Source: Chlamydiota bacterium (GTDB lineage Bacteria; Chlamydiota; Chlamydiia; Chlamydiales; Rhabdochlamydiaceae). From it: DNA of 64,000 nucleotides. How positions within the stretch are numbered: the first letter of the stretch is position 1; the number at the start of each line of letters is the position of its first letter. The stretch lies in contig JABDDH010000001.1 in assembly GCA_013287705.1 (NCBI GenBank), positions 359 through 64,358 on the forward strand. The letters are read 5' to 3'. The notes below the pieces were generated by a model. That model did not search any database and had not been told where the DNA came from. It saw only the letters and a program-made list of their open reading frames with translations. The position numbers were made by a program, and so were the translations under genes. Below are positions 1-64,000 of this stretch, in pieces.

Positions 1-1823
1 GTGCGATTATTACAAACATCAGCAATGATCATCTCGATTTTTGGAAGACAGAGGAGAGTCTTGAAGCGGGATTTCGTGCTTTTTCTGAAAAGGTGCGCTC
101 TAAAGAGCACCTCTTTTTTTGTAAGGATAACGAGGCTCTTGCTAGGTTGCAGATTCCCGGTATGAGTTACGGTTTTTCTAAAGATGCAGATCTCTGTATC
201 ACAAGCTACCGACAAGAGGGTTTTACAACTGTTTTCACACTGACTTTTAAAGGGGAGCTGTATGAAGAGATTAAGATTCCACTCATTGGTAGACACAATG
301 CACTCAATGCGGCAGCAGTCTTTGGCCTGGGGCTTCAATTAAAATTATCTCCTGATCAGATTCGCTTGGCATTTGCAAGTTTTTCGGGTGTTCGGCGACG
401 TGCAGAACGCGTTGGAGAGCAGAGTGAAGTGGCAGTTTATGACGATTATGCACACCATCCCAATGAGATTATCGCAACACTCAAAGGCTTTAAACAAGCA
501 GCTGATGGACGGCGCCTTGTCGTTGTATTTCAGCCTCATCGCTACAGCCGTACGCGCGACTGTTTGGAGGCGTTTGTCAGAGCTTTTGATGTAGCAGATG
601 AGCTTATTATCACCGATATTTATGGAGCCGGAGAAGCGCCCATCCCTGGAATTACAGCCGAAATGCTCTCTTCCCTTATTAGCAAAAGGCGCTCTGTAAC
701 GTATGTTCCTCATGCTGATCTTCTAGAGGTTCTACAGAAAAAAGTGCGTCTGCATGATCTCTGTTTGACAATGGGTGCGGGAGATGTCTGGAAGATGGGC
801 CCTTTACTATTGCAAGCGCTAGAAAAATCTCCGCCCAGACAACTAAAAGTGGCTCTTTTATATGGAGGCGCCTCTGTGGAGCACGAGGTCTCCTGTTCCT
901 CTGTGATGTATGTACAGAAGCATTTAGATCTGAGATTGTACCAGATCGAACCATTTTATATTGGCAAAGATGGCCTCTTTAAGAGGTCACTTGAAGAATT
1001 GCGCGCTTGCGATTTTGCTTTTCCGATTCTTCATGGAACTTGTGGTGAAGATGGGTCGATGCAAGGCTTTTTGGAGATTTTGGGGATTCCTTATGTCGGT
1101 TCCGATTTTCGCTCTTCTCCTTTGTGCATGGATAAAGCAGTTTCCAAGCATTTGGCGGCAGCTCACGGAATTTATGTCTCACCGTTTGTTGATTTTTCAG
1201 CGCTTGATTTTGAGTTGCGTCGTGAGGAGATTCTAGAGACAATTCTCTCAACGCTTAAGTTCCCGCTCTTTACTAAGGGAGTCCATCTAGGCTCGAGTAT
1301 CAGTGTGAGGAGGGTGACGACAGTTGAAGAGCTCCTTGAGGGTATTGCTTATGCATTCACCTTTGACCATCATCTTCTTGTTGAAGAAGAGGTGGTTGGA
1401 CGTGAAATTGAATTTGCACTTTTAGGAATGGAGTCGATCTTTGTTTCCGATCCGTGCGAAATTCAAAAGATCTCAGAGATGCATACTTATGAGACAAAGT
1501 ATGGGGCACATGCCACTGATCTAATTTTACGCACGCCTTTGGATGCAGAGGTTTTGAAGAGCGGCAAAGATCTTGCCGTTAGGATCTATCGCCTCCTGGG
1601 CTGCTCGGGATTTGCGCGCGTTGATTGCTTTGTAGAAAAGAGTGGACGTATTGTTTTTAGTGAGATTAATCCGATTCCTGGTCTTACACCGACAAGTGCC
1701 TATCCTCAGATGATTGAGTTAGAGGGGATTGCTCCTCATGAGTTTTTAAATCGTCTTGTGCGATATGCTCTTGCGCGCAAACGGGCTCATGACGCGCTCT
1801 ACAAGGCTGTTTGTGTATCGTAA
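1..1823 (+). CDS. murC/ddl: MurC-Ddl fusion protein (UDP-N-acetylmuramate--L-alanine ligase / D-alanine--D-alanine ligase), 5' partial
   Basis: Frame 3 is open from base 3 (AIITNISNDHLDFW..., Mur ligase region), so the gene starts upstream of the window. The C-terminal half has Ddl/ATP-grasp signatures (LKVALLYGGASVEHEVS, HGTCGEDGSMQGFLEILGIPYVGS, SEINPIPGLT). The MurC-Ddl fusion is a known chlamydial hallmark. Confidence 0.9.
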   Translation, partial: AIITNISNDHLDFWKTEESLEAGFRAFSEKVRSKEHLFFCKDNEALARLQIPGMSYGFSKDADLCITSYRQEGFTTVFTLTFKGELYEEIKIPLIGRHNALNAAAVFGLGLQLKLSPDQIRLAFASFSGVRRRAERVGEQSEVAVYDDYAHHPNEIIATLKGFKQAADGRRLVVVFQPHRYSRTRDCLEAFVRAFDVADELIITDIYGAGEAPIPGITAEMLSSLISKRRSVTYVPHADLLEVLQKKVRLHDLCLTMGAGDVWKMGPLLLQALEKSPPRQLKVALLYGGASVEHEVSCSSVMYVQKHLDLRLYQIEPFYIGKDGLFKRSLEELRACDFAFPILHGTCGEDGSMQGFLEILGIPYVGSDFRSSPLCMDKAVSKHLAAAHGIYVSPFVDFSALDFELRREEILETILSTLKFPLFTKGVHLGSSISVRRVTTVEELLEGIAYAFTFDHHLLVEEEVVGREIEFALLGMESIFVSDPCEIQKISEMHTYETKYGAHATDLILRTPLDAEVLKSGKDLAVRIYRLLGCSGFARVDCFVEKSGRIVFSEINPIPGLTPTSAYPQMIELEGIAPHEFLNRLVRYALARKRAHDALYKAVCVS

Positions 1824-2583
1824 ATGGCCATTGCCTTTTGCCCTTTTCTGGATTGTCTTCTCCCTTTTTTTGGTGACAGGAACAATCGTGAAGACGACAC
1901 GAGTTGTCCGAGCAGATCAACAGAAGAGGGTTTTTGTCTCTGCTTTGATCCAGACAGGGCCTGAAAAAGAGGCGTTAAAGACGGTCTATCTTGCAGAGAT
2001 TTTGGGTCTTTCATGGGACATTCCAGAACTTTTAGATACTTATGATGTGAAAGGAGCTGAAGAGAAGTTGCGCGCCTCTCCCTTAATTGCATCAGCTCAC
2101 GTCTCCAAGCAAGTGGGGGGAAGTCTTTTGATCGACTATGCCGTGCGCAAGCCTCTTTTTTGGCTTGCCGATTATGAAAACCTGGCGGTCGATCAAGACG
2201 GTTTTCTTTTCCCCGTCTCTCCTTTTTTTTCTCCTAAAGAGCTGCCAGAGCTCTATTATGGTGCATCTCCATTTAAGGGCTGGAAGAGTCGTCTTCAAGG
2301 AAAAAAATTTGATCTCGCCTGTCAGATTCTAAACGGCTTACAGAAGACGGCCCCTGGCTTTGTACGGCGTATTGATGTCTCAGAGGCGTTTGCACAGCTT
2401 TTGGGCAACTGTCAAGTTGTTCTGGTACTTGAAGAGAAGGGAAGGTTACACTACTTGAGACTAAGTAGTAAAAACTTTAAAGAAGAGCTTCTTCATTATC
2501 AACTCTTGCGTCACTCTCTTGCTGGGGAGCCCATGCCAGAACTTGTGGATTTGCGCATCCCGAATCTATTGTTTTACAAATAG
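1789..2583 (+). CDS. ftsQ: FtsQ-like cell-division protein (single TM helix plus POTRA-like region)
   Basis: The ORF runs 1756..2583. Start candidates are TTG 1756 and ATG 1765/1789, so the start is uncertain, and it overlaps the murC-ddl stop. It has an N-terminal TM helix (WPLPFALFWIVFSLFLVTGTIV) and lies directly after murC-ddl, as in dcw clusters. Confidence 0.6.
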   Translation: MTRSTRLFVYRKWPLPFALFWIVFSLFLVTGTIVKTTRVVRADQQKRVFVSALIQTGPEKEALKTVYLAEILGLSWDIPELLDTYDVKGAEEKLRASPLIASAHVSKQVGGSLLIDYAVRKPLFWLADYENLAVDQDGFLFPVSPFFSPKELPELYYGASPFKGWKSRLQGKKFDLACQILNGLQKTAPGFVRRIDVSEAFAQLLGNCQVVLVLEEKGRLHYLRLSSKNFKEELLHYQLLRHSLAGEPMPELVDLRIPNLLFYK

Positions 2584-2815
2584 TGTTAATGTTGACTGTT
2601 AATTCTCTTTTTAGTTATAAAAAATAGGTCAACATGAGCTGTAAAACAATTAATTCAAGTCAAATTCCAACATATATTGTCGAGCATGATCGAACAGGTG
2701 CCTTGTGCGGCAGCTATGCCCTAATTTTTTGGAGCCAAAAAAATTTATCTTCGGTTGATTAAATCAGGCAGAGCTGTTAGTATATCAAAATAAATTTACC
2801 AATCTCGTAGGGGAC

Positions 2816-3046
2816 ATGAAAGAGTTTATTGCCTATTTAATAAAAAATTTAGTTGACGAGCCTAATGATGTTGATGTGCGGCTAATTGATGATGAGCAAG
2901 GGTCTACTGTTGAGATCCGCGTTTCGCCTCAAGATGCGGCGAAGGTCGTTGGAAGACAGGGACGAACCATTAAGTCACTGCGCACGATTGCGATGACAGT
3001 CGGCGCCAGATGTGGTAGACGTGTGCGTTTAGAGCTCATCCAGTAG
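2816..3046 (+). CDS. khpA: KH-domain RNA-binding protein (KhpA/YlqC family)
   Basis: 76 aa with a KH GxxG motif (VVGRQGRTIKSLRTI), typical of the UPF0109 family. Confidence 0.8.
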   Translation: MKEFIAYLIKNLVDEPNDVDVRLIDDEQGSTVEIRVSPQDAAKVVGRQGRTIKSLRTIAMTVGARCGRRVRLELIQ

Positions 3047-3056
3047 GGACTTTTGC

Positions 3057-4088
3057 ATGAATTCGGGTCTTATTTTTGAAGATCAAGAATTACAAGAGCT
3101 TCTTCCTCCGTTTGTTTTGCCTTCGAAAAAAAAACTTCCTCTTGGAGTGAAGAAAAAGAAGGTTATTTTAATCGCAGGGCCGACTGGTGTTGGGAAGACA
3201 GCCCTCTCCCTCGTCATTGCTCAAGCTGTTGGAGGGGAGGTTATTTCTGCGGATTCAATGCAGGTTTATCGCGGGATGGATATTGGAACCGCCAAGGTTG
3301 GGCTTAAGGAGCGCAATGAGGTCCCGCATCATTTAATTGATAGTCGGGATTTAGACGAGGTCGCAAATGTTGTTGAGTTCTATCATGAAGCGATTCAAGC
3401 CATCCATGAGATCTTAGCAAAAGGACATGTGCCGATTGTTGTGGGGGGAACGGGCTTTTATCTTCATGCGCTGATTTATGGGCCTCCCAAGGGACCTCCT
3501 TCTCAACCGCGCGTGAGAGAGTGTTTAGAGCAGCAGATAGAGGAGAGGGGTAGTCTTACTTTGTATCAAGAGCTTGCGGCGCTTGATCCTGAGTATGCAA
3601 AAACAATTACCCCCCAGGATCGACACAAGATTATCCGCGCTCTTGAGATTATGACAATTACAGGCTCTCCTGTAAGCCAATTTGCACAAGACAAAGAAGA
3701 GGTCAATGAAGAGTTTGATTTTCGCTGCTGGTTTCTCTATGTGCCCAAAGAAAGGCTCCATCCAATCATTGAAGCTCGTTGCGAGCAGATGGTGAAGGCA
3801 GGTCTGCTTGAGGAGGTGAAGGTGTTAAAGGAAGAGGGACTTGAGGCTAATAGTTCAGCCTCTTCTGCAATCGGTTATCGTCAGGCGCTCAGCTTTTTAC
3901 GTTCGGACCAAACAGAGGAAGATTTTAAAAATTTTATAACCGATTTTAAAAGAGCCTCGAGGGCTCTGGCAAAACGCCAATACACCTGGTTTCGTAAGGA
4001 GCCGCTCTTCCGATGGTTGGATGTGGATGCGATTGACCGTGAAATGGCTCTTGAGATGATCATCCAAGATTATGAGTTTAGTTTTTGA
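3057..4088 (+). CDS. miaA: tRNA dimethylallyltransferase
   Basis: P-loop GPTGVGKTALS plus ISADSMQVYRGMDIGTAK, the canonical MiaA N-terminus. Confidence 0.93.
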   Translation: MNSGLIFEDQELQELLPPFVLPSKKKLPLGVKKKKVILIAGPTGVGKTALSLVIAQAVGGEVISADSMQVYRGMDIGTAKVGLKERNEVPHHLIDSRDLDEVANVVEFYHEAIQAIHEILAKGHVPIVVGGTGFYLHALIYGPPKGPPSQPRVRECLEQQIEERGSLTLYQELAALDPEYAKTITPQDRHKIIRALEIMTITGSPVSQFAQDKEEVNEEFDFRCWFLYVPKERLHPIIEARCEQMVKAGLLEEVKVLKEEGLEANSSASSAIGYRQALSFLRSDQTEEDFKNFITDFKRASRALAKRQYTWFRKEPLFRWLDVDAIDREMALEMIIQDYEFSF

Positions 4089-4153
4089 CTTAAAACCGTG
4101 ATTTGTGCACAATTTCTATCATTGATACTTTTATACACACAATTTTTTTGCTA

Positions 4154-5761
4154 ATGAATACAGAACAGACAATTTCCGCTCCTCCGTCCGAACAAGCGGT
4201 GCAAGATCCGCCAAAGCCTGAACCGGCTATCTCATCTCTTCTTCTTGACTTGCAGAATCGGCTACAAGAGGCTAAAGGAGCTGAAATTAAGATTCGCTTA
4301 TCTCTAGATTTTATGCGTGAAGCGCTTTCTCAGAGCGGAACTCCGCGGTTTAGAGATTTTTGGGAGGCAAGACGTCTCTCTTTACCCTTTTTTAAGGAAA
4401 ACTTAGCTCCTGTTGTTCGTGCAGAGTTGTGGGCGGACTACGTCGAGCTCTCCAGCGAGGCGCGTCGCTTAAAAGAAATTCTTGATGAGCAGTCAGCTTT
4501 TGCTGCAGAGCAGATTGAGCTTGCGATTGTCTCTGTGGAAAAGGATCTCGATGCTTATCAAGATCTACTCGAACAGATCGCGGAAATCTCATTTCCTAGA
4601 GAGTGTCGTACGCTTTATGAGAAGATCCCGGTCTACCAAACGCTGCAAAAAGAGTTGTATCTACTGAACACGTTTGCATTGCGTATTAACGGGTTGCGTA
4701 AAGAGATTATTAAAACAGAGATGCGCATCAAGCATAAAAATAAGTTTTTTGATCGCCTTTCGGCCTCTGGAGATCGTATCTTTCCTCAACGCAAAGAGTT
4801 AATTGCTCAGATTTCTAATGCCTTTTTAATGGATGTGCAAGCATTTATTGAGAGCCGTTGTGGCGAAGAGGGGCAGGAGAGATCGCTTTTTGGATTGCGC
4901 GAAGAGATTAAGATGCTCCAGGCATTTGCTAAAATGTTGACGCTTAATACCCATGCTTTTACAAAGACACGTCAGTTTTTAAGTGACGCTTGGGATCTGA
5001 TCAAGACGTGGGAGAAAGAGCGCAAAAAAGATTTGGCTGTCAAAAAAGAAGAGTATCGTCAGAATTTTGATCGTTTAGAGCTTCTTATCGAAACCCTTGC
5101 GCAAGAGAGCCTCGTAGAAGGTGCACTACTTGAAGTTGTGCAGAGCCGAGCAGAAGAGATCTTGGAAGAGATGCGCGCTGTGGCTCTGGGTTGGGATGAA
5201 GTGAGAGATTTGAAGGAGATGCTTGTACGCGCTACGGCACCGGTTGTTGATAAGCTTAAGTTTGAAGAGCAAGAAAGAGAGAAAAAGGCGCGATTCCTGG
5301 CTCTTGAAAGACTTGAAGCTCTGCAGAAATTAAAGGCTTCTCTTGCTGAGCTCGTGGCTACGGCAGAGAGTTTGGATGGCGAGCTGTTGCAAGAAAAGAG
5401 AGATGCTCTTTTTCAAGAATATGAGGCACTCGTGATTTCAAAAGCTGAGAAGCAAATTGTTGATCGCTTCTTCAAACAGCTTAAAGAGTTGATTGTTGAG
5501 AAAAAAGAGAGACGGACTCTTTCAGAATCGGATTTAGAGTCTTTAGAAGAGTTGCGCTCGATTGTGCAGCAACGGCGCGAGAGATCCCAAGAAATTCAGC
5601 ATATTGTTGAGCAGTATCGTAAAATGCTCGGTGGATCAAATCTCGACTTTGAAAAAGCATTTCTCTATCGACAGCTCTTTGATGAAGAGAATCTGCGCTT
5701 TAAAAAGAGTCTGGAAGCTGTTCAGGAGATCGAAGAGAAGATTCGTGAACTCGAATCTTGA
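4154..5761 (+). CDS. Hypothetical E/K/L-rich coiled-coil protein (about 535 aa)
   Basis: A long uninterrupted ORF (4103..5761). The likely ATG is at 4154 (MNTEQT). Heptad-like charged composition throughout, and I recognise no catalytic motif. Confidence 0.6.
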   Translation: MNTEQTISAPPSEQAVQDPPKPEPAISSLLLDLQNRLQEAKGAEIKIRLSLDFMREALSQSGTPRFRDFWEARRLSLPFFKENLAPVVRAELWADYVELSSEARRLKEILDEQSAFAAEQIELAIVSVEKDLDAYQDLLEQIAEISFPRECRTLYEKIPVYQTLQKELYLLNTFALRINGLRKEIIKTEMRIKHKNKFFDRLSASGDRIFPQRKELIAQISNAFLMDVQAFIESRCGEEGQERSLFGLREEIKMLQAFAKMLTLNTHAFTKTRQFLSDAWDLIKTWEKERKKDLAVKKEEYRQNFDRLELLIETLAQESLVEGALLEVVQSRAEEILEEMRAVALGWDEVRDLKEMLVRATAPVVDKLKFEEQEREKKARFLALERLEALQKLKASLAELVATAESLDGELLQEKRDALFQEYEALVISKAEKQIVDRFFKQLKELIVEKKERRTLSESDLESLEELRSIVQQRRERSQEIQHIVEQYRKMLGGSNLDFEKAFLYRQLFDEENLRFKKSLEAVQEIEEKIRELES

Positions 5762-6365
5762 TCTTTTTGATCTAGATGGAACTTTAATTTACGGTAACGG
5801 CAGTTTTTCTTTCTGCTGTTACTTGGTAAAAAAATCGATTCTTTCTCCCTTTCATTTGCTCTACGCTCTGTTTGTCTATCTTCTCTCTTCTTTAGGTTTT
5901 TTGTCTCAAAGGGCATTGCATGAAAAGATTTTTGCGCATGCGCTGCGTGGAAAGAAGTTGTCTCAAATAGAATCTTTTATTCCTTCTTTTTTATCTGGTT
6001 TTTTGGAAAGGTCGGTTAACCCTTCGACTCTATCTTATTTACAAGAGGCGCAAAAATCTGGTTCTCGAGTCGTTCTTTTGTCCAATTCTCCCTCTTTTCT
6101 TGTAGCTCCGATTGCCGTCTATTTTGGCATTGAAGAGTGGGGTGCAACAGAGTATCGAGTTGACGAGAAAGGAGTCTTCTGCGACATTGCGCATGTGATG
6201 GATGGAGAGGCAAAAGCGGCCTATGCAGCAGGTCTAATAAGCGGAAAAAAGAATATAACGGTCTACTCCGATAGTTATCAAGACCTCCCTCTATTACAGA
6301 TGGCAACAAAAACTGTTCTTGTGAATCCAGATAGGAAGTTATTACGTTGGAAAAAAGGGCATTAA
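5745..6365 (+). CDS. HAD-superfamily (subfamily IB, SerB-like) hydrolase
   Basis: HAD motif I DLFDLDGTLI lies near the N-terminus. Motif II-like (VLLSNSP) and motif IV-like (YSDSYQDLPLL) sequences are also present. The track ORF starts at 5562 but overlaps the upstream gene, so in-frame GTG 5745 is the plausible start. Confidence 0.7.
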   Translation: MNSNLDLFDLDGTLIYGNGSFSFCCYLVKKSILSPFHLLYALFVYLLSSLGFLSQRALHEKIFAHALRGKKLSQIESFIPSFLSGFLERSVNPSTLSYLQEAQKSGSRVVLLSNSPSFLVAPIAVYFGIEEWGATEYRVDEKGVFCDIAHVMDGEAKAAYAAGLISGKKNITVYSDSYQDLPLLQMATKTVLVNPDRKLLRWKKGH

Positions 6366-6970
6366 AGGGAAAAATTGGTTTTTTTGGAGGGACGTTTGAT
6401 CCGATCCATTACGGCCATATTCACATGGCGCTTCAGCTGATGGAGCGGGCTCATCTCGATACGGTTTTATTTTGCCCAACCTCTCTCTCTCCATTTAAAC
6501 AAGACGCCTTTCCTCTGGTCTCCGCTAAGCTTCGCCTTGAAATGGTAAGGCTTGCCATTGCTCCTATTGAGAAGTTTGCAGCGCTTGATCTGGAGGTGGG
6601 TTTGAAAGTTCCAGCTTTCACAATTGATACGATGCGCAGGCTTGTAACCTCTGTAAAAAAAGAGGGAGATGCGGCTCAATTTTTTCTTTTGCTCAGTCAA
6701 GATGCTCTGCCAAGACTACACGAGTGGAAAGAGGTGGATGATCTGCTTGTCCTTGCCCATCCGCTTATTGCCAGTCGAACTGCTGAGAGTGTAACGACTA
6801 AAAACCTCTCTCAAAGCGCCTCTGCTGCTGTCTCCAAAGGGATCATCCAGACCCCTATTTTAGACATTAGCAGTACGGAAATTCGCAATCGTTTAGCTGC
6901 TAGTCTCTACTGTGGACACCTTGTTCCGCAAGATGTTCTAGACTATATTCGAGGCAATGAGCTATACTAG
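6347..6970 (+). CDS. nadD: Nicotinate-nucleotide adenylyltransferase
   Basis: GFFGGTFDPIHYGHIHMA (the (H/T)xGH nucleotidyltransferase motif) and a C-terminal ISSTEIRNRL motif. Apparent TTG start. Confidence 0.88.
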   Translation: MEKRALKGKIGFFGGTFDPIHYGHIHMALQLMERAHLDTVLFCPTSLSPFKQDAFPLVSAKLRLEMVRLAIAPIEKFAALDLEVGLKVPAFTIDTMRRLVTSVKKEGDAAQFFLLLSQDALPRLHEWKEVDDLLVLAHPLIASRTAESVTTKNLSQSASAAVSKGIIQTPILDISSTEIRNRLAASLYCGHLVPQDVLDYIRGNELY

Positions 6971-7349
6971 CTTCTCTATGAAGCACGACGCACAATTTAT
7001 TTTAAATCTGATTGCTCAAGCGATTTTTGACAAGAAGGGGATGAACATCCTTGCTCTTGATCTGCGCAACGTCTCGACAATTACTGACTACATGATTATT
7101 GCTGAAGGAGCTGTCGATCGGCATCTTGTTGCGATTGCCCACTCCATTGAAAAGAGCCTTGAAGAGGTCGGAGAGAAGCCGGTGCGTATTGAAGGACTTG
7201 CAGAAGGCGACTGGATCGTGCTTGATTACCTAGAAGTGATGGTCCATCTCTTTGCTCCTGGCTTGCGCGAAAGGTATCAGCTTGAGCAGCTCTGGAAAGA
7301 GGGCAAGCTTGTCGAATTAAATATTTCTTTAGATCCTATTCAACACTAA
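6957..7349 (+). CDS. rsfS: Ribosomal silencing factor RsfS (iojap family)
   Basis: 130 aa directly after nadD. Family-typical DYMIIAEG ... GDWIVLDYLEVMVHLF. Confidence 0.85.
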   Translation: MSYTSFSMKHDAQFILNLIAQAIFDKKGMNILALDLRNVSTITDYMIIAEGAVDRHLVAIAHSIEKSLEEVGEKPVRIEGLAEGDWIVLDYLEVMVHLFAPGLRERYQLEQLWKEGKLVELNISLDPIQH

Positions 7350-7403
7350 AATTTTAGCTTGAGTTGTCAAAAAAGGGTTGATTTGGTATGCTTGTCTCAC
7401 TTT

Positions 7404-8666
7404 ATGAATAAAAAACGTATTGTCGTCACAGGAATGGGCCTTGTCTCTTGTTTTGGGAGTGATATCAATCACTTCTACCAGCAGCTTTTGGCTGGAAAGA
7501 GTGGAGTACGCCCTATTGCTGGATTTCCTTGTGAAGAATTTCCGACGCGCTTTGCAGCAGCGGTCGATCAGTTTAACCCAGATGGTTATCTAGATAAAAA
7601 ACAGGCGCGTCGCGTCGATCCTTTTATCTGCTATACTGTTGTTGCAGGCAAAAGAGCTTTAGAGATGGGCGGCCTGACTGGCGAGGCGTTTGATCGTCTA
7701 GATAAAGAGCGTTGTGGGATTTTAATTGGCTCTGGGATGGGTGGAATGAATGTTTTTTATGAAGGGGTTGAGACGCTGCTTCATAAGGGGCATAAGCGTC
7801 TGACGCCGTTTTTTGTTCCCTACATCATTACAAACATGGGCGGAGCGCTTCTAGGAATCGAGCTCGGTTTCCGCGGTCCTAACTACTCTATCTCTACTGC
7901 GTGTGCAACCGCTAACTACTGTATTGCAGCGGCTGCAAATCACATTCGCAACGGCCATGCCGATCTCATGTTATGCGGCGGTGCAGAGTCTGCGATCAAT
8001 CCGATTGGTCTTGCAGGTTTTGTTGCTATTAAGGCGCTTTCTGAGAGAAATGAGGCACCGGAACAGGCTTCACGTCCATGGGATCAGGCCCGAGATGGTT
8101 TTGTGATGGGAGAGGGGGCAGGAGTTCTTCTGCTCGAGAGTTTAGAGTCAGCTCTTGCGCGTGGCGCTCCGATCTATGCGGAGTATTTGGGTGGTGCAAT
8201 TAATTGCGACGCGCATCACATGACAGATCCACGGGCTGATGGGCTTGGCGTCAGTAGCTGTATTGAAGAGGCGATTAAGGATGCTGGCATTGATAAGAGT
8301 CAGATTAATTATATCAATGCGCATGCGACATCAACACCTGCTGGCGATCTGTGTGAGTTTCAGGCGCTGCAGAATGTTTTTGGAGAGGGGCTCTCTTCAA
8401 TTGCGATGAATGCTACAAAGTCGATGATTGGTCACTGTTTGGGTGCAGCTGGCGGTATTGAAGCGATTGCGACGGTTATGGCCATCCAAACAGGAATGCT
8501 TCACCCGACAATTAATAGTGAGAACCTTGAGCCTGCAGTTGCAGGTGTAAATATTGTTTCGAGCGTTGCCGCTCCCTGTCAGGTAAGAGCCGCGCTTTCT
8601 AATTCATTTGGATTTGGTGGTCATAACTCTTCTTTGATTTTTGCTCCTTACTTGAGTGCAGGATAG
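7404..8666 (+). CDS. fabF: 3-oxoacyl-[ACP] synthase II
   Basis: KRIVVTGMGLVS start, active-site region ISTACATANYCI, HATSTPAGD and GHCLGAAG motifs. ATG 7404 is preferred over the longer track ORF. The stop TAG (8664-8666) lies in the terminus of repeat A1. Confidence 0.93.
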   Translation: MNKKRIVVTGMGLVSCFGSDINHFYQQLLAGKSGVRPIAGFPCEEFPTRFAAAVDQFNPDGYLDKKQARRVDPFICYTVVAGKRALEMGGLTGEAFDRLDKERCGILIGSGMGGMNVFYEGVETLLHKGHKRLTPFFVPYIITNMGGALLGIELGFRGPNYSISTACATANYCIAAAANHIRNGHADLMLCGGAESAINPIGLAGFVAIKALSERNEAPEQASRPWDQARDGFVMGEGAGVLLLESLESALARGAPIYAEYLGGAINCDAHHMTDPRADGLGVSSCIEEAIKDAGIDKSQINYINAHATSTPAGDLCEFQALQNVFGEGLSSIAMNATKSMIGHCLGAAGGIEAIATVMAIQTGMLHPTINSENLEPAVAGVNIVSSVAAPCQVRAALSNSFGFGGHNSSLIFAPYLSAG

Positions 8667-8846
8667 ACCTCTTGCGTCAGTAGCTTTGCTTGAAAAATTC
8701 GGAGATTTTCTCTCGGATTTTTAGAAACTGCAAGCAGTTTCGTGTCGAGCGAAGGCGACGACTCCAGGGAGTCGACAACTGAGTAAGATAAAAAACTGCG
8801 AGAAAAGAACGAATTTAGCAAGTAAATGTAATGACGTAAGAGGTCT
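8664..8846. repeat. Family A long palindromic element, copy A1 (about 183 nt)
   Basis: Termini are tagacctcttgcgtca ... tgacgtaagaggtct (inverted). Internal arms are also complementary (attttctctcgg / cgagaaaag, gaaactgc / gcagtttc, cgactcc / ggagtcg). It aligns along its length with copies at 9341 and 10900 and fills the whole fabF-nudix spacer. Confidence 0.85.
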
Positions 8847-8847
8847 G

Positions 8848-9270
8848 ATGATCCTTCAAGATGAATCTTTTGGTGTAATTCCTTTAAAAAAAGAGAATTC
8901 TCTCTGGAAGGTTTTTTTAATTTTACACAAGTCAGGTCACCATTGGGGCTTTCCTAAGGGACATAAGAATATAAATGAGTCGTCACAAGAAGCGGCAGAG
9001 CGTGAACTAAAAGAAGAGACAGGGCTGCATGTTGTGGAATGGCTTTCAGAAAAACCTCTTGTAGAGACGTACCGGTTTCGGATTAAACAGCAGATGGTGC
9101 AAAAGCATGTCCTTTTTTTTCCGGCGCTTGTAGCGGGCGAACTTTTGTTGCAAGAAGAGGAAATTCGTGAAGGTAAGTGGGTGACCTTTGAAGAAGCCAC
9201 CGAGACTCTTACCTTTAAAGAGGCGAAATTACTGATCAAAGAAGTCTCTCAACTGTTGAATCTCTCTTAA
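8848..9270 (+). CDS. NUDIX hydrolase
   Basis: Nudix box GFPKGHKNINESSQEAAERELKEETGL (GX5EX7REUXEEXGU). Confidence 0.85.
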   Translation: MILQDESFGVIPLKKENSLWKVFLILHKSGHHWGFPKGHKNINESSQEAAERELKEETGLHVVEWLSEKPLVETYRFRIKQQMVQKHVLFFPALVAGELLLQEEEIREGKWVTFEEATETLTFKEAKLLIKEVSQLLNLS

Positions 9271-9554
9271 TAGACTTCTTTCGAAATTCGCTTTGTTTAG
9301 AAAAATTTGGCGCCGCAGATTCCAAAAAAGGCAATTTTAATAGACATCTTGCGCAACCTGCTTTGTTTGAAAAATTCGGAGATTTTCTCTCGGCTTTTTA
9401 GAAACAGCTTGGAGTTTCGCATCGCGCGAGGGAGCCGACTCTTCAGCGTCGGCAAGTGAGCAAGATAAAAAGCCGTGAGAAAAGAACGAATTTGGCAAAC
9501 AAATGAGGTTGCGCAAGAGGTCTAATAAACAAATGGAATTTTGAAAGAAGTCTA
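9271..9554. repeat. Composite repeat: a diverged family A-like element carrying a nested full copy (A2)
   Basis: The outer termini are tagacttctttcgaaattc (9271-9289) and gaattttgaaagaagtcta (9536-9554), inverted with 1 mismatch. The outer left arm resembles the family A left arm (gctttgtttagaaaaattt). A complete A copy lies inside. Confidence 0.7.
9341..9524. repeat. Family A long palindromic element, copy A2 (184 nt)
   Basis: tagacatcttgcgcaacct ... aggttgcgcaagaggtcta form a 19-nt inverted terminus with 1 mismatch. The internal sequence is colinear with A1. Confidence 0.85.
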
Positions 9555-9556
9555 TT

Positions 9557-10300
9557 ATGTCTAAACTTGATTATTTGAAACATTCTCTTCTCGGGATGCC
9601 GCCACAAATCGAGCTTTTTGTGCGCCATTGTCACTATTCAGCGATTAGTCAGCATAAAAATCGCTTGCCCGGTTTTGATCGTAAAAAATGTTATGAGAAT
9701 CTTCTTAAGACAGTGGATCTGAAACGTGTCCGCATCACATTTTTGCTCGACACCTTTCATCCTCTGGATCATGAGCACTTCATTATGCAGCAAAAGAAGT
9801 TTCCAGTTATTCAGACAAGACAGGGGAGCGAAACAGGATCTTTTCTTTTTTTACTCGACCACGTTATAGCCCAAAAATTTTACCCCGACACAATTATTTA
9901 CTTGCTTGAAGATGATTATCTGCATCGAGAAGGGTGGGTGGATGTTCTCTTAGAAGCGTTTGAGCTTCCAGTTGACTACGTGACGCTCTTTGATCATCGC
10001 GACAAGTACACAGCATCTAGCTATAAGGATTTACAAGCCCGGTTGTATCAGACACATTCTTGTCACTTTCGCACAACGCCATCGACAACAAACACATTTG
10101 CTGCGCGCTATAAGACATTGCAAAAAGATGCGCCGATTCATCGCGCCTATTCTGAAAATCGGACAATCACAGCCGATCATGAAAAATTTTGCCATTTACA
10201 ACGGGAGGGGGCGACTCTAATCTCCTCTATTCCAGGCTGGTCTACCCATGTAGAGCAGGAATTTACATCCCCCTGTTTTAGCTGGGAATCTCTTCTTTAA
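9557..10300 (+). CDS. Hypothetical protein, possibly a GT-A-fold nucleotide-sugar transferase-like enzyme
   Basis: 247-aa ORF. The EDDY (DxD-like) motif and the LFDHRDKY segment recall uncharacterised glycosyltransferase-like proteins. This assignment is from memory only. The gene is flanked by family A repeats. Confidence 0.35.
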   Translation: MSKLDYLKHSLLGMPPQIELFVRHCHYSAISQHKNRLPGFDRKKCYENLLKTVDLKRVRITFLLDTFHPLDHEHFIMQQKKFPVIQTRQGSETGSFLFLLDHVIAQKFYPDTIIYLLEDDYLHREGWVDVLLEAFELPVDYVTLFDHRDKYTASSYKDLQARLYQTHSCHFRTTPSTTNTFAARYKTLQKDAPIHRAYSENRTITADHEKFCHLQREGATLISSIPGWSTHVEQEFTSPCFSWESLL

Positions 10301-10608
10301 ACAATGCCTTTTCGCGCAGATTCAACGTCTTTTGCTTCTTTTGGCGCCTTTGTGGAAAACTGATGGTCGCCAGGTCTTGTCGTGTCAGTCTTGTTAAAGA
10401 CTGTTTCTGCGCGGTTGGTAAGAGAGTGGTTTGGGGCAGCTTTTGAAAATGTCGGGAGACCATTCACCCCATGAACGCTGGCATCTCTGATTAAAGGGAG
10501 TACTTTTTGAGTTAGTTTTTGGGCTTTAGCTTTAAGTTCAGCTTCGCTTGGGGTTTGTGTCTGTTGTGGGGCGTGAGTGTGCGTCTGTTGGGAAACTTTT
10601 TCTACCAT
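10297..10608 (-). CDS. Hypothetical low-complexity (Q/T/K-rich) protein, 103 aa
   Basis: A strong SD (aggagg) lies 5 nt upstream of the ATG (10614-10619 on the minus strand). No recognisable domain. Its stop overlaps the stop of the convergent 9557..10300 ORF in a TTAA. Confidence 0.45.
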   Translation of the reverse strand: MVEKVSQQTHTHAPQQTQTPSEAELKAKAQKLTQKVLPLIRDASVHGVNGLPTFSKAAPNHSLTNRAETVFNKTDTTRPGDHQFSTKAPKEAKDVESARKGIV

Positions 10609-10667
10609 AAGGACCTCCTAAAGTTAAGTTCATTATAAAGAGTCGCCAATTTTAGCAAATCTTTTAT

Positions 10668-10835
10668 TTACGGCTTGTCTAGATCGATTCTTGAAGCTTT
10701 TAATAGAGAGGGATTCGTTTCTGATTCCCTGTGAATTGTTTTACGAAAAATTTGAGCAAGGGAAGAGACCTCGTTTGAAAAGCTGACTCTTTTGACTCTC
10801 TCCTCTGATTCTCTTTTTTCTTTTTTCTTTTTCAT
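10668..10835 (-). CDS. Possible small ORF (55 aa, very basic N-terminus MKKKKEKRESEE...)
   Basis: I read it by eye because it is below the track cutoff. No convincing SD, so it may not be coding. Confidence 0.15.
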   Translation of the reverse strand: MKKKKEKRESEERVKRVSFSNEVSSLAQIFRKTIHRESETNPSLLKASRIDLDKP

Positions 10836-10899
10836 AGATACTATACGTATTCTATTTTGGGTATAATTGTCAATTGCGGTATAGTTGATTTTTTTACAA

Positions 10900-11018
10900 T
10901 AGACGTCTTGCGGAACCTGCTTTGTTTGAAAAATTCGAAGATTTTCTTAGCTGTTTTTAGAAACCGCTGACAGTTTCGTATTGCGCGAGGGCAAGTGAGC
11001 AAGATAAAAAGCTGCGAG
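10900..11018. repeat. Family A palindromic element, copy A3 (right end truncated, central sub-hairpin deleted)
   Basis: tagacgtcttgcggaacctgctttgtttgaaaaattcgaag... is colinear with A1/A2 as far as ...gataaaaagctgcgag. It ends 8 nt before the aas ATG. Confidence 0.8.
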
Positions 11019-11026
11019 TCGGAGTT

Positions 11027-13684
11027 ATGCTAAAGCAAAGGGTGCGCAAGGCGCTAGAGAGCCCCATTTTTTGGATTGCCAGGGCCGTCGCCTCTTTGCG
11101 CTATCGTCTTCACGTTACAGGGCTAGAGCATCTGACGCCGGAAACTTTAGCGCGTGGAGGGGGAACTCTTTTTTTGCCAAACCATCCAGCAGAGCTCGAT
11201 CCATGTCTTTTGCTGCTGGTTCTTTTCCCCCAATTTCGCCCAAGACCTTTAGTTGTCTCCCACTTTTTTTATCTCAAGGGAGTACGCTTTTTTATGGATC
11301 TGGTCCATGCGCTTCCTCTGCCCAATATGGATACATTTGCAAGTAGATGGAAGATCAAGCAGATGGATCTTCTTTTTACCACCGTCTCTTCCGCGTTAAA
11401 GAGAGGAGAAAATTTTTTGATTTATCCAGCCGGGAAGTTGAAGATGGGCGAAGCAGAGCGGGTGGGTGGATCCTCTTTTGTCCATAGTCTGCTCAAAGAG
11501 TGTCCCTCTGCAAATGTTGTTGTGGTGCGCACGACAGGTCTTTGGGGTAGCAGGTTTTCACGCGCGCTAACAGGAGAGGTCCCCAATTTTGGCAAGACAT
11601 TATGGGAAGGATTTAAAATTATTTGTAAAAATGGCTTTTTTTTTACTCCGCGCCGCCATGTTTATATCGATCTTTCTCCAGCGCCGAGCGATTTCCCTTT
11701 TTCTGGAACACGCCTAGAGTGCAATCAGTATTTAGAAAACTTTTATAACCGTTATCCGGATCGATTAAAACTTGTCTCATTCTATTTTTGGAAAGAGAAG
11801 TTCCCGTCTGTTGCGACAGAGGGAGAGGTGCATAAGTTTTTTGGAGAAGGTAAGGTGCCACAGAGCGTTGAAAAAGAGGTCTTTGCAAAACTCTCGGCAC
11901 TCTCGGGGCGTCCCGCGCCCCTAATTAATGCGCGCATGGAGCTCGCTTCAGACTTAGGTCTTGATTCTCTTGATCTCTCTGGGCTCTATATTTTTTTAGA
12001 GGAGAAGTATCATGTTGGGCAGCTGCAGCTGGGACAGCTCCGTTTTGTAGATGATCTATTGCAGATCGCGTCCGGCTACAAAAAGGGGATTGTTGTCTCA
12101 AATCAGCGAGAAAAGAGCTTTTCGTGGAAAGAAGAAAAAAACAGACCCTCTCCTCATATTGCAGATAGCCGAACATTACAAGAGGCTTTTTTACTCTCTT
12201 GCGAGCGGATGGGTTCTTTTACCGCGTGTGCCGATAGTAGTTCGGGGACCTTTTCGTATCGCACATTTAAAATGGCAGCGATCACTTTATCGCTCTATTT
12301 AAAAAAAGAGAAGAGCCCCTATATTGGCATTCTTCTCCCTGCATCTTGTGGCGCTTATCTCACAATTTTTGCCACTCTTCTTGCGCGCAAAACTCCTGTG
12401 ATGCTCAACTGGACAACGGGGGTGCGCTCTCTTGAGCATGCCCAATCTATCGCTCAATTTTCCTCTGTTATTACCTCTTGCCGTTTTTTAGAGCGCGTTG
12501 AAACAGCAGATTTTGGTGCTATAGAAAATTCGTTTCAATTTTTAGAAGAGATTAGCAGGAGTCTCTCTGTTTTTGAAAAAATCAAAGGTTTTTTCCTCTC
12601 TTTTTATTCGACAAAACAGCTGATGCGACGCTTGAGAGTAGAAGATCTACAAGCAGATGATCCGACCCTTATCCTTTTTACAAGCGGAACAGAATCGCTA
12701 CCAAAAGCTGTTCCTCTAACCCATCAGAACCTCTTGTCGAATTTGCGCTCAGCGCTTTCTTGTATTCCGCTCAGAGCGGATGATGTGTTGTATGGCGTTT
12801 TGCCTCCGTTTCACTCATTTGGTTTTTCTGTAACGGGAATTTTCCCTATACTCGCAGGTCTGAAAGTCTACTATGCCCCGGATCCAACAGATGCGTATCA
12901 AATGTCGCATGATATTCGCGAAGCTCACGTTACTTTGTTATGTCTGGCACCGAGTTTCATGCGCAGTCTGTTGCGCGTTGCAGATAAACGAGACTTATAT
13001 TCAGTTGCCTATTTTGTTGCAGGCGCTGAGAAAGCAGGCGTTGAGCTATACGATGCGATCAGACAACTTGGCAGTGGCAAGCGATTATTAGAAGGGTATG
13101 GAATTACAGAATGTTCACCCATTGTCACCTGGTCGCGGCTACATCTACCGGCAAAAGGTGTGGGGCAGCCCTTGCCTAACGTCGAACTTGCAATTCTTGA
13201 TACGGAATCTGGACAATTTTTACCAGTAGGCTCTGAGGGAGAAGTGTTGATTTGTGGGCCAAATGTCTTTAATGGCTATCTTGGCAAGACCCAAGACTCT
13301 TTCTTTGAGCATGAAGGCAAGAGATGGTACCGTTCTGGAGATCGAGGGCGTCTGGATCTCGACGGAAGTCTTATCCTTACAGGGAGGCTCAAGCGCTTTG
13401 TAAAAATTGGGGGAGAGATGATCTCTTTGTCCGGAATCGAAGAAGATCTGACACTTGGAATGGGTCAAGAGAAAACTTTTGCCCTCATCGCAAAAGAAGA
13501 TCTTGAAAAACCGCTTCTGATTCTTTTTTCTGAAATCCCCTTAAACAGAGAAGAGCTGAATCTCTTGTTAAGAGAGCGCGGCTATGGACAGATTATAAAA
13601 ATTTCTGAAGTGCGTACGTTGAGTGAGATCCCGCGCATGGCAACAGGAAAGATCAATTATCGACAACTGGAAGAACTATGCTAA
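11027..13684 (+). CDS. aas: Aas-type fusion: lysophospholipid acyltransferase, carrier-like segment and acyl-ACP/AMP-forming synthetase
   Basis: PlsC-type HX4D motif (NHPAELD) at the N-terminus, LGLDSLDL (phosphopantetheine-site-like) near aa 310, an AMP-binding motif LILFTSGTESLPKAV and a C-terminal GEMISL/ATGKI. Confidence 0.85.
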   Translation: MLKQRVRKALESPIFWIARAVASLRYRLHVTGLEHLTPETLARGGGTLFLPNHPAELDPCLLLLVLFPQFRPRPLVVSHFFYLKGVRFFMDLVHALPLPNMDTFASRWKIKQMDLLFTTVSSALKRGENFLIYPAGKLKMGEAERVGGSSFVHSLLKECPSANVVVVRTTGLWGSRFSRALTGEVPNFGKTLWEGFKIICKNGFFFTPRRHVYIDLSPAPSDFPFSGTRLECNQYLENFYNRYPDRLKLVSFYFWKEKFPSVATEGEVHKFFGEGKVPQSVEKEVFAKLSALSGRPAPLINARMELASDLGLDSLDLSGLYIFLEEKYHVGQLQLGQLRFVDDLLQIASGYKKGIVVSNQREKSFSWKEEKNRPSPHIADSRTLQEAFLLSCERMGSFTACADSSSGTFSYRTFKMAAITLSLYLKKEKSPYIGILLPASCGAYLTIFATLLARKTPVMLNWTTGVRSLEHAQSIAQFSSVITSCRFLERVETADFGAIENSFQFLEEISRSLSVFEKIKGFFLSFYSTKQLMRRLRVEDLQADDPTLILFTSGTESLPKAVPLTHQNLLSNLRSALSCIPLRADDVLYGVLPPFHSFGFSVTGIFPILAGLKVYYAPDPTDAYQMSHDIREAHVTLLCLAPSFMRSLLRVADKRDLYSVAYFVAGAEKAGVELYDAIRQLGSGKRLLEGYGITECSPIVTWSRLHLPAKGVGQPLPNVELAILDTESGQFLPVGSEGEVLICGPNVFNGYLGKTQDSFFEHEGKRWYRSGDRGRLDLDGSLILTGRLKRFVKIGGEMISLSGIEEDLTLGMGQEKTFALIAKEDLEKPLLILFSEIPLNREELNLLLRERGYGQIIKISEVRTLSEIPRMATGKINYRQLEELC

Positions 13685-15087
13685 AACTATATAATACAGA
13701 GTCAAGAGAAAAAGAAGATGTGCGTCCCTTGGATGGGAAGGCCGTGCGTATCTATACATGTGGTCCCACCGTCTACAACTTTGCCCATATTGGTAATTTC
13801 CGCACCTACGTCTTTGAAGATCTGCTCCGCCGCACAGTGCGCTATTTTGGGATGAAGGTGGAACAAGCGATGAATTTGACCGATGTGGACGACAAGACGA
13901 TTCGAGGCGCCTTGCAGCAGGGAGTAACTTTAAAAGCCTTTACTGAGCCGTATATTGACGCCTTTTTTGCCGATCTTAAAGCCCTTAATATTGAACCTGT
14001 CGAGCATTATCCACGAGCAACGGACTATATTGGAGAGATGATTGAGATTATTCAGGGGCTTTTAGATAAATCCATTGCCTACAAAAGTGAAGATGGGAGT
14101 GTCTATTATGCGATTTCTAAATTTCCTTCTTATGGGAGACTCTCTCACCTACAATGTCAGTCCTTAAAAATCGGCACAGCTGTCTGTAACGATGAGTACG
14201 ACAAGGATAACCTCTCGGATTTTGTGCTCTGGAAGAGTTATGATAAAGAGCGCGATGGAGAGATTTTTTGGGAGAGCCCTTTTGGGCCTGGACGCCCTGG
14301 CTGGCATATCGAATGTTCTGCCATGGCAATGGGCCTTCTTGGTGAGAGTTTTGATCTGCATGTCGGTGGTGTCGATAATATGTTCCCGCACCATGAGAAT
14401 GAGATTGCGCAGTCCGAAGGGTATAGCGGCAAGCGTTTTGCGGCTCACTGGCTCCATGCAGAACATCTTCTGGTTGATCATAAAAAGATGTCGAAAAGCT
14501 TGGGCAATTTCTACACGCTGCGTGACCTTCTCGACAAGGGATACACGGGCCAGGAGGTTCGTTATTTGTTGCTTTCTGTTCACTATAGAACACAGCTCAA
14601 TTTTACCTTTGAGGGACTTGATGCGGCGCGCCATAGCTTAGAGAGGCTGGCTGGTTTTGTTGAGAGGATCCGCGTTCTAGCAGAGGGCCATGTGGAAGCT
14701 TCGGGTCACTTAAAGGCGATTTTAGATAAGCGTTCTGTGGAGTTTCGTTTGGCGCTTAGCGATGACTTGAATATCTCCGTTGCCCTTGCAGCTCTTTTTG
14801 AGCTTGTACGCGAGGTGAATGGATTATGTGATAAGGAAGAACTGGGTAGTAGTGAGGCGGTTGAGTTACTCGAGGCTCTCCGTCTATGGGATCAGGTGCT
14901 CGGGTTAATTCCGTTTGAGAAAAAAGCGCTTGAGATTCCCCCTGAGTTACAGGAGGCGTTGCTTGTCAGAGATAGAGCACGTAAAGAAAAAAATTGGAAG
15001 CTTGCAGATGCTTGCCGTGATCAGATTGACGCGGCCGGATTTTTTATTGAAGACACCCTAAATGGAGCGAGGTTAAAGAAAAAATGA
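13678..15087 (+). CDS. cysS: Cysteine--tRNA ligase
   Basis: HIGN (HIGH) and KMSKS motifs, plus PGWHIECS. Confidence 0.95.
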   Translation: MLKLYNTESREKEDVRPLDGKAVRIYTCGPTVYNFAHIGNFRTYVFEDLLRRTVRYFGMKVEQAMNLTDVDDKTIRGALQQGVTLKAFTEPYIDAFFADLKALNIEPVEHYPRATDYIGEMIEIIQGLLDKSIAYKSEDGSVYYAISKFPSYGRLSHLQCQSLKIGTAVCNDEYDKDNLSDFVLWKSYDKERDGEIFWESPFGPGRPGWHIECSAMAMGLLGESFDLHVGGVDNMFPHHENEIAQSEGYSGKRFAAHWLHAEHLLVDHKKMSKSLGNFYTLRDLLDKGYTGQEVRYLLLSVHYRTQLNFTFEGLDAARHSLERLAGFVERIRVLAEGHVEASGHLKAILDKRSVEFRLALSDDLNISVALAALFELVREVNGLCDKEELGSSEAVELLEALRLWDQVLGLIPFEKKALEIPPELQEALLVRDRARKEKNWKLADACRDQIDAAGFFIEDTLNGARLKKK

Positions 15088-15335
15088 AGCCCGGATACAC
15101 GATCGATGAAAAATTTTTACTGAAAATATTTGAACTTGCTGAGAAGAGGGGAGACCCAAAAACCCCAATTGAGGTGCATCAGGTGGGGCGCCTTCTGGGC
15201 CTGAATGATCGCTCGATGGCCACGATTGTGAGGACGCTTGCTCAAACAAATTTTATTAAAAAACAGGGTGAGGAGCGGGTCAGCCTGACTGAAAACGGCC
15301 TGAGTTTGATTGAGTCATTACAAGAGTCTTTTTAA
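15084..15335 (+). CDS. Small winged-helix-like DNA-binding protein (83 aa)
   Basis: ATGA overlap with the cysS stop (translational coupling). An HTH-like segment RLLGLNDRSMATIVRTLAQTNFIKK is present. The family is not identified. Confidence 0.5.
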   Translation: MKPGYTIDEKFLLKIFELAEKRGDPKTPIEVHQVGRLLGLNDRSMATIVRTLAQTNFIKKQGEERVSLTENGLSLIESLQESF

Positions 15336-15427
15336 AAACAATTTTGTTGTTAGCGTTCAATAGAAATGTCCGGTTTTATTGTTAAAAAAATGTAACAGTT
15401 CAGATACCCCATACAAACACTCCGTTT

Positions 15428-15512
15428 CCGCGTTCTCGGTATTTTTCTTGGTCGATCCTCGTCGCTCGCGCTCCAAGGATCCACACAGAAAAACACCTCA
15501 TCCGCGGTTTTT
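15428..15512 (+). terminator. Long imperfect hairpin followed by TTTTT, a candidate intrinsic terminator of the aas-cysS operon
   Basis: ccgcg..ggtatttttcttgg..gatcct pairs with aggatc..ccacacagaaaaacacc..cgcgg, about 24 of 32 positions. It is followed by ttttt at 15508-15512 and lies in a convergent spacer. Confidence 0.4.
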
Positions 15513-15545
15513 AAAAGAGGGTCTTCAGTTAATTTTTCATAACCC

Positions 15546-17117
15546 TCACTCCTCTTGTCGCATCAGCGGGAAGTAGAGCACATCGCGGATCGACGCAGCT
15601 TTTGTGAAGAGCATCACCAGGCGGTCCATCCCGAAGCCGATGCCGGCTGCTGGCGACATTCCCTGACAGATCGATTCGATAAACTCTTCATCCAGAGGAC
15701 TTGCCTCTTCGTCGCCGCTCATGTTTTTTTCTGCTTGCGCAACAAGAAGTTCGCGCTGTAACTCCGGGTCATTTAGCTCCGTATACGAGTTGCAAAACTC
15801 ACCACCTACAATAAAACTTTCAAATCGCTCGACAAGTCCTATCTCCCGTAGTTTTTTGTCTCGATGAGGCTTACACAAAGGTGTTGTCTCAATCGGGTGG
15901 TCGATGATGTGGTGTGGCTGAATCAGATGCTTTTCTACAAGTTCTTCGAAGAGGTTCGCCGTTAATGTTCCAATCGTTGCTTGATTGATTGTTGCCGGAT
16001 CAACTCCTGTTTTTTCTTTTACAATCTGGCGCAATTCTTCACAAGACTTGCCCTCTACTGTAATCCCTGCATAGACCTGAATACTTTCGCGCATAGAAAG
16101 GCGTTTCCACGGAGCCTTTACATCGACCAGATGTTCTACTCCATCGCGCGCAATCAGAAGTTCTGTTGTTCCAAAAAGTTTCAGTGCAATGGACTCGAAA
16201 AGTGTTTCAGCAAGAACCATCATGTCGTTGTAGTCCCAATGTGCCGCATATGCTTCAAGTAATGTAAATTCTGGGTTGTGTGTCTTGTCAATTCCCTCAT
16301 TGCGAAAGACTTTTCCAATTTCAAAGACTTTATCCATTCCGCCGACAATGAGTTTTTTTAGCGGAATCTCAAGTGAGATGCGCAAAAACATTTTCTGATC
16401 GAGGGCGTTAAGGTGGGTTGTAAAGGGTTTTGCAGCAGCGCCTCCATACACATTCTGTAAGATTGGCGTCTCTACTTCGAGAAAGCCGTACTGTTCAAAA
16501 AATTCTCTTGTTTGTTGAAAGATCGAGGAGCGGATACGGAACGTTGTCGCAACATCGAGATTGCACATCAGATCAAGCCAGCGCTTGCGGTAACGTACTC
16601 CTTTGTCGACAAGGCCACTATGTTTGTCTGGCATGGGTAGAAGCGTTTTGCACAGCAGGGTCAACTTTTTAACAAAGATGGTCAGCTCCCCTTTTTGTGT
16701 GCGAAAGAGGTTTCCTTCGATGGAGATAATGTCTCCCAAGTCGATCTTTTTTTCGATAAATTTAAGGGGAGGGACTCCCTCTTGCGGCACAAACCCTGCG
16801 AGCTGTGTGGCGTCGCGATTGAGCATGAACTGGATTCTGCCCGACTCATCTTGAATGTGACCAAATGCGTTTTTTCCCATAGAGCGAAATAAGACAAGGC
16901 GCCCGGCACACGTGACAGATTCTGTTGTTCCCTTTTCGGCATCTTCGCTGTGGCCGACCGGATTCTCTGAATATTTAGAGGTCAGAAGAATGATTGGTGT
17001 ACGCTCAAGACGCGGAGCTGGGTACGGTTCAATGCCGGCTTCGCGAATGTCACGCAGCTTTGCAGAGCGGAGCACAAATTCTTCGATAGTATGGTATTCA
17101 GGTGTCAGAATGGGCAT
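15546..17117 (-). CDS. lysS: Lysine--tRNA ligase (class II)
   Basis: Class II motifs (FRNEGID.THNPEFT, GFGMDRLVM) and an N-terminal OB anticodon-binding region. Confidence 0.95.
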   Translation of the reverse strand: MPILTPEYHTIEEFVLRSAKLRDIREAGIEPYPAPRLERTPIILLTSKYSENPVGHSEDAEKGTTESVTCAGRLVLFRSMGKNAFGHIQDESGRIQFMLNRDATQLAGFVPQEGVPPLKFIEKKIDLGDIISIEGNLFRTQKGELTIFVKKLTLLCKTLLPMPDKHSGLVDKGVRYRKRWLDLMCNLDVATTFRIRSSIFQQTREFFEQYGFLEVETPILQNVYGGAAAKPFTTHLNALDQKMFLRISLEIPLKKLIVGGMDKVFEIGKVFRNEGIDKTHNPEFTLLEAYAAHWDYNDMMVLAETLFESIALKLFGTTELLIARDGVEHLVDVKAPWKRLSMRESIQVYAGITVEGKSCEELRQIVKEKTGVDPATINQATIGTLTANLFEELVEKHLIQPHHIIDHPIETTPLCKPHRDKKLREIGLVERFESFIVGGEFCNSYTELNDPELQRELLVAQAEKNMSGDEEASPLDEEFIESICQGMSPAAGIGFGMDRLVMLFTKAASIRDVLYFPLMRQEE

Positions 17118-17144
17118 AAGATAAAACTCGTTGCGATTTTTCGA

Positions 17145-17762
17145 CTATTTTTGCATGTATTGGGATACTTGGCAAGAGACGGATTGTTTTGTGACGGGAT
17201 GAATGAAGCTGACATGCACATGCGTGAGTGCAATTGTTTCTAGATTCTTGTGTGCGCCATACTTTTTGTCGCCGATAATGGGGTGGCCAATTGCTGCTAG
17301 CTGTGCGCGGATCTGATGGTAGCGTCCGGTGTGAAGCTGAATTTCTAGAAGAGCACTTTTTTCGTCACAAGAGACAACAATGTAGTCTAGTAGCGCCTCT
17401 TTTGCTTTTGGGTCTTTTTTTGTCGTAACGTTTGCGCGATACTCATCGTGAGTTAAATAGTGGCGCAAGGAGGCGCTTGTCTGCTTGGGAACCCCTTCAA
17501 CACGGGCGTAGTAAGTTTTCTTGATTTTTTTTTCGCGCATCTGCTGCTGCAACCGCGAAAGGGCTTTGCTTGTCTTTGCAAAGATCACAATTCCAGAGGC
17601 TGGTTTGTCGAGGCGATGGATCGGCTCGAGGAATTTGGTGTGCAGATAATCTAGTGCCACACACTCTAACCCTTTTTCTTCCCCATGTTTTTGTGTGGCA
17701 AGACCGCCCGGTTTGTTGACAACAAGCAGGTGGTTGTCTTCGTAAATTACTTCAAGCTGCAT
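17145..17762 (-). CDS. RluA-family pseudouridine synthase
   Basis: Catalytic motif HRLDKPASG, with LLVVNKPGG upstream of it. Confidence 0.85.
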   Translation of the reverse strand: MQLEVIYEDNHLLVVNKPGGLATQKHGEEKGLECVALDYLHTKFLEPIHRLDKPASGIVIFAKTSKALSRLQQQMREKKIKKTYYARVEGVPKQTSASLRHYLTHDEYRANVTTKKDPKAKEALLDYIVVSCDEKSALLEIQLHTGRYHQIRAQLAAIGHPIIGDKKYGAHKNLETIALTHVHVSFIHPVTKQSVSCQVSQYMQK

Positions 17763-18559
17763 AGAGAACTTCTTTGACGCACAGCTTCATACAACAAAAG
17801 AGTTGTCGCGGACGCAACGTTCAGTGAGTCTGCAACGCCGAGCATCGGAATTTTGACCTGGAGGTCTGCTCGATCAAGCCACTCTTGGCTCAATCCCAGC
17901 TGTTCTGTCCCAACAACAATCGCAATACTACCTTTCAGGTCGGCATCTGTAAAAAATTGGTCAGCCGCGGGTGTTGTTGCAACGATCTGGATCCCATGTT
18001 TTTGTAAAAACAAAAGTGTCTCTTCTGTTGAGGCTTCAACAACAGGGAGGGTAAAGAGCGTTCCGACACTTGCGCGTACAACATTTGGATTATACATGTC
18101 TGTGCAGCGATCACAGATAATAACGCCGTCGGCACCTGCTGCATCAGCAGAGCGCAGGATGGTTCCTAGATTGCCTGGCTTTTCAATGGCCTCCGCAATA
18201 ATGAATAGAGAGTTTGGAGAGACTTCTAGATCGTGTATGGTTCGTGTCGATTTTTTAGCAATAGCGATTAACCCGTCGGATCTGTCTCGGTAGGAGAGTT
18301 TTTCTAGGAGGTGGGGAGCACACGAGTAGATTGTTGCCTCAGCACGCGCGCACTCTTCAATTAAAAATCCCTCATTCTCACCTAAAAAGAGTTTAGGGCA
18401 GATCAAAAGAGCTGTAATTTTCACATCATGGTCGACAGCGCGTCTTAACTCTCGGTAGCCTTCGATCAAAAAAAGCCCCTCTTGATCGCGCTCTTTGCGC
18501 TCTTTTAGAGCAACAGCTGCTTTAAATTTGGGATTTTGAAGACTTGTAATTTCAAACAT
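17747..18559 (-). CDS. SpoU/TrmH-family RNA 2'-O-methyltransferase
   Basis: SPOUT motifs (EKPGNLGTILRSADAAG, VVGTEQLGLS, IPMLGVADSLNVASA). ATG 18559 (MFEITS) is preferred over the track start 18625. Confidence 0.8.
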   Translation of the reverse strand: MFEITSLQNPKFKAAVALKERKERDQEGLFLIEGYRELRRAVDHDVKITALLICPKLFLGENEGFLIEECARAEATIYSCAPHLLEKLSYRDRSDGLIAIAKKSTRTIHDLEVSPNSLFIIAEAIEKPGNLGTILRSADAAGADGVIICDRCTDMYNPNVVRASVGTLFTLPVVEASTEETLLFLQKHGIQIVATTPAADQFFTDADLKGSIAIVVGTEQLGLSQEWLDRADLQVKIPMLGVADSLNVASATTLLLYEAVRQRSSLCSLK

Positions 18560-19379
18560 CGCGATACCACCTTGCAAAGCTGCCACACGGCAGCGGTAAT
18601 GTTTTTCCATGAATGCACATCTCACCTGTCTCTATTTTCCCTTCTTTACCCATCCACTGTCCGAGGAGGTGGCCCATGACAAGAGGGGTCATTCCGGGGG
18701 TATGGGTGGATAGAATGAGAAAGAGTGGATCATCACTGAGTAGCGCAGTACAGCTTGAGAGCAGATTGTGAAGATCACGGTCAATTTTAAATATTTCACC
18801 TTGATTGCCTCTTCCAAAACTTGGAGGATCCAAGATAATGGCGTCGTAGCGCACGCCTCGCTTCTGTTCGCGAGCCAGGAATTTAGAGACATCATCGATA
18901 ATCCAACGAATGGGGGCTCCCTGAAGATTGTTGAGGGCTGCATTTTCACGCGCCCAAGCGACCATGCCTTTTGAGGCGTCCAAATGACAGACGTGTGCGC
19001 CACAAGAGGCAGCAACAAGAGAGGCTCCGCCGGAATAGGCAAAGAGATTGAGAAGTTTTGCCCCTTTTCGTTTTTCCAGGTGTGGTCTCATGAAGTCCCA
19101 TAAATAGCTGTGTTCTGGAAAGATGCCTAGGTGACCAAAATCTGTCGGCGCAATTTTAAAACGCACGTGCGCAAGCTCTGTTGTCCATTCTTTGGGAAGT
19201 TTTTTATGATAGATCCAGCGGTTCCCCTCTTCACGTGTAAAGGTGGCAGAGGCGCTCTCCCAAAGACTCTGTGGAGCTGTCGGTTTCCAGACTGCTTGCG
19301 AGCAGGGGCGAACGAGGAGATAGTCGCCAAACTTCTCTAGCTTTTGTAGATTCCCACTGTCAAGTAATTCGTATTGCAT
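18552..19379 (-). CDS. Class I SAM-dependent methyltransferase (RlmI/RlmK-like catalytic domain)
   Basis: LNLFAYSGGASL (motif I) and ILDPPSFGRG (the DPPxF motif). Confidence 0.7.
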   Translation of the reverse strand: MQYELLDSGNLQKLEKFGDYLLVRPCSQAVWKPTAPQSLWESASATFTREEGNRWIYHKKLPKEWTTELAHVRFKIAPTDFGHLGIFPEHSYLWDFMRPHLEKRKGAKLLNLFAYSGGASLVAASCGAHVCHLDASKGMVAWARENAALNNLQGAPIRWIIDDVSKFLAREQKRGVRYDAIILDPPSFGRGNQGEIFKIDRDLHNLLSSCTALLSDDPLFLILSTHTPGMTPLVMGHLLGQWMGKEGKIETGEMCIHGKTLPLPCGSFARWYRDV

Positions 19380-19415
19380 AGTGGCGACAATTGTAGCATA
19401 GGGAGTGGCTTACGC

Positions 19416-20642
19416 TCAAGGTGTAAAGGGAACTGTTCCGTGTACGATGTAACGCAACAAATGCGCCAAAACCTTTCTTGAAGCTGACTCGATCATTACC
19501 TCGCGGTTTCCATAGACAGGAATTATGCCAATAGCTGGAACGGCTCCTCTTTTTCCTATTGCGGCAAAGACGGTTCCGACAGGAGTTTTTGCTGTTCCGC
19601 CAGAGGGACCTAGAATACCGGAAATAGCAATGGCATAGTCAGCATCGGTTATAGAAAAAACTCCTAGTAACATTTCAGTGACACACTCTTGTGAGACATT
19701 TCCATAGGTCTTAAGGGTTTCTGGCGCGACGCGTAGTAGTTTTTCTTTTAACGCGTCACAGTAGGAGACAATGGATCCAAGAAAGTAGTTAGAGGCTCCA
19801 GGAATTTTTGTAAGCATAGCGGCAATCTGTCCGCCCGTGCACGATTCAGCTGTTGCAAGGGTGAGTTTTTTTTCGGCAAGCACTTTGTGTAGCGCTTCTT
19901 CAACAGAAGTTTCTTGGTAAAAATAGGTTGAAAATTTTTCTATAAGTTGCTGTGAAACATGGAGGATTGTTGTTTCAGATGGGGACAGAAGCGAGACGCT
20001 CACCGTGCCGTAGCCCGGATAAATACCTATAGAAAGATCTTTGTATTCTGCTTGATGTTCTCGTAAAAAGGGGTCGATTTGACTCTCTGTTAGAAGTGCA
20101 AAATGCAACTGCCTTTCAACAGGCTTGTTTTGTGCAGGAAAGTTTTTTACAAGATAGGGAAGGAGTTCATTTGCGACAATCGAGCGCATCTCTTGTGGGA
20201 CACCAGGGAGTAGAACAAGCATTTTTCCGCCTTCTGAAAAGAGGAGCCCGGGGGCTGTTCCGACCAGATTTTGTAACAGTTTGGCCTTACTTGGAACGGA
20301 TGCTTGATCTTTGATTGAGGCGTTAGCTTTTTTGTATCGACGCGTTAAATCTTCCAGAAGTTCTTTATTTTCTTGAAAATCGGAGTGAAAAAGTTCTGCT
20401 GCAACAGAGCGCGTTAGATCATCGCAGGTGGGACCGAGGCCGCCTGTTGTTATGACAAGGTCTGCTCGATCAAGTGCCTCCTTTAATCGATCGTATAGGA
20501 TTTTTTTGTTGTCAGGGAGTGTTGTTATTTGCGCAACAGTTAGACCAAGGCTTTTGAGCGTTTGACAAATCCATGAAGCGTTGCTGTTGACAACCCGTCC
20601 AGAAAGTAGCTCATCGCCGATCGAGGCTAATTCAATGCGCAT
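19416..20642 (-). CDS. cinA: CinA-family protein (MoCF-binding domain plus nicotinamide-nucleotide amidase domain)
   Basis: N-terminal IGDELLSGRVVNSNASW, C-terminal TAESCTGGQIAAMLT. Confidence 0.88.
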   Translation of the reverse strand: MRIELASIGDELLSGRVVNSNASWICQTLKSLGLTVAQITTLPDNKKILYDRLKEALDRADLVITTGGLGPTCDDLTRSVAAELFHSDFQENKELLEDLTRRYKKANASIKDQASVPSKAKLLQNLVGTAPGLLFSEGGKMLVLLPGVPQEMRSIVANELLPYLVKNFPAQNKPVERQLHFALLTESQIDPFLREHQAEYKDLSIGIYPGYGTVSVSLLSPSETTILHVSQQLIEKFSTYFYQETSVEEALHKVLAEKKLTLATAESCTGGQIAAMLTKIPGASNYFLGSIVSYCDALKEKLLRVAPETLKTYGNVSQECVTEMLLGVFSITDADYAIAISGILGPSGGTAKTPVGTVFAAIGKRGAVPAIGIIPVYGNREVMIESASRKVLAHLLRYIVHGTVPFTP

Positions 20643-21328
20643 ATGCCAATTCCCAGCCTTTGCAGTTGGGGGTGCTTGTTGATCCAGGAAAAGCAGTCTT
20701 TACCTAAGCGCATAGGAGTATTAATACGCTTTCCTTCATAGAGAAAGGGGGTAGGTAGTGTCGCATGGCGTAGCCACTTGGCAGCTTTCATAAAAAGCTC
20801 GGTGTTGGGGAACTCGCTGGTTGCTGTGACTTTACAGAAAGCGCCGGTTTTAGGGTCTTGATAGATTTGTGGATAGGAGATTTGAAGCCCCCAAAAAACA
20901 CTCTCTTTTCCCAAAACCATCGGGTGAAATGTGGCGTCAATTTTTGAGAAGAAAAATTGATGTATCTGGAGTTGAATAATAGGCCGGATGGCACGGATAA
21001 AATAACGCTCTTCTCCAAGTTGCATGGCATAGAGAAGGTCTGCATTTTTTGTCAGGATGCTCGAAAACGCAGCGCGTGCACAAGTGATGTCCGGTAAGTT
21101 TCCTGTTTGCAGGGCGGTAATGTAGCTCTGATAAATTGTTAAAAATTTTTCTTTAGTTACTAGGGCATTTTTTTCTGAAACAATTTCACTTCCAATAAAG
21201 ATCTGTGGATCTAAGAGCGTAAGTAAGGCGTCCATCTCTTCAAGGCTTAAGAGAAGTTGATGCTTTAACCATTTAGAGACGTGCAATTTCCCTTCTAAAT
21301 CTTGGTGACTAAGCCGTGGAAGAGTCAT
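20627..21328 (-). CDS. Conserved hypothetical protein (233 aa)
   Basis: An intact ORF packed tightly between lspA and cinA, overlapping both. I recognise no motif. Confidence 0.5.
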   Translation of the reverse strand: MTLPRLSHQDLEGKLHVSKWLKHQLLLSLEEMDALLTLLDPQIFIGSEIVSEKNALVTKEKFLTIYQSYITALQTGNLPDITCARAAFSSILTKNADLLYAMQLGEERYFIRAIRPIIQLQIHQFFFSKIDATFHPMVLGKESVFWGLQISYPQIYQDPKTGAFCKVTATSEFPNTELFMKAAKWLRHATLPTPFLYEGKRINTPMRLGKDCFSWINKHPQLQRLGIGICALN

Positions 21329-21852
21329 TTTTTTCTTTTTTTGGTAAACGTTGAGTAAATCAAGATGCCTACAACCCCTAAAAATATGGCGCTATCTGCC
21401 ACATTAAAAACAGGATAGTGGTAGCTGCCAAATGAAAAGTGAAATAGGTCGATCACGTGGCCATAGATGAAAAAATCGACGATATTTCCAATGGCACCGG
21501 CACAAATCAGAGTCAAATAGAATTGTGTTTTTTTTGACAGAGGAACAAGGACCAGATAGCAGAGCAAGGCTCCGATGATAAAGACTCTGAAGTAGAGAAG
21601 GTACTCTTTCCAACTGGCAAAAAAACCCCAGGCGGCACCTGTATTAACAAGATGGTTAATCGAGAAGCTAACCCCTAAGATGTTGTGAAAAACTGGAATG
21701 CCTCCATACGGATAGATAGGGAGTGACTCTGACATTAAAGGAATTGTCTGTTGTACGTAGAATTTGGAGGCAACATCAAGGGCTAGGACAAAGAGGGCAA
21801 TTGTAGAGAGAAGAAAAAGGCGAGAAGGGGAAGGTTTGCTGAGCGTGCTCAC
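21325..21852 (-). CDS. lspA: Lipoprotein signal peptidase (SPase II)
   Basis: NTGAAWGF and FNVADSAI motifs and four TM segments. Confidence 0.9.
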   Translation of the reverse strand: MSTLSKPSPSRLFLLSTIALFVLALDVASKFYVQQTIPLMSESLPIYPYGGIPVFHNILGVSFSINHLVNTGAAWGFFASWKEYLLYFRVFIIGALLCYLVLVPLSKKTQFYLTLICAGAIGNIVDFFIYGHVIDLFHFSFGSYHYPVFNVADSAIFLGVVGILIYSTFTKKRKK

Positions 21853-21854
21853 AA

Positions 21855-22217
21855 TTACAATAGTCCTTTTTCAAGTTTTTCTTGAGCCTGGACTGTCATT
21901 GTTGCATAAGGGATCGCGTTGAGGCGTTTAATGGAAATCTCCTCGTGAGTTAAGTCGCAAATCCCATAGGTGCCCTCATTGATTTTCTCTAAAGCTCGGT
22001 CGATTTGTCTGAGAACGGAATACTCTTTACTTGTCACTTCTAGGCTAATTGTTCTCACAAAATCATCGGTTCCTTCGTCAGCTTGATGTTGGGAGTAGCC
22101 TTTAGAAGCGTCTGCTTTGACATCTTCTGCTGTGACGCGCACAGTTTGAGTGAGTTGGGCTTTTAGATCTTCTAAGCGTTTTTTGAATGTTGCGACTTCT
22201 TCTTTGCTAAGCGTCAT
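21855..22217 (-). CDS. dksA: DksA/TraR-family protein with a degenerate zinc finger
   Basis: A coiled-coil N-terminus containing DEGTDD, and a C-terminal GTYGICDLTHEEISIKRLNAIPYATMTVQAQ. Only one of the four canonical Cys residues is present. Confidence 0.75.
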   Translation of the reverse strand: MTLSKEEVATFKKRLEDLKAQLTQTVRVTAEDVKADASKGYSQHQADEGTDDFVRTISLEVTSKEYSVLRQIDRALEKINEGTYGICDLTHEEISIKRLNAIPYATMTVQAQEKLEKGLL

Positions 22218-22276
22218 GCTAAGTGTCCTTTAAGTTAAAGCTTCTGCTTTGGGTTGTGCTTCAGTTTTGGGCTGTT

Positions 22277-22440
22277 TATACCCAAAAAACTTGAAAAATT
22301 GGGTCTCTATGGCGTCAGTTTTGTCTCACAATTTGTATTCTCACTCGCGCCTTGCCTTTCGGCAATGGTCGCTCCCTTCGAATTCACATTCTGAGCCACT
22401 TCCTTGCAGAGCTCCCAATTTTTCAAATTATTTGGGTATA
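22277..22440. repeat. Family B long palindromic element, copy B1 (164 nt)
   Basis: Arms tatacccaaaaaacttgaaaaattgggtctct (22277-22308) and agagctcccaatttttcaaattatttgggtata (22408-22440) are inverted. The core ctcgcgccttgcctttcggcaatggtc is shared with B2. It overlaps the 3' end of nrdR. Confidence 0.8.
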
Positions 22441-22867
22441 GTGCATCCATCAATTCATCGACATCCTTGAATCTGCGATAGACGCAGGCAAAGCGGATAT
22501 AGGCAATCATATCCAGTTCGCGCAGTTGCTTCATCACAATCTCTCCGAGGGTGACAGTTGGAATTTCACGCACCTGTGTTTCTAATAGATCAGCGCTGAT
22601 TTTATAAGCAAGGGATCTTACCTGGTCGTGAGAAATGCGGGTATGTCTACAGGCGGCCTCTAGACCTTTAATCAACTTTTCTTGTTGAAAGTCTTCGTAG
22701 GTGCCATCTCTTTTTTGGACTTGAATTGTCAGATCGACCATTTCAAAAGTGGTAAACCTGCGCAAACATTGAAGGCATTCTCTACGACGTCTAACAGCAT
22801 TAGCTTCTGCTGCATTGCGGGAATCTGTGACTTTCGACTCTTCAAAACTACAAAAAGGACAACGCAT
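22307..22867 (-). CDS. nrdR: Transcriptional repressor NrdR with a repeat-encoded C-terminal extension
   Basis: MRCPFCSFEESKVTDSR zinc ribbon and an ATP-cone ending ...YIRFACVYRRFKDVDELMDAL. The start is ATG 22865-22867; the track ORF reaching 22975 runs through tRNA-Ser. The last 43 codons lie inside repeat B1. Confidence 0.9.
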   Translation of the reverse strand: MRCPFCSFEESKVTDSRNAAEANAVRRRRECLQCLRRFTTFEMVDLTIQVQKRDGTYEDFQQEKLIKGLEAACRHTRISHDQVRSLAYKISADLLETQVREIPTVTLGEIVMKQLRELDMIAYIRFACVYRRFKDVDELMDALYPNNLKNWELCKEVAQNVNSKGATIAERQGASENTNCETKLTP

Positions 22868-22886
22868 ATAAATAGACTCTTTAAGA

Positions 22887-22973
22887 CGGAGGAGGTGGGA
22901 TTCGAACCCACGAAACGTTTTCACGTTTACACACTTTCCAGGCGTGCTCCATCGGCCACTCGGACACTCCTCC
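22887..22973 (-). tRNA. tRNA-Ser (anticodon GGA)
   Basis: Minus-strand read: GGAGGAG-TG-TCCGAGTGGCCGATGGA-G-CACGC-CTGGAAA-GTGTG-long variable arm-GTGGG-TTCGAAT-CCCAC-CTCCTCC-G. A cloverleaf with a long extra arm. No CCA is encoded. Confidence 0.9.
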
Positions 22974-23035
22974 ATAGGATTTGGAGAACGAGCCTACCCA
23001 AAGAGGCATATATATCACAAGAGAAAACTCTTAAA

Positions 23036-23079
23036 CTCGACTTTCTAGATTTTTAAGGCTGAAGGTTGAAAAAGTCGAG
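23036..23079. repeat. Family C palindromic element, short or internally deleted copy C0
   Basis: ctcgacttt...aaagtcgag termini plus ctagatttttaaggctgaagg resemble the arms of C1/C2 (tctcgactttgtaactttttgggaccgaaggcc). It lies in the region upstream of the 16S gene. Confidence 0.55.
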
Positions 23080-23292
23080 TAAAAGAGTGTGGCTTGAAAT
23101 TTTTTAGCGGTCTGATTTTTCTTGTTTCTCTATGGAAAGTGACGATAAAAACATTATTTTAAATATTTTTTTCAGAAAATCGTTTGCAGAAAAATAGAGT
23201 TGTTTTGTATGTTGTTGTCTTTCCTAAAGCGCAGAACTCGAAAGAGTGAGCGACAAAAGGTAAAACGAGACGACCTGCGAGTCGCTCAAGTT

Positions 23293-23338
23293 GTTTTGAC
23301 AGTAGAGATGAAGTGATGTGAAATATGTAAGAAGCTTG
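23293..23338 (+). other. 5' strand of the 16S rRNA processing helix
   Basis: gttttgacagtagagatgaagtgatgtgaaatatgtaagaagcttg is complementary to 25011-25054, with only a few mismatches and a small internal loop. This is typical of an RNase III stem enclosing the 16S. Confidence 0.75.
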
Positions 23339-23411
23339 TGTGGGTAAATTGAGAAATCAGTTTACACACCTAAAATTTGATTAATATAACAAATCAGATT
23401 GTCAAAAATTA

Positions 23412-24966
<1,555 letters not shown>

Positions 24967-25010
24967 TAAAGGACAAAGAAAAAGAACTTCGGTTCTTTTC
25001 TTAGGTTGAG

Positions 25011-25054
25011 CAAGCTTCTTATTCATCACATCACTTCTTTTCTGTTGTCAAAGC
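25011..25054 (+). other. 3' strand of the 16S rRNA processing helix
   Basis: caagcttcttattcatcacatcacttcttttctgttgtcaaagc pairs with 23293-23338. Confidence 0.75.
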
Positions 25055-25107
25055 AGAGTTGTTATCTTGAAAGTCGAGAGTAAGTTAGAAGAAAAAGAAT
25101 ATAGAAA

Positions 25108-25287
25108 GCTCGGTTTTGTAATTTTTGTGACCGAAGGCCTCGAGATGTTTGTTTTCGGTACTGTTTATTGTCTTGGGGAGGAGTTAAAAAACTCCTTTTG
25201 AGAAAATAAACAGTAAGTTTGGCCTATGGCCAAACGACCAAGAGCAAACAGACGAGGCTGGCGGGCTCAAAAATTGCAAAGTCGAGC
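25108..25287. repeat. Family C long palindromic element, copy C1, inside the 16S-23S spacer (180 nt, with a sub-hairpin)
   Basis: gctcggttttgtaatttttgtgaccgaaggcctcgagatgtttgttttcggt ... gaccaagagcaaacagacgaggctggcgggctcaaaaattgcaaagtcgagc. It is colinear with C2 at 59747-59890. It also carries an extra internal palindrome, actgtttatt..ggaggagttaaaaaactcc..aataaacagt. Confidence 0.85.
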
Positions 25288-25443
25288 GTAAGATTCAAAG
25301 TATTTTCAAATGGTAACAAACGAAAGTTTGTACACATTTTCACTGATAGAAGATGGCGTTTGAGGAGAAATAATCTTCACATTAAAAATATTAGGTTAAG
25401 TAAGCGAATGTAAGCTTAAGGAAGCGCACATAAAACATTATGT

Positions 25444-28396
<2,953 letters not shown>

Positions 28397-28570
28397 TTTT
28401 TTTTCTTTTCATTATCGGCCCAGCTCTTAAGTTTAAGAGTTGAGTCAATGATGATGAAATGCTTCTAAAAGTGTGACGCGCGAATTTAATCTAATGAGTG
28501 TGAAGAGGAAGAGACCTCAAGCGCCATTTTAGATCAGTGAAAGTATCACTTCTAACTTACTCAAAGGCTT

Positions 28571-28689
28571 TTCTTGGTGGCTATAGAGAAGGGGGAATAC
28601 CTGATCCCATCCCGAACTCAGAAGTCAAGCCCTTCCTCGCCGATGGTACTATACTCAAGAGTATGGGAGAGTAGGTCGCCGCCAAGTAT
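28571..28689 (+). rRNA. rrf: 5S ribosomal RNA
   Basis: ttcttggtggc...cccgaactcagaagt...gagagtaggtcgccgccaagtat aligns end to end with E. coli 5S. Confidence 0.93.
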
Positions 28690-28749
28690 TTTTTCTCAAG
28701 GCCTTAGTAGTTAAAAGCTTCTGAGGTCTTTTTTATTGGAGGATTGATT

Positions 28750-29562
28750 ATGAAAAAATGGATTTTTTGTTTTACACTTTGTCTCTCTAGTTTTATTGTA
28801 GCGGCACCTATGCAAAACCATCATATTGATGCAGATTCCCTGTCGCAACTAACTGCTTTGTTTGGCATTTCAGAAGATGCAGATTTAATTGCTGAAACAC
28901 AAAGGCTGTGGCTACGCAAGCCGCATCAGGAGCGGTGGGAGATGGATGAGCTCTCTAACGAAAAGAGATGCTTTGTATTGAATTGGGGTAAGAAACAGGG
29001 CTTCTTTGATCCGTGGATGCCTCTAGAGCAGAACTATGATAAAGCCTTAATTCTAGGAGCTACAACTGGTGTCATGCAACTGCGCCTTAATTATCTTAAA
29101 GATCTCTGGAATGAAGGGATTCGTTTTAATGAAGTTGTCTGGCTGACAGGAGAGCGACCATTGGATCTTGCAGTTGACAAGCTCACTGACCGTTGCAGTA
29201 ATGAATCGGAAGCTGCCCGTATTCTCTGGGCAGAGAGCGATCTCCCTGAAGAGCTTGCATCTCTCCCCCTTGTTTTTATCGAAGTCCCTATGAAAGTGGT
29301 AGGCGCTTCTGTTCAGCGTCCAACAACTGTCGATACGCTTGTAGCGTGGCTTAAAGTGGATACAAATCCGTGCAAGGCCCTCTTTGTCTCAAGCCAGCCC
29401 TTCTGCAATTATCAGCATGCGGTTATCGAAGCTTACCTTCCAGAGACCTTTTTGTTTGATTGTGTAGGCCCTGGAGTCGATCCAACGCGCCATCCTAAAG
29501 GTGCTGCGATTCTCCTGGATGCTGTTACTCGGCAAATCTACCAAGAGAGCCTAAAAAACTGA
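28750..29562 (+). CDS. Hypothetical secreted protein (signal peptide)
   Basis: GGAGG lies 7 nt upstream of ATG 28750. The N-terminus MKKWIFCFTLCLSSFIVAAP looks like a signal peptide. The family is not recognised. Confidence 0.6.
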   Translation: MKKWIFCFTLCLSSFIVAAPMQNHHIDADSLSQLTALFGISEDADLIAETQRLWLRKPHQERWEMDELSNEKRCFVLNWGKKQGFFDPWMPLEQNYDKALILGATTGVMQLRLNYLKDLWNEGIRFNEVVWLTGERPLDLAVDKLTDRCSNESEAARILWAESDLPEELASLPLVFIEVPMKVVGASVQRPTTVDTLVAWLKVDTNPCKALFVSSQPFCNYQHAVIEAYLPETFLFDCVGPGVDPTRHPKGAAILLDAVTRQIYQESLKN

Positions 29563-29603
29563 AGATCAGGAGTGTAAAAAAGATGCGGTTTCGAGTTTTT
29601 TTA

Positions 29604-31520
29604 TCAACCTGTTTCTAGGAGGATGATTAAATCTTTCATCAAGTTTAAGGTCTCTTCTAGCTGCAGGTCAGTTTGGCCAAAGGAGTCTTTATCTTCGCCT
29701 GGCTTTTCGCTTGAAATTTCTTTTATCAGGGTCTGGTAGTTTTTGTTATTTTCAATGCGTTGGGCTGAATTTTTTTTCAATGTCTCTAGATAGGGGGCGT
29801 AGGTCGTTACTTTTGGCTGTAGGTTGATTTTATAAGCTCGTGCAATACGTGCCCGGTGGATGACAGGAACATCGAGAAGATCGTCTTCAAATACTGCCGG
29901 GATCTGATCGCTCGCCAGGGGGAATTTAGAAAATTTTTCACCGATTTCGAGTTGGGAGAGCACTCCGGGAACAACGACATCGGCGAGCACTCCCCCTAGT
30001 TGAGGGCTCTTACCTGAGACAGTATAGTATCTACCACGTGTGACTTTAAATTCACCCTTAGGGTTAACCTTACCGTAGTTTGTGTTCTCAAGTGTAAAGG
30101 TTTGGAATGTTCCTTTACCATAGGTTGTCGCATCACCGATCACGAATGCTCGGCCGTAGTCTTGTAGGGTCTGTGCAACGATCTCAGAGGCCGAGGCACT
30201 GGCTTTATTTGTCAGGACAACAAGAGGGCCATCCCATGCCATGCGGTTTTCGACATTGCGCAGATGCTGTATGGCCTGACTGTTATCTTTAATCGAGACA
30301 ACAACCCCTTTTTTAATAAAAAGACCGGTCACCATAACAGCTTGAGGGAGGAGCCCTCCAGAGTTGTTACGCAGATCAAGAATAATCCCTTTAAGTTGAT
30401 GCTCTTTTTTTAATTTTTTTATCACCTCCTCAATATCTTGAGCCGAAGAACTGCTCGGGTCTTGATAAAAAGAGAAGAGGTGGATATGGGCAATAATTCC
30501 ATTGCCGAATGGTGCATAATCATACTCAAAACGGGTCTCTTTAAGGACCACCTCGTCGCGGATGATCTCAATATCTAGTTTCTCTTCTTGGCGTAGAATT
30601 GTAAGGGTGACAGAGCTGCCGGCAGGGCCGCGGATGAGTTCTACTGCTTCTACGATATCCATCCCGACAATCGGCTCTTTATTAACGGCAATAATACGAT
30701 CATTGATTTTGAGTTTATTACCAAGAGAAGCAGGAGAGCCATCGAAGATCCGGGTGATCGTAAATCCGTTGAGCTCGTCATGGAGTTGGGCTCCAATACC
30801 AAATAGTCGCTGCTGGACTTGCATCATAAATTGGGCGGCTTCAGCGGGGGTGAAGTAGGTGGTTTGTGAGTCAAGAGCTGCACTTACAGCTTTCAGAAGA
30901 TAGGCGAGAGAGTTCTGTTCTCTTTCTAGAGGTGAGGTTGCGCAGAGCTCCTCTTCGCGTAATAAACGCCGCTTGTTGAGACGGTAAAAAAATTGCTGTT
31001 TGGTCTCTTGGTTTAATTTTTCTGCAACCTCGATCTGCAGAGAGCGAATGCGTTTGAGGCGCTCTAGAAGCTCTTCCTCAGATTGAGCCCAAGAAATGTC
31101 TTTAAACTCTTTAGAATCAACGTTTTTTGGTAGTTCGTTGAGATTGATTAGAGGTTCGAGTTGCTCCCTCCGCTCAATACACTTAATCATTTTATTGTAA
31201 ATGGATTGAAAAACGGAGAATTTCTCTTGGTTGTATTCTTGTAAAATAAAATTTAAAAGCTCGTCAGAAGGGTGAGTCCAGGGGGCAATATCGAAAGTTG
31301 TAAAATAAGTTTTACTTGGGTCGAGCTCTTCTAGGTAGTTTTCTATTGCTCGCCTTGCAATTTCAGGGGAAATCGTCTGATAGTTGGCATGAGCCTTAAA
31401 AATCTCTTCTAGTTTGAGTTTTGTATCATGAGGTGTTAGTTGTGGAGGAGGTTTGGCCTCTCCTATAGAACAGAGAGCCAAGAATAAGACAAAAAAAAGC
31501 CTTAAAAACTTATAAGTCAT
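29604..31520 (-). CDS. tsp: Tail-specific (C-terminal processing) protease, S41 family
   Basis: A PDZ region (GFTITRIFDGSPA) and S41 motifs LDLRNNSGGLL and NKASASASEIVA. ATG 31520 (MTYKFLRLFFVLFLAL signal peptide) is preferred over the track start. Confidence 0.9.
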   Translation of the reverse strand: MTYKFLRLFFVLFLALCSIGEAKPPPQLTPHDTKLKLEEIFKAHANYQTISPEIARRAIENYLEELDPSKTYFTTFDIAPWTHPSDELLNFILQEYNQEKFSVFQSIYNKMIKCIERREQLEPLINLNELPKNVDSKEFKDISWAQSEEELLERLKRIRSLQIEVAEKLNQETKQQFFYRLNKRRLLREEELCATSPLEREQNSLAYLLKAVSAALDSQTTYFTPAEAAQFMMQVQQRLFGIGAQLHDELNGFTITRIFDGSPASLGNKLKINDRIIAVNKEPIVGMDIVEAVELIRGPAGSSVTLTILRQEEKLDIEIIRDEVVLKETRFEYDYAPFGNGIIAHIHLFSFYQDPSSSSAQDIEEVIKKLKKEHQLKGIILDLRNNSGGLLPQAVMVTGLFIKKGVVVSIKDNSQAIQHLRNVENRMAWDGPLVVLTNKASASASEIVAQTLQDYGRAFVIGDATTYGKGTFQTFTLENTNYGKVNPKGEFKVTRGRYYTVSGKSPQLGGVLADVVVPGVLSQLEIGEKFSKFPLASDQIPAVFEDDLLDVPVIHRARIARAYKINLQPKVTTYAPYLETLKKNSAQRIENNKNYQTLIKEISSEKPGEDKDSFGQTDLQLEETLNLMKDLIILLETG

Positions 31521-31753
31521 TGAACACCAACCAGATAAACAGATTGAACAGCCTAAACACCTCTCTTTATCATAAAGGGAAATCATTGTTTATAGCTATC
31601 GTAAAGCTTAAAAAACAAGCAGGAACCAGTAAATTTTCCATTTTGCATTGATCCTAAAAGGCATTTTATGTCATAATTAATTAATCACAAATAAGGCTTT
31701 GATCAAAATGATTAAGTACAAAACATAAAAAATAATCTTTTAGGAGGAATAGT

Positions 31754-32173
31754 ATGCAACAGGAACAACAAGGTAGGACACGAGTTTCCATTACAGAAGC
31801 CGCAAGGATTAATGGCGTAACACGTCAGGCGATCTATGTAGCGATTAAGCAAGGAAAGTTAAAGGCTTCTAAAGACGAAGCGCGTTGGACAATTCATTTA
31901 GATGATTTAGAACTGTATCGCCGAGACAAGTATTCACGTACAAAGTCCATGTTTAATGGGGAACCTTTATTTGATAATATGAAAGGTTACTACTCTATCA
32001 ATCAGATCGCTAAAGTCTTGAATGTTCCACCACAAAAAATTTATTACGCAACACGTGTTGGTCTATTGAAAGCAATGCGCAAGGGTGCAGCTTGGGTAGT
32101 TCACATGGATGATGTGAAAGGTTATCAAGAGAACTATTTAAGTAAGCAGGTAGCTCCTTCTCAAGCGATTTAA
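31754..32173 (+). CDS. euo: Tandem excisionase-type HTH DNA-binding protein, EUO-like developmental regulator
   Basis: Two internal HTH repeats (VSITEAARINGVTRQAIYVAIKQGKLKA..WTIHLDDL and YSINQIAKVLNVPPQKIYYATRVGLLKA..WVVHMDDV). AGGAGG SD. It lies between tsp and recJ-secDF, as I recall for chlamydial euo. Confidence 0.7.
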   Translation: MQQEQQGRTRVSITEAARINGVTRQAIYVAIKQGKLKASKDEARWTIHLDDLELYRRDKYSRTKSMFNGEPLFDNMKGYYSINQIAKVLNVPPQKIYYATRVGLLKAMRKGAAWVVHMDDVKGYQENYLSKQVAPSQAI

Positions 32174-32238
32174 GCTTTTTTTCATACGGTCCCGGAGGGA
32201 GAGCTGGGCCGCTTTGAATCTTTTTTATATTCAAAATA

Positions 32239-32399
32239 ATACCATTTGCAGAAAATAATTGCATATTTGACTATGTCAGCTTGGCAACAAATTTTTTGTC
32301 TTTGCTCGCGCCTTGCCTTATGGCAATGGTCACTTGCTCCAGCCAAAAAATTTGTGCCGCCTCCTTGTCAAATATGCAATTATTTCCTACAAATGGTAT
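32239..32399. repeat. Family B long palindromic element, copy B2 (161 nt)
   Basis: Arms ataccatttgcagaaaataattgcatatttgac and gtcaaatatgcaattatttcctacaaatggtat match at 31/33 as an inverted repeat. The inner arm is ggcaacaaatttttt / aaaaaatttgtgcc. The core ctcgcgccttgccttatggcaatggtc is shared with B1. It lies between convergent euo and recJ. Confidence 0.85.
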
Positions 32400-32403
32400 A
32401 ATT

Positions 32404-34143
32404 TCAGTCAGCTGTTTTTGGTTTTTGGAAATCTCGAATATGGAGCTGAATGCTCGATTTATTCAGAAAATTATTGATGTGCGGTGTAAAGGCCAATTGC
32501 AGAGGAAGATGAGGTTGGCAGATTTCGGGCCGCCTGTGGGCCATCCCAAAACCGATCCCTTCTAAGGCGCGTTCATTCTCTTCTAGATAAAATTTCAGAT
32601 GTAATTTGCCGACTACTTTTGGGCTCCAGGTCTGCATCGCTCTGCTATATAGGACGGGGGCTGGATTTTCATTGCCAAAGGGTTCTAATAGGCTCAGGGA
32701 TTCCATGAAATCAAAGGTTAAATCTTGAAAATTGACCTCAGCATCTAGGTGTAATTTAGTGAGAAGATCCAGGGCTTTGAGTTGATCTGCCGCAGCTGCA
32801 AGAAATTTTTCCTTGAATTTGGAGATCTCTTCTTGTTTGATTGTAAGACCTGCCGCGAAGTCATGACCTCCAAAATTGAGTAAAAGATCGCTATTTTCTC
32901 GAAATATAGGAAGCAAAGGGAACTCTGGAATTGTACGGGCAGACCCTTTCCCGATACCGTGTTCAATTGCGATGATAATTGTAGGGCGATTATACTGCTT
33001 AGCAATGCGGGCTGCAATAATGGCAATAATACCTGGGTGCCATTTATCCGAGGCTAGGATAATAGCGCTCTCTTTGAGAATTTCAGGAGATTGAGAAAGA
33101 AGCTGTTCGACCTCTTCAGAGTCTCTTCTTTCGATCCTTTGTCTTTCAATATTATTTAAATCTAGGTCTTTGGCAAGAGCTTCAGCTTCTATTGGATCGC
33201 GGAGTAAAAGTAGTTCTACCCCCTTTTTAGGGTCATCAATCCTTCCCAGAGAGTTTAGACGCGGCGCAATTTTTGAGGAGATCTCCATAGGAGTGATCTC
33301 TGTTTTAATTTCACTGATGCTAAAGAGCTTTGAAAGCCCGATGCGTCTTGTTTTTTTTAGTTGTTTGAGGCCATATCGAACAAGGATCCGATTCTCTCCT
33401 CGTAGAGCCCCCATATCAGCGACAGTCCCTAAGGCAACTAGATCTAGATACCGTTTGAGATCGACCTTAGAGGGAGGCATCTCACCATCTGCAATCAGTT
33501 GATTTGTGATTGCGTGGGCGAGTTTGAAAGCAACGCCGACGCCTGTAAGGTCTCTGTTTGGGTAGCTACTGTTTTTTAATTTGGGATTGAGAGTGGCAAT
33601 ACAATGGGGTAATTTGTCTGTTGGCTCATGGTGATCTGTCACGATGACATCGATATGGCGTTTTGCTGCAGCCGCGGTCTCTTGAGCTGAGTTGATCCCA
33701 CAGTCAACGGTAATGAGAAGAGAGCAAGAAGCTGCTGCTGCGTAATCCAGTGCATCGAGAATCAGACTCTGTTTCAAAGATGTTCGATTGGGGATATAGA
33801 AATCGACAGAGGCGCCAATATAGTCTAAAAATTCTGTTAAAAGTGCAGTTCCTGTAATTCCATCGACATCATTATCGCCATAAATCAAGATTTTTTCTTT
33901 GAGGTGTAAAGCCTGCAGGATGCGTGTTACTGCTTTATCCATATCTTCAAATAAATAGGGGTCGAGTAGGTCGGGTAATTTGGCGTATAGGTAGTGATGG
34001 ATTTCATCTAGAGTTGTAAACCCGCGGGCGACAAGAATTTGTGCAGTTACTGGATGGATGTGAAATTCTTCAACAATTGCTTGATGCCAGATTGGATCGA
34101 TTCTTGGATACACCCAAAGAGGGTCGTGTGTTGTATGACGCAC
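32404..34143 (-). CDS. recJ: Single-stranded-DNA-specific exonuclease RecJ
   Basis: DHH motifs (IYGDNDVDGITG, VTDHH, GGHDFAAG). Confidence 0.93.
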   Translation of the reverse strand: MRHTTHDPLWVYPRIDPIWHQAIVEEFHIHPVTAQILVARGFTTLDEIHHYLYAKLPDLLDPYLFEDMDKAVTRILQALHLKEKILIYGDNDVDGITGTALLTEFLDYIGASVDFYIPNRTSLKQSLILDALDYAAAASCSLLITVDCGINSAQETAAAAKRHIDVIVTDHHEPTDKLPHCIATLNPKLKNSSYPNRDLTGVGVAFKLAHAITNQLIADGEMPPSKVDLKRYLDLVALGTVADMGALRGENRILVRYGLKQLKKTRRIGLSKLFSISEIKTEITPMEISSKIAPRLNSLGRIDDPKKGVELLLLRDPIEAEALAKDLDLNNIERQRIERRDSEEVEQLLSQSPEILKESAIILASDKWHPGIIAIIAARIAKQYNRPTIIIAIEHGIGKGSARTIPEFPLLPIFRENSDLLLNFGGHDFAAGLTIKQEEISKFKEKFLAAAADQLKALDLLTKLHLDAEVNFQDLTFDFMESLSLLEPFGNENPAPVLYSRAMQTWSPKVVGKLHLKFYLEENERALEGIGFGMAHRRPEICQPHLPLQLAFTPHINNFLNKSSIQLHIRDFQKPKTAD

Positions 34144-34293
34144 GATGAGCGCTCCTTATCTTATTCTCGAATTATAGCGAGGGTGGTTCAAAAATCGGTT
34201 TTTTGAACCACCTCTGGTATGTTTTGGATCCTAGCAGGACGCTCGCTCTTTGTCATCAAATAAAGATGCGACAATTGTGCGATTCGACTCCAC

Positions 34294-34474
34294 CTAGTAC
34301 CCGAACACATTAGTTTTTGTGGGTAATTTTGGCGTCAAAACCCGCACAATCGACGATCGTAAATTGCTTCGTATTAAATTAATACGGAGCAATTTATGAA
34401 GCCTGCGGTCGATCGATTCTGCGGAGCTTTCACGTTCAAAATTACCCACAAAAACTAATGTGTTCGGGTACTAG
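34294..34474. repeat. Palindromic element D (181 nt; 37-bp perfect terminal inverted repeat)
   Basis: 34294-34330 ctagtacccgaacacattagtttttgtgggtaatttt is the exact reverse complement of 34438-34474. The interior is also self-complementary (ccgcacaatcgacgatcg / cgatcgattctgcgg; aaattgcttcgtattaa / ttaatacggagcaattt). The secDF stop TAG is the terminal CTAG. Confidence 0.9.
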
Positions 34475-37400
34475 AGGAGAACTTCGAGTACCTCTCCTTT
34501 TTTCTCTTCCCGATGATGGAAATATTGCATCAGTGGCGCTGCAATAAAGAGAGAAGAGAGAGTTCCGAAGACGACTCCAATTGACATCACGAGGGCAAAT
34601 CCAAAGATTGTACTGCCACCAAGAGCAATGAGAGGAATTAAGACGAGGAGTGTTGTTCCTGATGTCATTAATGTACGACTTAAGGTGACATTTAAAGCGT
34701 GGTTGATGATGTCGGAGAAGTTTTTACGGCGCATCAGATGAACATCTTCGCGAATTCTATCAAAGACGATAATTGTATCATTTAATGAGTAGCCGATAAT
34801 CGTCATGAGAGCTGCAACTGTGTTCAGATCAATTTGTATAGCGATTCCGAAATAATGGAGTAGAGCGATCGCGGCAATTGTAAAGATCACGTCATGAGCT
34901 GTACAAAGTGTTGCGCTGATCGCGTATTTAAATTCAAAGCGTGCTGTAATATAGATCATAATTGCAATCAGAGCAAGGACTAGGCCGATAACAGCATTAT
35001 TGCGCATGGAATCAGAGATCTGGCCGCTGATAGCTGTCCAATCTTGATCCAGTGTTTGCAGAGATTCTGTCTCCAGAAAGAGGCTATTTGCTTGGAGGAC
35101 ATTGACAATCCAGACAAGGCGCGGGTTACTTTCAAAGCCAAAGCCGAGCTCTTGCTCTGTTGTGGCAAGTGGCATCTGATAGAACGGGCGACCATTTTTT
35201 TCTAGGCTTGGGGCTAAGAAGAGACGGACGGAATTTTTAGAGGAGAGCTCTCTAATTTGGACCTCTTGTTTTGTGATCCCTGCCTTAATTAGCGCATTTT
35301 CTACAGCTTGTCTGCTCTCAATGTCACTTGGGGTTGTTTGCAATTGGAGTGTAACTGCAAAACCTCCCGTAAAATCCATTCCAAAGATTGTCTCTCTTTG
35401 TTTAATTAAAAGAGCTCCTCCAGCTACTATAATTAAAGCTGAAATGATAACAGTCTTTTTTGCGCATTTTAAGAAATTAAACTTAGTATTCTTAATCCAG
35501 CAAGCCATGTCTAATTTTTTATGCTCCGGATTTTGTACCCATCCAGCAAAAAAGTAACGGGTCATAAAGAGAGCTGAGAACATTGAAGAGATGATGCCGA
35601 TAATTAACATCACAGCAAAGGCTTTGATTGGCCCTGAATCGAAGTTAAGTAGAATAAGCGCTGCAATAATTGTTGTTAAGTTAGAGTCTACAATTGCAGT
35701 AAATGCTTTTTTGTATCCAGCATGAATTGCAGAGGCGATTCTTCCGGTTGCTATAAACTCTTCTCGGATTCTTTCAAAGACAAGGACATTGGCGTCGACT
35801 GCCATACCAAGCGTGAGAATGATTCCGGCGATCCCAGCAAGCGTCATCGTCGCTTGAAGATTTTGTAGTGTTGCCCACATAATCAGAAGGTTGAAAAGGA
35901 GAGCGACACTTGCAACAAGTCCACCAAAGCGATAGTAGCTGATCATTAGGCCGCATACGAGAACAAGTGCAATCGCTGTTGCGATAATACCAAGAGCGCG
36001 CTCATGGCTTCCAAGTTCCGGGCTAACATTTTTTTCAGAGAGAATATGCGGGGTAAAACTCAATGAACCTGCTTTTAGATCCGCCTCGAGCTGGTTGATT
36101 TCGCGTTGTGTGAAGCTTCCAGTGATCGATGCCTTGTCGCGCAGTCCCGATTCTAATGTCGGAGCTGTTACGACAGTTCCGTTGAGGATGACAGCCATAC
36201 GCCAGCCTCTTCCGCTTGTGTAGGCGCCGTTAGCTGTTGCGAGCACTGTCTCTTTAGCAAATTGTGAACTCCAAGCAAAGAGATTGTCTCTAGGATTTGA
36301 GTTGCCTCTTTCTTTAATTGCTTGAGAATTTTGGATGCCAAAAGAGAGATAATTGCCTCTGGAAGGGTCGTAGGATGCGCTGACATCTTCTAAGTTTGAG
36401 CCTTCAATTGCAAAGTTCCGGAAGACAATAAGTAATGGGTGGGTCTGTCCATGCCAGTCAGTATAATCATCTCCGCGATAGAGGGCTATTTTGGAGAGTT
36501 CCGTTGCAAAGAGGCCTGTGATAGGACCTTCCTCTGTCCCGCCAAGTCTGAGTCCATTGTCGTATAAAATTTTAGCAGCGCTTGAACGTGGTTGTACAGA
36601 TCTCATGTCAAGGGAATCGCCATATAGCTGTTTTCTGGCAATTTCATTGATCTCTTCACTTGTTTTGCGATTGGTAACAACGGCTTCATTCCAAACATCT
36701 TGTAAGAAGTGGGTTGCACTTTCTGCAAGGCTTTTATTACCCTCGTTGAATTTCTCGTTGACGATATGGAAATACATACTGGAGGCGCGGATCAGTTCTG
36801 CTGCAGAGAGATTTTGAGATCCGGGGAAGTCAAGAGAGATTGTGCTTCCCTCTTGACGGATAGTGACCTCTGAGACCCCCATTTTGTTAACGCGTGTATA
36901 GAGTTCGTTGATTCCTTGCGTAAGATCTGCATCATTTGTAACGCGTTGATTGTTCGAGTCGCGTAGTTCGATTTGGACGCTTTTCCCTCCTGAAAGGTCT
37001 AAGCCCCAATGAAGAATTTTACGTTCATCTCCGCGGAAATATTTTTTTGAGCTCAACTTAAGGTTGTTCCAAAAGACACTTTTTGAGGGTGCAGGGACAT
37101 CGTAGGGCGAGGCTCCATGGATGCGTAGTTTTGCTGCCAGGTAATCATCTCTCCACTTGTGGAGATCTTCATGAATTCGTGTGTCGATCTTATTTTCTGT
37201 CAGGATGCGCTGTTCTAAATTTGACAGTTCTAGGACCGCAAATCGTTTTGTTCCGTGGACAGAAAAGTCTTCCCGTGTGGCTTTTAATAACGTTTGAAAA
37301 TAGCCTTCTTGTTCGAAGATAAAATCGTGAGAGAATTGATTGGCAAAGGCGCGGTAGTTCCCTGAATAGCCTGTAAATCCATTTTGTTGCAAAATTCTAT

Positions 37401-39012
37401 ATAGGGATTCAAAATCTTGCATAAAATGACGCGCCTCTTCGGAATCTGGCGCTGTACGTGTTTTTTGCAATAGGGCATCCATTCCTTTCCCAATGAGGTA
37501 AATCGAGTTCATGCGGAAGCCTTGAGGCGGTTTTTTTGCGCTGAGGGCTGGAGCATAAAGAACAAGGCCGAGCTTCTGTTTTTCTAGTGGCAATTTCTGG
37601 AATTCTTCATAACTGTAGATCGGAAATCTCTCTCTTGCTAGATCGCTAGATTTAGGATGAAAGTTTTGTTCGATCGAGGCTTTTAGTTGGTTGATTTCAG
37701 ACTGAGCAATTGTAGACAAGCGCATCGCAACAAAAGAATTACTTGAATTGAGGTTGGAGAGTGCAATGTGAAACTGCTCTTGATAAGGAGAGAGTTCTTC
37801 GCCTGTTTGACGTGCAATACGGCTGACCTCATTAAAAATGAGTTGATCGATGCGTGGTTTTAAAGCAGGAGACCGTTCCATGATATGGAGTAGATCAGGT
37901 TGGAGTAAGAGGGAAAGTTTCTCTTCGTTCCAATGAATTGTCATTTCTTTAAAAAATGGGTTCTGAGCTCCTAAGAGAATTTTATTTTCTCCATTTTGTA
38001 AAGAGATGGCAAGCGTTGTATAATCTAAAGGGGACTCTCCAGCTGCGAATTCTGTTGCATGCTTTTGTACGATTAGGAGCGCTGAAGAGAGCGTTGCTTC
38101 TTTTGTCAACAAAGCGTTTAGTCTTTCAGATTTAATCAGGCTAAGAGTTCCGTTTTGTTGTTCTTGTTGTAGACCGATGCGCTCAAGTTTATAACTATCT
38201 TTTAGACTCTCTAGGCTTGAGATAAAGTTCTGGACAAGTTTTGGTTTGTTGCTTGATTCAGTTTGAGTAAAACTTGAAAAGTATTGCCGTGCAATTGGGG
38301 AATTCTCTCCAAAAATAGAGACGAAAGAGACGATGTTTTGAGCAGTTTCAGAGAGGACCTCTTGAGCTTGCGGATCTTGTCTGTTGTTCCAGCTAAGTTG
38401 GAGGATCTCTGCAGTTTCTGAAATTCCGCCAATTATTGAGCCGATATAGGCTGCGCGATCTTGAATCAGGAGGCGATAGAACTCGGTTAACTTGCCGGCC
38501 TCGTCTTTTTTCTTAGAAAATTGGAAAAAAGAGTTGAGCTGATTGTGCGTAAAATGCAGTGGGATGCGGCGCAAGACAGTGACAGTTTTTCCGTCTAAAG
38601 AAGAGTCTAGACTCAGTTGTGAAGGGACAAATGAGATTAGACTGCCGGCTCTTGGAAGAAAAGTGCGAAATTTTTTTGCATCTTCTTCCTTTGAAAAAAC
38701 GACGGCAATTTTCTCAGGATGTTCTTTATTTAGCTCAATAGACGTTGGCTTTACGTTAAGTTCTTTACAGAAAGACTTCAGAAAGTCTAGAGCGTCTTGT
38801 TCTAAAGAGTTAACACGCTCGGCCATTGCGAGTTCAATTTTCTCTGCCCGTGCAGCATCAACCGGCTCTTTTAGGGGTTGTGCATAGTAAAAAACGGTTG
38901 GGAGGATATTGTAGACTGTCAAGATGATGACAGCGAGAATAAGAACAAATTGCCAGCGTTTCTGTTTTTCCATAAAGTTCCACGTGAATTGGTTAAGCCT
39001 TTGCAGGAGCAT
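34471..39012 (-). CDS. secDF: Protein-export membrane protein SecD/SecF fusion
   Basis: About 1500 aa with a very large periplasmic domain and two six-TM blocks (GLDLSGG, GMAVDANVLVFERIRE, IIGYSLNDTIIVFDRIRE). The start may be ATG 38973 (MEKQKRW). Confidence 0.92.
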   Translation of the reverse strand: MLLQRLNQFTWNFMEKQKRWQFVLILAVIILTVYNILPTVFYYAQPLKEPVDAARAEKIELAMAERVNSLEQDALDFLKSFCKELNVKPTSIELNKEHPEKIAVVFSKEEDAKKFRTFLPRAGSLISFVPSQLSLDSSLDGKTVTVLRRIPLHFTHNQLNSFFQFSKKKDEAGKLTEFYRLLIQDRAAYIGSIIGGISETAEILQLSWNNRQDPQAQEVLSETAQNIVSFVSIFGENSPIARQYFSSFTQTESSNKPKLVQNFISSLESLKDSYKLERIGLQQEQQNGTLSLIKSERLNALLTKEATLSSALLIVQKHATEFAAGESPLDYTTLAISLQNGENKILLGAQNPFFKEMTIHWNEEKLSLLLQPDLLHIMERSPALKPRIDQLIFNEVSRIARQTGEELSPYQEQFHIALSNLNSSNSFVAMRLSTIAQSEINQLKASIEQNFHPKSSDLARERFPIYSYEEFQKLPLEKQKLGLVLYAPALSAKKPPQGFRMNSIYLIGKGMDALLQKTRTAPDSEEARHFMQDFESLYRILQQNGFTGYSGNYRAFANQFSHDFIFEQEGYFQTLLKATREDFSVHGTKRFAVLELSNLEQRILTENKIDTRIHEDLHKWRDDYLAAKLRIHGASPYDVPAPSKSVFWNNLKLSSKKYFRGDERKILHWGLDLSGGKSVQIELRDSNNQRVTNDADLTQGINELYTRVNKMGVSEVTIRQEGSTISLDFPGSQNLSAAELIRASSMYFHIVNEKFNEGNKSLAESATHFLQDVWNEAVVTNRKTSEEINEIARKQLYGDSLDMRSVQPRSSAAKILYDNGLRLGGTEEGPITGLFATELSKIALYRGDDYTDWHGQTHPLLIVFRNFAIEGSNLEDVSASYDPSRGNYLSFGIQNSQAIKERGNSNPRDNLFAWSSQFAKETVLATANGAYTSGRGWRMAVILNGTVVTAPTLESGLRDKASITGSFTQREINQLEADLKAGSLSFTPHILSEKNVSPELGSHERALGIIATAIALVLVCGLMISYYRFGGLVASVALLFNLLIMWATLQNLQATMTLAGIAGIILTLGMAVDANVLVFERIREEFIATGRIASAIHAGYKKAFTAIVDSNLTTIIAALILLNFDSGPIKAFAVMLIIGIISSMFSALFMTRYFFAGWVQNPEHKKLDMACWIKNTKFNFLKCAKKTVIISALIIVAGGALLIKQRETIFGMDFTGGFAVTLQLQTTPSDIESRQAVENALIKAGITKQEVQIRELSSKNSVRLFLAPSLEKNGRPFYQMPLATTEQELGFGFESNPRLVWIVNVLQANSLFLETESLQTLDQDWTAISGQISDSMRNNAVIGLVLALIAIMIYITARFEFKYAISATLCTAHDVIFTIAAIALLHYFGIAIQIDLNTVAALMTIIGYSLNDTIIVFDRIREDVHLMRRKNFSDIINHALNVTLSRTLMTSGTTLLVLIPLIALGGSTIFGFALVMSIGVVFGTLSSLFIAAPLMQYFHHREEKKGEVLEVLL

Positions 39013-39214
39013 ACTGTCCTATATAAATTCCGTCCATTGAAAAAATCTTTTACTCGAAGCGATAAGGCATTAAAAACATTTTTAGCGCAAGTCTAATGGA
39101 GGCATGTCTCTATTCACTGATTTTTTAAATGTTCATTCGTCTGGGGTTTTGAAAAAACCTTTATATTTCAATTCGGGGATAGGCTAGACTGGAAGGTTAC
39201 ATAAGGGCGCTACT

Positions 39215-39514
39215 ATGCCAAGTTTAATTGCCGTTGGAATTCAGTGGGGGGATGAGGGGAAAGGTAAGGTCGTTGATCTGCTTTCTAAAAACGCCCAACA
39301 TGTTATTCGCTCCCAGGCGTATACAACGCGAGTGGGAAATGGACCTTTTCCTACCGAACTTGGCTCATCAGAGCTCTCCTCTTTTTTAGATCATACTCAG
39401 GCGCGTGCTTATTTAGAGAGGGTTCAGGAGCTTTGTGGAGCTCCCATTAGTCTCATTTCTCTTGGTCCAGAGCGTGAAAAAACAATTTTTTTAAGACAAT
39501 TTTTTAAACGATGA
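39215..39514 (+). pseudogene. purA: Adenylosuccinate synthetase (purA) relic, an in-frame mini-ORF of 99 aa
   Basis: It retains the PurA N-terminus ([16 protein letters not shown]), a mid-segment ([15 protein letters not shown]) and the C-terminus ([29 protein letters not shown]). About 330 aa of intervening sequence, including catalytic regions, is missing. The stop overlaps the uppS ATG (ATGA). Confidence 0.8.
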
Positions 39515-40266
39515 CAACAGAAGTAGAAGAAAAGATCTATACTCAAGAGGAGCTTTTAGAGCTCGATCCCTCCTCTATTCCAGAACATGTGGCAATTGCT
39601 ATGGATGGCAATCGCAGATGGGCGAAGAAGCGATTTTTACCAGCAATAGCCGGCCATTGGAGAGGGGCTGATACGCTCATGCGCGTTGTTGAGGCAGCCG
39701 CAGAATTGGGAATTAAAGTTCTAACAGTCTACACCTTTTCCACCGAAAACTGGCGACGCTCTTCAGAAGAAAAAGAGGCTCTTTTTCTTCTATTTCAGGA
39801 GTATTTGACTCGGTGGAGAAATCAGATGGCGGACGAAGGGGTAAGGGTTGATACAATTGGAGATTTGAGTCGATTTTCTCAAGATTTATGCGACGTTTTA
39901 GAAGAGACAAAGCGGGTGACCTCTGAAGGGACGCGAATTCAACTTGTTCTTGCGATGAATTATGGCGGTAGGGATGATATTCGTCGTGCTATTAGATCGA
40001 TTCTTGACGATTATTGCGCTGGAAAAGTGACAAGAAATGGTTTGACAGAAGAGGTTATTGCCGATTATTTAGATACTGCCAAGTGGGGAGATCCGCAGCT
40101 TTTGATTCGTACTGGCGGAGAGCTTCGTGTTAGTAATTTTTTAATCTGGCAAATTTCTTATGCGGAGCTTTATATTACAGATGTTTTATGGCCCGATTTT
40201 AATGAAAAGGAATTGTTAAAATCAGTTTTGGCGTATCAGCAACGAAAGAGAAGAATGGGAGGATAG
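39511..40266 (+). CDS. uppS: Undecaprenyl-diphosphate synthase
   Basis: [22 protein letters not shown] and [18 protein letters not shown] motifs. Confidence 0.93.
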
Positions 40267-40267
40267 A

Positions 40268-41110
40268 ATGTTCAAGAGTTTACCGGACCTAAGCCAGCGG
40301 CTCTTGAGTTCTGCCCTTGTTGTTGTTTTATCCATTTTTTTAATTTATTTTTCCATGAATCCCTGGGTCACGCCTTTAGTTGTGGTCGCTATGGTGGCTC
40401 TTGCAACGGTGGGTCTTTGGGAGTACCTCCGTTTTGCAGAAGTCAAGGGAATCGTGCTTCCGAATAAGGGAGTCTTGCTCATTGGAGTTTTATTGACACT
40501 CGCCTTTTTTGTCGCTTTTCGATTTTCTTTAACATACATTATTCCTTTTGCGGTTTTGTTTGGAGGATTTGTCTCTTTATTTCTCTACCATTTTAAAGAT
40601 TCTTCTGGAGCGCTGGCACGTCTGGCTATTGAGTTTTTCGGAATTTTTTATGTCGTTGTGCCGATAGGTCTTTTAATAGGGATTCTTTATGAGCCGTCAG
40701 GCAACGGAAGGTATTGGCTATTTTATTTGATTGCGGTAACAAAAATCACGGATGTTGGGGGCTATTTTGTAGGGAAGCTCTTTGGGAAAAAGAGATTTGC
40801 TCCTATGCTGAGCCCTAAAAAAACAATCGAGGGGGCGGTAGCCGGATTCCTCGCGTCCCTTGCTTTAAGTCTTATTTTTTATTTCTGGATGCACTCTACT
40901 CTTAACTTCTCTTTTTCTCAGGCAGTGATTTTAGGCCTCGTTATTGGAATTTTTTCTCAAGTTGGTGATTTTGCTGAATCTCTTTTGAAACGCGATGCTC
41001 TTGTCAAGGATAGTAATAGTCTGCCAGGACTTGGTGGGGTCCTTGATATGATCGATTCTCTCCTTTTTACAATACCTCTTCTCTACTTTTTCTTGTATTG
41101 GACTATATGA
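40268..41110 (+). CDS. cdsA: Phosphatidate cytidylyltransferase
   Basis: A multi-TM protein with the CdsA signature SPKKTIEGAVAG...GDFAESLLKRD...KDSNSLPGLGGVLD. Confidence 0.9.
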   Translation: MFKSLPDLSQRLLSSALVVVLSIFLIYFSMNPWVTPLVVVAMVALATVGLWEYLRFAEVKGIVLPNKGVLLIGVLLTLAFFVAFRFSLTYIIPFAVLFGGFVSLFLYHFKDSSGALARLAIEFFGIFYVVVPIGLLIGILYEPSGNGRYWLFYLIAVTKITDVGGYFVGKLFGKKRFAPMLSPKKTIEGAVAGFLASLALSLIFYFWMHSTLNFSFSQAVILGLVIGIFSQVGDFAESLLKRDALVKDSNSLPGLGGVLDMIDSLLFTIPLLYFFLYWTI

Positions 41111-41775
41111 TTATTACGATTGATGGCGCTGCGGGAACGGGAAAGACAACTATTGCTAAGAAGGTGGCTCAAGCTCTTGGCTGTGTCTATTTTGACACAG
41201 GAGCGATGTATCGTGCGTTTTCTTGGTATCTTTTGCAGAAAAAAGTCTCTCCACAAGATTCTGAAAAAGTCAAAGAGTTGCTTCATTCTTTTGCATTTCA
41301 CATTCGCGTGGAAGAAGATGAAAAGCATTATTTTGTTGGCGAGCATGATGTCACAAAAGCGATTCGTCTCCAAGAAGTTACTGACATTGTTTCCGAGGTT
41401 TCGGCTCTTTTGTCTGTGCGTGAGGCGCTCTGGAAAATCCAGCGCTTTGTGGGGCAAGAGGTGACGGCTGTTTTTGAGGGAAGAGATATGGGGACAGTTG
41501 TTTTCCCCCATGCGGAGAAGAAGATTTTTTTATTTGCTCGGCCCGAAGTGCGTGCAAAAAGAAGATTGCTCGAGCTTTTGCATAAGCATCCTAAAGAGAC
41601 AGCGGGTCTTGATGAACAGACTGTGCTCCAAGATTTAATGCGCAGAGATCAGTATGATTCGACTCGAGAGATTGCGCCATTAAAAAAAGCAGAAGACGCT
41701 TATGAGATAGAGACATCGGATGTATCAATTGATACGGCGGTTGAGATGATTTTAGAGTATATTGGTACCGCATGA
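41098..41775 (+). CDS. cmk: Cytidylate kinase
   Basis: ITIDGAAGTGKTTIAKKVA P-loop and a DTGAMYR motif. The start is 41098 or 41107. Confidence 0.9.
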   Translation: MDYMIITIDGAAGTGKTTIAKKVAQALGCVYFDTGAMYRAFSWYLLQKKVSPQDSEKVKELLHSFAFHIRVEEDEKHYFVGEHDVTKAIRLQEVTDIVSEVSALLSVREALWKIQRFVGQEVTAVFEGRDMGTVVFPHAEKKIFLFARPEVRAKRRLLELLHKHPKETAGLDEQTVLQDLMRRDQYDSTREIAPLKKAEDAYEIETSDVSIDTAVEMILEYIGTA

Positions 41776-42440
41776 GGCCTGGATTTTTACAGCCTGGGAT
41801 GAAGCTTCTCTATCGCATTATTTTGATGCTGACGTGGATTTTTTTTAAGGGTGTCTACAGGCACCGCGTCTATGGCTTAGAGCATTTTTATACTAAGAGT
41901 GCGATTTTAGCTCCCAACCACACCTCTTTTTTAGATCCGCCACTTGTCGCGATCTCTTGGCCAGGAGAGGTCCATTTTTTGGCGCGTGAATCGCTTTTTC
42001 GGGTCCCTCTTTTGGGGCCTCTTATTCGCGCTCTTAATGCTCATCCAGTAACGGGCGATGCGTCAGATATTGCTGTCTTTAAGACAGTAACACTGCTTCT
42101 TAAAGAGGGTAAACAGCTGATCCTTTTTCCAGAAGGGACTAGATCCGATGATGATGCGCTCGGTGTTATTAAACCGGGAATTAGTTTGCTGATTGCGCGC
42201 GCCAATTCTGCAATTATTCCTACCTATGTTCATGGAACATTCGAGATCTGGGGAAGAGAGAGGAAATTTCCAAAGCTCTGTGGGAAGACAGCCTGCGTCT
42301 TTGGCTCTCCGATTCTTTGGGAGAGTTTTGCCCATCTTGAAAAGAAAGAGGCGCAGAGAGCTCTTGCTGACAGGCTATTTTGTTCTATCACGGCACTCCG
42401 CTCCTGGTATGAATCTGGAGCTGAGGGGATTCCCCCTTAA
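41772..42440 (+). CDS. plsC: 1-acyl-sn-glycerol-3-phosphate acyltransferase
   Basis: NHTSFLDP (HX4D) and FPEGTRS motifs. Confidence 0.88.
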   Translation: MRPGFLQPGMKLLYRIILMLTWIFFKGVYRHRVYGLEHFYTKSAILAPNHTSFLDPPLVAISWPGEVHFLARESLFRVPLLGPLIRALNAHPVTGDASDIAVFKTVTLLLKEGKQLILFPEGTRSDDDALGVIKPGISLLIARANSAIIPTYVHGTFEIWGRERKFPKLCGKTACVFGSPILWESFAHLEKKEAQRALADRLFCSITALRSWYESGAEGIPP

Positions 42441-42443
42441 GAT

Positions 42444-42527
42444 TGCGGCCAAGATGACTCGAACATCCACCAAGTTGCCCCGACTAGAACCTGAATCTAG
42501 CGCGTCTACCAATTCCGCCATGGCCGC
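42444..42527 (-). tRNA. tRNA-Leu (anticodon CAG)
   Basis: Minus-strand read: GCGGCCA-TG-GCG-GAATTGGTAGA-CGC-G-CTAGA-TTCAGGT-TCTAG-long variable arm-GGATG-TTCGAGT-CATCT-TGGCCGC-A. The architecture closely matches E. coli Leu tRNAs. Confidence 0.9.
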
Positions 42528-42626
42528 GAAAAATATAGCCATAACTATAGCTGCTTTTTAGATTTATGGGTAGAAAAAAACCAAGGGAGTCCTTATACTG
42601 GGCAGAAAAACCTATGAGGAGATAAA

Positions 42627-42959
42627 ATGAGCGAAAAATTTAAAAAACTTACAGAAGGGACATTTCATCAAGAGATTCAACACGGTCTTTTTCTAGTCGA
42701 TTTTTATGCGGACTGGTGTGGTCCCTGTCGGATGTTGACTCCTGTTTTAGAAAAAGTCTCGCAAGAAGTTGCTGGGAAAGCAACGATTGCCAAACTTGAT
42801 ATTGATCAAGCGCAAGAGATTGCCTCTTCTTATCAAGTAACTTCTGTTCCCACTCTGATCTTGTTTAAAGATGGGAAAGAGGTAGGGCGTCTTGTCGGGC
42901 TTAGAGATGCAGGAACCATCAAAGAGTTTATTCTTTCAGCTGCTAGAACACCTGCTTAA
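42627..42959 (+). CDS. trxA: Thioredoxin
   Basis: WCGPC active site, 110 aa. Confidence 0.93.
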   Translation: MSEKFKKLTEGTFHQEIQHGLFLVDFYADWCGPCRMLTPVLEKVSQEVAGKATIAKLDIDQAQEIASSYQVTSVPTLILFKDGKEVGRLVGLRDAGTIKEFILSAARTPA

Positions 42960-42968
42960 GTTATTATA

Positions 42969-42988
42969 GGGGGAGACCTATCTCCCCC
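42969..42988 (+). terminator. GC-rich hairpin immediately after trxA (8-bp perfect stem, 4-nt loop)
   Basis: gggggaga-ccta-tctccccc. There is no U-tract on either strand, so terminator function is uncertain. Confidence 0.3.
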
Positions 42989-43064
42989 CTAGTACTCAGT
43001 CAATATTGAAATTGCAGCTTTCGCGCTAGCACAATCCGCAATTTCAATGTTGACTGAGCACTAG
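42989..43064. repeat. Palindromic element E (76 nt), with CTAGTAC termini like element D
   Basis: ctagtactcagtcaatattgaaattgc (42989-43015) and gcaatttcaatgttgactgagcactag (43038-43064) match at 25/27 as an inverted repeat. The stop TAG of the minus-strand transporter gene is the terminal CTAG. Confidence 0.8.
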
Positions 43065-45253
43065 TCTACCCAGTGTAAGACGTTGCGCAGGATGGAGAAG
43101 CGGGGTTCTTTAGATGCTGACTTTTCGATTTTGCCAAGTAACCACATATCATACTGTTTTTGTGTAAAGCCTTCTGTTTTTTTAAGCGCAAGCCACTGAT
43201 TGACAAACTGCACGAGACGTGTCGCGTCTTGTCGCATCGGATAACCGAAAGTTCCAGATCCCATTGCAGGAGTGGGTAAAACCACTGTGTAACTCGGATA
43301 TTGGATGGACCAGGCAATTCCTTCTGATTGCGCCCAAAGAAGGGCGTCAGCCCCGGAATTCGTGAAGGATTCATAGTCTTTAAGTGGAATAATTGTCTGA
43401 TGTGGCAGTAGCATCTTGGCGAGGGACTCAAAAGAGCTCCCTTCTAATACAGCAATTCTTAGAGAAGGATTTTTTTCGACAAGCGAAAGCGAGTTGAAAT
43501 GCTTTCTCTGTTTGTCGAGTGTGACAAAGACGAGCGGTTCTTGCAAATAGCTCTCTGAAAAGTTCATGAGTTGCAGATCTTTTTCATTAATGGGAACCCC
43601 TGACATGCCAATATCAAAAAGGTAATTGTTGAGACCTTCAGCGATCTTGTCATACTGCATCGGAATGAGCTCAAGGGTGCATCCCAGGTCGTGTGCAAGC
43701 TCTATGGCAAAGGCGATGTCATAACCGACAATCTCTTGCTTCTCATTATAAAAACAGAAGGGGATGGCGTTGCAGTTGTAGCCGACGCGTAAGATGCGCG
43801 TTCTCAGAATGCGCTCAAAACTGCTCTCTCCTGGGAGAGGGACAACGGCTGAAGGCGGAGTATTGTAGATGCGAATGGAAGAAGATTCAGGGAGAGAGAG
43901 GGTATAAATAGTCTCTGTTTGATTGATAATTTGAGGAAGGGGGAGCCAAGACTTTAATATGTAGACGGCAAGAAGTAGGGGAGCGATAATCACTAAGAGA
44001 TTACGCAAACAGCTTTTCCAATTTAGCCGAACAAGGCCCCTGTAGGCAAAGGTGATGCATAAAGAGACGGCGCTGATTTCAGTTGCAGAGATGAGAGATT
44101 GAAAGCCTGAAGTAAAAGGGAGTGTGGTCATGTAGAGTTGAATTGTCTCTAGAGGGAGCCCCAGTGCTTCTGTTAAAAAAGAGAGGGTGTTGATCCACGA
44201 GCCAAGGCCGACAGCGCCAAGGCTTGTTAAAAAAGTTGTAAAAACGAGCTCTACTCGTTCCATTGAAGTGAAGGGAACGGAGTAAAAAGAGGCTGCAAAT
44301 AAGATAAAAGCGACAGTGAAAAGAGATCCGAGGGGAAGATTGAAGACGAGGGAGACAACACCCTGGATTTGATTGTTTGGCTGCGTCTCATTGGGATAAA
44401 AGGAGATGAGGGAGCGTTTGATCATTTCAATCATATAAGGCAGGGAGACGATCACAAGGTTAGTTGTGTAGGCTAAAAGAAGGATGGGGAGCATCTCTTT
44501 GATCCACTTCCCCGCGTTTAATGACGTGAGCATGCTGATTAGACGAGGGAAGATCCAAAAGACGATGGAAAGAGCCGCTAGGATGTATAGAATAATGTAC
44601 GCGCTCATTTGTTTGATTGTGTCTAGATTAATTGTCCCTACTTGATAGGAGATAATGATAAATGTTCCAAGAGGGGTGATGCGGGAGATCCAGCTTGTGA
44701 TGCGGGTCAGCCCGGAAAGTAATGTTTCGAGGCCTGACATGAGGGCGCTTTTTTCTTTGAGCTGCATGAGGGCAAGGCCAATGAGGATAGAAAAGATGAC
44801 AACCGCCGGCAGAGTGTTGTTTGATAGTGCAGAGAAGATGTTTTCTGGAATTAATAAGCCTGCAAAATTCAGATGAGACTGCTCTAGTGACGTGTAGGCG
44901 CCTTGTGATCCACCGGAAGATTCTGGCAGGAGCATTTCGATAAGAAAGATGAGGATGAGGTTGATTGTCCAGGCAAGGCAGATGAAGAAGCTGCCTTTTT
45001 TTAAGATTTGGACGGCTTGAGAGCTCTCTAGTTGCCCAAGCCCATGGATTAGAGCGCAGATCAGGTAGGGTACTGTCGTGATTTTAACAATCATGATGTA
45101 CGCTTCGCAGAAAGGGTTAAGGCTTGTGCAGAGATCCCCAAATAAGAGGCCAATAAAGATACCAAAGCAGGTAGCTAGTAACATCTGAAGGGGAAGCGAG
45201 AATTTAAAAGGATTTATTTTATAGAGGAAATTGCTGTTGTCTGAGTGCTTCAT
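43061..45253 (-). CDS. Fusion protein: divergent dicarboxylate/amino-acid:cation symporter (DAACS)-like membrane domain, an extra TM helix and a family-3 solute-binding domain
   Basis: The N-terminal 410 aa or so is multi-TM with a GltP-like layout (LQMLLATCFGIFIGLLFG..., ...SLGAVGLGSWINTLSFLTEALGLPLETIQLYM...), but I did not find the canonical NMDGT-type motif. A TM helix follows (NLLVIIAPLLLAVYIL). The C-terminus looks like SBP_bac_3 (LRVGYNCNAIPFCFYNEKQEIVGYDIAFAIELAHDLG...DIGMSGV). Confidence 0.65.
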   Translation of the reverse strand: MKHSDNSNFLYKINPFKFSLPLQMLLATCFGIFIGLLFGDLCTSLNPFCEAYIMIVKITTVPYLICALIHGLGQLESSQAVQILKKGSFFICLAWTINLILIFLIEMLLPESSGGSQGAYTSLEQSHLNFAGLLIPENIFSALSNNTLPAVVIFSILIGLALMQLKEKSALMSGLETLLSGLTRITSWISRITPLGTFIIISYQVGTINLDTIKQMSAYIILYILAALSIVFWIFPRLISMLTSLNAGKWIKEMLPILLLAYTTNLVIVSLPYMIEMIKRSLISFYPNETQPNNQIQGVVSLVFNLPLGSLFTVAFILFAASFYSVPFTSMERVELVFTTFLTSLGAVGLGSWINTLSFLTEALGLPLETIQLYMTTLPFTSGFQSLISATEISAVSLCITFAYRGLVRLNWKSCLRNLLVIIAPLLLAVYILKSWLPLPQIINQTETIYTLSLPESSSIRIYNTPPSAVVPLPGESSFERILRTRILRVGYNCNAIPFCFYNEKQEIVGYDIAFAIELAHDLGCTLELIPMQYDKIAEGLNNYLFDIGMSGVPINEKDLQLMNFSESYLQEPLVFVTLDKQRKHFNSLSLVEKNPSLRIAVLEGSSFESLAKMLLPHQTIIPLKDYESFTNSGADALLWAQSEGIAWSIQYPSYTVVLPTPAMGSGTFGYPMRQDATRLVQFVNQWLALKKTEGFTQKQYDMWLLGKIEKSASKEPRFSILRNVLHWVD

Positions 45254-45671
45254 ATAGCACTATAGAAACAGCATTTGAGAGATTTAGGCAACGGGATTTT
45301 TTTTTCATTGGAATGGTGTGGAAAGCGTCACCCCACTTTTTATGAAAAATATCAGGAAGCCCAGAGGTCTCGGATCCGAAGATCAAAATAGCATCTTGTG
45401 AATAAGAGGGTTCTGTGTAGAGTTTACTGCTTTTACTGGAGTAGAAGTAGAATGGGCAATTGCTCTTTTCCAAAAAATCTTCGAGATCATCAATAAGAGT
45501 GACTTGCGCACCTCCCCAGTAGTCAAGACCTGCTCGCTTCAGAGCGCGAGCGGAGGTGCTAAAGCCAAGTGGTTTAACAAGAATTAGTTCCGCGCCTGTA
45601 ACGGCGCAGGTTCGAACGATATTCCCGGTATTTTGGGGGATTTCCGGTTGAAATAGGACAATTTTATACAC
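45219..45671 (-). CDS. trmL: tRNA (cytidine/uridine-2'-O-)-methyltransferase TrmL (SpoU/YibK family)
   Basis: 150 aa; IVLFQPEIPQNTGNIVRTC, GSETSGLP and LNLSNAVSIVLYEA. Confidence 0.85.
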   Translation of the reverse strand: MYKIVLFQPEIPQNTGNIVRTCAVTGAELILVKPLGFSTSARALKRAGLDYWGGAQVTLIDDLEDFLEKSNCPFYFYSSKSSKLYTEPSYSQDAILIFGSETSGLPDIFHKKWGDAFHTIPMKKKSRCLNLSNAVSIVLYEALRQQQFPL

Positions 45672-45676
45672 GAATG

Positions 45677-46450
45677 TTATCTGATCACTTCTCCACTTGG
45701 CAGCGTGGGGATAACAATTTCAGAGTGATCGGCTTCGTTTTGTTCTTGAACAAGAGTCTCCAGCTCGGAATCGATGCTATGTGCGCGGACAAGTTCGATG
45801 TCAAATGTCAAAAGAGAGTTAGGGGGGAGGTAGCCGGCAGATCCATAACCTAAATCTGGGTGAATGAAGAGTGTTCGTTTTTCTCCTTCTTTCATGCCAA
45901 TCAGCCCCCGATTAAATCCAGGAATCGCCTCATCAAGAAACATCTGCTCGTCATCTTTGGAGAATCCAAAAATCGTACCGTCAATATATTTTCCTGTGTA
46001 GCGGATGATGGGAGAGCTGTGAGCTTGAACTTCTGCTCCGGATCCCTCTTTTTCAATCTTGTAATGGAGTTTGTCGGCATCAAGTTGCACAATTCCAGAG
46101 GCAGTTTTGTTCTTTTCCATAAATTCATTGGCAACTTTTAGGTTCTCTTCAGCCACTTTTTTAAAATTAACTTCTTGTAAAACAGAGATTGCTTGAACGC
46201 ATTCTTGTTCTGACATAGGAGGCACCTCGCCTGCAATTGAATTTTGCAGTCCACGAATAAGGTCGGCGATTTCAAAATTAAATCCTAGGCTCTGAATGTT
46301 TTTCCCAATAAGGTGCCCAAAGGATTCTGAGATTTTTTTAATATCGACTTGAGCCTCTTCATTAGAGGCTGGAACGACAGGTTCAGGTTCTGCTGCTTTA
46401 AGGGATAAAGAGACGCACAGTAAGCATGCAGCAAGTATAAATTTAGACAT
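45677..46450 (-). CDS. mip: FKBP-type peptidyl-prolyl isomerase, Mip-like
   Basis: A signal peptide (MSKFILAACLLCVSLSLKA) and a C-terminal FKBP domain (YTGKYIDGTIFG...IPGFNRGLIGMKEGEKRTLFIHPDLGYG...LLTFDIELV). Confidence 0.88.
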   Translation of the reverse strand: MSKFILAACLLCVSLSLKAAEPEPVVPASNEEAQVDIKKISESFGHLIGKNIQSLGFNFEIADLIRGLQNSIAGEVPPMSEQECVQAISVLQEVNFKKVAEENLKVANEFMEKNKTASGIVQLDADKLHYKIEKEGSGAEVQAHSSPIIRYTGKYIDGTIFGFSKDDEQMFLDEAIPGFNRGLIGMKEGEKRTLFIHPDLGYGSAGYLPPNSLLTFDIELVRAHSIDSELETLVQEQNEADHSEIVIPTLPSGEVIR

Positions 46451-46485
46451 AAAAAAACCTCCTCGATAATAAAAACTGAATTATC

Positions 46486-47787
46486 CTACTTTTTTAGGAA
46501 AGAAGCAAGGGCTTTTATCTCTTCCACAAAAGAGACTAGAGAAATTTCTCTTGTTTCGCGTAAATGCATCTGCTTGAGTTGGGCAGTTCCCCGGATCAAT
46601 TCGTCGTCTCCGATGATAACGACATAGTCTGCTTGTAGTTTGTTTGCTAGTTGCAATCCGTGCTGTACTTTTTTCAAAGAGAGCTCCATCTCCGCTGGAA
46701 TATGAGCTCTACGCAGTGTTGTGAGTTGGGAAAAGCAGAAATCATAACTTTTTTCTCCAAGGGCAATCAGAAACACGAACGGGTGAGCTCCTTGAGGAAA
46801 AGGAGTCTCTTGTTTTGCAAGGGTCTGTAGGATTCGTTCTATCCCTGTTCCAAAGCCAACAGCTGGGAGAGCGGGCCCGCCTAAAGAAGGGAGAAGGCCA
46901 TCGTATCTTCCGCCGCCACCGAGACTGTTTTGAGCGCCAAGGCTTCCTGAGGCGACCTCAAAGACTGTTTTTGTGTAGTAGTCAAGCCCTCGAACAAGTT
47001 TCGGGTTGATTTGGTAGGGGATCTGAATTTTGTCGAGTAGTCGTGTGACCTCTTGAAAGTGAGACGCCGCATCAAGGCTCAGAGCGTCTAGAATTGAAGG
47101 GGCGTTGCCTAAGAGTTCTATGTCAACTGGATTTTTAGAGTCTAAAATGCGCAAGGGGTTTTTTACAAAACGCTCTTGACTCTCTGCAGAGAGACTCTGC
47201 ATGTGAGGGCGCAGGTAGTCTTGCAGGGCCCTTTTATAATTTGCGCGCGACTCTTCATCCCCCACAGAATTGATGATGACGTGTAGGGAGTGGAGGCCAA
47301 GGCGTCGATAGGTTTCGTAGAGAAGATCGATACATTCGACATCTTGAGCGGGCCTTCCGACTCCAATAGCTTCTACTCCAAATTGATGATGTTGTCGATA
47401 CCTGCCAGCCTGGGGTCTTTCGTAGCGAAACATGGGGCCGATGTAAAAAAATTTATGAACAGAGCCTTGAGCTTGGAGTCGATTCTCAATAAAAGCGCGC
47501 ATCACAGGAGCTGTTCCCTCAGGGCGCAGGGTGAGGGATCTATCTGCCTTATCTTTAAATGTATACATCTCTTTAGAAACAATGTCAGAGGCGTCGCCGG
47601 CGCTTCGAACAAATAGGTCCGTCTCTTCAAACAGTGGTGTGCGAATCTCTTTATAGTCGTAGTCGTGCGCAGTTTCTCGGATCACAGACTCGACATGCTG
47701 CCATTTATCGGACTGACGCCAGATCGCTTCTTTATTTGGCTCTTCAGGTAAGATGTCAAAGACGCCTTTTGGGGCTGAATATCCCAT
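46486..47787 (-). CDS. hisS: Histidine--tRNA ligase
   Basis: KGVFDILPEE, FRYERPQAGRYRQHHQFG and GGGRYDGL motifs. ATG 47787 is preferred; the track start is 47814. Confidence 0.93.
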   Translation of the reverse strand: MGYSAPKGVFDILPEEPNKEAIWRQSDKWQHVESVIRETAHDYDYKEIRTPLFEETDLFVRSAGDASDIVSKEMYTFKDKADRSLTLRPEGTAPVMRAFIENRLQAQGSVHKFFYIGPMFRYERPQAGRYRQHHQFGVEAIGVGRPAQDVECIDLLYETYRRLGLHSLHVIINSVGDEESRANYKRALQDYLRPHMQSLSAESQERFVKNPLRILDSKNPVDIELLGNAPSILDALSLDAASHFQEVTRLLDKIQIPYQINPKLVRGLDYYTKTVFEVASGSLGAQNSLGGGGRYDGLLPSLGGPALPAVGFGTGIERILQTLAKQETPFPQGAHPFVFLIALGEKSYDFCFSQLTTLRRAHIPAEMELSLKKVQHGLQLANKLQADYVVIIGDDELIRGTAQLKQMHLRETREISLVSFVEEIKALASFLKK

Positions 47788-47913
47788 TAATAATCCATTG
47801 TTTTGCCGTCTCATAGTGGATTAATTTCTATTTTTTTCATAGTTATTTATTTGCTGGAGAAAAGGGAGAAAAGAGGTTGACTTTAGGGGGAAATCCTTTT
47901 ACCATTTACGGGT

Positions 47914-49254
47914 ATGGTGTTTAAAAAAATTTTAAGCCTGTTAAAGCCCGCTTCCCATCTGCCTGAGATTCAGGATGGGGCTGTTGTCGCAACAACTTAC
48001 AAATATTGGCGCATGCGCGTTTTTTATAGTATGTATGTCGGCTATGTCTTCTACTATTTCACTCGAAAAAGCTTAACTTTTGCAATGCCCGCACTGATGC
48101 AGGACCTTGGGTTTGACATGAGTGATCTGGGGATTTTTAGCAGTATTTTGGCTGTGAGTTATGGGATTAGTAAGTTTGTCAATGGGATTTGGGCAGACAG
48201 GTCTAATGCCCGCTATTTTATGGCTTTTGGCTTGATTTTGACGGGAGTGCTAAATATTTTATTTGGCTGTGTCTCCTCTCTTTTTCTTTTTTCTCTCCTC
48301 TGGGGATTGAACGGCTGGTTTCAAGGACATGGCTGGGGGCCTTGTGCTAGGCTTCTCACTCATTGGTATTCTCAGAAAGAACGTGGCACCTGGTGGGGAG
48401 CTTGGACCACAACGCATGGTGTTGGGGGTGGGGTGATTCCGATCGCTACAGCCCTTTTGGCTCAAGAGTTTGGTTGGCGCTACGCTATGGTTTTGCCAGG
48501 AGTATTGGCAATCGCTATGGGATTTTTTTTAATTAATCGGTTGCGCGATACACCTCAATCACTGGGATTGCCTTCAATTGAAAAGTTTAATAACGATTAT
48601 TCGACTCAAAAGCCGCATGAAAACGAGTTGACAGTGAGAGAGCTCCTCTTTCAGTATGTTTTAAGAAATAAGTACCTCTGGATACTCGGCATCTCCTATT
48701 TCTTTGTTTATGTGATTCGATCGGCGATTAATGACTGGACTGTTCTTTACCTTGTACAAGTCAAGGGATACTCTTTAATCGCAGCAGGGAGTTGTGTGAG
48801 CCTTTTCGAGCTCGGTGGTGTTCTTGGCAGTGTGGTGGCAGGGTGGGCCTCAGATAAGATCTTTGCAAGTAAGCGCTCGCCTGTAAATATTTTATTTAGT
48901 CTTTTGGTGATTATTCCCGTTAGTCTACTCTTTTTTTCTCCAGCAGGGGCATTCTTAATTGATTCTACGCTTCTATTTTTAATTGGTTTCTTTATTTTTG
49001 GGCCTCAAACGTTAATCGGGCTTGCAGCAGCGGAGCTGTCACATAAAAAGGCAGGAGCTTCTGCAACAGGCTTTACAGGTTCGTGGGCCTATCTGGGAGC
49101 TGCAGCCGCCGGCTACCCATTAATTAAGCTGACAGAGCTTTTTGGATGGGAGGTCTTTTTTATGACGCTCGGAGCCTGTGGAGTGATCACCGCCCTTCTT
49201 CTGTTACCTCTCTGGTCTGTGCGCACGAATCCAAAATATGAGTTGAATAATTAA
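47914..49254 (+). CDS. uhpC: MFS hexose-phosphate transporter (UhpC/UhpT family)
   Basis: 12 TM segments. The organophosphate:Pi antiporter family N-terminus is present (YKYWRMRVFYSMYVGYVFYYFTRKS, ADRSNARYFM). It lies between hisS and dnaE, as I recall for Chlamydia. Confidence 0.85.
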   Translation: MVFKKILSLLKPASHLPEIQDGAVVATTYKYWRMRVFYSMYVGYVFYYFTRKSLTFAMPALMQDLGFDMSDLGIFSSILAVSYGISKFVNGIWADRSNARYFMAFGLILTGVLNILFGCVSSLFLFSLLWGLNGWFQGHGWGPCARLLTHWYSQKERGTWWGAWTTTHGVGGGVIPIATALLAQEFGWRYAMVLPGVLAIAMGFFLINRLRDTPQSLGLPSIEKFNNDYSTQKPHENELTVRELLFQYVLRNKYLWILGISYFFVYVIRSAINDWTVLYLVQVKGYSLIAAGSCVSLFELGGVLGSVVAGWASDKIFASKRSPVNILFSLLVIIPVSLLFFSPAGAFLIDSTLLFLIGFFIFGPQTLIGLAAAELSHKKAGASATGFTGSWAYLGAAAAGYPLIKLTELFGWEVFFMTLGACGVITALLLLPLWSVRTNPKYELNN

Positions 49255-49269
49255 TAGCGGGATGGGGTC

Positions 49270-52200
49270 GTGGCTTGGAATTCTCTTCGAGGAAGATCTC
49301 AATACTCTGTTTTAGAGTCTTCGGCCTCCGTACAACAGTTAGCTTCAAGAGCTGCGCAGGATCAGATGGGGGCGTTTGCCCTGACCGATTCTGGAAATCT
49401 ATATGGAGCTGTTGATTTTTTTAAGGCTTTTCGCGCAGTCGGTGTAAAACCAATTATTGGATGTACGCTTTTTCTTGCCCCCACATCACGTTTTGAAAAA
49501 AAACGTCTTCCCAATCTTCCCGCTTCTTTTCCGATTGTCTTGCTTGCCACAAACAAAGAAGGGTATCAAAACCTGTGTAAACTCAGTTCTGCCGGTTTTT
49601 TGGACGGCTTTTATTATACGCCGCGGATCGATAAAGAGCTCCTGCGTGAACATTCTAAGGGGTTGATCTGTCTCTCTAGTGGATATTCTGGAGAACTGGG
49701 GAGCGCTTTAATCCACAACCAAGAGGATCTTGCAGAGAAAACAATTCTCTTCTATCAGGAGCTCTTTGGCGAGGACTACTACTTTGAGTTGCAACGGTAT
49801 GCGATGCAAGAGGAGAGGGTAATCAACGATCAGATGACGCAAGAGTCATGGCTTTATCAGAGTTATCTCGATTTAATTAAGAATCAAGAGAAGGTTAATC
49901 GAAACCTTGTTGACTTAGGTAAAAAACATTCTGTACGTTCTGTTGCAACACACGAAGTTCTTTATTTAGAGAGAGAAGATTGGAAAGCGCATGAGATTTT
50001 GATTAATATCTCATCGGGAGAGCCTTGTGAGATTTGGGAAAAAGACTCTTTTGGGAATCCAAAGTTACGCATCAATAATCCAAAAAGACGGGTTCAATAT
50101 ACCCACGAACTCTATTTTAAATCTCAAAAAGAGATGGAACTTCTCTTTTCTGACCTTCCAGAGAGTCTAGAATCGACTCTAGAAATTGCAGAAAAATGTC
50201 ATCTGGAGCTTGATTTTAAGACGCGTTACTATCCGGTCTTTATTCCGCCGGCCTTAGAAGGTAAATCTTTTTCTTCTGATGAGCGGATAGCTTCTGTTGA
50301 ACAATTTTTGTGCGATTTGTGCAAGGAGGGAGTCTCTAAACGGTATGATGCAGAAAAACTCGCGAAGGTTTCAGAGAAGTATCCTGGGAAAAATCCACTT
50401 GATGTTGTCCAGAATAGACTCTCTTTAGAATTAGAGATCATCACTTCAAAGGGGATGGTTGACTACCTTTTGATTGTTTATGATTTTATTGCCTGGGCGA
50501 AAAAAGAGGGGATCCCGATGGGGCCAGGGCGCGGCTCAGGGGCGGGCTCGATTATTCTCTATCTGATCGGGATTACAGATATTGAACCGCTTCGATTTAA
50601 CTTATTTTTTGAACGGTTTATCAATCCAGAAAGACTCTCCTATCCCGATATTGATGTCGACATCTGTATGGAGCGGCGCCAAGAGGTGATCGACTATACT
50701 GTGCGCAAATATGGGAAGGAGAAAGTTGCTCAGATCATCACTTTTGGTACGATGAAAGCCAAGATGGCGATTAAGGATGTGGGAAGATGTTTGAGTGTGC
50801 CGCTTGCAAAGGTGAACTTAATTGCAAAACTTGTGCCTGAAGAGCTCAACATTACTCTTGAAAAGGCTCTTGAGGTCGATCCAGAGCTCCTTGGACTTTA
50901 CCAGACAGATGAAGAGGTGATGCGGCTTTTAGATATTGCTAAGAAGTTGGAAGGGTCGATTCGCAATACGGGGATTCATGCTGCAGGGCTTATTATTTCA
51001 GGAGATCCAATTACTGATCATATTCCGGTCTGTCTTGCTAAAGATTCGGGGCTTGTTGCGACTCAATATTCGATGAAGCCGGTAGAGGCTGTTGGGATGC
51101 TCAAGATCGACTTTTTGGGACTTAAGACATTGACATCGATCGATAAAGCTGTCCGTGCATTGAAAGCCTATCGGGGGATTGAGATTGATTGGGTGAATCT
51201 ACCCTTAGAGGATAGCTTGACGTTTGCACTGCTCACCCAAGGGAAAACAAATGGGATGTTTCAGTTAGAATCGTCTGGGATGCAAGAACTTGCAAAACAG
51301 CTTCATATCGATAAGTTTGAAGAGATTATTGCGGTTGGCGCCCTCTATCGGCCAGGCCCTATGGAGATGATTCCTTCTTTTATTGCCAGAAAGCATGGTA
51401 GGGAAAAAATTGAGATTGACCATCCTTTAATGCATGAGGTTTTAGCTGAGACGTATGGGATTATGGTCTATCAAGAGCAGGTTATGCAGATTGCATCGCT
51501 TCTTGCCCACTATAGTCTTGGAGAAGGTGATGTGCTACGTCGCGCCATGGGGAAAAAAGATCACAATGAGATGGCACGTCAACGAGAGAAATTTCGCGAG
51601 GGAGCCTTGAAAAATGGGATCGAGGCTGAGCTCTCCATGGCAATTTTTGATAAGATTGAGAAGTTTGCCTCCTACGGATTTAATAAGTCTCATGCTGCAG
51701 CCTATGGTTATTTGACCTATGTTACGGCGTATCTTAAGGCCCATTATCCGAGTGAATGGATGGCGGCTTTGATGACCTCTGATCGAGATGATCTTTCTAG
51801 AGTGGCTAAATTGATTCAAGAAGCGAAGTTGATGTCTATTGCCCTTTTGCCTCCCGATGTCAATGAGTCAGAAAAAGAGTTTACGGCAACAAATTCGGGG
51901 ATTCGGTTTGCACTTGCTGGAATTAAAGGGATTGGAGAAGGGGTTGTAGAGGCAATTTTAGAAGAGAGAAGCCGTAATGGGCTCTTTAAATCTCTTTATG
52001 ATTTTTTCAAACGCATTGATACTAGGCGCGTTGGAAAAAAAGCTGTCGAAAATCTGATCGAGGCAGGCTGCTTTGATTGGACTTCTTGGACGCGCCAGGA
52101 GCTTGCCCAGAGTGTTGAAGGGATGTTTCAAGACGCCTCTCGCAAGCAGAAGGAGTCAGTGCTTGGGATTGTATCCATTTTTGATTTTTTAGAAGAGACT

Positions 52201-52989
52201 CAAGAGAATCCCTTTCCTCATCCGCCGCATGTTGGAGAAAAAGTTCCGCTGCAGAAACTGCTCCGAAGAGAAAAAGAGCTTCTTGGGTTCTATTTGACAG
52301 GCCATCCTATGGATGAGTTTGCCTCTGTCTTACAGAAATTATCTATCGTGCCTTTTAGCTCTATAGCTAACTTACAAGATGGGGCACTCTTTAGAGCTGC
52401 ATTTATTGTCGATTCAGTCACAACAAGGATCTCTTCAAAGAGTCAGAAAAAATTTGCGATCTTGACAATTAGTGATGGAATCGATCATTTTGAGCTACCG
52501 ATTTGGCCAGAATTGTATCAGGAAAAAAGTCTTCTTTTGACTGAAAATCAACTGCTCTACGCAGTGCTTCAGGTAGAAAAAAGAGATGATGAGTTAAAGT
52601 TACAGTGTCACTGGCTAGGTGACTTAACCCGTGCAGATGAAGGGATGATTGCCGAGTGTGATGCAACGATGGACAAGATCCGCGCGCGTCCTAAACGCTC
52701 AGGGTTTTATGAAAAAAAACAGGCAGAGAAGGAAAGGGAGACGCCGAAGATGAAAAGAAACAAGCTTGTAATAGAGATCGATCTTGACAAAATACGGCAC
52801 ACGCAGATTCTTTCTCTTAAGAGATTATTTCGTACAGCGTCTGGGGAGATACCCGTTGACCTTGAGTTTCAGTCGCAGGGCTTGTATGTGGCAACGGTTG
52901 CAATTGGAGCTGCCTGGGGCGTAAATAGTGATAAAATAGAAGGGCAGCTGCGCTCTTTTGAAGCAATTAAAGGATGGAAAATTTTATGA
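49270..52989 (+). CDS. dnaE: DNA polymerase III alpha subunit
   Basis: 1239 aa with a PHP domain (RSQYSVLESS), GPGRGSGAGSIILYLIGIT, FNKSHAAAY and an OB-fold C-terminus. GTG start. Confidence 0.95.
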   Translation: MAWNSLRGRSQYSVLESSASVQQLASRAAQDQMGAFALTDSGNLYGAVDFFKAFRAVGVKPIIGCTLFLAPTSRFEKKRLPNLPASFPIVLLATNKEGYQNLCKLSSAGFLDGFYYTPRIDKELLREHSKGLICLSSGYSGELGSALIHNQEDLAEKTILFYQELFGEDYYFELQRYAMQEERVINDQMTQESWLYQSYLDLIKNQEKVNRNLVDLGKKHSVRSVATHEVLYLEREDWKAHEILINISSGEPCEIWEKDSFGNPKLRINNPKRRVQYTHELYFKSQKEMELLFSDLPESLESTLEIAEKCHLELDFKTRYYPVFIPPALEGKSFSSDERIASVEQFLCDLCKEGVSKRYDAEKLAKVSEKYPGKNPLDVVQNRLSLELEIITSKGMVDYLLIVYDFIAWAKKEGIPMGPGRGSGAGSIILYLIGITDIEPLRFNLFFERFINPERLSYPDIDVDICMERRQEVIDYTVRKYGKEKVAQIITFGTMKAKMAIKDVGRCLSVPLAKVNLIAKLVPEELNITLEKALEVDPELLGLYQTDEEVMRLLDIAKKLEGSIRNTGIHAAGLIISGDPITDHIPVCLAKDSGLVATQYSMKPVEAVGMLKIDFLGLKTLTSIDKAVRALKAYRGIEIDWVNLPLEDSLTFALLTQGKTNGMFQLESSGMQELAKQLHIDKFEEIIAVGALYRPGPMEMIPSFIARKHGREKIEIDHPLMHEVLAETYGIMVYQEQVMQIASLLAHYSLGEGDVLRRAMGKKDHNEMARQREKFREGALKNGIEAELSMAIFDKIEKFASYGFNKSHAAAYGYLTYVTAYLKAHYPSEWMAALMTSDRDDLSRVAKLIQEAKLMSIALLPPDVNESEKEFTATNSGIRFALAGIKGIGEGVVEAILEERSRNGLFKSLYDFFKRIDTRRVGKKAVENLIEAGCFDWTSWTRQELAQSVEGMFQDASRKQKESVLGIVSIFDFLEETQENPFPHPPHVGEKVPLQKLLRREKELLGFYLTGHPMDEFASVLQKLSIVPFSSIANLQDGALFRAAFIVDSVTTRISSKSQKKFAILTISDGIDHFELPIWPELYQEKSLLLTENQLLYAVLQVEKRDDELKLQCHWLGDLTRADEGMIAECDATMDKIRARPKRSGFYEKKQAEKERETPKMKRNKLVIEIDLDKIRHTQILSLKRLFRTASGEIPVDLEFQSQGLYVATVAIGAAWGVNSDKIEGQLRSFEAIKGWKIL

Positions 52990-53867
52990 AAAAACTACTC
53001 TTTTGCATCGGATTACCGATGATCCTCTCAGCAGAGACGCTCTCCGTTCAGGAGGAGTATAGTAACGCGATTCATTTGTATCAGATTAAAAATTGGGAGG
53101 CTCTTTTAGAAAAATCAGAGATGATCCTCAGCGAGTTTCCCGGGACTCCTTTTTCAGAAGATGCCGAATTTTATTTAGGTGTGAGTTATTTTCATTTGGG
53201 AGATCAAGAACTATCTAACGATCATTTGTCCCGTTATTTAAGAAAACAGACAGCTCCTAAGCATTTCGAGACAGCAATTGAGTATAAATTTCAGATTGCA
53301 GAGAGTTTCAAGGAAGGGGCAAAAAAACATCTGATGGGATGGAAGAAGATGCCCAAATGGGTTCCAGCAAGAGATGAGGCTCTCCAAATTTATGACGAGG
53401 TGATCACAGCACTTCCCAATCACGATATTGCGGCAAAAGCTCTCTTTAGTAAGGCAAAGCTCTTATATAGAATTGATGATTACAAGAGCTCAATTGATGC
53501 TTATCAGACATTAATTCGTAGATTTCCTAAACACCACCTATCTCCTGATAGCTACATCGGCATTGGCGCTGTTTACTTAACTCAGGCGCGTCTTGAATTT
53601 CCTGACCCCGATTTTCTTGAGCTTGCCGAAATTAACATACAGAAATTTATGCGTGATTTTCCCGGGGACAAGCGTGTTTCGGTAAATCAGGAGATGCTTC
53701 AAGAGATGCGCGAGCTCTATGCGTTGCATCTTTATGATGTAGCCAAATTCTTTGAGCGCACAAACAAACCAAAGGCTGCTAAAATCTACTATGGTAAGAT
53801 TGTAAATCAGTATCCAACGACGAAGACGGCGGAACGTGCCAAGAAACGATTTGCGAGTTTAAAATAG
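52986..53867 (+). CDS. TPR-repeat protein, BamD/YfiO-like
   Basis: A signal peptide (MKKLLFCIGLPMILSA) and repeated TPR-like helices (AEFYLGVSYFHLGD, ALFSKAKLLYRIDDY, KIYYGKIVNQYP). The assignment rests on architecture only. Confidence 0.45.
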   Translation: MKKLLFCIGLPMILSAETLSVQEEYSNAIHLYQIKNWEALLEKSEMILSEFPGTPFSEDAEFYLGVSYFHLGDQELSNDHLSRYLRKQTAPKHFETAIEYKFQIAESFKEGAKKHLMGWKKMPKWVPARDEALQIYDEVITALPNHDIAAKALFSKAKLLYRIDDYKSSIDAYQTLIRRFPKHHLSPDSYIGIGAVYLTQARLEFPDPDFLELAEINIQKFMRDFPGDKRVSVNQEMLQEMRELYALHLYDVAKFFERTNKPKAAKIYYGKIVNQYPTTKTAERAKKRFASLK

Positions 53868-54499
53868 TGAGGGCGCTAGCTTTTTTTTTTCTTATCATGC
53901 TCTCCTCTTGTGGCTACCGGTATACAGATCACCAAGAGGCCCCTATAAGAATTGATGTTCCGTATGCAACAGGAGACGTTGAAGGACAATTAACCGATGC
54001 TCTTGTCTATGCTCTGGCCTCCTCTGGACAGTTTGAATGTGTTCGTGAGGGGCAAGGCAATTGGAGTCTGTCTGCAGCCATTGTGAGTCAATCGACTCAA
54101 CCAACAGGCTACCGATATGGGACACAGGGCAACGGTAAAGATGTGACAAAGCACTTATACCAGGTGGAGGGTCGCAGTCTGTTGCGACTTAAAATCCATC
54201 TACATAATAGAACAACTGGGTCTGATCTGCTGCCTCCTTTTACAATTACGACATGGCTTGATTACGATTCGATCAATGAAGGCTCTATGAAAGATCTTTT
54301 TGTCATTGATGCAGAAGGTAAAAAAGAGCCGATTTTGCAATTTTCTCAAGGGCAGCTGGATTCTGTTGAAGGGGCAACTTCAGATCTTCTCGCGACTCTT
54401 TACAGAAAAGCCGCACAGAAAGTTATCGAAGCGATTTTGAGTAGTGATGAGATTGATCTCTCTGAAATAGATGATGATAATGAAGATGAGGAGGAATAG
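53867..54499 (+). CDS. Lipoprotein with an acidic C-terminal tail (LptE-like size; function unverified)
   Basis: Lipobox LSSC at residues 12-15. The GTG start overlaps the upstream stop. C-terminal DDDNEDEEE tail. Confidence 0.55.
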   Translation: MRALAFFFLIMLSSCGYRYTDHQEAPIRIDVPYATGDVEGQLTDALVYALASSGQFECVREGQGNWSLSAAIVSQSTQPTGYRYGTQGNGKDVTKHLYQVEGRSLLRLKIHLHNRTTGSDLLPPFTITTWLDYDSINEGSMKDLFVIDAEGKKEPILQFSQGQLDSVEGATSDLLATLYRKAAQKVIEAILSSDEIDLSEIDDDNEDEEE

Positions 54500-54567
54500 C
54501 AGCAGCAGTTTATATTTTTCGGTACTATAAGATTGATCCAGACGCTTTTGTTGAATCTGCAAAAGAG

Positions 54568-54996
54568 TTGATAGAGAAGACGCGTTATAAAAAGTGTGCT
54601 CTGTTAGAAGAAGGGCCCTTTAAGGCCGATTGTGTCACAGCCATTCATTATATTTTTAAAAAAATGCATATTGACTTTCCAGTCACATTTATCGGCAACC
54701 TGCCGCGTCTGTTATTCCAAGTGCAAAATTTTTCTTGCCGTACCGTCCAACTTGATCAGGTAAAAATGGGAGATATTGTTTTTGTCGCGAAAAAGCGTGG
54801 CATTTCGCATGTCGCCATTTTTTGGAACAACATGAATCTATTTCACTGCACTAAGGAATGTGGTGGTAGGGCGCTGCTAGAATCACATCAAGACTTTTTT
54901 TCTCGGTACCAGCAACCTCTTAAATTCGTGCCTATGTTACGCCATATCGATGCGCGTACGCGCGAAAGTGTAGAAGAAAGATTTATTGAGCCTTAA
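54568..54996 (+). CDS. Hypothetical protein, weakly NlpC/P60-like
   Basis: TTG start. It has a Cys...His...His pattern (ADCVTAIHYIF, ISHVAIF, FHCT) in the order seen in papain-like NlpC/P60 domains. This is tentative. Confidence 0.3.
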   Translation: MIEKTRYKKCALLEEGPFKADCVTAIHYIFKKMHIDFPVTFIGNLPRLLFQVQNFSCRTVQLDQVKMGDIVFVAKKRGISHVAIFWNNMNLFHCTKECGGRALLESHQDFFSRYQQPLKFVPMLRHIDARTRESVEERFIEP

Positions 54997-55433
54997 CCCG
55001 TCTCTTTTTTGTCCATGAGAGAGATCATGGCTTCGACGTCCTGAACGTCTGCTAAAAAGTTCTGGAGAATTTTTAAGATGTATTTTGGAGTGTTGTAGAC
55101 ACCAGATGTTGAAAAGACAATCTCTAGGTGAGGTGATTCTGCATGAATTAAGGAGATAAAGGTAAGGGTGGCAGTGGGATCTGCGAGTGGTTGAGGAACA
55201 ATCCAGATCGCAAACTGATCGTTGAAGAGGGTTACTTTTTCTGGAGTTTCAACGACATGAAAATAGTGGGAGAGATTATCTGTTGACAGAGATTTTTCAA
55301 ATTGTTCATGATTGAGCAGACCAAGGGAGTGGAGTAGTTGAAGATTAACTGTTGTAATCCCATCAGGAACCCATTTATTCAGATTATTGGTAAATTCTTT
55401 AAACGATTCTTCCAATCGAGCTGGGTCGATCAT
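54993..55433 (-). CDS. Hypothetical small acidic protein (146 aa)
   Basis: An intact ORF whose 3' end overlaps the 3' end of the convergent 54568..54996 ORF by 4 nt. No motif recognised. Confidence 0.45.
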   Translation of the reverse strand: MIDPARLEESFKEFTNNLNKWVPDGITTVNLQLLHSLGLLNHEQFEKSLSTDNLSHYFHVVETPEKVTLFNDQFAIWIVPQPLADPTATLTFISLIHAESPHLEIVFSTSGVYNTPKYILKILQNFLADVQDVEAMISLMDKKETG

Positions 55434-55507
55434 AGGACTCCTCTTTGGCTAATGTCTATTTTTAACCTAATCGATTTCAATAGGCTTGTCAACTTTATTA
55501 TTAAAAT

Positions 55508-56779
55508 ATGAAAATAAAACTTCTTTTCCCCCTCTTTCTTTTTGGTTTTTATTGTATTAATATTGAGGCGCTTGCGCCAAACCTTGGCGCTAAAAGTGCT
55601 ATTTTAATCAATGCCCAGACGGGAGTTGTCTTGTATGAGAAGAGAGCACATGACCCCGCTTTTCCTGCCAGTACAACAAAGATCGCAACAGCCATTTACT
55701 CTATAGAGAAGATGCAAGGTAGGCTTGATGAAATAGTGTGCGCGCAGCCAGATGCCATGGCGCAGCGTTCGTCTAAGAGCGGGGATCTGCCGTATCGGTT
55801 AACGCGCGACAGCTCGCTTATGGGGTTAAAGTTAGGGGAGGAATTGCCGTTTCGTGTGCTCCTCTATGGGCTTATGCTCTGTTCTGGTAATGATGCAGGA
55901 AATGTGATTGCGCACCACCTTTCAGGGAGCATTCCTCGGTTTATGGACGAGTTGAATCAGTACCTTCGTTCTAAAGGGCTCAAAGAGACACAATTTTATA
56001 ACCCTCATGGGTATCACTATCCAGAGCATGTGACAACAGCTTATGACCTTGCTAAAATCACCCAGTACGCCTTAAAAAACCCTCTTTTTTCTGAGATTGT
56101 TAAGACAATCCGTTATCCGCGGCCAGAGACGGCTCATAATCCTAGCTGGCAGATGGTGCAATCGAATAAACTCTTAAAGCCAGGGGCATTTTACTATCCT
56201 TACGCAATTGGCGTGAAAACGGGGTTCCATACCCCTGGCGGAGCAAATCTTGTAGCTGCAGCTGAAAAAAATGGGAGAAAGTTAATTGCGGTTCTCCTCG
56301 GCAACCCCGATAAGGATCGACGCTTTCGTGATGCCATTGCTCTTTTTGAGGAAGCCTTTGCTGAAAAAAAAGTTGATCGCAAGCTTTTCAGTAAAGGAGC
56401 TGACTCTTTTTCTTATCACTTAAAAGATGCAGCCTTCCCTATAGAGGCAAGACTTAAAAGTGACCTTGTCGTCTGCTACTACCCTTCTGAGGAGCCACAG
56501 TTGAAAGCGCGTCTTTTGTGGGACAAATGTTTGTTGCCGATTCAGGAAGAGAGTCCGGTCGGTAGCATCGAGATTGTAACTGAAGAAGGAGTTGTCGTTT
56601 GTAGAGAGCGGTTATTTGCTTTCAAAGACGTTGAAAGAACCCGTATGGCACAGATTCTATTTTTGTATCAGAGCTATAAGCGTCAGCTCTTTTTTGGCTT
56701 TGGAGGGCTGCTGATTGTTGGAGGGATTCTTTTTAGCGCACAAGCCAGCCGCAAGAAGTCATCAAAACCTAAATCTTGA
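55508..56779 (+). CDS. dacC: D-alanyl-D-alanine carboxypeptidase (S11, PBP5/6-like) with a C-terminal membrane anchor
   Basis: SxxK (PASTTKIAT), SxN (CSGNDAG) and KTG (VKTGFH) motifs, plus a C-terminal TM helix (FFGFGGLLIVGGILF). Confidence 0.88.
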   Translation: MKIKLLFPLFLFGFYCINIEALAPNLGAKSAILINAQTGVVLYEKRAHDPAFPASTTKIATAIYSIEKMQGRLDEIVCAQPDAMAQRSSKSGDLPYRLTRDSSLMGLKLGEELPFRVLLYGLMLCSGNDAGNVIAHHLSGSIPRFMDELNQYLRSKGLKETQFYNPHGYHYPEHVTTAYDLAKITQYALKNPLFSEIVKTIRYPRPETAHNPSWQMVQSNKLLKPGAFYYPYAIGVKTGFHTPGGANLVAAAEKNGRKLIAVLLGNPDKDRRFRDAIALFEEAFAEKKVDRKLFSKGADSFSYHLKDAAFPIEARLKSDLVVCYYPSEEPQLKARLLWDKCLLPIQEESPVGSIEIVTEEGVVVCRERLFAFKDVERTRMAQILFLYQSYKRQLFFGFGGLLIVGGILFSAQASRKKSSKPKS

Positions 56780-57561
56780 GGGCGCATTGTGGACGAGATC
56801 CCGGAAAGAGTGCAGGCAGCTTCAATCTCTTCCGAGGTTCGAATTTGTTTTAAGCCAACCCGGATCATCTTGCGCCTTTGCCCAAAAGCTGATCTTGTAA
56901 CTGCAAAAAAATCCTCAGGAGGTAGTTCAGGTGGTTTTTTAAGACGAATCTGGACGACAGCAGAATGGACTCCGGGGACAGGGAAGAATGAGGTCGGTTT
57001 AACCTTGAAGAAGGAGATCGGCTCTGCATAATAGCGCAAAAAGAGGGTAAGAGAGCTGTAGTCTTTGGATCCTTTTTCTGCAAAGAGGCGCAGGGCGACT
57101 TCGTATTGGACCATGAGCGTCAGTGTCTGGATCTCTTCATATAGAGGAAGAAGCTTAATTAAAATAGGTGTTGTAATCTGATAGGGAAGGTTCGCAACAA
57201 CTTTTATTTTTTGTTTGTGTTTAGGCAAGAAGCTTGAAGTGTCACAATCTAAAATGTCGCCTTGGATTACTTTGAGGCGTGCATCTTCTGTTTGAAGGCG
57301 CTCTAAGCTCGTGGCAAAGAGGGGGTCTTTTTCAACAGCCATCAGCTGCGCCCCATAGCGAAGGATCCTCTCAGAGAGGGCTCCAGGTCCAGATCCTATT
57401 TCGACGATGGCATCTCTCGGCCCCACTTCTGCGAGGGAGCAAATTTTATCTAGAATGTTGCCGTCGATGAGAAAGTTTTGGGATAACGACTTCTTTGCTC
57501 GCACGCCGAGCTCGGAGAGAAAGGCGTGGAGTGCTGAGGGTTTAAAGAGGTCTGAGGTCAA
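56683..57561 (-). CDS. rsmA: 16S rRNA (adenine1518/1519-N6)-dimethyltransferase
   Basis: KKSLSQNFLID, VEIGSGPGALS and NLPYQITTPIL motifs. A C-terminal tail of about 15 aa overlaps the 3' end of dacC. Confidence 0.9.
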   Translation of the reverse strand: MTSDLFKPSALHAFLSELGVRAKKSLSQNFLIDGNILDKICSLAEVGPRDAIVEIGSGPGALSERILRYGAQLMAVEKDPLFATSLERLQTEDARLKVIQGDILDCDTSSFLPKHKQKIKVVANLPYQITTPILIKLLPLYEEIQTLTLMVQYEVALRLFAEKGSKDYSSLTLFLRYYAEPISFFKVKPTSFFPVPGVHSAVVQIRLKKPPELPPEDFFAVTRSAFGQRRKMIRVGLKQIRTSEEIEAACTLSGISSTMRPQDLGFDDFLRLACALKRIPPTISSPPKPKKS

Positions 57562-58592
57562 TACGATAGACTAAAGGGTTCAAAGTTTTTGGGGATCATC
57601 TCTTCAAGGCTCTTATCGGTAATTCCATTGCGTGCGCGCAATTTTGGAATGTAGTTAAGAGACTGTTTTTGAATCGCCTTTTCAATCAGTTCGTCTTCTA
57701 GTTTAGCGCACATTTCTCGAAATGTTGCAGGCTTTTTTTCATTCTCTTCTTTGAGGTGAAAAATACGATAGACAATACTTTGGTCGCGACTCTTCTGAGG
57801 AATTGGCCCGCTATATTCACCCTCTTTGAGTGTGAGGAGTACCTCTTTATGAGCCTCAGAGATTGTGGTCTCATTAGATTCAAACTCTTGGGATAGGGAG
57901 ACGGTGGCTATATGGTCTTTTGTTTCGTGTTTTAGAGTCTCCGCAACGGCTACAAGACCCGTACGTGCTGTCTCTAGAAGCTGGGTTGCTTTTTCTGCCA
58001 GGTGTAATCCAATAGACGGATTATTTGCGCGCAGAGAAAGAACTTGATATTTCCACTCTTTAATCGCTGGATTTTCTTTACAATAAGCGAGATAAGCATT
58101 TTTTACATCTTGTGGATTAACGCTCTGCAGTGCATGGCCATTGACTCGATACCAGGTCATCTGCTGAACGATGAGTTCATTGCGAATCATTTCTCTCGCT
58201 TCATCTAAGGATAATCCGATTTTTTCTAAATTGACAAGGACATGAGGTCCAAAGCGTTCTTGTATCATGCTGCGGATATCGCTCTCTTGAAGTTTCATCT
58301 CTTTATCGGCAGAGTCTGCGACAATCAAGACTGAATCAACCATTTGAGAGAGGAAATAGCGCCAATTTGTCATGTAGAAAGAGTAGCGCTCTTGGGGTTG
58401 ATCCAACATTTGAGGGTAGTTCCGACTAATAAACATGTCCATCTGTTTCATGACATCAAGAACAGAAAAAGCCTTATCATCGACTTTTGCAACAATGCGG
58501 TTTTGAACAACAATCTGAGGATCGGCTTGTTCAAAAGCCGATAGAGGGGATAGAGCTAGTAGTGTTAAAAAAAAGCGACAAACTGTTTTCAT
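57558..58592 (-). CDS. SurA-N-domain-like periplasmic chaperone
   Basis: ATG 58592 has a GGAG SD and a signal peptide (MKTVCRFFLTLLALSPLSA). IVAKVDDKAFSVLDV resembles a SurA N-terminal domain. I recognise no clear parvulin motif. Confidence 0.55.
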   Translation of the reverse strand: MKTVCRFFLTLLALSPLSAFEQADPQIVVQNRIVAKVDDKAFSVLDVMKQMDMFISRNYPQMLDQPQERYSFYMTNWRYFLSQMVDSVLIVADSADKEMKLQESDIRSMIQERFGPHVLVNLEKIGLSLDEAREMIRNELIVQQMTWYRVNGHALQSVNPQDVKNAYLAYCKENPAIKEWKYQVLSLRANNPSIGLHLAEKATQLLETARTGLVAVAETLKHETKDHIATVSLSQEFESNETTISEAHKEVLLTLKEGEYSGPIPQKSRDQSIVYRIFHLKEENEKKPATFREMCAKLEDELIEKAIQKQSLNYIPKLRARNGITDKSLEEMIPKNFEPFSLSY

Positions 58593-58620
58593 ATAATTTC
58601 TCCGCTCCCCAGTATATATA

Positions 58621-59736
58621 TTAGATTCTTTTGAGTACAGCGCCGAAAAAGCCATCCATGCCTCTCTCTGTGGGAATGGATTGAAATGGTTCTTTAACAA
58701 GAGACAAGGAAAATTTTTCTTGGAAATAGGCAGTCTGTTCCTGATTTTCTTGAGGCAGTAAGCTGCATGTTGCGTAGATAATTGTCCCTTTTTGTTTTAA
58801 AAAAGAGAGCGCCTCTTCGAAGATCCGCCGCTGTTCTTCAATCAGGTTAGGAAGAGCTTCTTTGTTAAATTTCCATTTCATATCAGGATTGCGCCGCAAT
58901 GTGCCAGAACCCGTACACGGGACATCGACAAAGACCCAGTCCATTTTTCCGCGCAGCCGCTTTTTTTTCGGGTCATCATAGTGAAGAAGTTGGCAATTTT
59001 GAACGCCGGCTCTGCGTAGCCTTTTTTTTGCTTCTTCCAGCGCTCTTGGACGGATGTCGTGGAGATAGATTTGGCCGCCTCGCGTCTGTGGAGCAAAGGC
59101 AAGGGTTTTGCCTCCGGCGCCTGCGCAGAAATCTAAAATTTGGTCTCCCTCTTTTGGTTCGAGTAGATTTGCAACTAGCTGACTTGCTTCATCTTGAACT
59201 TCAAAAAGACCTTCTTTAAACTCATCCATAGCAAAAAAATTGGCTCTTTTCTCTAGGTGGATTCCTGTAGGAGATAGGTGGCAGGCTTGCGCCCCATAAA
59301 CTCCCTTCCACAAAGCAAGAAGAGCTTCTCGATCTGTTTTGAGCTCGTTTGCGCGGAGTGTGAGTGGAGCCTGAGTGTTGCTGACTCTGCAGATCTCAAG
59401 AGCTTGTTCCTCGGGATACGCCGTAGTTAACAGTTCAAATAATTGCTTGGGGAAGCTGACGCGAATATGTGGAGGAACCCGGTCTAAGGGATAATCAGAG
59501 AGGTTAAGGTAAACTTGAAGCCTGCTCTCCCAAGAGACGGGTTTTGTAGCTAAATGATCGATGAGGCCGCGCATGCGGACCATTCCATAGACTGTTTCGC
59601 TAATCCAGCGCCGGTCTTGTGCTCCAACTGATTTGTGTGTCCGGAAGTAGTGGCTTAAAAAAAGATCTAGAGGCCCTTTGTGAGTCTCAAAAAGGGTGAA
59701 AATTGCGACGAGATGGTGTGTGCGAAATGGATTCAT
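58621..59736 (-). CDS. rsmB: 16S rRNA m5C methyltransferase (RsmB/Sun family)
   Basis: DFCAGAGGKT, VDVPCTGSGTLRRNPD and IIYATCSLLPQEN motifs. Confidence 0.88.
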   Translation of the reverse strand: MNPFRTHHLVAIFTLFETHKGPLDLFLSHYFRTHKSVGAQDRRWISETVYGMVRMRGLIDHLATKPVSWESRLQVYLNLSDYPLDRVPPHIRVSFPKQLFELLTTAYPEEQALEICRVSNTQAPLTLRANELKTDREALLALWKGVYGAQACHLSPTGIHLEKRANFFAMDEFKEGLFEVQDEASQLVANLLEPKEGDQILDFCAGAGGKTLAFAPQTRGGQIYLHDIRPRALEEAKKRLRRAGVQNCQLLHYDDPKKKRLRGKMDWVFVDVPCTGSGTLRRNPDMKWKFNKEALPNLIEEQRRIFEEALSFLKQKGTIIYATCSLLPQENQEQTAYFQEKFSLSLVKEPFQSIPTERGMDGFFGAVLKRI

Positions 59737-59746
59737 TCGGGTAGTA

Positions 59747-59890
59747 TCTCGACTTTGTAACTTTTTGGGACCGAAGGCCTCGAGATATTTGTTCTTGGCT
59801 TAGAAAATAAATCAGCGAGTTTGGCCATAGGCCAAACGGCCAAGAGCAAATAGACGAGGCAGGCGGTCCCAAAAAGTTGCAAAGTCGAGA
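59747..59890. repeat. Family C long palindromic element, copy C2 (144 nt)
   Basis: Arms tctcgactttgtaactttttgggaccg (59747-59773) and cggtcccaaaaagttgcaaagtcgaga (59864-59890) match at 26/27 as an inverted repeat. Inner arms are aggcctcgagatatttgttcttggc / gccaagagcaaatagacgaggc. The tip is gtttggcc-ata-ggccaaac. It lies in the divergent rsmB-doxX spacer. Confidence 0.88.
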
Positions 59891-59960
59891 GTATAACAGA
59901 ATGCTGGTTTTTTGTAGTGATTTTGTTTATGATAAATTTTTATTTAAATAGGGGGGTGGT

Positions 59961-60428
59961 ATGATCGTGTTTCAGTTTTTGTTAGGGCTTATCGGACGAG
60001 TTTTTTTAAGTCTTCCCTTTATCTTGTCAGGATGGATGACCCTGACCCTTTGGGAGCAAAGAGAGACTGCGTTAACAACGGCTCTACATCGTTTGATGAC
60101 GGGAGTTTTAGATCCAGGGATACAAGCCTGTCTCGCTCTTTTATTGCCGTGGGTGCCATTTTTACTCATCCTTTCCTGTTTTTTGCAGTTTCTGGGTGCT
60201 TTATGTCTCTGTTTGGGCTATAGAGTACGCGTTGCTGCATTTTTATTATTTATTGTTCTTTTTGTCTCAACGCCGATTTTTCATCCCTATTGGCTCGTTA
60301 CTGGGGCTGATCAAGATAAGGAGTTACTCTTGTTTTTGCAACATGTAGCGATTGGAGGGGGGCTTTTAACGATCATCGCGTATGGAGCTACAGGAGTGAC
60401 AAGAACTTTAAAATCGAATGATCGTTAA
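59961..60428 (+). CDS. DoxX-family membrane protein
   Basis: 155 aa with four TM segments. Its size and topology are typical of DoxX, but no strong motif was checked. Confidence 0.55.
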   Translation: MIVFQFLLGLIGRVFLSLPFILSGWMTLTLWEQRETALTTALHRLMTGVLDPGIQACLALLLPWVPFLLILSCFLQFLGALCLCLGYRVRVAAFLLFIVLFVSTPIFHPYWLVTGADQDKELLLFLQHVAIGGGLLTIIAYGATGVTRTLKSNDR

Positions 60429-62040
60429 AATCATAGGGTTGTTTCTCAGCTTCGTGATCGTGGCTTGGGGACAACCTGCGCTTTTCTCTTTTTTAGCCCC
60501 GCTCTCAGCGATCTGCGGGTTTGCCCTTTTCTGGATCTGTTGTCCCGAAAAAAAGTCTTTTCTCTCTGCCACGATCTGGTTTGCAGCTGTTCAGTTGGTT
60601 CAGCTCTCTTGGTTTGTGAGTCTAGAATTTCAAGGAATCTATATTTTATTTGCCTATGTTGGCCTCTCTATTTTTATGGGGTTACAGTTCGGCCTCCTAA
60701 CGCTTATTGTCCCAAAGAAAAGCATTAAACCCCTACAAATCCTCTCTATCGCCGCTTGTTGGACGCTCTTTGAGTGGGCACGGCTCTATTGTCTTTCTGG
60801 TTTTGCGTTCAATCCTATTGGATTGACGTTAAGTTCGTTTCTTTTGTCGCGCCAAACAGCTTCTATTTTTGGCGTGCTCGGTCTCTCGTTTCTTGTGATT
60901 GTTACAAATCTTCTTCTCTACAACCTCTTCTTTTCTCGTAAAAAATGGCCTCTTGTTTTATCTGTGGTCTTTTTCCCTTACTGTTTTGGGCTGATCCATC
61001 TCTATCTTCACAAGCCTTTGGTTCCTGCACATGTACGTGTAGCACTTGTTCAAACAGGACTCCTTCCTTCAGAAAAAATACCTCTTAGCACCCATAAAGG
61101 AGATTTTATGACGCCGATGGAGCAGTGGCGTCATTTGATACGGATGTTGCGCATGGCCGTTGTTCAGGGGACAGTTGATCTGATTGTTTTTCCAGAAGCA
61201 GCTCTGCCCTTTGTGTTTGAAAAGCCTCTTTTTTCTTACGATTTTATTCATCGTGTCCTTTGTAAAGAGCTGGGTTCAGAAGTCTCTGCCCATTTTCCTC
61301 CCTTAGAGGCGCCTTATGCACAAGGTTCGCTTGTCACCCACGCCTTTATCGCACAAACCCTGGCAAATTATTTTCATGCAGAGCTTATTTCTGGGTTTGA
61401 TCATCATGACACAGTAGCGGATCAATTTTTCAATGCAGCCTTTCATTTCTCACCCCACACAGAGCCGCTGACGCGCTACGACAAGAGAGTGCTCGTTCCA
61501 GGAGAGTATCTGCCCTTTTCGTTTTGCAGGCCCCTCTTTTCTTGTTATGGGATCTCTGATTTTTTCACCCCGGGTCACAAGGCCGTTTTAATGGGTCGAT
61601 CGATTCCTCTTTCAGTTTCGATCTGTTATGAAGAGATGTTTTCTCATGTTATGCGTGAGGGGCGTCTTTTGGGTGCCGAGCTTTTTGTTAATGTGACAAA
61701 TGACAACTGGTACCCTGAGACGACTCTTGCTCGCCAGCATTTTGAGCATGCGCGCTTGCGCAGTGTGGAAAATGGGATTCCTTTGATTCGAGCAGCAAAC
61801 AGTGGCGTGACAGCGGTTGTTGACAGTTTTGGGCGCACGACGGCTTATTTAGAAGAAAAGCAGGGAGTTTTAGTTGCAGAGTGTAGCCGCCATACTTATT
61901 GGACACCCTACAGCTTCTGGGGTAACTGGGGGATTCTTTTTCTCTGTTGTGGAAGTTTACTTCTCTTTGTAGCAAAAACAGTCTACGATATGGTCATTCA
62001 CCATTCCGACAGCTTGCATGTAGGCGTAGATAATTGTTGA
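60418..62040 (+). CDS. lnt: Apolipoprotein N-acyltransferase
   Basis: An N-terminal multi-TM domain and a nitrilase-like domain with the catalytic Cys context VSICYEEMF, plus NVTNDNWY. The C-terminal tail overlaps tag. Confidence 0.88.
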   Translation: MIVKIIGLFLSFVIVAWGQPALFSFLAPLSAICGFALFWICCPEKKSFLSATIWFAAVQLVQLSWFVSLEFQGIYILFAYVGLSIFMGLQFGLLTLIVPKKSIKPLQILSIAACWTLFEWARLYCLSGFAFNPIGLTLSSFLLSRQTASIFGVLGLSFLVIVTNLLLYNLFFSRKKWPLVLSVVFFPYCFGLIHLYLHKPLVPAHVRVALVQTGLLPSEKIPLSTHKGDFMTPMEQWRHLIRMLRMAVVQGTVDLIVFPEAALPFVFEKPLFSYDFIHRVLCKELGSEVSAHFPPLEAPYAQGSLVTHAFIAQTLANYFHAELISGFDHHDTVADQFFNAAFHFSPHTEPLTRYDKRVLVPGEYLPFSFCRPLFSCYGISDFFTPGHKAVLMGRSIPLSVSICYEEMFSHVMREGRLLGAELFVNVTNDNWYPETTLARQHFEHARLRSVENGIPLIRAANSGVTAVVDSFGRTTAYLEEKQGVLVAECSRHTYWTPYSFWGNWGILFLCCGSLLLFVAKTVYDMVIHHSDSLHVGVDNC

Positions 62041-62520
62041 GCCAACAAAGGTCATGCCTCGTTTTTTTAGGTCTTTAGAGAGCGCATCGCTCTGCTCCGT
62101 TCTAACTGGAATTTCTTTAAGCGTTTTCCACCTATTTTTTATCGGTTCTTTTTGGACAAACCCCCAGAGGTAATGATCAAAGGATCCGTACTCTTGTTGG
62201 ATTTTTAGAAAGACCTGTACATTGCGGCGCGCTGCAAAGACTTTGAGTCGATTGCGGATAATTCCGGGGTTGTGTAGCTCTGCTTCTAGTTCTGCATCGC
62301 TCATTTTAGCTACAAGCAATGGATCAAAGTTGTGAAAGGCTTGTCGATAGCCGAGTCGTCTTTTTAAAATTGTCTCCCAGCTCAAGCCTGCCTGGGCACC
62401 CTCTAAGATCAACATCTCAAAGAGATGCCTGTCGTCGTGAACGGGAATACCCCACTCATTGTCATGATACTCTGCATAGAGAGGATTATGTGTGCCAAAA
62501 CAGCGTTTTTTTTCAACCAT
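61957..62520 (-). CDS. tag: DNA-3-methyladenine glycosylase I
   Basis: YHDNEWGIPVHDDRHLFEMLILEGAQAGLSW and a C-terminal VNDHIVDCFCY (zinc site). Confidence 0.92.
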   Translation of the reverse strand: MVEKKRCFGTHNPLYAEYHDNEWGIPVHDDRHLFEMLILEGAQAGLSWETILKRRLGYRQAFHNFDPLLVAKMSDAELEAELHNPGIIRNRLKVFAARRNVQVFLKIQQEYGSFDHYLWGFVQKEPIKNRWKTLKEIPVRTEQSDALSKDLKKRGMTFVGSTIIYAYMQAVGMVNDHIVDCFCYKEK

Positions 62521-63016
62521 AACCTAGTACCCTTTTTTCATGTGCAAGGAGCCACTCTTTGCGTTTGGTGCCAGAGCTGTATCCGCCAAGAGATCCATCG
62601 GAACAGATGACCCGATGACATGGGATAATGAGGGGGCATCTGTTTGTGCCATTTGCGGAACCAACAGCGCGCTCGGCAGAACTTTTACCAATAGCCTTGG
62701 CCAATCCAGAGTAGGAGAGGGTTTGGCCATACGGGATTTTTTTCAGCGCGTTCCACACCTCAAGTTGAAAGTCCGATCCAACCAATTCAAGGGGTGTTGT
62801 AAACCGGATCAACTTTCCGTCAAAATAATCGGCAATTTCTTGTTCGATTTGATCCAGGATGGGAGTGCGGCCGGATTCTGATGGAAATGCGCTGATCCTT
62901 TTTTCAATCTTTGGATGGTCCTGAAACTCCAAGAGATAAAGAGCTTCCTTGTCCGCGATGCCAATCATGGATCCAAGGGGCGTCTCAATTTCCACATGTT
63001 TATAGATTTTATCCAT
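62513..63016 (-). CDS. ogt: Methylated-DNA--protein-cysteine methyltransferase
   Basis: Active site IPCHRV, with YGQTLSYSGLAKAIG preceding it. Confidence 0.9.
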   Translation of the reverse strand: MDKIYKHVEIETPLGSMIGIADKEALYLLEFQDHPKIEKRISAFPSESGRTPILDQIEQEIADYFDGKLIRFTTPLELVGSDFQLEVWNALKKIPYGQTLSYSGLAKAIGKSSAERAVGSANGTNRCPLIIPCHRVICSDGSLGGYSSGTKRKEWLLAHEKRVLGYG

Positions 63017-63057
63017 AACGTTGAATCAATTCTATCAGAAGATTGATTCTGAATCTA

Positions 63058-64000
63058 TCAGACTTTTTGGCGCTTGACCACGTTGTCGATGAAGATACGG
63101 TAGGTCAGCTGATCGAGGAACCTAGCAAAGAGAGTGGCGCTGACACAGAAGGTGAGGATCATCGAGAGGCAGTAGCCGTAGCCGTAGTAGGCAAAGCCGA
63201 GATGTTGGGAAAGCAGAGTCAGGATTGCGTTGCTAAAAAAGAGGAGGAGGGAGAGGCACAGCATATTTTCTTGGCTGTCGAAGTAGGAGAAATAGACATA
63301 GAGGATCAGGTTGAGCCCGGCAAAGAAGGAGCCGAGGGTGCCAAGACAAAAGATATTGAGGCAGAGGTAACTGATTCCAAACCAATTAAAGAGCATTGGA
63401 GCCAGAAGGATAACGGAGAGAGAGAGGGTTCCCTGCAAGACAAGAGCGGATCTTCCATTCTCTTTAATTTCAGAGATCAGCTCTTTTTTGGTCGCCTCGA
63501 TTTGAGCAAGGGGTGCATTGCGCTCGATGTGTTGGATATATTTGATATAGGAGAGATAGAAGTTAGCCTCTAAGCTAAAGATGAAGAGCGCGAGGAGAAA
63601 GATAATCGTCAGGTAAGAGAGAAAGAGCGCTTGGTCGTAGACCGGATACGTCGTCAGATTGCTTCCATGACGGATCGCCTCTTTAGAGCCCCACATAATT
63701 ACTTTGTCGATCCACATGCCTGCATAGAGAAAAAGTCCACTCCAGAAGAGCTTTTGGTACCTGTGAAAGTAGAAAGTCAGCTCTTTTGGGAGCGCAAAAG
63801 AGCCCGCATATTCGGCAAAAATTGTCGCTGTTTGAGAAAAGAGCAGGAAGGCAAGGCCGACATTTGTTCCAAAAAGCATGCCCTCGGCTCCATACAGATT
63901 TCCACAGTAGATGGAAAGGATGGCGGTCAGCACCATTCCGAGAACCCAGCAGATGGTGATGGCGCGAAAATTGTGGATCGAGCTCAGAAAGAGTGAGACG
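63058..64000 (-). CDS. pelG: PelG-like polysaccharide-export membrane protein, 5' partial (continues beyond the window)
   Basis: The frame is open to base 64000 upstream of the track ATG. It is multi-TM. Segments GMWIDKVIMW, YDQALFLSYL, LLAPMLFNWFGIS and FGFAYYGYGY match my recollection of the PelG family layout. No alignment was run. Confidence 0.5.
   Translation of the reverse strand, partial: VSLFLSSIHNFRAITICWVLGMVLTAILSIYCGNLYGAEGMLFGTNVGLAFLLFSQTATIFAEYAGSFALPKELTFYFHRYQKLFWSGLFLYAGMWIDKVIMWGSKEAIRHGSNLTTYPVYDQALFLSYLTIIFLLALFIFSLEANFYLSYIKYIQHIERNAPLAQIEATKKELISEIKENGRSALVLQGTLSLSVILLAPMLFNWFGISYLCLNIFCLGTLGSFFAGLNLILYVYFSYFDSQENMLCLSLLLFFSNAILTLLSQHLGFAYYGYGYCLSMILTFCVSATLFARFLDQLTYRIFIDNVVKRQKV

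Follow-up and report, generated by a model that had tools for sequence, protein, structure and literature searches.

Probable MITE-like hairpin elements of several related families in the intergenic DNA of a Chlamydiota genome and its uncultured relatives

The intergenic DNA of a 64,000-nucleotide stretch of a Chlamydiota genome (contig JABDDH010000001.1; hereafter the window) carries long hairpins that are probably non-autonomous, MITE-like DNA transposons of several related families told apart by their ends, a reading to which we give a probability of roughly 0.7. An earlier note on the same DNA had proposed non-autonomous dispersed elements of the MITE, RPE, Correia or REP type, and this proposal is supported by the dispersal of the copies, by empty sites in relatives, by nesting and by 3-bp duplications. 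The MITE-like families appear to be new and to have an unusual architecture, in which a conserved core is combined with exchangeable arms.

Classical Chlamydia genomes are noted for their near-absence of repeats (PMC2878342), and accounts of repeats in environmental chlamydiae deal only with sequences longer than 200 bp and with transposase genes (PMC2878342, PMC9723776). In the core region analysed here, short transposase-less elements fill one third of the spacer DNA, and they apparently represent a large, undescribed set of repeat families common to many uncultured relatives of Chlamydia. Metagenome assemblies are interrupted at these elements, which then come to lie at contig ends, and an abundant insertion sequence (IS) that lacks annotation appears to use them as landing sites. 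A catalogue of the elements would help to better annotate and assemble chlamydial MAGs and would yield markers with which strains can be typed and insertions dated. Genetic tools are scarce in this phylum, and the enzyme that mobilises the elements, if identified, would provide it with a native transposon system.

The elements are 60-190 nt in size, with a nested composite of up to 290 nt, and no ORFs were found within them (Table 1). The coordinates proposed earlier for long palindromes were essentially confirmed by inverted-repeat searches and folding, and the accompanying estimate of about 1.6 kb of coverage agrees with the 1,659 nt that eleven hairpin elements were found to occupy. Spacers 60 nt or longer number 19 and add up to 4,689 nt; 11 of them contain elements. 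A full-length copy measures 160-185 nt and is palindromic along nearly all of its length, with two long inverted arms and a short asymmetric core. Arms in the window are 27-49 nt long at 81-100% complementarity (inverted-repeat search) and reach up to 80 nt in related metagenome loci; stem length is 27-80 bp and stem G+C about 40-47%. The window palindromes fold into near-complete hairpins, with z-scores of about -5 to -19 for the hairpin-forming elements as against a mean of -0.2 and a minimum of -2.2 for 30 coding controls (energy compared with 100 dinucleotide shuffles in each case). A stringent hairpin finder returns seven hairpins in the window, whereas 30 shuffles average 0.03.

Table 1. 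Hairpin and related elements of the window. Positions count from the first letter of the window; z is the folding score.
Element	Position	Strand	Description and location	Flanks	z
A1	8665..8846		full-length family A, 182 nt, AGACC..GGTCT; spacer between fabF and a NUDIX gene	GAT at 8662-8664 and GAT at 8847-8849	-10.0
A2 outer	9272..9553		short family A (~100 nt), split by A2 inner; from the NUDIX stop codon to the start of the next gene	AAT / ATT	-10.7
A2 inner	9342..9523		full-length family A, nested in A2 outer	AAT on both sides	-10.2
A3	10898..11018	+	truncated family A: left arm/half and apical fragment; upstream of an acyltransferase/AMP-binding gene (start 11027)		+0.5
H	15428..15507		G+C-rich 80-nt hairpin between convergent genes		-4.9
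B1	22277..22440		164 nt, widespread TATACCCAAA..TTTGGGTATA family; spacer dksA/tRNA-Ser		-7.0
C1	23027..23088		short hairpin, C-like ends CTCGACTTT..AAAGTCGAG; tRNA-Ser/16S rRNA spacer		-5.1
C2	25108..25287		180-nt family-C hairpin in the 16S-23S spacer (16S end 24966, 23S start 25444)		-11.5
B2	32240..32398		159 nt, TACCATTT..AAATGGTA family; 5 nt past the recJ stop codon	TAA on both sides	-10.8
D	34294..34474		181 nt, perfect 38-nt arms bounded by CTAG		-18.9
E	42989..43064		76-nt hairpin, CTAGTAC.. ends as in D		-9.6
C3	59747..59890		family C, like C2 but shorter through an internal deletion; divergent genes on either side	GTA on both sides	-16.2

Every copy in the window is intergenic, in divergent, convergent or tandem spacers, and contact with genes is limited to start or stop codons. 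Elements run right up to these codons, as had been claimed, and some supply the stop codon themselves. The first bases of A1 complete a new fabF stop codon TAG (8664-8666), the terminal CTAG of D provides that of secDF, and the terminal CTAG of E provides that of a transporter gene (43061..45253, minus strand).

The families are marked by the termini AGACC.., TATACCC.., TACCAT.., CTAGTAC.. and CTCGAC... Their members had been described as colinear over their whole length, which does not hold for B1 and B2, where only an apex of about 30 nt is common and the termini differ (TATACCC.. vs TACCATTT..). A3 is a truncated copy which forms no hairpin when compared with 100 dinucleotide shuffles. More than 50 elements at metagenome loci have termini matching those of B1. 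In family A, the inner copy of A2 is 79% identical to A1, and the differences in its arms are compensated. C1 is a short hairpin that resembles family C at its ends alone, and no close copies of it occur outside the window in the metagenome loci compared; around C3, a weaker inverted repeat extends out to 59734-59903. Hairpin H stands outside the element families, with no relatives anywhere in the data compared.

Copies of these families are scattered over many related Chlamydiota genomes, and at orthologous sites they may be present in one genome and absent from another. The TATACCC terminus matches at least 118 metagenome contigs, with at least 18 of the 80 matches listed coming from sample Ga0153915, and A-, B2-, C- and D/E-type ends are found at the loci that bear it, too. 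These loci belong to relatives of the window organism, since L045 is syntenic with the window over 29-42 kb (amino-acid identity 66% for RecJ and 52% for SecDF) and L066 over 6-10 kb. At the site of A1, fabF and the NUDIX gene overlap (ATGA) in L002, L129 and L130 and are separated by 18 nt in L004; when A1 and one GAT are removed from the window sequence, the reading becomes GGATGATCC and the ATGA overlap of the relatives is restored. Likewise, the NUDIX gene and its neighbour, between which the window holds A2, overlap or lie 4 nt apart in relatives. Presence and absence are reciprocal: nadD and rsfS, which overlap in the window, are separated by an A element in L066, and L002 has a B1-type element adjoining fabF which is absent from the window. 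The empty sites that the earlier note had proposed to look for were found in relatives. Elements have split formerly overlapping genes with both reading frames preserved. Copies also insert into one another and decay by truncation and internal deletion, the latter giving rise to short forms. For instance, a 159-nt hairpin is nested in a TATACCC element of L014, and the uninterrupted form of that element is found in L028.

Target-site duplications accompany two of the families. Matching 3-bp flanks are found in 7 of 11 copies of family A (ANT; 3.1 expected, permutation p=0.009) and in 6 of 7 copies of the B2 family (TWA; 3.1 expected, permutation p=0.03), giving a combined permutation p of 0.00045 for a signal that rests mainly on the middle base, since the outer two positions of the repeat are nearly invariant in both families. 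In the TATACCC and CTAGTAC families, the candidate duplications TATA/TA and CTAG are themselves palindromic and therefore inseparable from the inverted repeat. Movement is probably by cut-and-paste, with a DDE-type transposase acting in trans from elsewhere in the genome. Such an enzyme would cut short A/T-rich sites, namely ANT, TWA and possibly TATA and CTAG. Propagation may further be limited to copies with intact complementary arms, from which paired (compensatory) differences between lineages would follow.

Among known systems, the elements most resemble MITEs. They have the small size without coding capacity, the terminal inverted repeats, the target-site duplications (A and B2) and the dispersed polymorphic copies by which MITEs are recognised. 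MITEs of the IS5/PIF-Harbinger type make 3-bp TNA/TWA duplications. With Tourist-like MITEs, the IS5 family and PIF-Harbinger MITEs, the present elements have in common a small size, no ORF, terminal inverted repeats, many dispersed copies and nesting, as well as the 3-bp TWA duplications of the B2 family and the 3-4-bp A/T-rich targets of the others. However, no IS5-like parent or transposase is seen for them, they are palindromic throughout and not just at their ends, family A duplicates ANT and not TNA, and their host belongs to an obligate intracellular bacterial phylum.

In a textbook MITE, the ends are conserved and the interior is free. The elements studied here show the reverse, a conserved core with exchangeable arms, which counts against the MITE-like reading. 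The core of D (34332-34436, 105 nt) is common to elements of other genomes with different arms. The element of L045 matches D in its core, in its site upstream of recJ and in its orientation, whereas the arms are unrelated; between these two genomes the core module is about 85% conserved and the rest of the intergenic DNA is unalignable. An alternative built on this pattern is a modular superfamily of hairpin transposons specific to Chlamydiota, in which the full-length hairpin is the unit that is kept and in which arms are renewed, or elements mobilised, in a way undescribed for bacterial MITEs. Each element would then consist of an asymmetric core of about 100 nt and one of many unrelated, self-complementary arm pairs of about 38 nt, with length held at 160-185 nt, and the site upstream of recJ, in genomes with 52-66% protein identity, would exemplify the exchange of arms around a core of fixed orientation. 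One arm might be copied from the other through a hairpin DNA intermediate, or a ruler-like enzyme might recognise the core; both variants would call for an enzyme from an unannotated family. We consider this alternative unlikely.

Several families of bacterial palindromes invite comparison with the MITE-like elements. The palindromic elements of Rickettsia (RPE) and the ERIC/IRU sequences of enterobacteria are imperfect palindromes of 100-180 nt in several families, dispersed, often co-transcribed and with no known transposase, and internal insertions or deletions give rise to copies of different size. The present elements share these features and, with RPEs, also an obligate intracellular bacterial host. 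A well-known trait of RPEs is that they insert in frame into genes, whereas the present elements are confined to spacers and touch only start or stop codons. The flanking 3-bp duplications distinguish them from both RPE and ERIC, to which they show no apparent sequence relationship. Correia elements (CREE) of Neisseria are comparable inverted repeats of about 100-155 nt in spacers, co-transcribed, cut by RNase III and without a transposase of their own; they duplicate TA and have terminal repeats of about 26 bp around a defined interior. The present elements fall outside this group: the duplications of A and B2 are 3 bp long, the arms, which pair over 38-80 nt, have a much greater length, and the sequences are unrelated.

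REPINs are long hairpins formed from two inverted halves, present at high copy number with hairpin integrity kept, and moved by a single-copy mobiliser located elsewhere. The present hairpins could similarly be REPIN- or PATE-like single-stranded DNA substrates of a single-copy HUH transposase (Y1: RAYT or IS200/IS605-type) encoded elsewhere, which would make no target duplication. Their full-length, often perfect complementarity, kept by compensatory change, fits this view, as do the lack of any visible flanking repeat outside TATAC..GTATA and the failure to find a DDE partner. Moreover, Y1_Tnp genes flanked by GTAG-tagged REP hairpins occur on metagenomic contigs together with the DDE IS family described below, although the hairpins of that Y1 unit are unrelated to those of the window. 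To our knowledge, HUH transposition makes no 3-bp direct repeats of the sort seen in families A and B2. No RAYT or Y1_Tnp gene lies in the window or beside the copies, and PF01797 (Y1) has no match among the window genes. By definition, a REP sequence is a 20-40-nt palindrome whose foot bears a conserved tetranucleotide, either GTAG or CGTC (PMC3733652). The ends found here (TAGAC, TATAC, TACCAT, CTAGTAC, CTCGAC) carry neither tag. With 3-bp duplications present and the tag absent, the REP/RAYT variant of the earlier proposal is disfavoured, and we regard an HUH-based origin as improbable.

A Pfam search of all genes in the window found no transposase, RAYT or integrase, in agreement with the earlier note. 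In the window and about 0.8 Mb of related loci, neither an autonomous element with the same ends nor an ORF recurring beside the elements was found. A single transposase lies between element arms: in L053, a 520-aa ORF sits exactly between two family-A arms of 63-80 nt (95% identical), with ATT flanking the whole unit. The ORF belongs to an ISL3/IS256-like DDE insertion sequence that lacks annotation but is very abundant in Chlamydiota, and whose transposase family is huge, DDE-like and found on repeat-sized contigs. On these grounds, the hairpins might be the two long terminal repeats of such an IS joined together and moved by its transposase. However, ten copies of the IS variant P0166, and further copies of another variant, have common sequence only inward of GGCMTGGTTCAA..GGTAACAC, and their flanks differ. 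The closest relative of the L053 transposase (89% identical), in L157, lies inside the arm of an A-like hairpin and its IS has an 8-bp duplication of its own, CAAAAATC. Window elements show no enrichment of the IS end motif (4 matches vs 9.3 expected by chance), and tblastn detects no transposase remnant in the window. Since its true ends differ from the element ends, the IS appears, from sequence comparison, to insert into the hairpins and not to be their parent, and descent of the hairpins from it is quite improbable.

The hairpin itself has been maintained during divergence. Across 27 copies, 96.2% of cells are paired, and the covariation test that had been suggested shows compensatory changes, with both sides changed at 30 of 70 pairs (17.4 +/- 2.0 in shuffles, none of 500 reaching 30) and a covariation score of 0.273; sliding the pairing by 1-3 columns lowers this score to 0.04-0.05. 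One element lies in an rRNA spacer and several lie inside operons; these are presumably transcribed as long hairpins and are likely RNase III substrates. Covariation over the whole stem, these locations and the conserved core upstream of recJ are what would be expected of structured-RNA modules (RNase III sites, mRNA stabilisers or regulators) conserved for their function. Orientation and strand speak against this: between same-direction genes, ten elements follow the gene orientation and eight oppose it, in 19 of 32 copies folding is better for the aligned strand than for its complement, the mean strand difference of about 1 kcal/mol favours the complement, and no strand-specific excess of G-U pairing is found. 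Furthermore, divergent, convergent and tandem spacers are occupied alike, and presence is not conserved at orthologous sites. With Rfam 15 covariance models, only the rRNAs and tRNAs of the window reach threshold, and at E<=0.5 the elements give just two meaningless hairpin matches. A literature search found no papers describing these families, so the earlier statement that they fit no known family stands, whereas the evidence speaks against the mobile structured-RNA module that the note gave as an alternative, and selection for RNA function is very unlikely. Dispersal, empty sites, nesting, 3-bp repeats, compensatory changes and random orientation together favour DNA-level, cut-and-paste MITE behaviour over RNA function. 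Intrinsic terminators, which have a short, G+C-rich stem and then a T-run, are rejected, as the stems here measure 27-80 bp at about 40-47% G+C, no T-run follows them and the elements occupy divergent as well as convergent spacers.

That the palindromes are immobile products of local duplication or template switching at their present sites is hardly credible: the family-A copies of the window all lie within 2.4 kb, and A-type copies are clustered in L053 and L064 too, but the elements have defined ends with flanking duplications, and the same families occur at unrelated loci of many related genomes.

Long hairpin-forming elements occupy many of the larger spacers of the window, a gene-dense core region of an uncultured Chlamydiota member. 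The palindromes listed in the earlier note are the top hits of an inverted-repeat scan and fold into long hairpins, except A3, which does belong to family A but is truncated and forms no hairpin. Measured against dinucleotide shuffles, the folding z-scores of full-length elements range from -7 to -19, with an average of -0.2 for coding controls, and a stringent hairpin finder returns 7 hairpins in the window against 0.03 per shuffled window. The estimate of about 1.6 kb of coverage is accurate: elements make up 1,659 of the 4,689 nt in spacers of at least 60 nt and are found in 11 of these 19 spacers. The families are told apart by their ends, namely AGACC (A), TATACCC (B1), TACCAT (B2), CTAGTAC (D and E) and CTCGAC, with ends also written AGACCTCTTGCG and TACCATTT. 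The earlier grouping is altered in two places. B1 and B2, described as colinear, have different ends and nothing in common beyond an apical module of about 30 nt, and C1 resembles family C at its ends alone. The single hairpin H has no relatives in the data.

The same families recur at other loci of related genomes, so that the elements are dispersed repeats, as proposed, and are not confined to the window. For instance, the nearest relative (L002, NUDIX protein 71% identical) carries a 164-nt hairpin whose 27-nt ends are identical to those of B1; it lies at a different locus and has a different interior, and still folds. This TATACCC terminus is present in at least 118 metagenome contigs, with at least 18 of the 80 listed matches coming from one sample (Ga0153915). 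Among the matches listed, about 58 elements have both arms, in a 160-180-nt class and shorter classes, and many arms abut contig ends, as expected because repeats break assemblies; about 12 terminus matches are chance occurrences in unrelated A/T-rich contigs. A generic search of the metagenome loci found about 200 hairpins, which include the window terminus types A (TAGACCTCTTGCG), B2 (TACCATTT), C (CTCGACTTTG) and D/E (CTAGTA) together with further types such as TATACCACGCG. The 105-nt core of D matches element interiors in 19 loci. The metagenome loci derive from organisms related to that of the window: there is synteny with window 29-42 kb in L045 (RecJ 66% and SecDF 52% identical) and with window 6-10 kb in L066. 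Two more distant chlamydial genomes of 2.1-2.3 Mb (L129 and L130) contain 173-183-nt hairpins ending in TAACCC or TTAACCC. In species-representative genome contigs, among which the source genome is absent, a 21-mer from the family-A core has 6 matches, which is chance level, and the one chlamydial match lies in coding DNA without a hairpin. Viral contigs searched with the A and TATACCC termini gave single-arm chance matches and no hairpins.

Comparison of gene junctions reveals insertion polymorphism. A1 and A2 occupy exactly the junctions of fabF with the NUDIX gene and of the NUDIX gene with the next gene. The first pair overlaps by ATGA in L002, L129 and L130 and is 18 nt apart in the related locus L004; the second overlaps or is 4 nt apart in relatives. 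Removal of A1 with one flanking GAT yields GGATGATCC, the same overlapping stop and start as in the relatives. The reverse case is seen in L066, where an A-type element separates nadD from rsfS, genes that overlap in the window, and the fabF/NUDIX junction has no element. Elements also enter one another. A2 is an A element inserted in a shorter A element, and in metagenome locus L014 a 159-nt hairpin of another family sits within a TATACCC element, with a 4-6-bp duplication at the insertion site and an uninterrupted version in L028; the search for empty and filled site pairs among the metagenome loci returned only such within-element cases. Decay is seen as truncation in A3 and in several copies from metagenomes. 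The short forms (48-100 nt) might be taken for vacant target hairpins into which a core has yet to insert, a possibility ruled out by alignments in which they are internal deletions of long forms.

Target duplications accompany two families. Identical 3-bp flanks border 7 of 11 family-A copies (defined as AGACC..GGTCT; AGT, ATT twice, AAT three times, GAT) and 6 of 7 B2 copies (defined as TACCAT..ATGGTA; TAA four times, TTA twice). When left and right flanks were paired at random, the permutation test gave p=0.009 in family A and p=0.03 in B2, with a combined p of 0.00045. The candidate duplications of the TATACCC and CTAGTAC families (TATA or TA, and CTAG) are palindromic and inseparable from the inverted repeat, and the outer flanks of TATAC..GTATA elements contain no conserved motif or duplication. 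Family-A copies also cluster locally in the window and in two related loci (table), a pattern suggestive of hopping over short distances or of a preference for sites beside or within copies already present.

Coordinates of features in the window and in related loci
Feature	Sequence	Position	Remark
16S rRNA gene	window	23412-24966	rRNA operon
23S rRNA gene	window	25444-28396	rRNA operon
5S rRNA gene	window	28573-28687	rRNA operon
Hairpin element D	window	34294-34474	151 nt upstream of recJ
TATACCC hairpin element	L045	2099-2274	143 nt upstream of recJ
Family-A cluster	window	8662-11018	four copies within 2.4 kb
Family-A cluster	L053	9923-12978	several copies within 1-3 kb
Family-A clusters	L064	5999-6734, 11526-11695	several copies within 1-3 kb
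IS	L053	11173-12912
ORF of the IS	L053	11244-12806	520 aa
Segment with nested Y1_Tnp gene	L142	100-1000	example from L137-L146
Cas12f1-like/TnpB gene	L131	1253-2785	510 aa
Two-domain HTH_17 protein	window	31754-32173	139 aa
Short hairpin	window	34182-34217
purA-like ORF	window	39215-39514	99 aa
Spacer from B1 to tRNA-Ser	window	22441-22884	about 440 nt

The families are mosaics of cores and arms, and full-length elements are of similar size across families (160-185 nt). B1 shares its ends with the L002 element and its apex with B2, while the core of D is common to 176-nt TATACCC elements of sample Ga0153915 and to elements with other arms. Another example is found upstream of recJ, where D and a TATACCC element of L045 have the same orientation and cores of about 100 nt that are about 85% identical, but unrelated 38-nt arms; the spacer DNA around the two elements cannot be aligned. 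In each of these genomes, which are 52-66% identical in protein sequence, a further hairpin lies immediately beyond the stop codon of recJ. The common core with unrelated arms upstream of recJ does not follow from a simple MITE model, and could result from separate insertions at a preferred site or from arm replacement.

The window was said to contain no transposase, RAYT-like gene or integrase, and Pfam scans of all its genes, which returned housekeeping functions and no transposase, integrase or Y1/RAYT gene, agree. ORFs recurring beside elements encode only ordinary chlamydial proteins (a Pmp-like autotransporter, an outer-membrane protein, an ATPase). Where element ends 0.6-5 kb apart enclose an ORF, nearly all proved to belong to two separate elements. 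The single genuine case is in L053, where an ORF fits precisely between two family-A arms of 63-80 nt and both outer flanks are ATT. Its protein has no Pfam hit and a marginal NCBIfam hit only; its homologues number at least 5,909 (2,619 representatives at 50% clustering), nearly all of about 508 aa and annotated as hypothetical, on 1.7-2.5-kb contigs that are mostly as long as a single IS copy. Where a source is named, it belongs to the Rhabdochlamydiaceae or Parachlamydiaceae. A profile built from diverse members matches the solved Mutator/IS256-family transposase 6xg8 (E=1.4e-4), members match DDE_Tnp_ISL3 (11/24) and Transposase_mut (7/24), and D166, E167, D221, D242 and E448 are invariant. 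These matches and residues identify the protein as the DDE transposase of an unannotated Chlamydiota IS family, distantly ISL3/IS256-like (homologues P0121-P0390; loci L131-L158).

Such an IS could be the parent of the hairpins, as its position between family-A arms in L053 might imply. Comparison of ten copies of one variant and several of another, whose flanks differ at each site, delimits a unit of about 1.75 kb with one transposase of about 508 aa and ends GGCMTGGTTCAA..GGTAACAC. The gene most similar to that of L053, found in L157, is inserted in one arm of an A-like hairpin and has an 8-bp duplication of its own, CAAAAATC; another copy sits in the loop of a degenerate hairpin. In the window the IS end motif is not above chance, and there is no remnant of the transposase gene. 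The ends, the separate duplication and the absence of the motif argue against parentage. We conclude that this IS, which is repeatedly located within hairpin elements, inserts into them, with their AAAATC-type motifs as the probable reason, and is unlikely to be their parent. One IS variant (L137-L146) carries a nested Y1_Tnp (RAYT/IS200-like) gene upstream of the P0203 gene, with inverted, GTAG-tagged REP-like hairpins on either side; L138 has this entire segment in opposite orientation between the same repeats. The composite appears to be multi-copy, because its right-hand IS flanks differ among loci. In the related metagenome contig L131, a Cas12f1-like/TnpB protein (PF07282) is encoded immediately beside an IS copy.

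The hairpins might instead be RNA genes, and their covariation is strong. When 27 full-length TATACCC elements, drawn from many samples, are aligned, the consensus hairpin has 70 pairs and 96.2% of cells are paired. Changes on both sides occur at 30 of the 70 pairs, against 17.4 +/- 2.0 in shuffles (reached by 0 of 500), and the covariation score is 0.273, against 0.04-0.05 in slid controls. Similarly, A1 and A2 are 79% identical, yet each is self-complementary. Against RNA genes stand the lack of an Rfam match (gathering threshold or E<=0.5), of a strand preference in folding and of an orientation bias: in 19 of 32 copies the better fold is that of the aligned strand, with a mean difference of about 1 kcal/mol favouring the complement, and in spacers between same-direction genes 10 elements follow the gene orientation and 8 oppose it. 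Since the hairpin is tied to neither strand nor transcription, we read the covariation as selection on element propagation, in which only lineages with matching arms spread, and not on RNA function.

The earlier suggestion of MITE-, RPE-, Correia- or REP-type elements or an RNA module therefore stands in its MITE part: the elements share with MITEs their size, terminal inverted repeats, dispersal and insertion polymorphism, and two of the families share target duplication as well. In behaviour they are closest to Tourist-like MITEs, which make TWA duplications, and in overall look they resemble RPE and ERIC palindromic elements. They lack the tag that defines REP/REPIN and, in the window and next to the copies, the RAYT gene of that system, as well as the TA duplication and short repeats of Correia elements, and the defining features of intrinsic terminators. 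That no known family fits is borne out by the searchable literature, which holds no description of such elements in Chlamydiae; for environmental chlamydiae it reports only repeats of >200 bp and transposase expansions (PMC2878342, PMC9723776). The hairpins thus represent new families within a known kind of element; their core-and-arm modularity is unusual and merits further study.

The spacer between B1 and tRNA-Ser has no convincing gene, its sole long ORF overlapping the tRNA, and matches no RNA family or repeat. Besides the rRNA operon, the window has two tRNAs; its first gene is a MurC-Ddl fusion also present in syntenic relatives, and the best named relatives of the NUDIX protein between two elements are in Rhabdochlamydiaceae and Simkania MAGs. 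JGI metagenome 3300020866 contains an identical 11.5-kb contig. Between secDF and uppS, an ORF with matches to three distinct segments of adenylosuccinate synthetase (profile length 416) has the appearance of a degraded purA gene. Directly upstream of B2 and converging on recJ is a gene for a protein with two HTH_17 (excisionase/MerR-like) DNA-binding domains. Between recJ and D, the short hairpin GAGGGTGGTTCAAAAATCGGTTTTTTGAACCACCTC is similar to the subterminal CTGAAAAATCGGTTTTTCAG portion of TATACCC-type arms and may be what is left of such an arm.

Follow-up and report, generated by a model that had tools for sequence, protein, structure and literature searches.

A palindromic MITE encodes the C-terminal tail of NrdR in a Rhabdochlamydiaceae bacterium

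In the 64,000-nt stretch of DNA that was analysed, hereafter the window, the last 43 codons of nrdR and its stop codon lie within a palindromic element. The element is an RPE-like, TA-duplicating MITE and does not appear to belong to the families of Rickettsia palindromic elements (RPEs). We consider it highly probable that a MITE inserted at a TA in nrdR, that the repeat came to be read in frame as a new C-terminal tail, and that this tail is a passenger. The features of the locus, together with one diverged relative of the element elsewhere in the window, are as follows.

21325-21852, minus strand: lspA, downstream of the dksA/traR-type gene
21855-22217, minus strand: dksA/traR-type zinc-finger gene, downstream of nrdR
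22235-22276, minus strand: probable remnant of the original 3' terminus of nrdR, frame NSPKLKHNPKQKL* (asterisk, stop) after excision of 162 nt
22277-22440, minus strand: palindromic MITE-like element of 164 nt, TATA to TATA (inverted repeat, family alignment, nhmmer E = 3e-38)
22277-22303, plus strand: terminal inverted repeat, dksA side
22414-22440, minus strand: terminal inverted repeat, nrdR side, encoding (L)YPNNLKNW
22307-22867, minus strand: nrdR coding sequence, ATG at 22867-22865 and TAG at 22309-22307, 186 aa
22310-22438, minus strand: NrdR tail, codons 144-186, YPNNLKNWELCKEVAQNVNSKGATIAERQGASENTNCETKLTP, all within the element, with homology to the peptide that other copies (L027, P0167) encode in this frame
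22439-22867, minus strand: NrdR-homologous core, codons 1-143 (orthologue alignment A1; PDB alignments stop at 139-141; last predicted helix 136-143)
22885-22974, minus strand: tRNA-Ser(GGA), directly upstream of nrdR, and also upstream at the sister locus L001
32234-32404, no strand assigned: diverged family relative (nhmmer E = 3.8e-17, model positions 19-145, match 32237-32401)

The first-pass annotation of this DNA had placed the end of the NrdR match at ...DELMDAL, and profile and structure alignments agree. The NCBIfam equivalog TIGR00244 aligns profile positions 1-144 of 147 with residues 1-143 at 157.9 bits, for a cut-off of 124.65 bits, and five distinct solved NrdR sequences (PDB chains) align to residues 1-139/141. 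Pfam assigns Zn_ribbon_NrdR (PF22811) to residues 1-42 over the full profile length and ATP-cone (PF03477) to residues 48-135. The two CxxC pairs (C3, C6, C31 and C34) are invariant in the orthologue alignment, and the core retains every invariant residue of the 20 sequences aligned. The proposal that the repeat has not destroyed NrdR is upheld by this intact Zn-ribbon and ATP-cone core, which scores above the equivalog cut-off. The synteny tRNA-Ser-nrdR-dksA-lspA is intact as well, and the order nrdR-dksA-lspA is common to relatives with and without the insertion.

The element proper comprises 160 bp (22279-22438) and has a duplicated TA target on either side, at 22277-22278 and 22439-22440. 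On the nrdR side, this boundary TA supplies positions 2-3 of the Leu143 codon CTA (22441-22439). The extension starts exactly at this boundary, as had been claimed, with Tyr144-Pro145 encoded by TAC CCA of the repeat, and the frame continues for 43 codons (YPNN...KLTP) to the TAG at 22309-22307. This stop lies inside the element (22277-22440), 30 nt from its dksA-side end, also in accordance with the earlier reading. End A of the element (GGGAG/AATTTG..CAAGG) faces nrdR. The inverted repeat arms are 27 nt each and complementary at 25 of the 27 positions, and none of 100 shuffles of the window gave any match for them. The 164 nt fold as a single long hairpin with -68 kcal/mol (z = -8.5). The nrdR element has no match in Rfam, and neither a promoter- or terminator-like site nor a terminator-like T-run was found between 21800 and 23100.

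One point of the earlier reading is corrected: at three or fewer mismatches to the terminus, the nrdR element is the sole copy in the window. A profile search retrieves one diverged relative at 32234-32404. The relative shares the internal core of the nrdR element, has other termini (TACCATTTG.AG.AAATAATTGCA; alignment A4), and is intergenic, beginning right behind the recJ stop.

We also note further palindromes in the window. Those at 34294-34474 (181 nt, perfect 38-nt arms) and 42989-43064 (76 nt) have CTAG ends of the form CTA/GTACCC...GGGTAC/TAG, and each abuts the stop of a long ORF (1515 and 732 codons, respectively), the TAG being rebuilt from the duplicated TA and the first G of the element. 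At their termini (GTACCCGAACA) they are similar to the nrdR element, whose ends are given as TACCCAAAC...GGG and, where they are set beside these palindromes, as TACCCAAACA. Another palindromic family is present in two copies (25100-25290 and 59734-59903) that are 82-89% identical over blocks of 37-71 nt; one of the two is situated in the 16S-23S spacer (16S end 24966, 23S start 25444). A palindromic repeat of ~190 nt occurs three times, at 8662-8855, 9268-9557 and 10898-11090, and some of its copies extend across the beginning of long ORFs (907 and 251 codons). In the second of these, a ~190-nt copy at 9336-9529 is nested in an inverted-repeat pair at 9268-9299/9526-9557, an arrangement suggestive of one element having inserted into another.

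The termini of the nrdR element recur in other genomes. A 23-nt terminus pattern, CCCAAANAANNTGAAAAATTGGG, was scanned against one genome per species (GTDB contigs) and returned 36 loci. About 30 of them belong to 13 assemblies, mostly of Rhabdochlamydiaceae, and have TATA in front of the terminus in almost every case; the other six are located in unrelated taxa, are without TATA, and look like chance matches. The 13 carrier assemblies are labelled as Rhabdochlamydia, Rhabdochlamydiaceae, Chlamydiae/Chlamydiia or as "Verrucomicrobiae" MAGs of ~2 Mb. Pairing of termini gave 22 full-length copies, 92-221 nt long, in the GTDB contigs, and a metagenome scan added 25 loci with eight further distinct full-length copies (11 loci). 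In total, the 13 assemblies and the metagenomes hold more than 40 copies of 72-221 nt, in all of which the terminal inverted repeats are conserved and none of which encloses a transposase gene. Compensatory double changes are found in 22 of the 58 hairpin pairs (11 copies), and it is therefore the palindrome itself that is maintained. By these alignments, the palindrome at nrdR is a member of a real repeat family, a TA-duplicating MITE. No transposase ORF was found beside four solo termini, and no terminus pairs ~1-2 kb apart that enclose a transposase were found among the GTDB and metagenome loci matched.

A length rule, by which the length minus 2 is divisible by 3, described seven of the eight GTDB length classes and was abandoned, as it is broken by metagenome copies of 163, 165, 166, 72 and 84 nt; it holds, trivially, only for copies inside ORFs. 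Dozens of "hypothetical proteins" of 42-99 aa in public annotations (P0121-P0161) are translated stand-alone copies of the repeat, and P0162 (120 aa) corresponds to two tandem copies. The chlamydial repeat is also carried by closed MAGs of ~2.0-2.3 Mb labelled as "uncultured Verrucomicrobiae" (OY970179.1, OY970364.1, CAWDYW01), at loci L004, L006, L009, L012, L021, L031, L034 and L037. The flanks of L037 match the window at 66-69% identity. These labels may be wrong.

The target duplication was defined from the flanks and from copies within coding sequence. TA is present at both ends of nearly every copy. Comparison of 20 flanks outside the TATA ends revealed no duplication and no target preference beyond TA; the duplicated target therefore lies within TATA. 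Excision in silico from two carriers establishes that the duplicated target is TA. In higB of Candidatus Rhabdochlamydia sp. JOPF242 (L020), which contains a 176-nt copy, the HigB-like_toxin match stops at profile position 76 of 91 with 72.2 bits, and removal of 174 nt yields ...RIVFKWENG... and a match over positions 2-91 of 91 with 86.5 bits. The SpoU methylase P0167 has its domain in two stretches (108.1 bits) when the element is present and in a single stretch (3-142 of 142, 121.1 bits) when 54 residues are removed. We note that the higB copy, at 2946-3122 of L020, forms 58 in-frame codons between ...INDQWRIVF and KWENG....

It had been asked whether other copies lie in frame within genes, and both translations of the raw DNA and a protein search show that they do. 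An ankyrin-repeat protein (L018) has a copy within an open frame, with 544 codons before and 338 after it, and in-frame copies are also observed in a family-2 glycosyltransferase (L027) and in a signal peptide/FKBP protein (L012). Three copies supply the last codons and the stop of a gene, as in nrdR (L044, L022 and L029), and two supply the first codons (L037 and L063). When the 44-aa window tail was run exhaustively with phmmer against 1.84 billion representative proteins, 63 of them were retrieved at E ≤ 1e-3, almost all of which match positions 1-43. About 20 of the 63 are at least 170 aa long, with the peptide beside or splitting real domains. The peptide is embedded in SpoU, in MnmE (where it separates the G domain from the helical domain), in a chorismate-binding enzyme and in a shikimate-dehydrogenase-like protein, and it is N-terminal in OMP decarboxylase, an ABC transporter and a methyltransferase. 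A word-indexed search with the element-peptide alignment scored 150 candidates, returned short ORFs alone and missed P0001, and for this reason it does not serve as a census.

The origin of the NrdR tail in the repeat, as first proposed, is confirmed by the alignment of the window copy, which matches the 164-nt subfamily over its whole length and has 74% identity to the L027 copy in a gap-free alignment. In the region of the tail stop, the window sequence ...KLTP*RPNFSSFLGI corresponds to ...KPTRSKTNFSSCLGI in L027. The in-element TAG is specific to the window copy, other 164-nt copies carrying a sense codon there. Because the same reading phase is open in these other copies, the TAG is a later substitution in this one.

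Orthologues place the end of homology at the same point. In the 20-sequence alignment that had been proposed as a check, element-free orthologues end 4-31 residues past the core with short, unrelated tails (AIxxIxPK...), and have lengths of 147-174 aa; the matches listed are 147-187 aa long, P0058 and P0002 apart. P0058 is longer through an N-terminal extension. The first-pass annotation had named a homologous tail in repeat-free orthologues as a result that would speak against it; none was seen among those aligned, and the only orthologue with such a tail, P0002, has the repeat at the same site. P0002, from a sister metagenomic lineage, is 228 aa long, with a core 91% identical to that of the window and the same junction (AL, then YPNNMKNWEF). 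Its contig, L001 (JGI Ga0364907_10239), bears a 92-nt copy at the identical TA, followed by a partial second copy, and the nrdR flanks of L001 and the window are 78-82% identical. We observe that the 228-aa nrdR ORF reads through both copies (1091-1262 of L001) and that its stop overlaps codons 4-5 of dksA. The identity of the site points to a single insertion in the common ancestor of the window and sister lineages as the most likely history; the sequences do not establish that the two copies are most closely related to each other. A BLAST comparison of flanks with loci in search of an empty site gave one orthologous pair, L037 and window positions ~7000-7750, which at 66-69% identity is too diverged for a junction.

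The claim that the repeat has taken the place of the native 3' end and stop of nrdR is supported by a probable relic of that end downstream of the element. Canonical excision of 162 nt produces ...DELMDAL-NSPKLKHNPKQKL*, a protein of 156 aa, which is within the normal length range, and implies an empty site of the form ...GATGCAC-TA-AACAGCCC.... The three excision models give ...DALNSPKLKHNPKQKL* for a duplication of TA, ...DAQQPKTEAQPKAEALT* for no duplication and ...DAL* for a duplication of TATA; the TA model is the one validated in the other carriers. An alternative open frame at 22230-22280, YKQPKTEAQPKAEALT*, is used in the sister lineage (YKQ...EALT) and resembles orthologue tails (APKVEAQETLS) at least as well as NSPKLKHNPKQKL does. 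Two candidate frames, NSPKLKHNPKQKL and YKQPKTEAQPKAEALT*, can thus be put forward for the native tail, one of which would require later indels.

The structure of the tail was predicted, as had been suggested, by AlphaFold2 with the orthologue alignment. The ATP-cone has a pLDDT of ~90 and the last helix spans residues 136-143, while residues 148-186 remain below 50. The tails of the two lineages differ in length (43 aa in the window, 85 aa in the sister lineage), in sequence and in the stop, and their first 22 residues are ~59% identical, in contrast to 91% for the core. Since length and stop differ between the lineages, the tail seems to be a passenger; it looks like a tolerated, unstructured addition at an insertion-permissive site, and both the pLDDT and the length variation are consistent with neutrality.

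In the mechanism that we propose, a 160-bp non-autonomous palindromic MITE with terminal inverted repeats of 25-27 nt would have inserted at the TA formed by positions 2-3 of the Leu143 codon, directly behind the last ATP-cone helix, where the conservation of NrdR orthologues stops. Element and duplicated TA together amount to 162 nt, or 54 codons, and the frame was not shifted, because the element is open in this phase. The peptide YPNNLKNWEF... would have been joined to an intact Zn-ribbon and ATP-cone core. A later substitution created the in-element TAG, such that translation now terminates once 43 residues have been read from the repeat, and the codons and stop that originally closed the gene would have been left downstream as non-coding DNA. 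The insertion is most likely older than the split from the sister lineage (Ga0364907_10239), in which rearranged copies at the same TA are read through to another stop. The element would persist at nrdR because the position tolerates insertions. IS630/Tc1-mariner transposases typically duplicate a TA target, as do Correia elements, and the duplication at the chlamydial copies suggests mobilisation in trans by a transposase of the IS630/Tc1-mariner type.

Some alternatives concern how the element came to nrdR. Independent insertions at the same TA in the window and sister lineages, of which only those at the tolerated spot survive, would accommodate the difference between one 164-nt copy and a 92-nt copy with a partial second one, as well as the L001 copy, which seems nearer to the family consensus than the window copy. 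The junction, however, is identical to the nucleotide, the 20 flanks disclose no preference beyond TA, and a genome of ~2 Mb holds only tens of copies; we regard such a coincidence as unlikely. An artefact, be it mis-assembly over the repeat, a sequencing error hiding a stop, or a pseudogenised nrdR, would have to be considered for a metagenome-type contig, in which repeats can yield chimeric joins. It is extremely unlikely here, in view of flanks that are syntenic with relatives on both sides, an independent assembly with an insertion at the same site, and an intact core ORF with all invariant residues and a score above the equivalog cut-off.

Other alternatives concern what the element does. 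The very stable hairpin, with pairing conserved through covariation, and its position between two co-oriented genes are what would be expected if it acted mainly as an RNA or DNA hairpin (stabiliser, attenuator or terminator) between nrdR and dksA, the coding effect being incidental. The needs of transposition would equally yield covariation, copies are found in every kind of context, and the locus has no T-run, promoter-like site or Rfam match, all of which make this role quite unlikely. The tail could, on the other hand, have been exapted as a selected functional extension of NrdR that alters, for example, oligomerisation or partner binding. The insertion has been kept in both lineages, between which nrdR DNA identity is only ~80%, in an intact gene with the tail open for 43 and 85 codons. 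We nevertheless judge exaptation to be very unlikely: length, sequence and stop of the tail diverge between the lineages (its first 22 residues far more than the core), the predicted tail lacks confident structure, the same peptide is present in dozens of unrelated proteins, and its sequence is constrained by a palindromy that is kept for non-protein reasons. Insertion of a MITE with a tolerated, passenger tail is thus the explanation that we prefer.

Two sources (PMC10969869, PMC3733652) summarise the RPEs of Rickettsia (RPE-1 to RPE-10; Ogata et al. 2000/2002), with their in-frame insertions in many metabolic genes, and the former describes general features of MITEs. The chlamydial elements share with RPEs a palindromic organisation of ~100-170 bp, an obligate intracellular host, in-frame placement in unrelated housekeeping genes, and the addition of a conserved peptide that leaves the host domains intact. 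They differ in that the host belongs to Chlamydiota rather than Alphaproteobacteria, in their clear 27-nt terminal inverted repeats and TA target duplication, in the many copies that are intergenic or at gene ends, and in the element peptides, which have no NCBIfam or Pfam match at E ≤ 10 (RPE models may be absent from these collections). The RPE-like behaviour that had been put forward for the nrdR element stands as far as in-frame copies in many genes are concerned; the likeness is behavioural only, and no sequence similarity to RPEs was detected.

Among TA-duplicating bacterial MITEs are the Correia elements of Neisseria and the IS630-derived MITEs. The chlamydial elements are similar to these in being small, multi-copy and devoid of a transposase, with TATA... 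terminal inverted repeats, TA duplication and in-frame fusion with ORFs. The chlamydial terminus sequence is unrelated to theirs, in contrast, and the hosts are Rhabdochlamydiaceae and relatives; the promoters and IHF sites by which Correia elements have regulatory roles were not seen at the nrdR element. Compared with the canonical NrdR of E. coli and Streptomyces coelicolor (PDB 9gex, 9fxk, 7p37), the window protein has the same Zn-ribbon and ATP-cone, fully conserved over residues 1-143, and differs in the 43-residue repeat-derived C-terminal tail that stands in place of the short native one. A literature search that was thin on subscription journals returned no description of repeats resembling MITEs or RPEs in Rhabdochlamydiaceae or Chlamydiae, and one may have been published before. 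The Rhabdochlamydia genomics papers found describe IS expansion and no such repeats.

In a wider and more tentative view, Rhabdochlamydiaceae may possibly be host to an undescribed system of palindromic MITEs that targets TA and has colonised coding sequence on the scale of RPEs, convergently in a second obligate-intracellular phylum, with some segments, the NrdR tail perhaps among them, recruited as functional linkers or tails. The copies map, in nature, the sites at which conserved proteins such as NrdR, SpoU, MnmE and HigB tolerate insertions. The repeats also inflate and extend the gene calls of chlamydial MAGs, and annotation and pseudogene counts need to mask them. So far, the colonisation of genes in frame by repeats of this palindromic kind has been treated as a peculiarity of Rickettsia, and Chlamydiota represent a second, unrelated case, in which the demonstrable TA duplication ties the phenomenon to ordinary MITE transposition. 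This second case suggests that the intracellular lifestyle, with its small populations and relaxed selection, favours in-frame colonisation.
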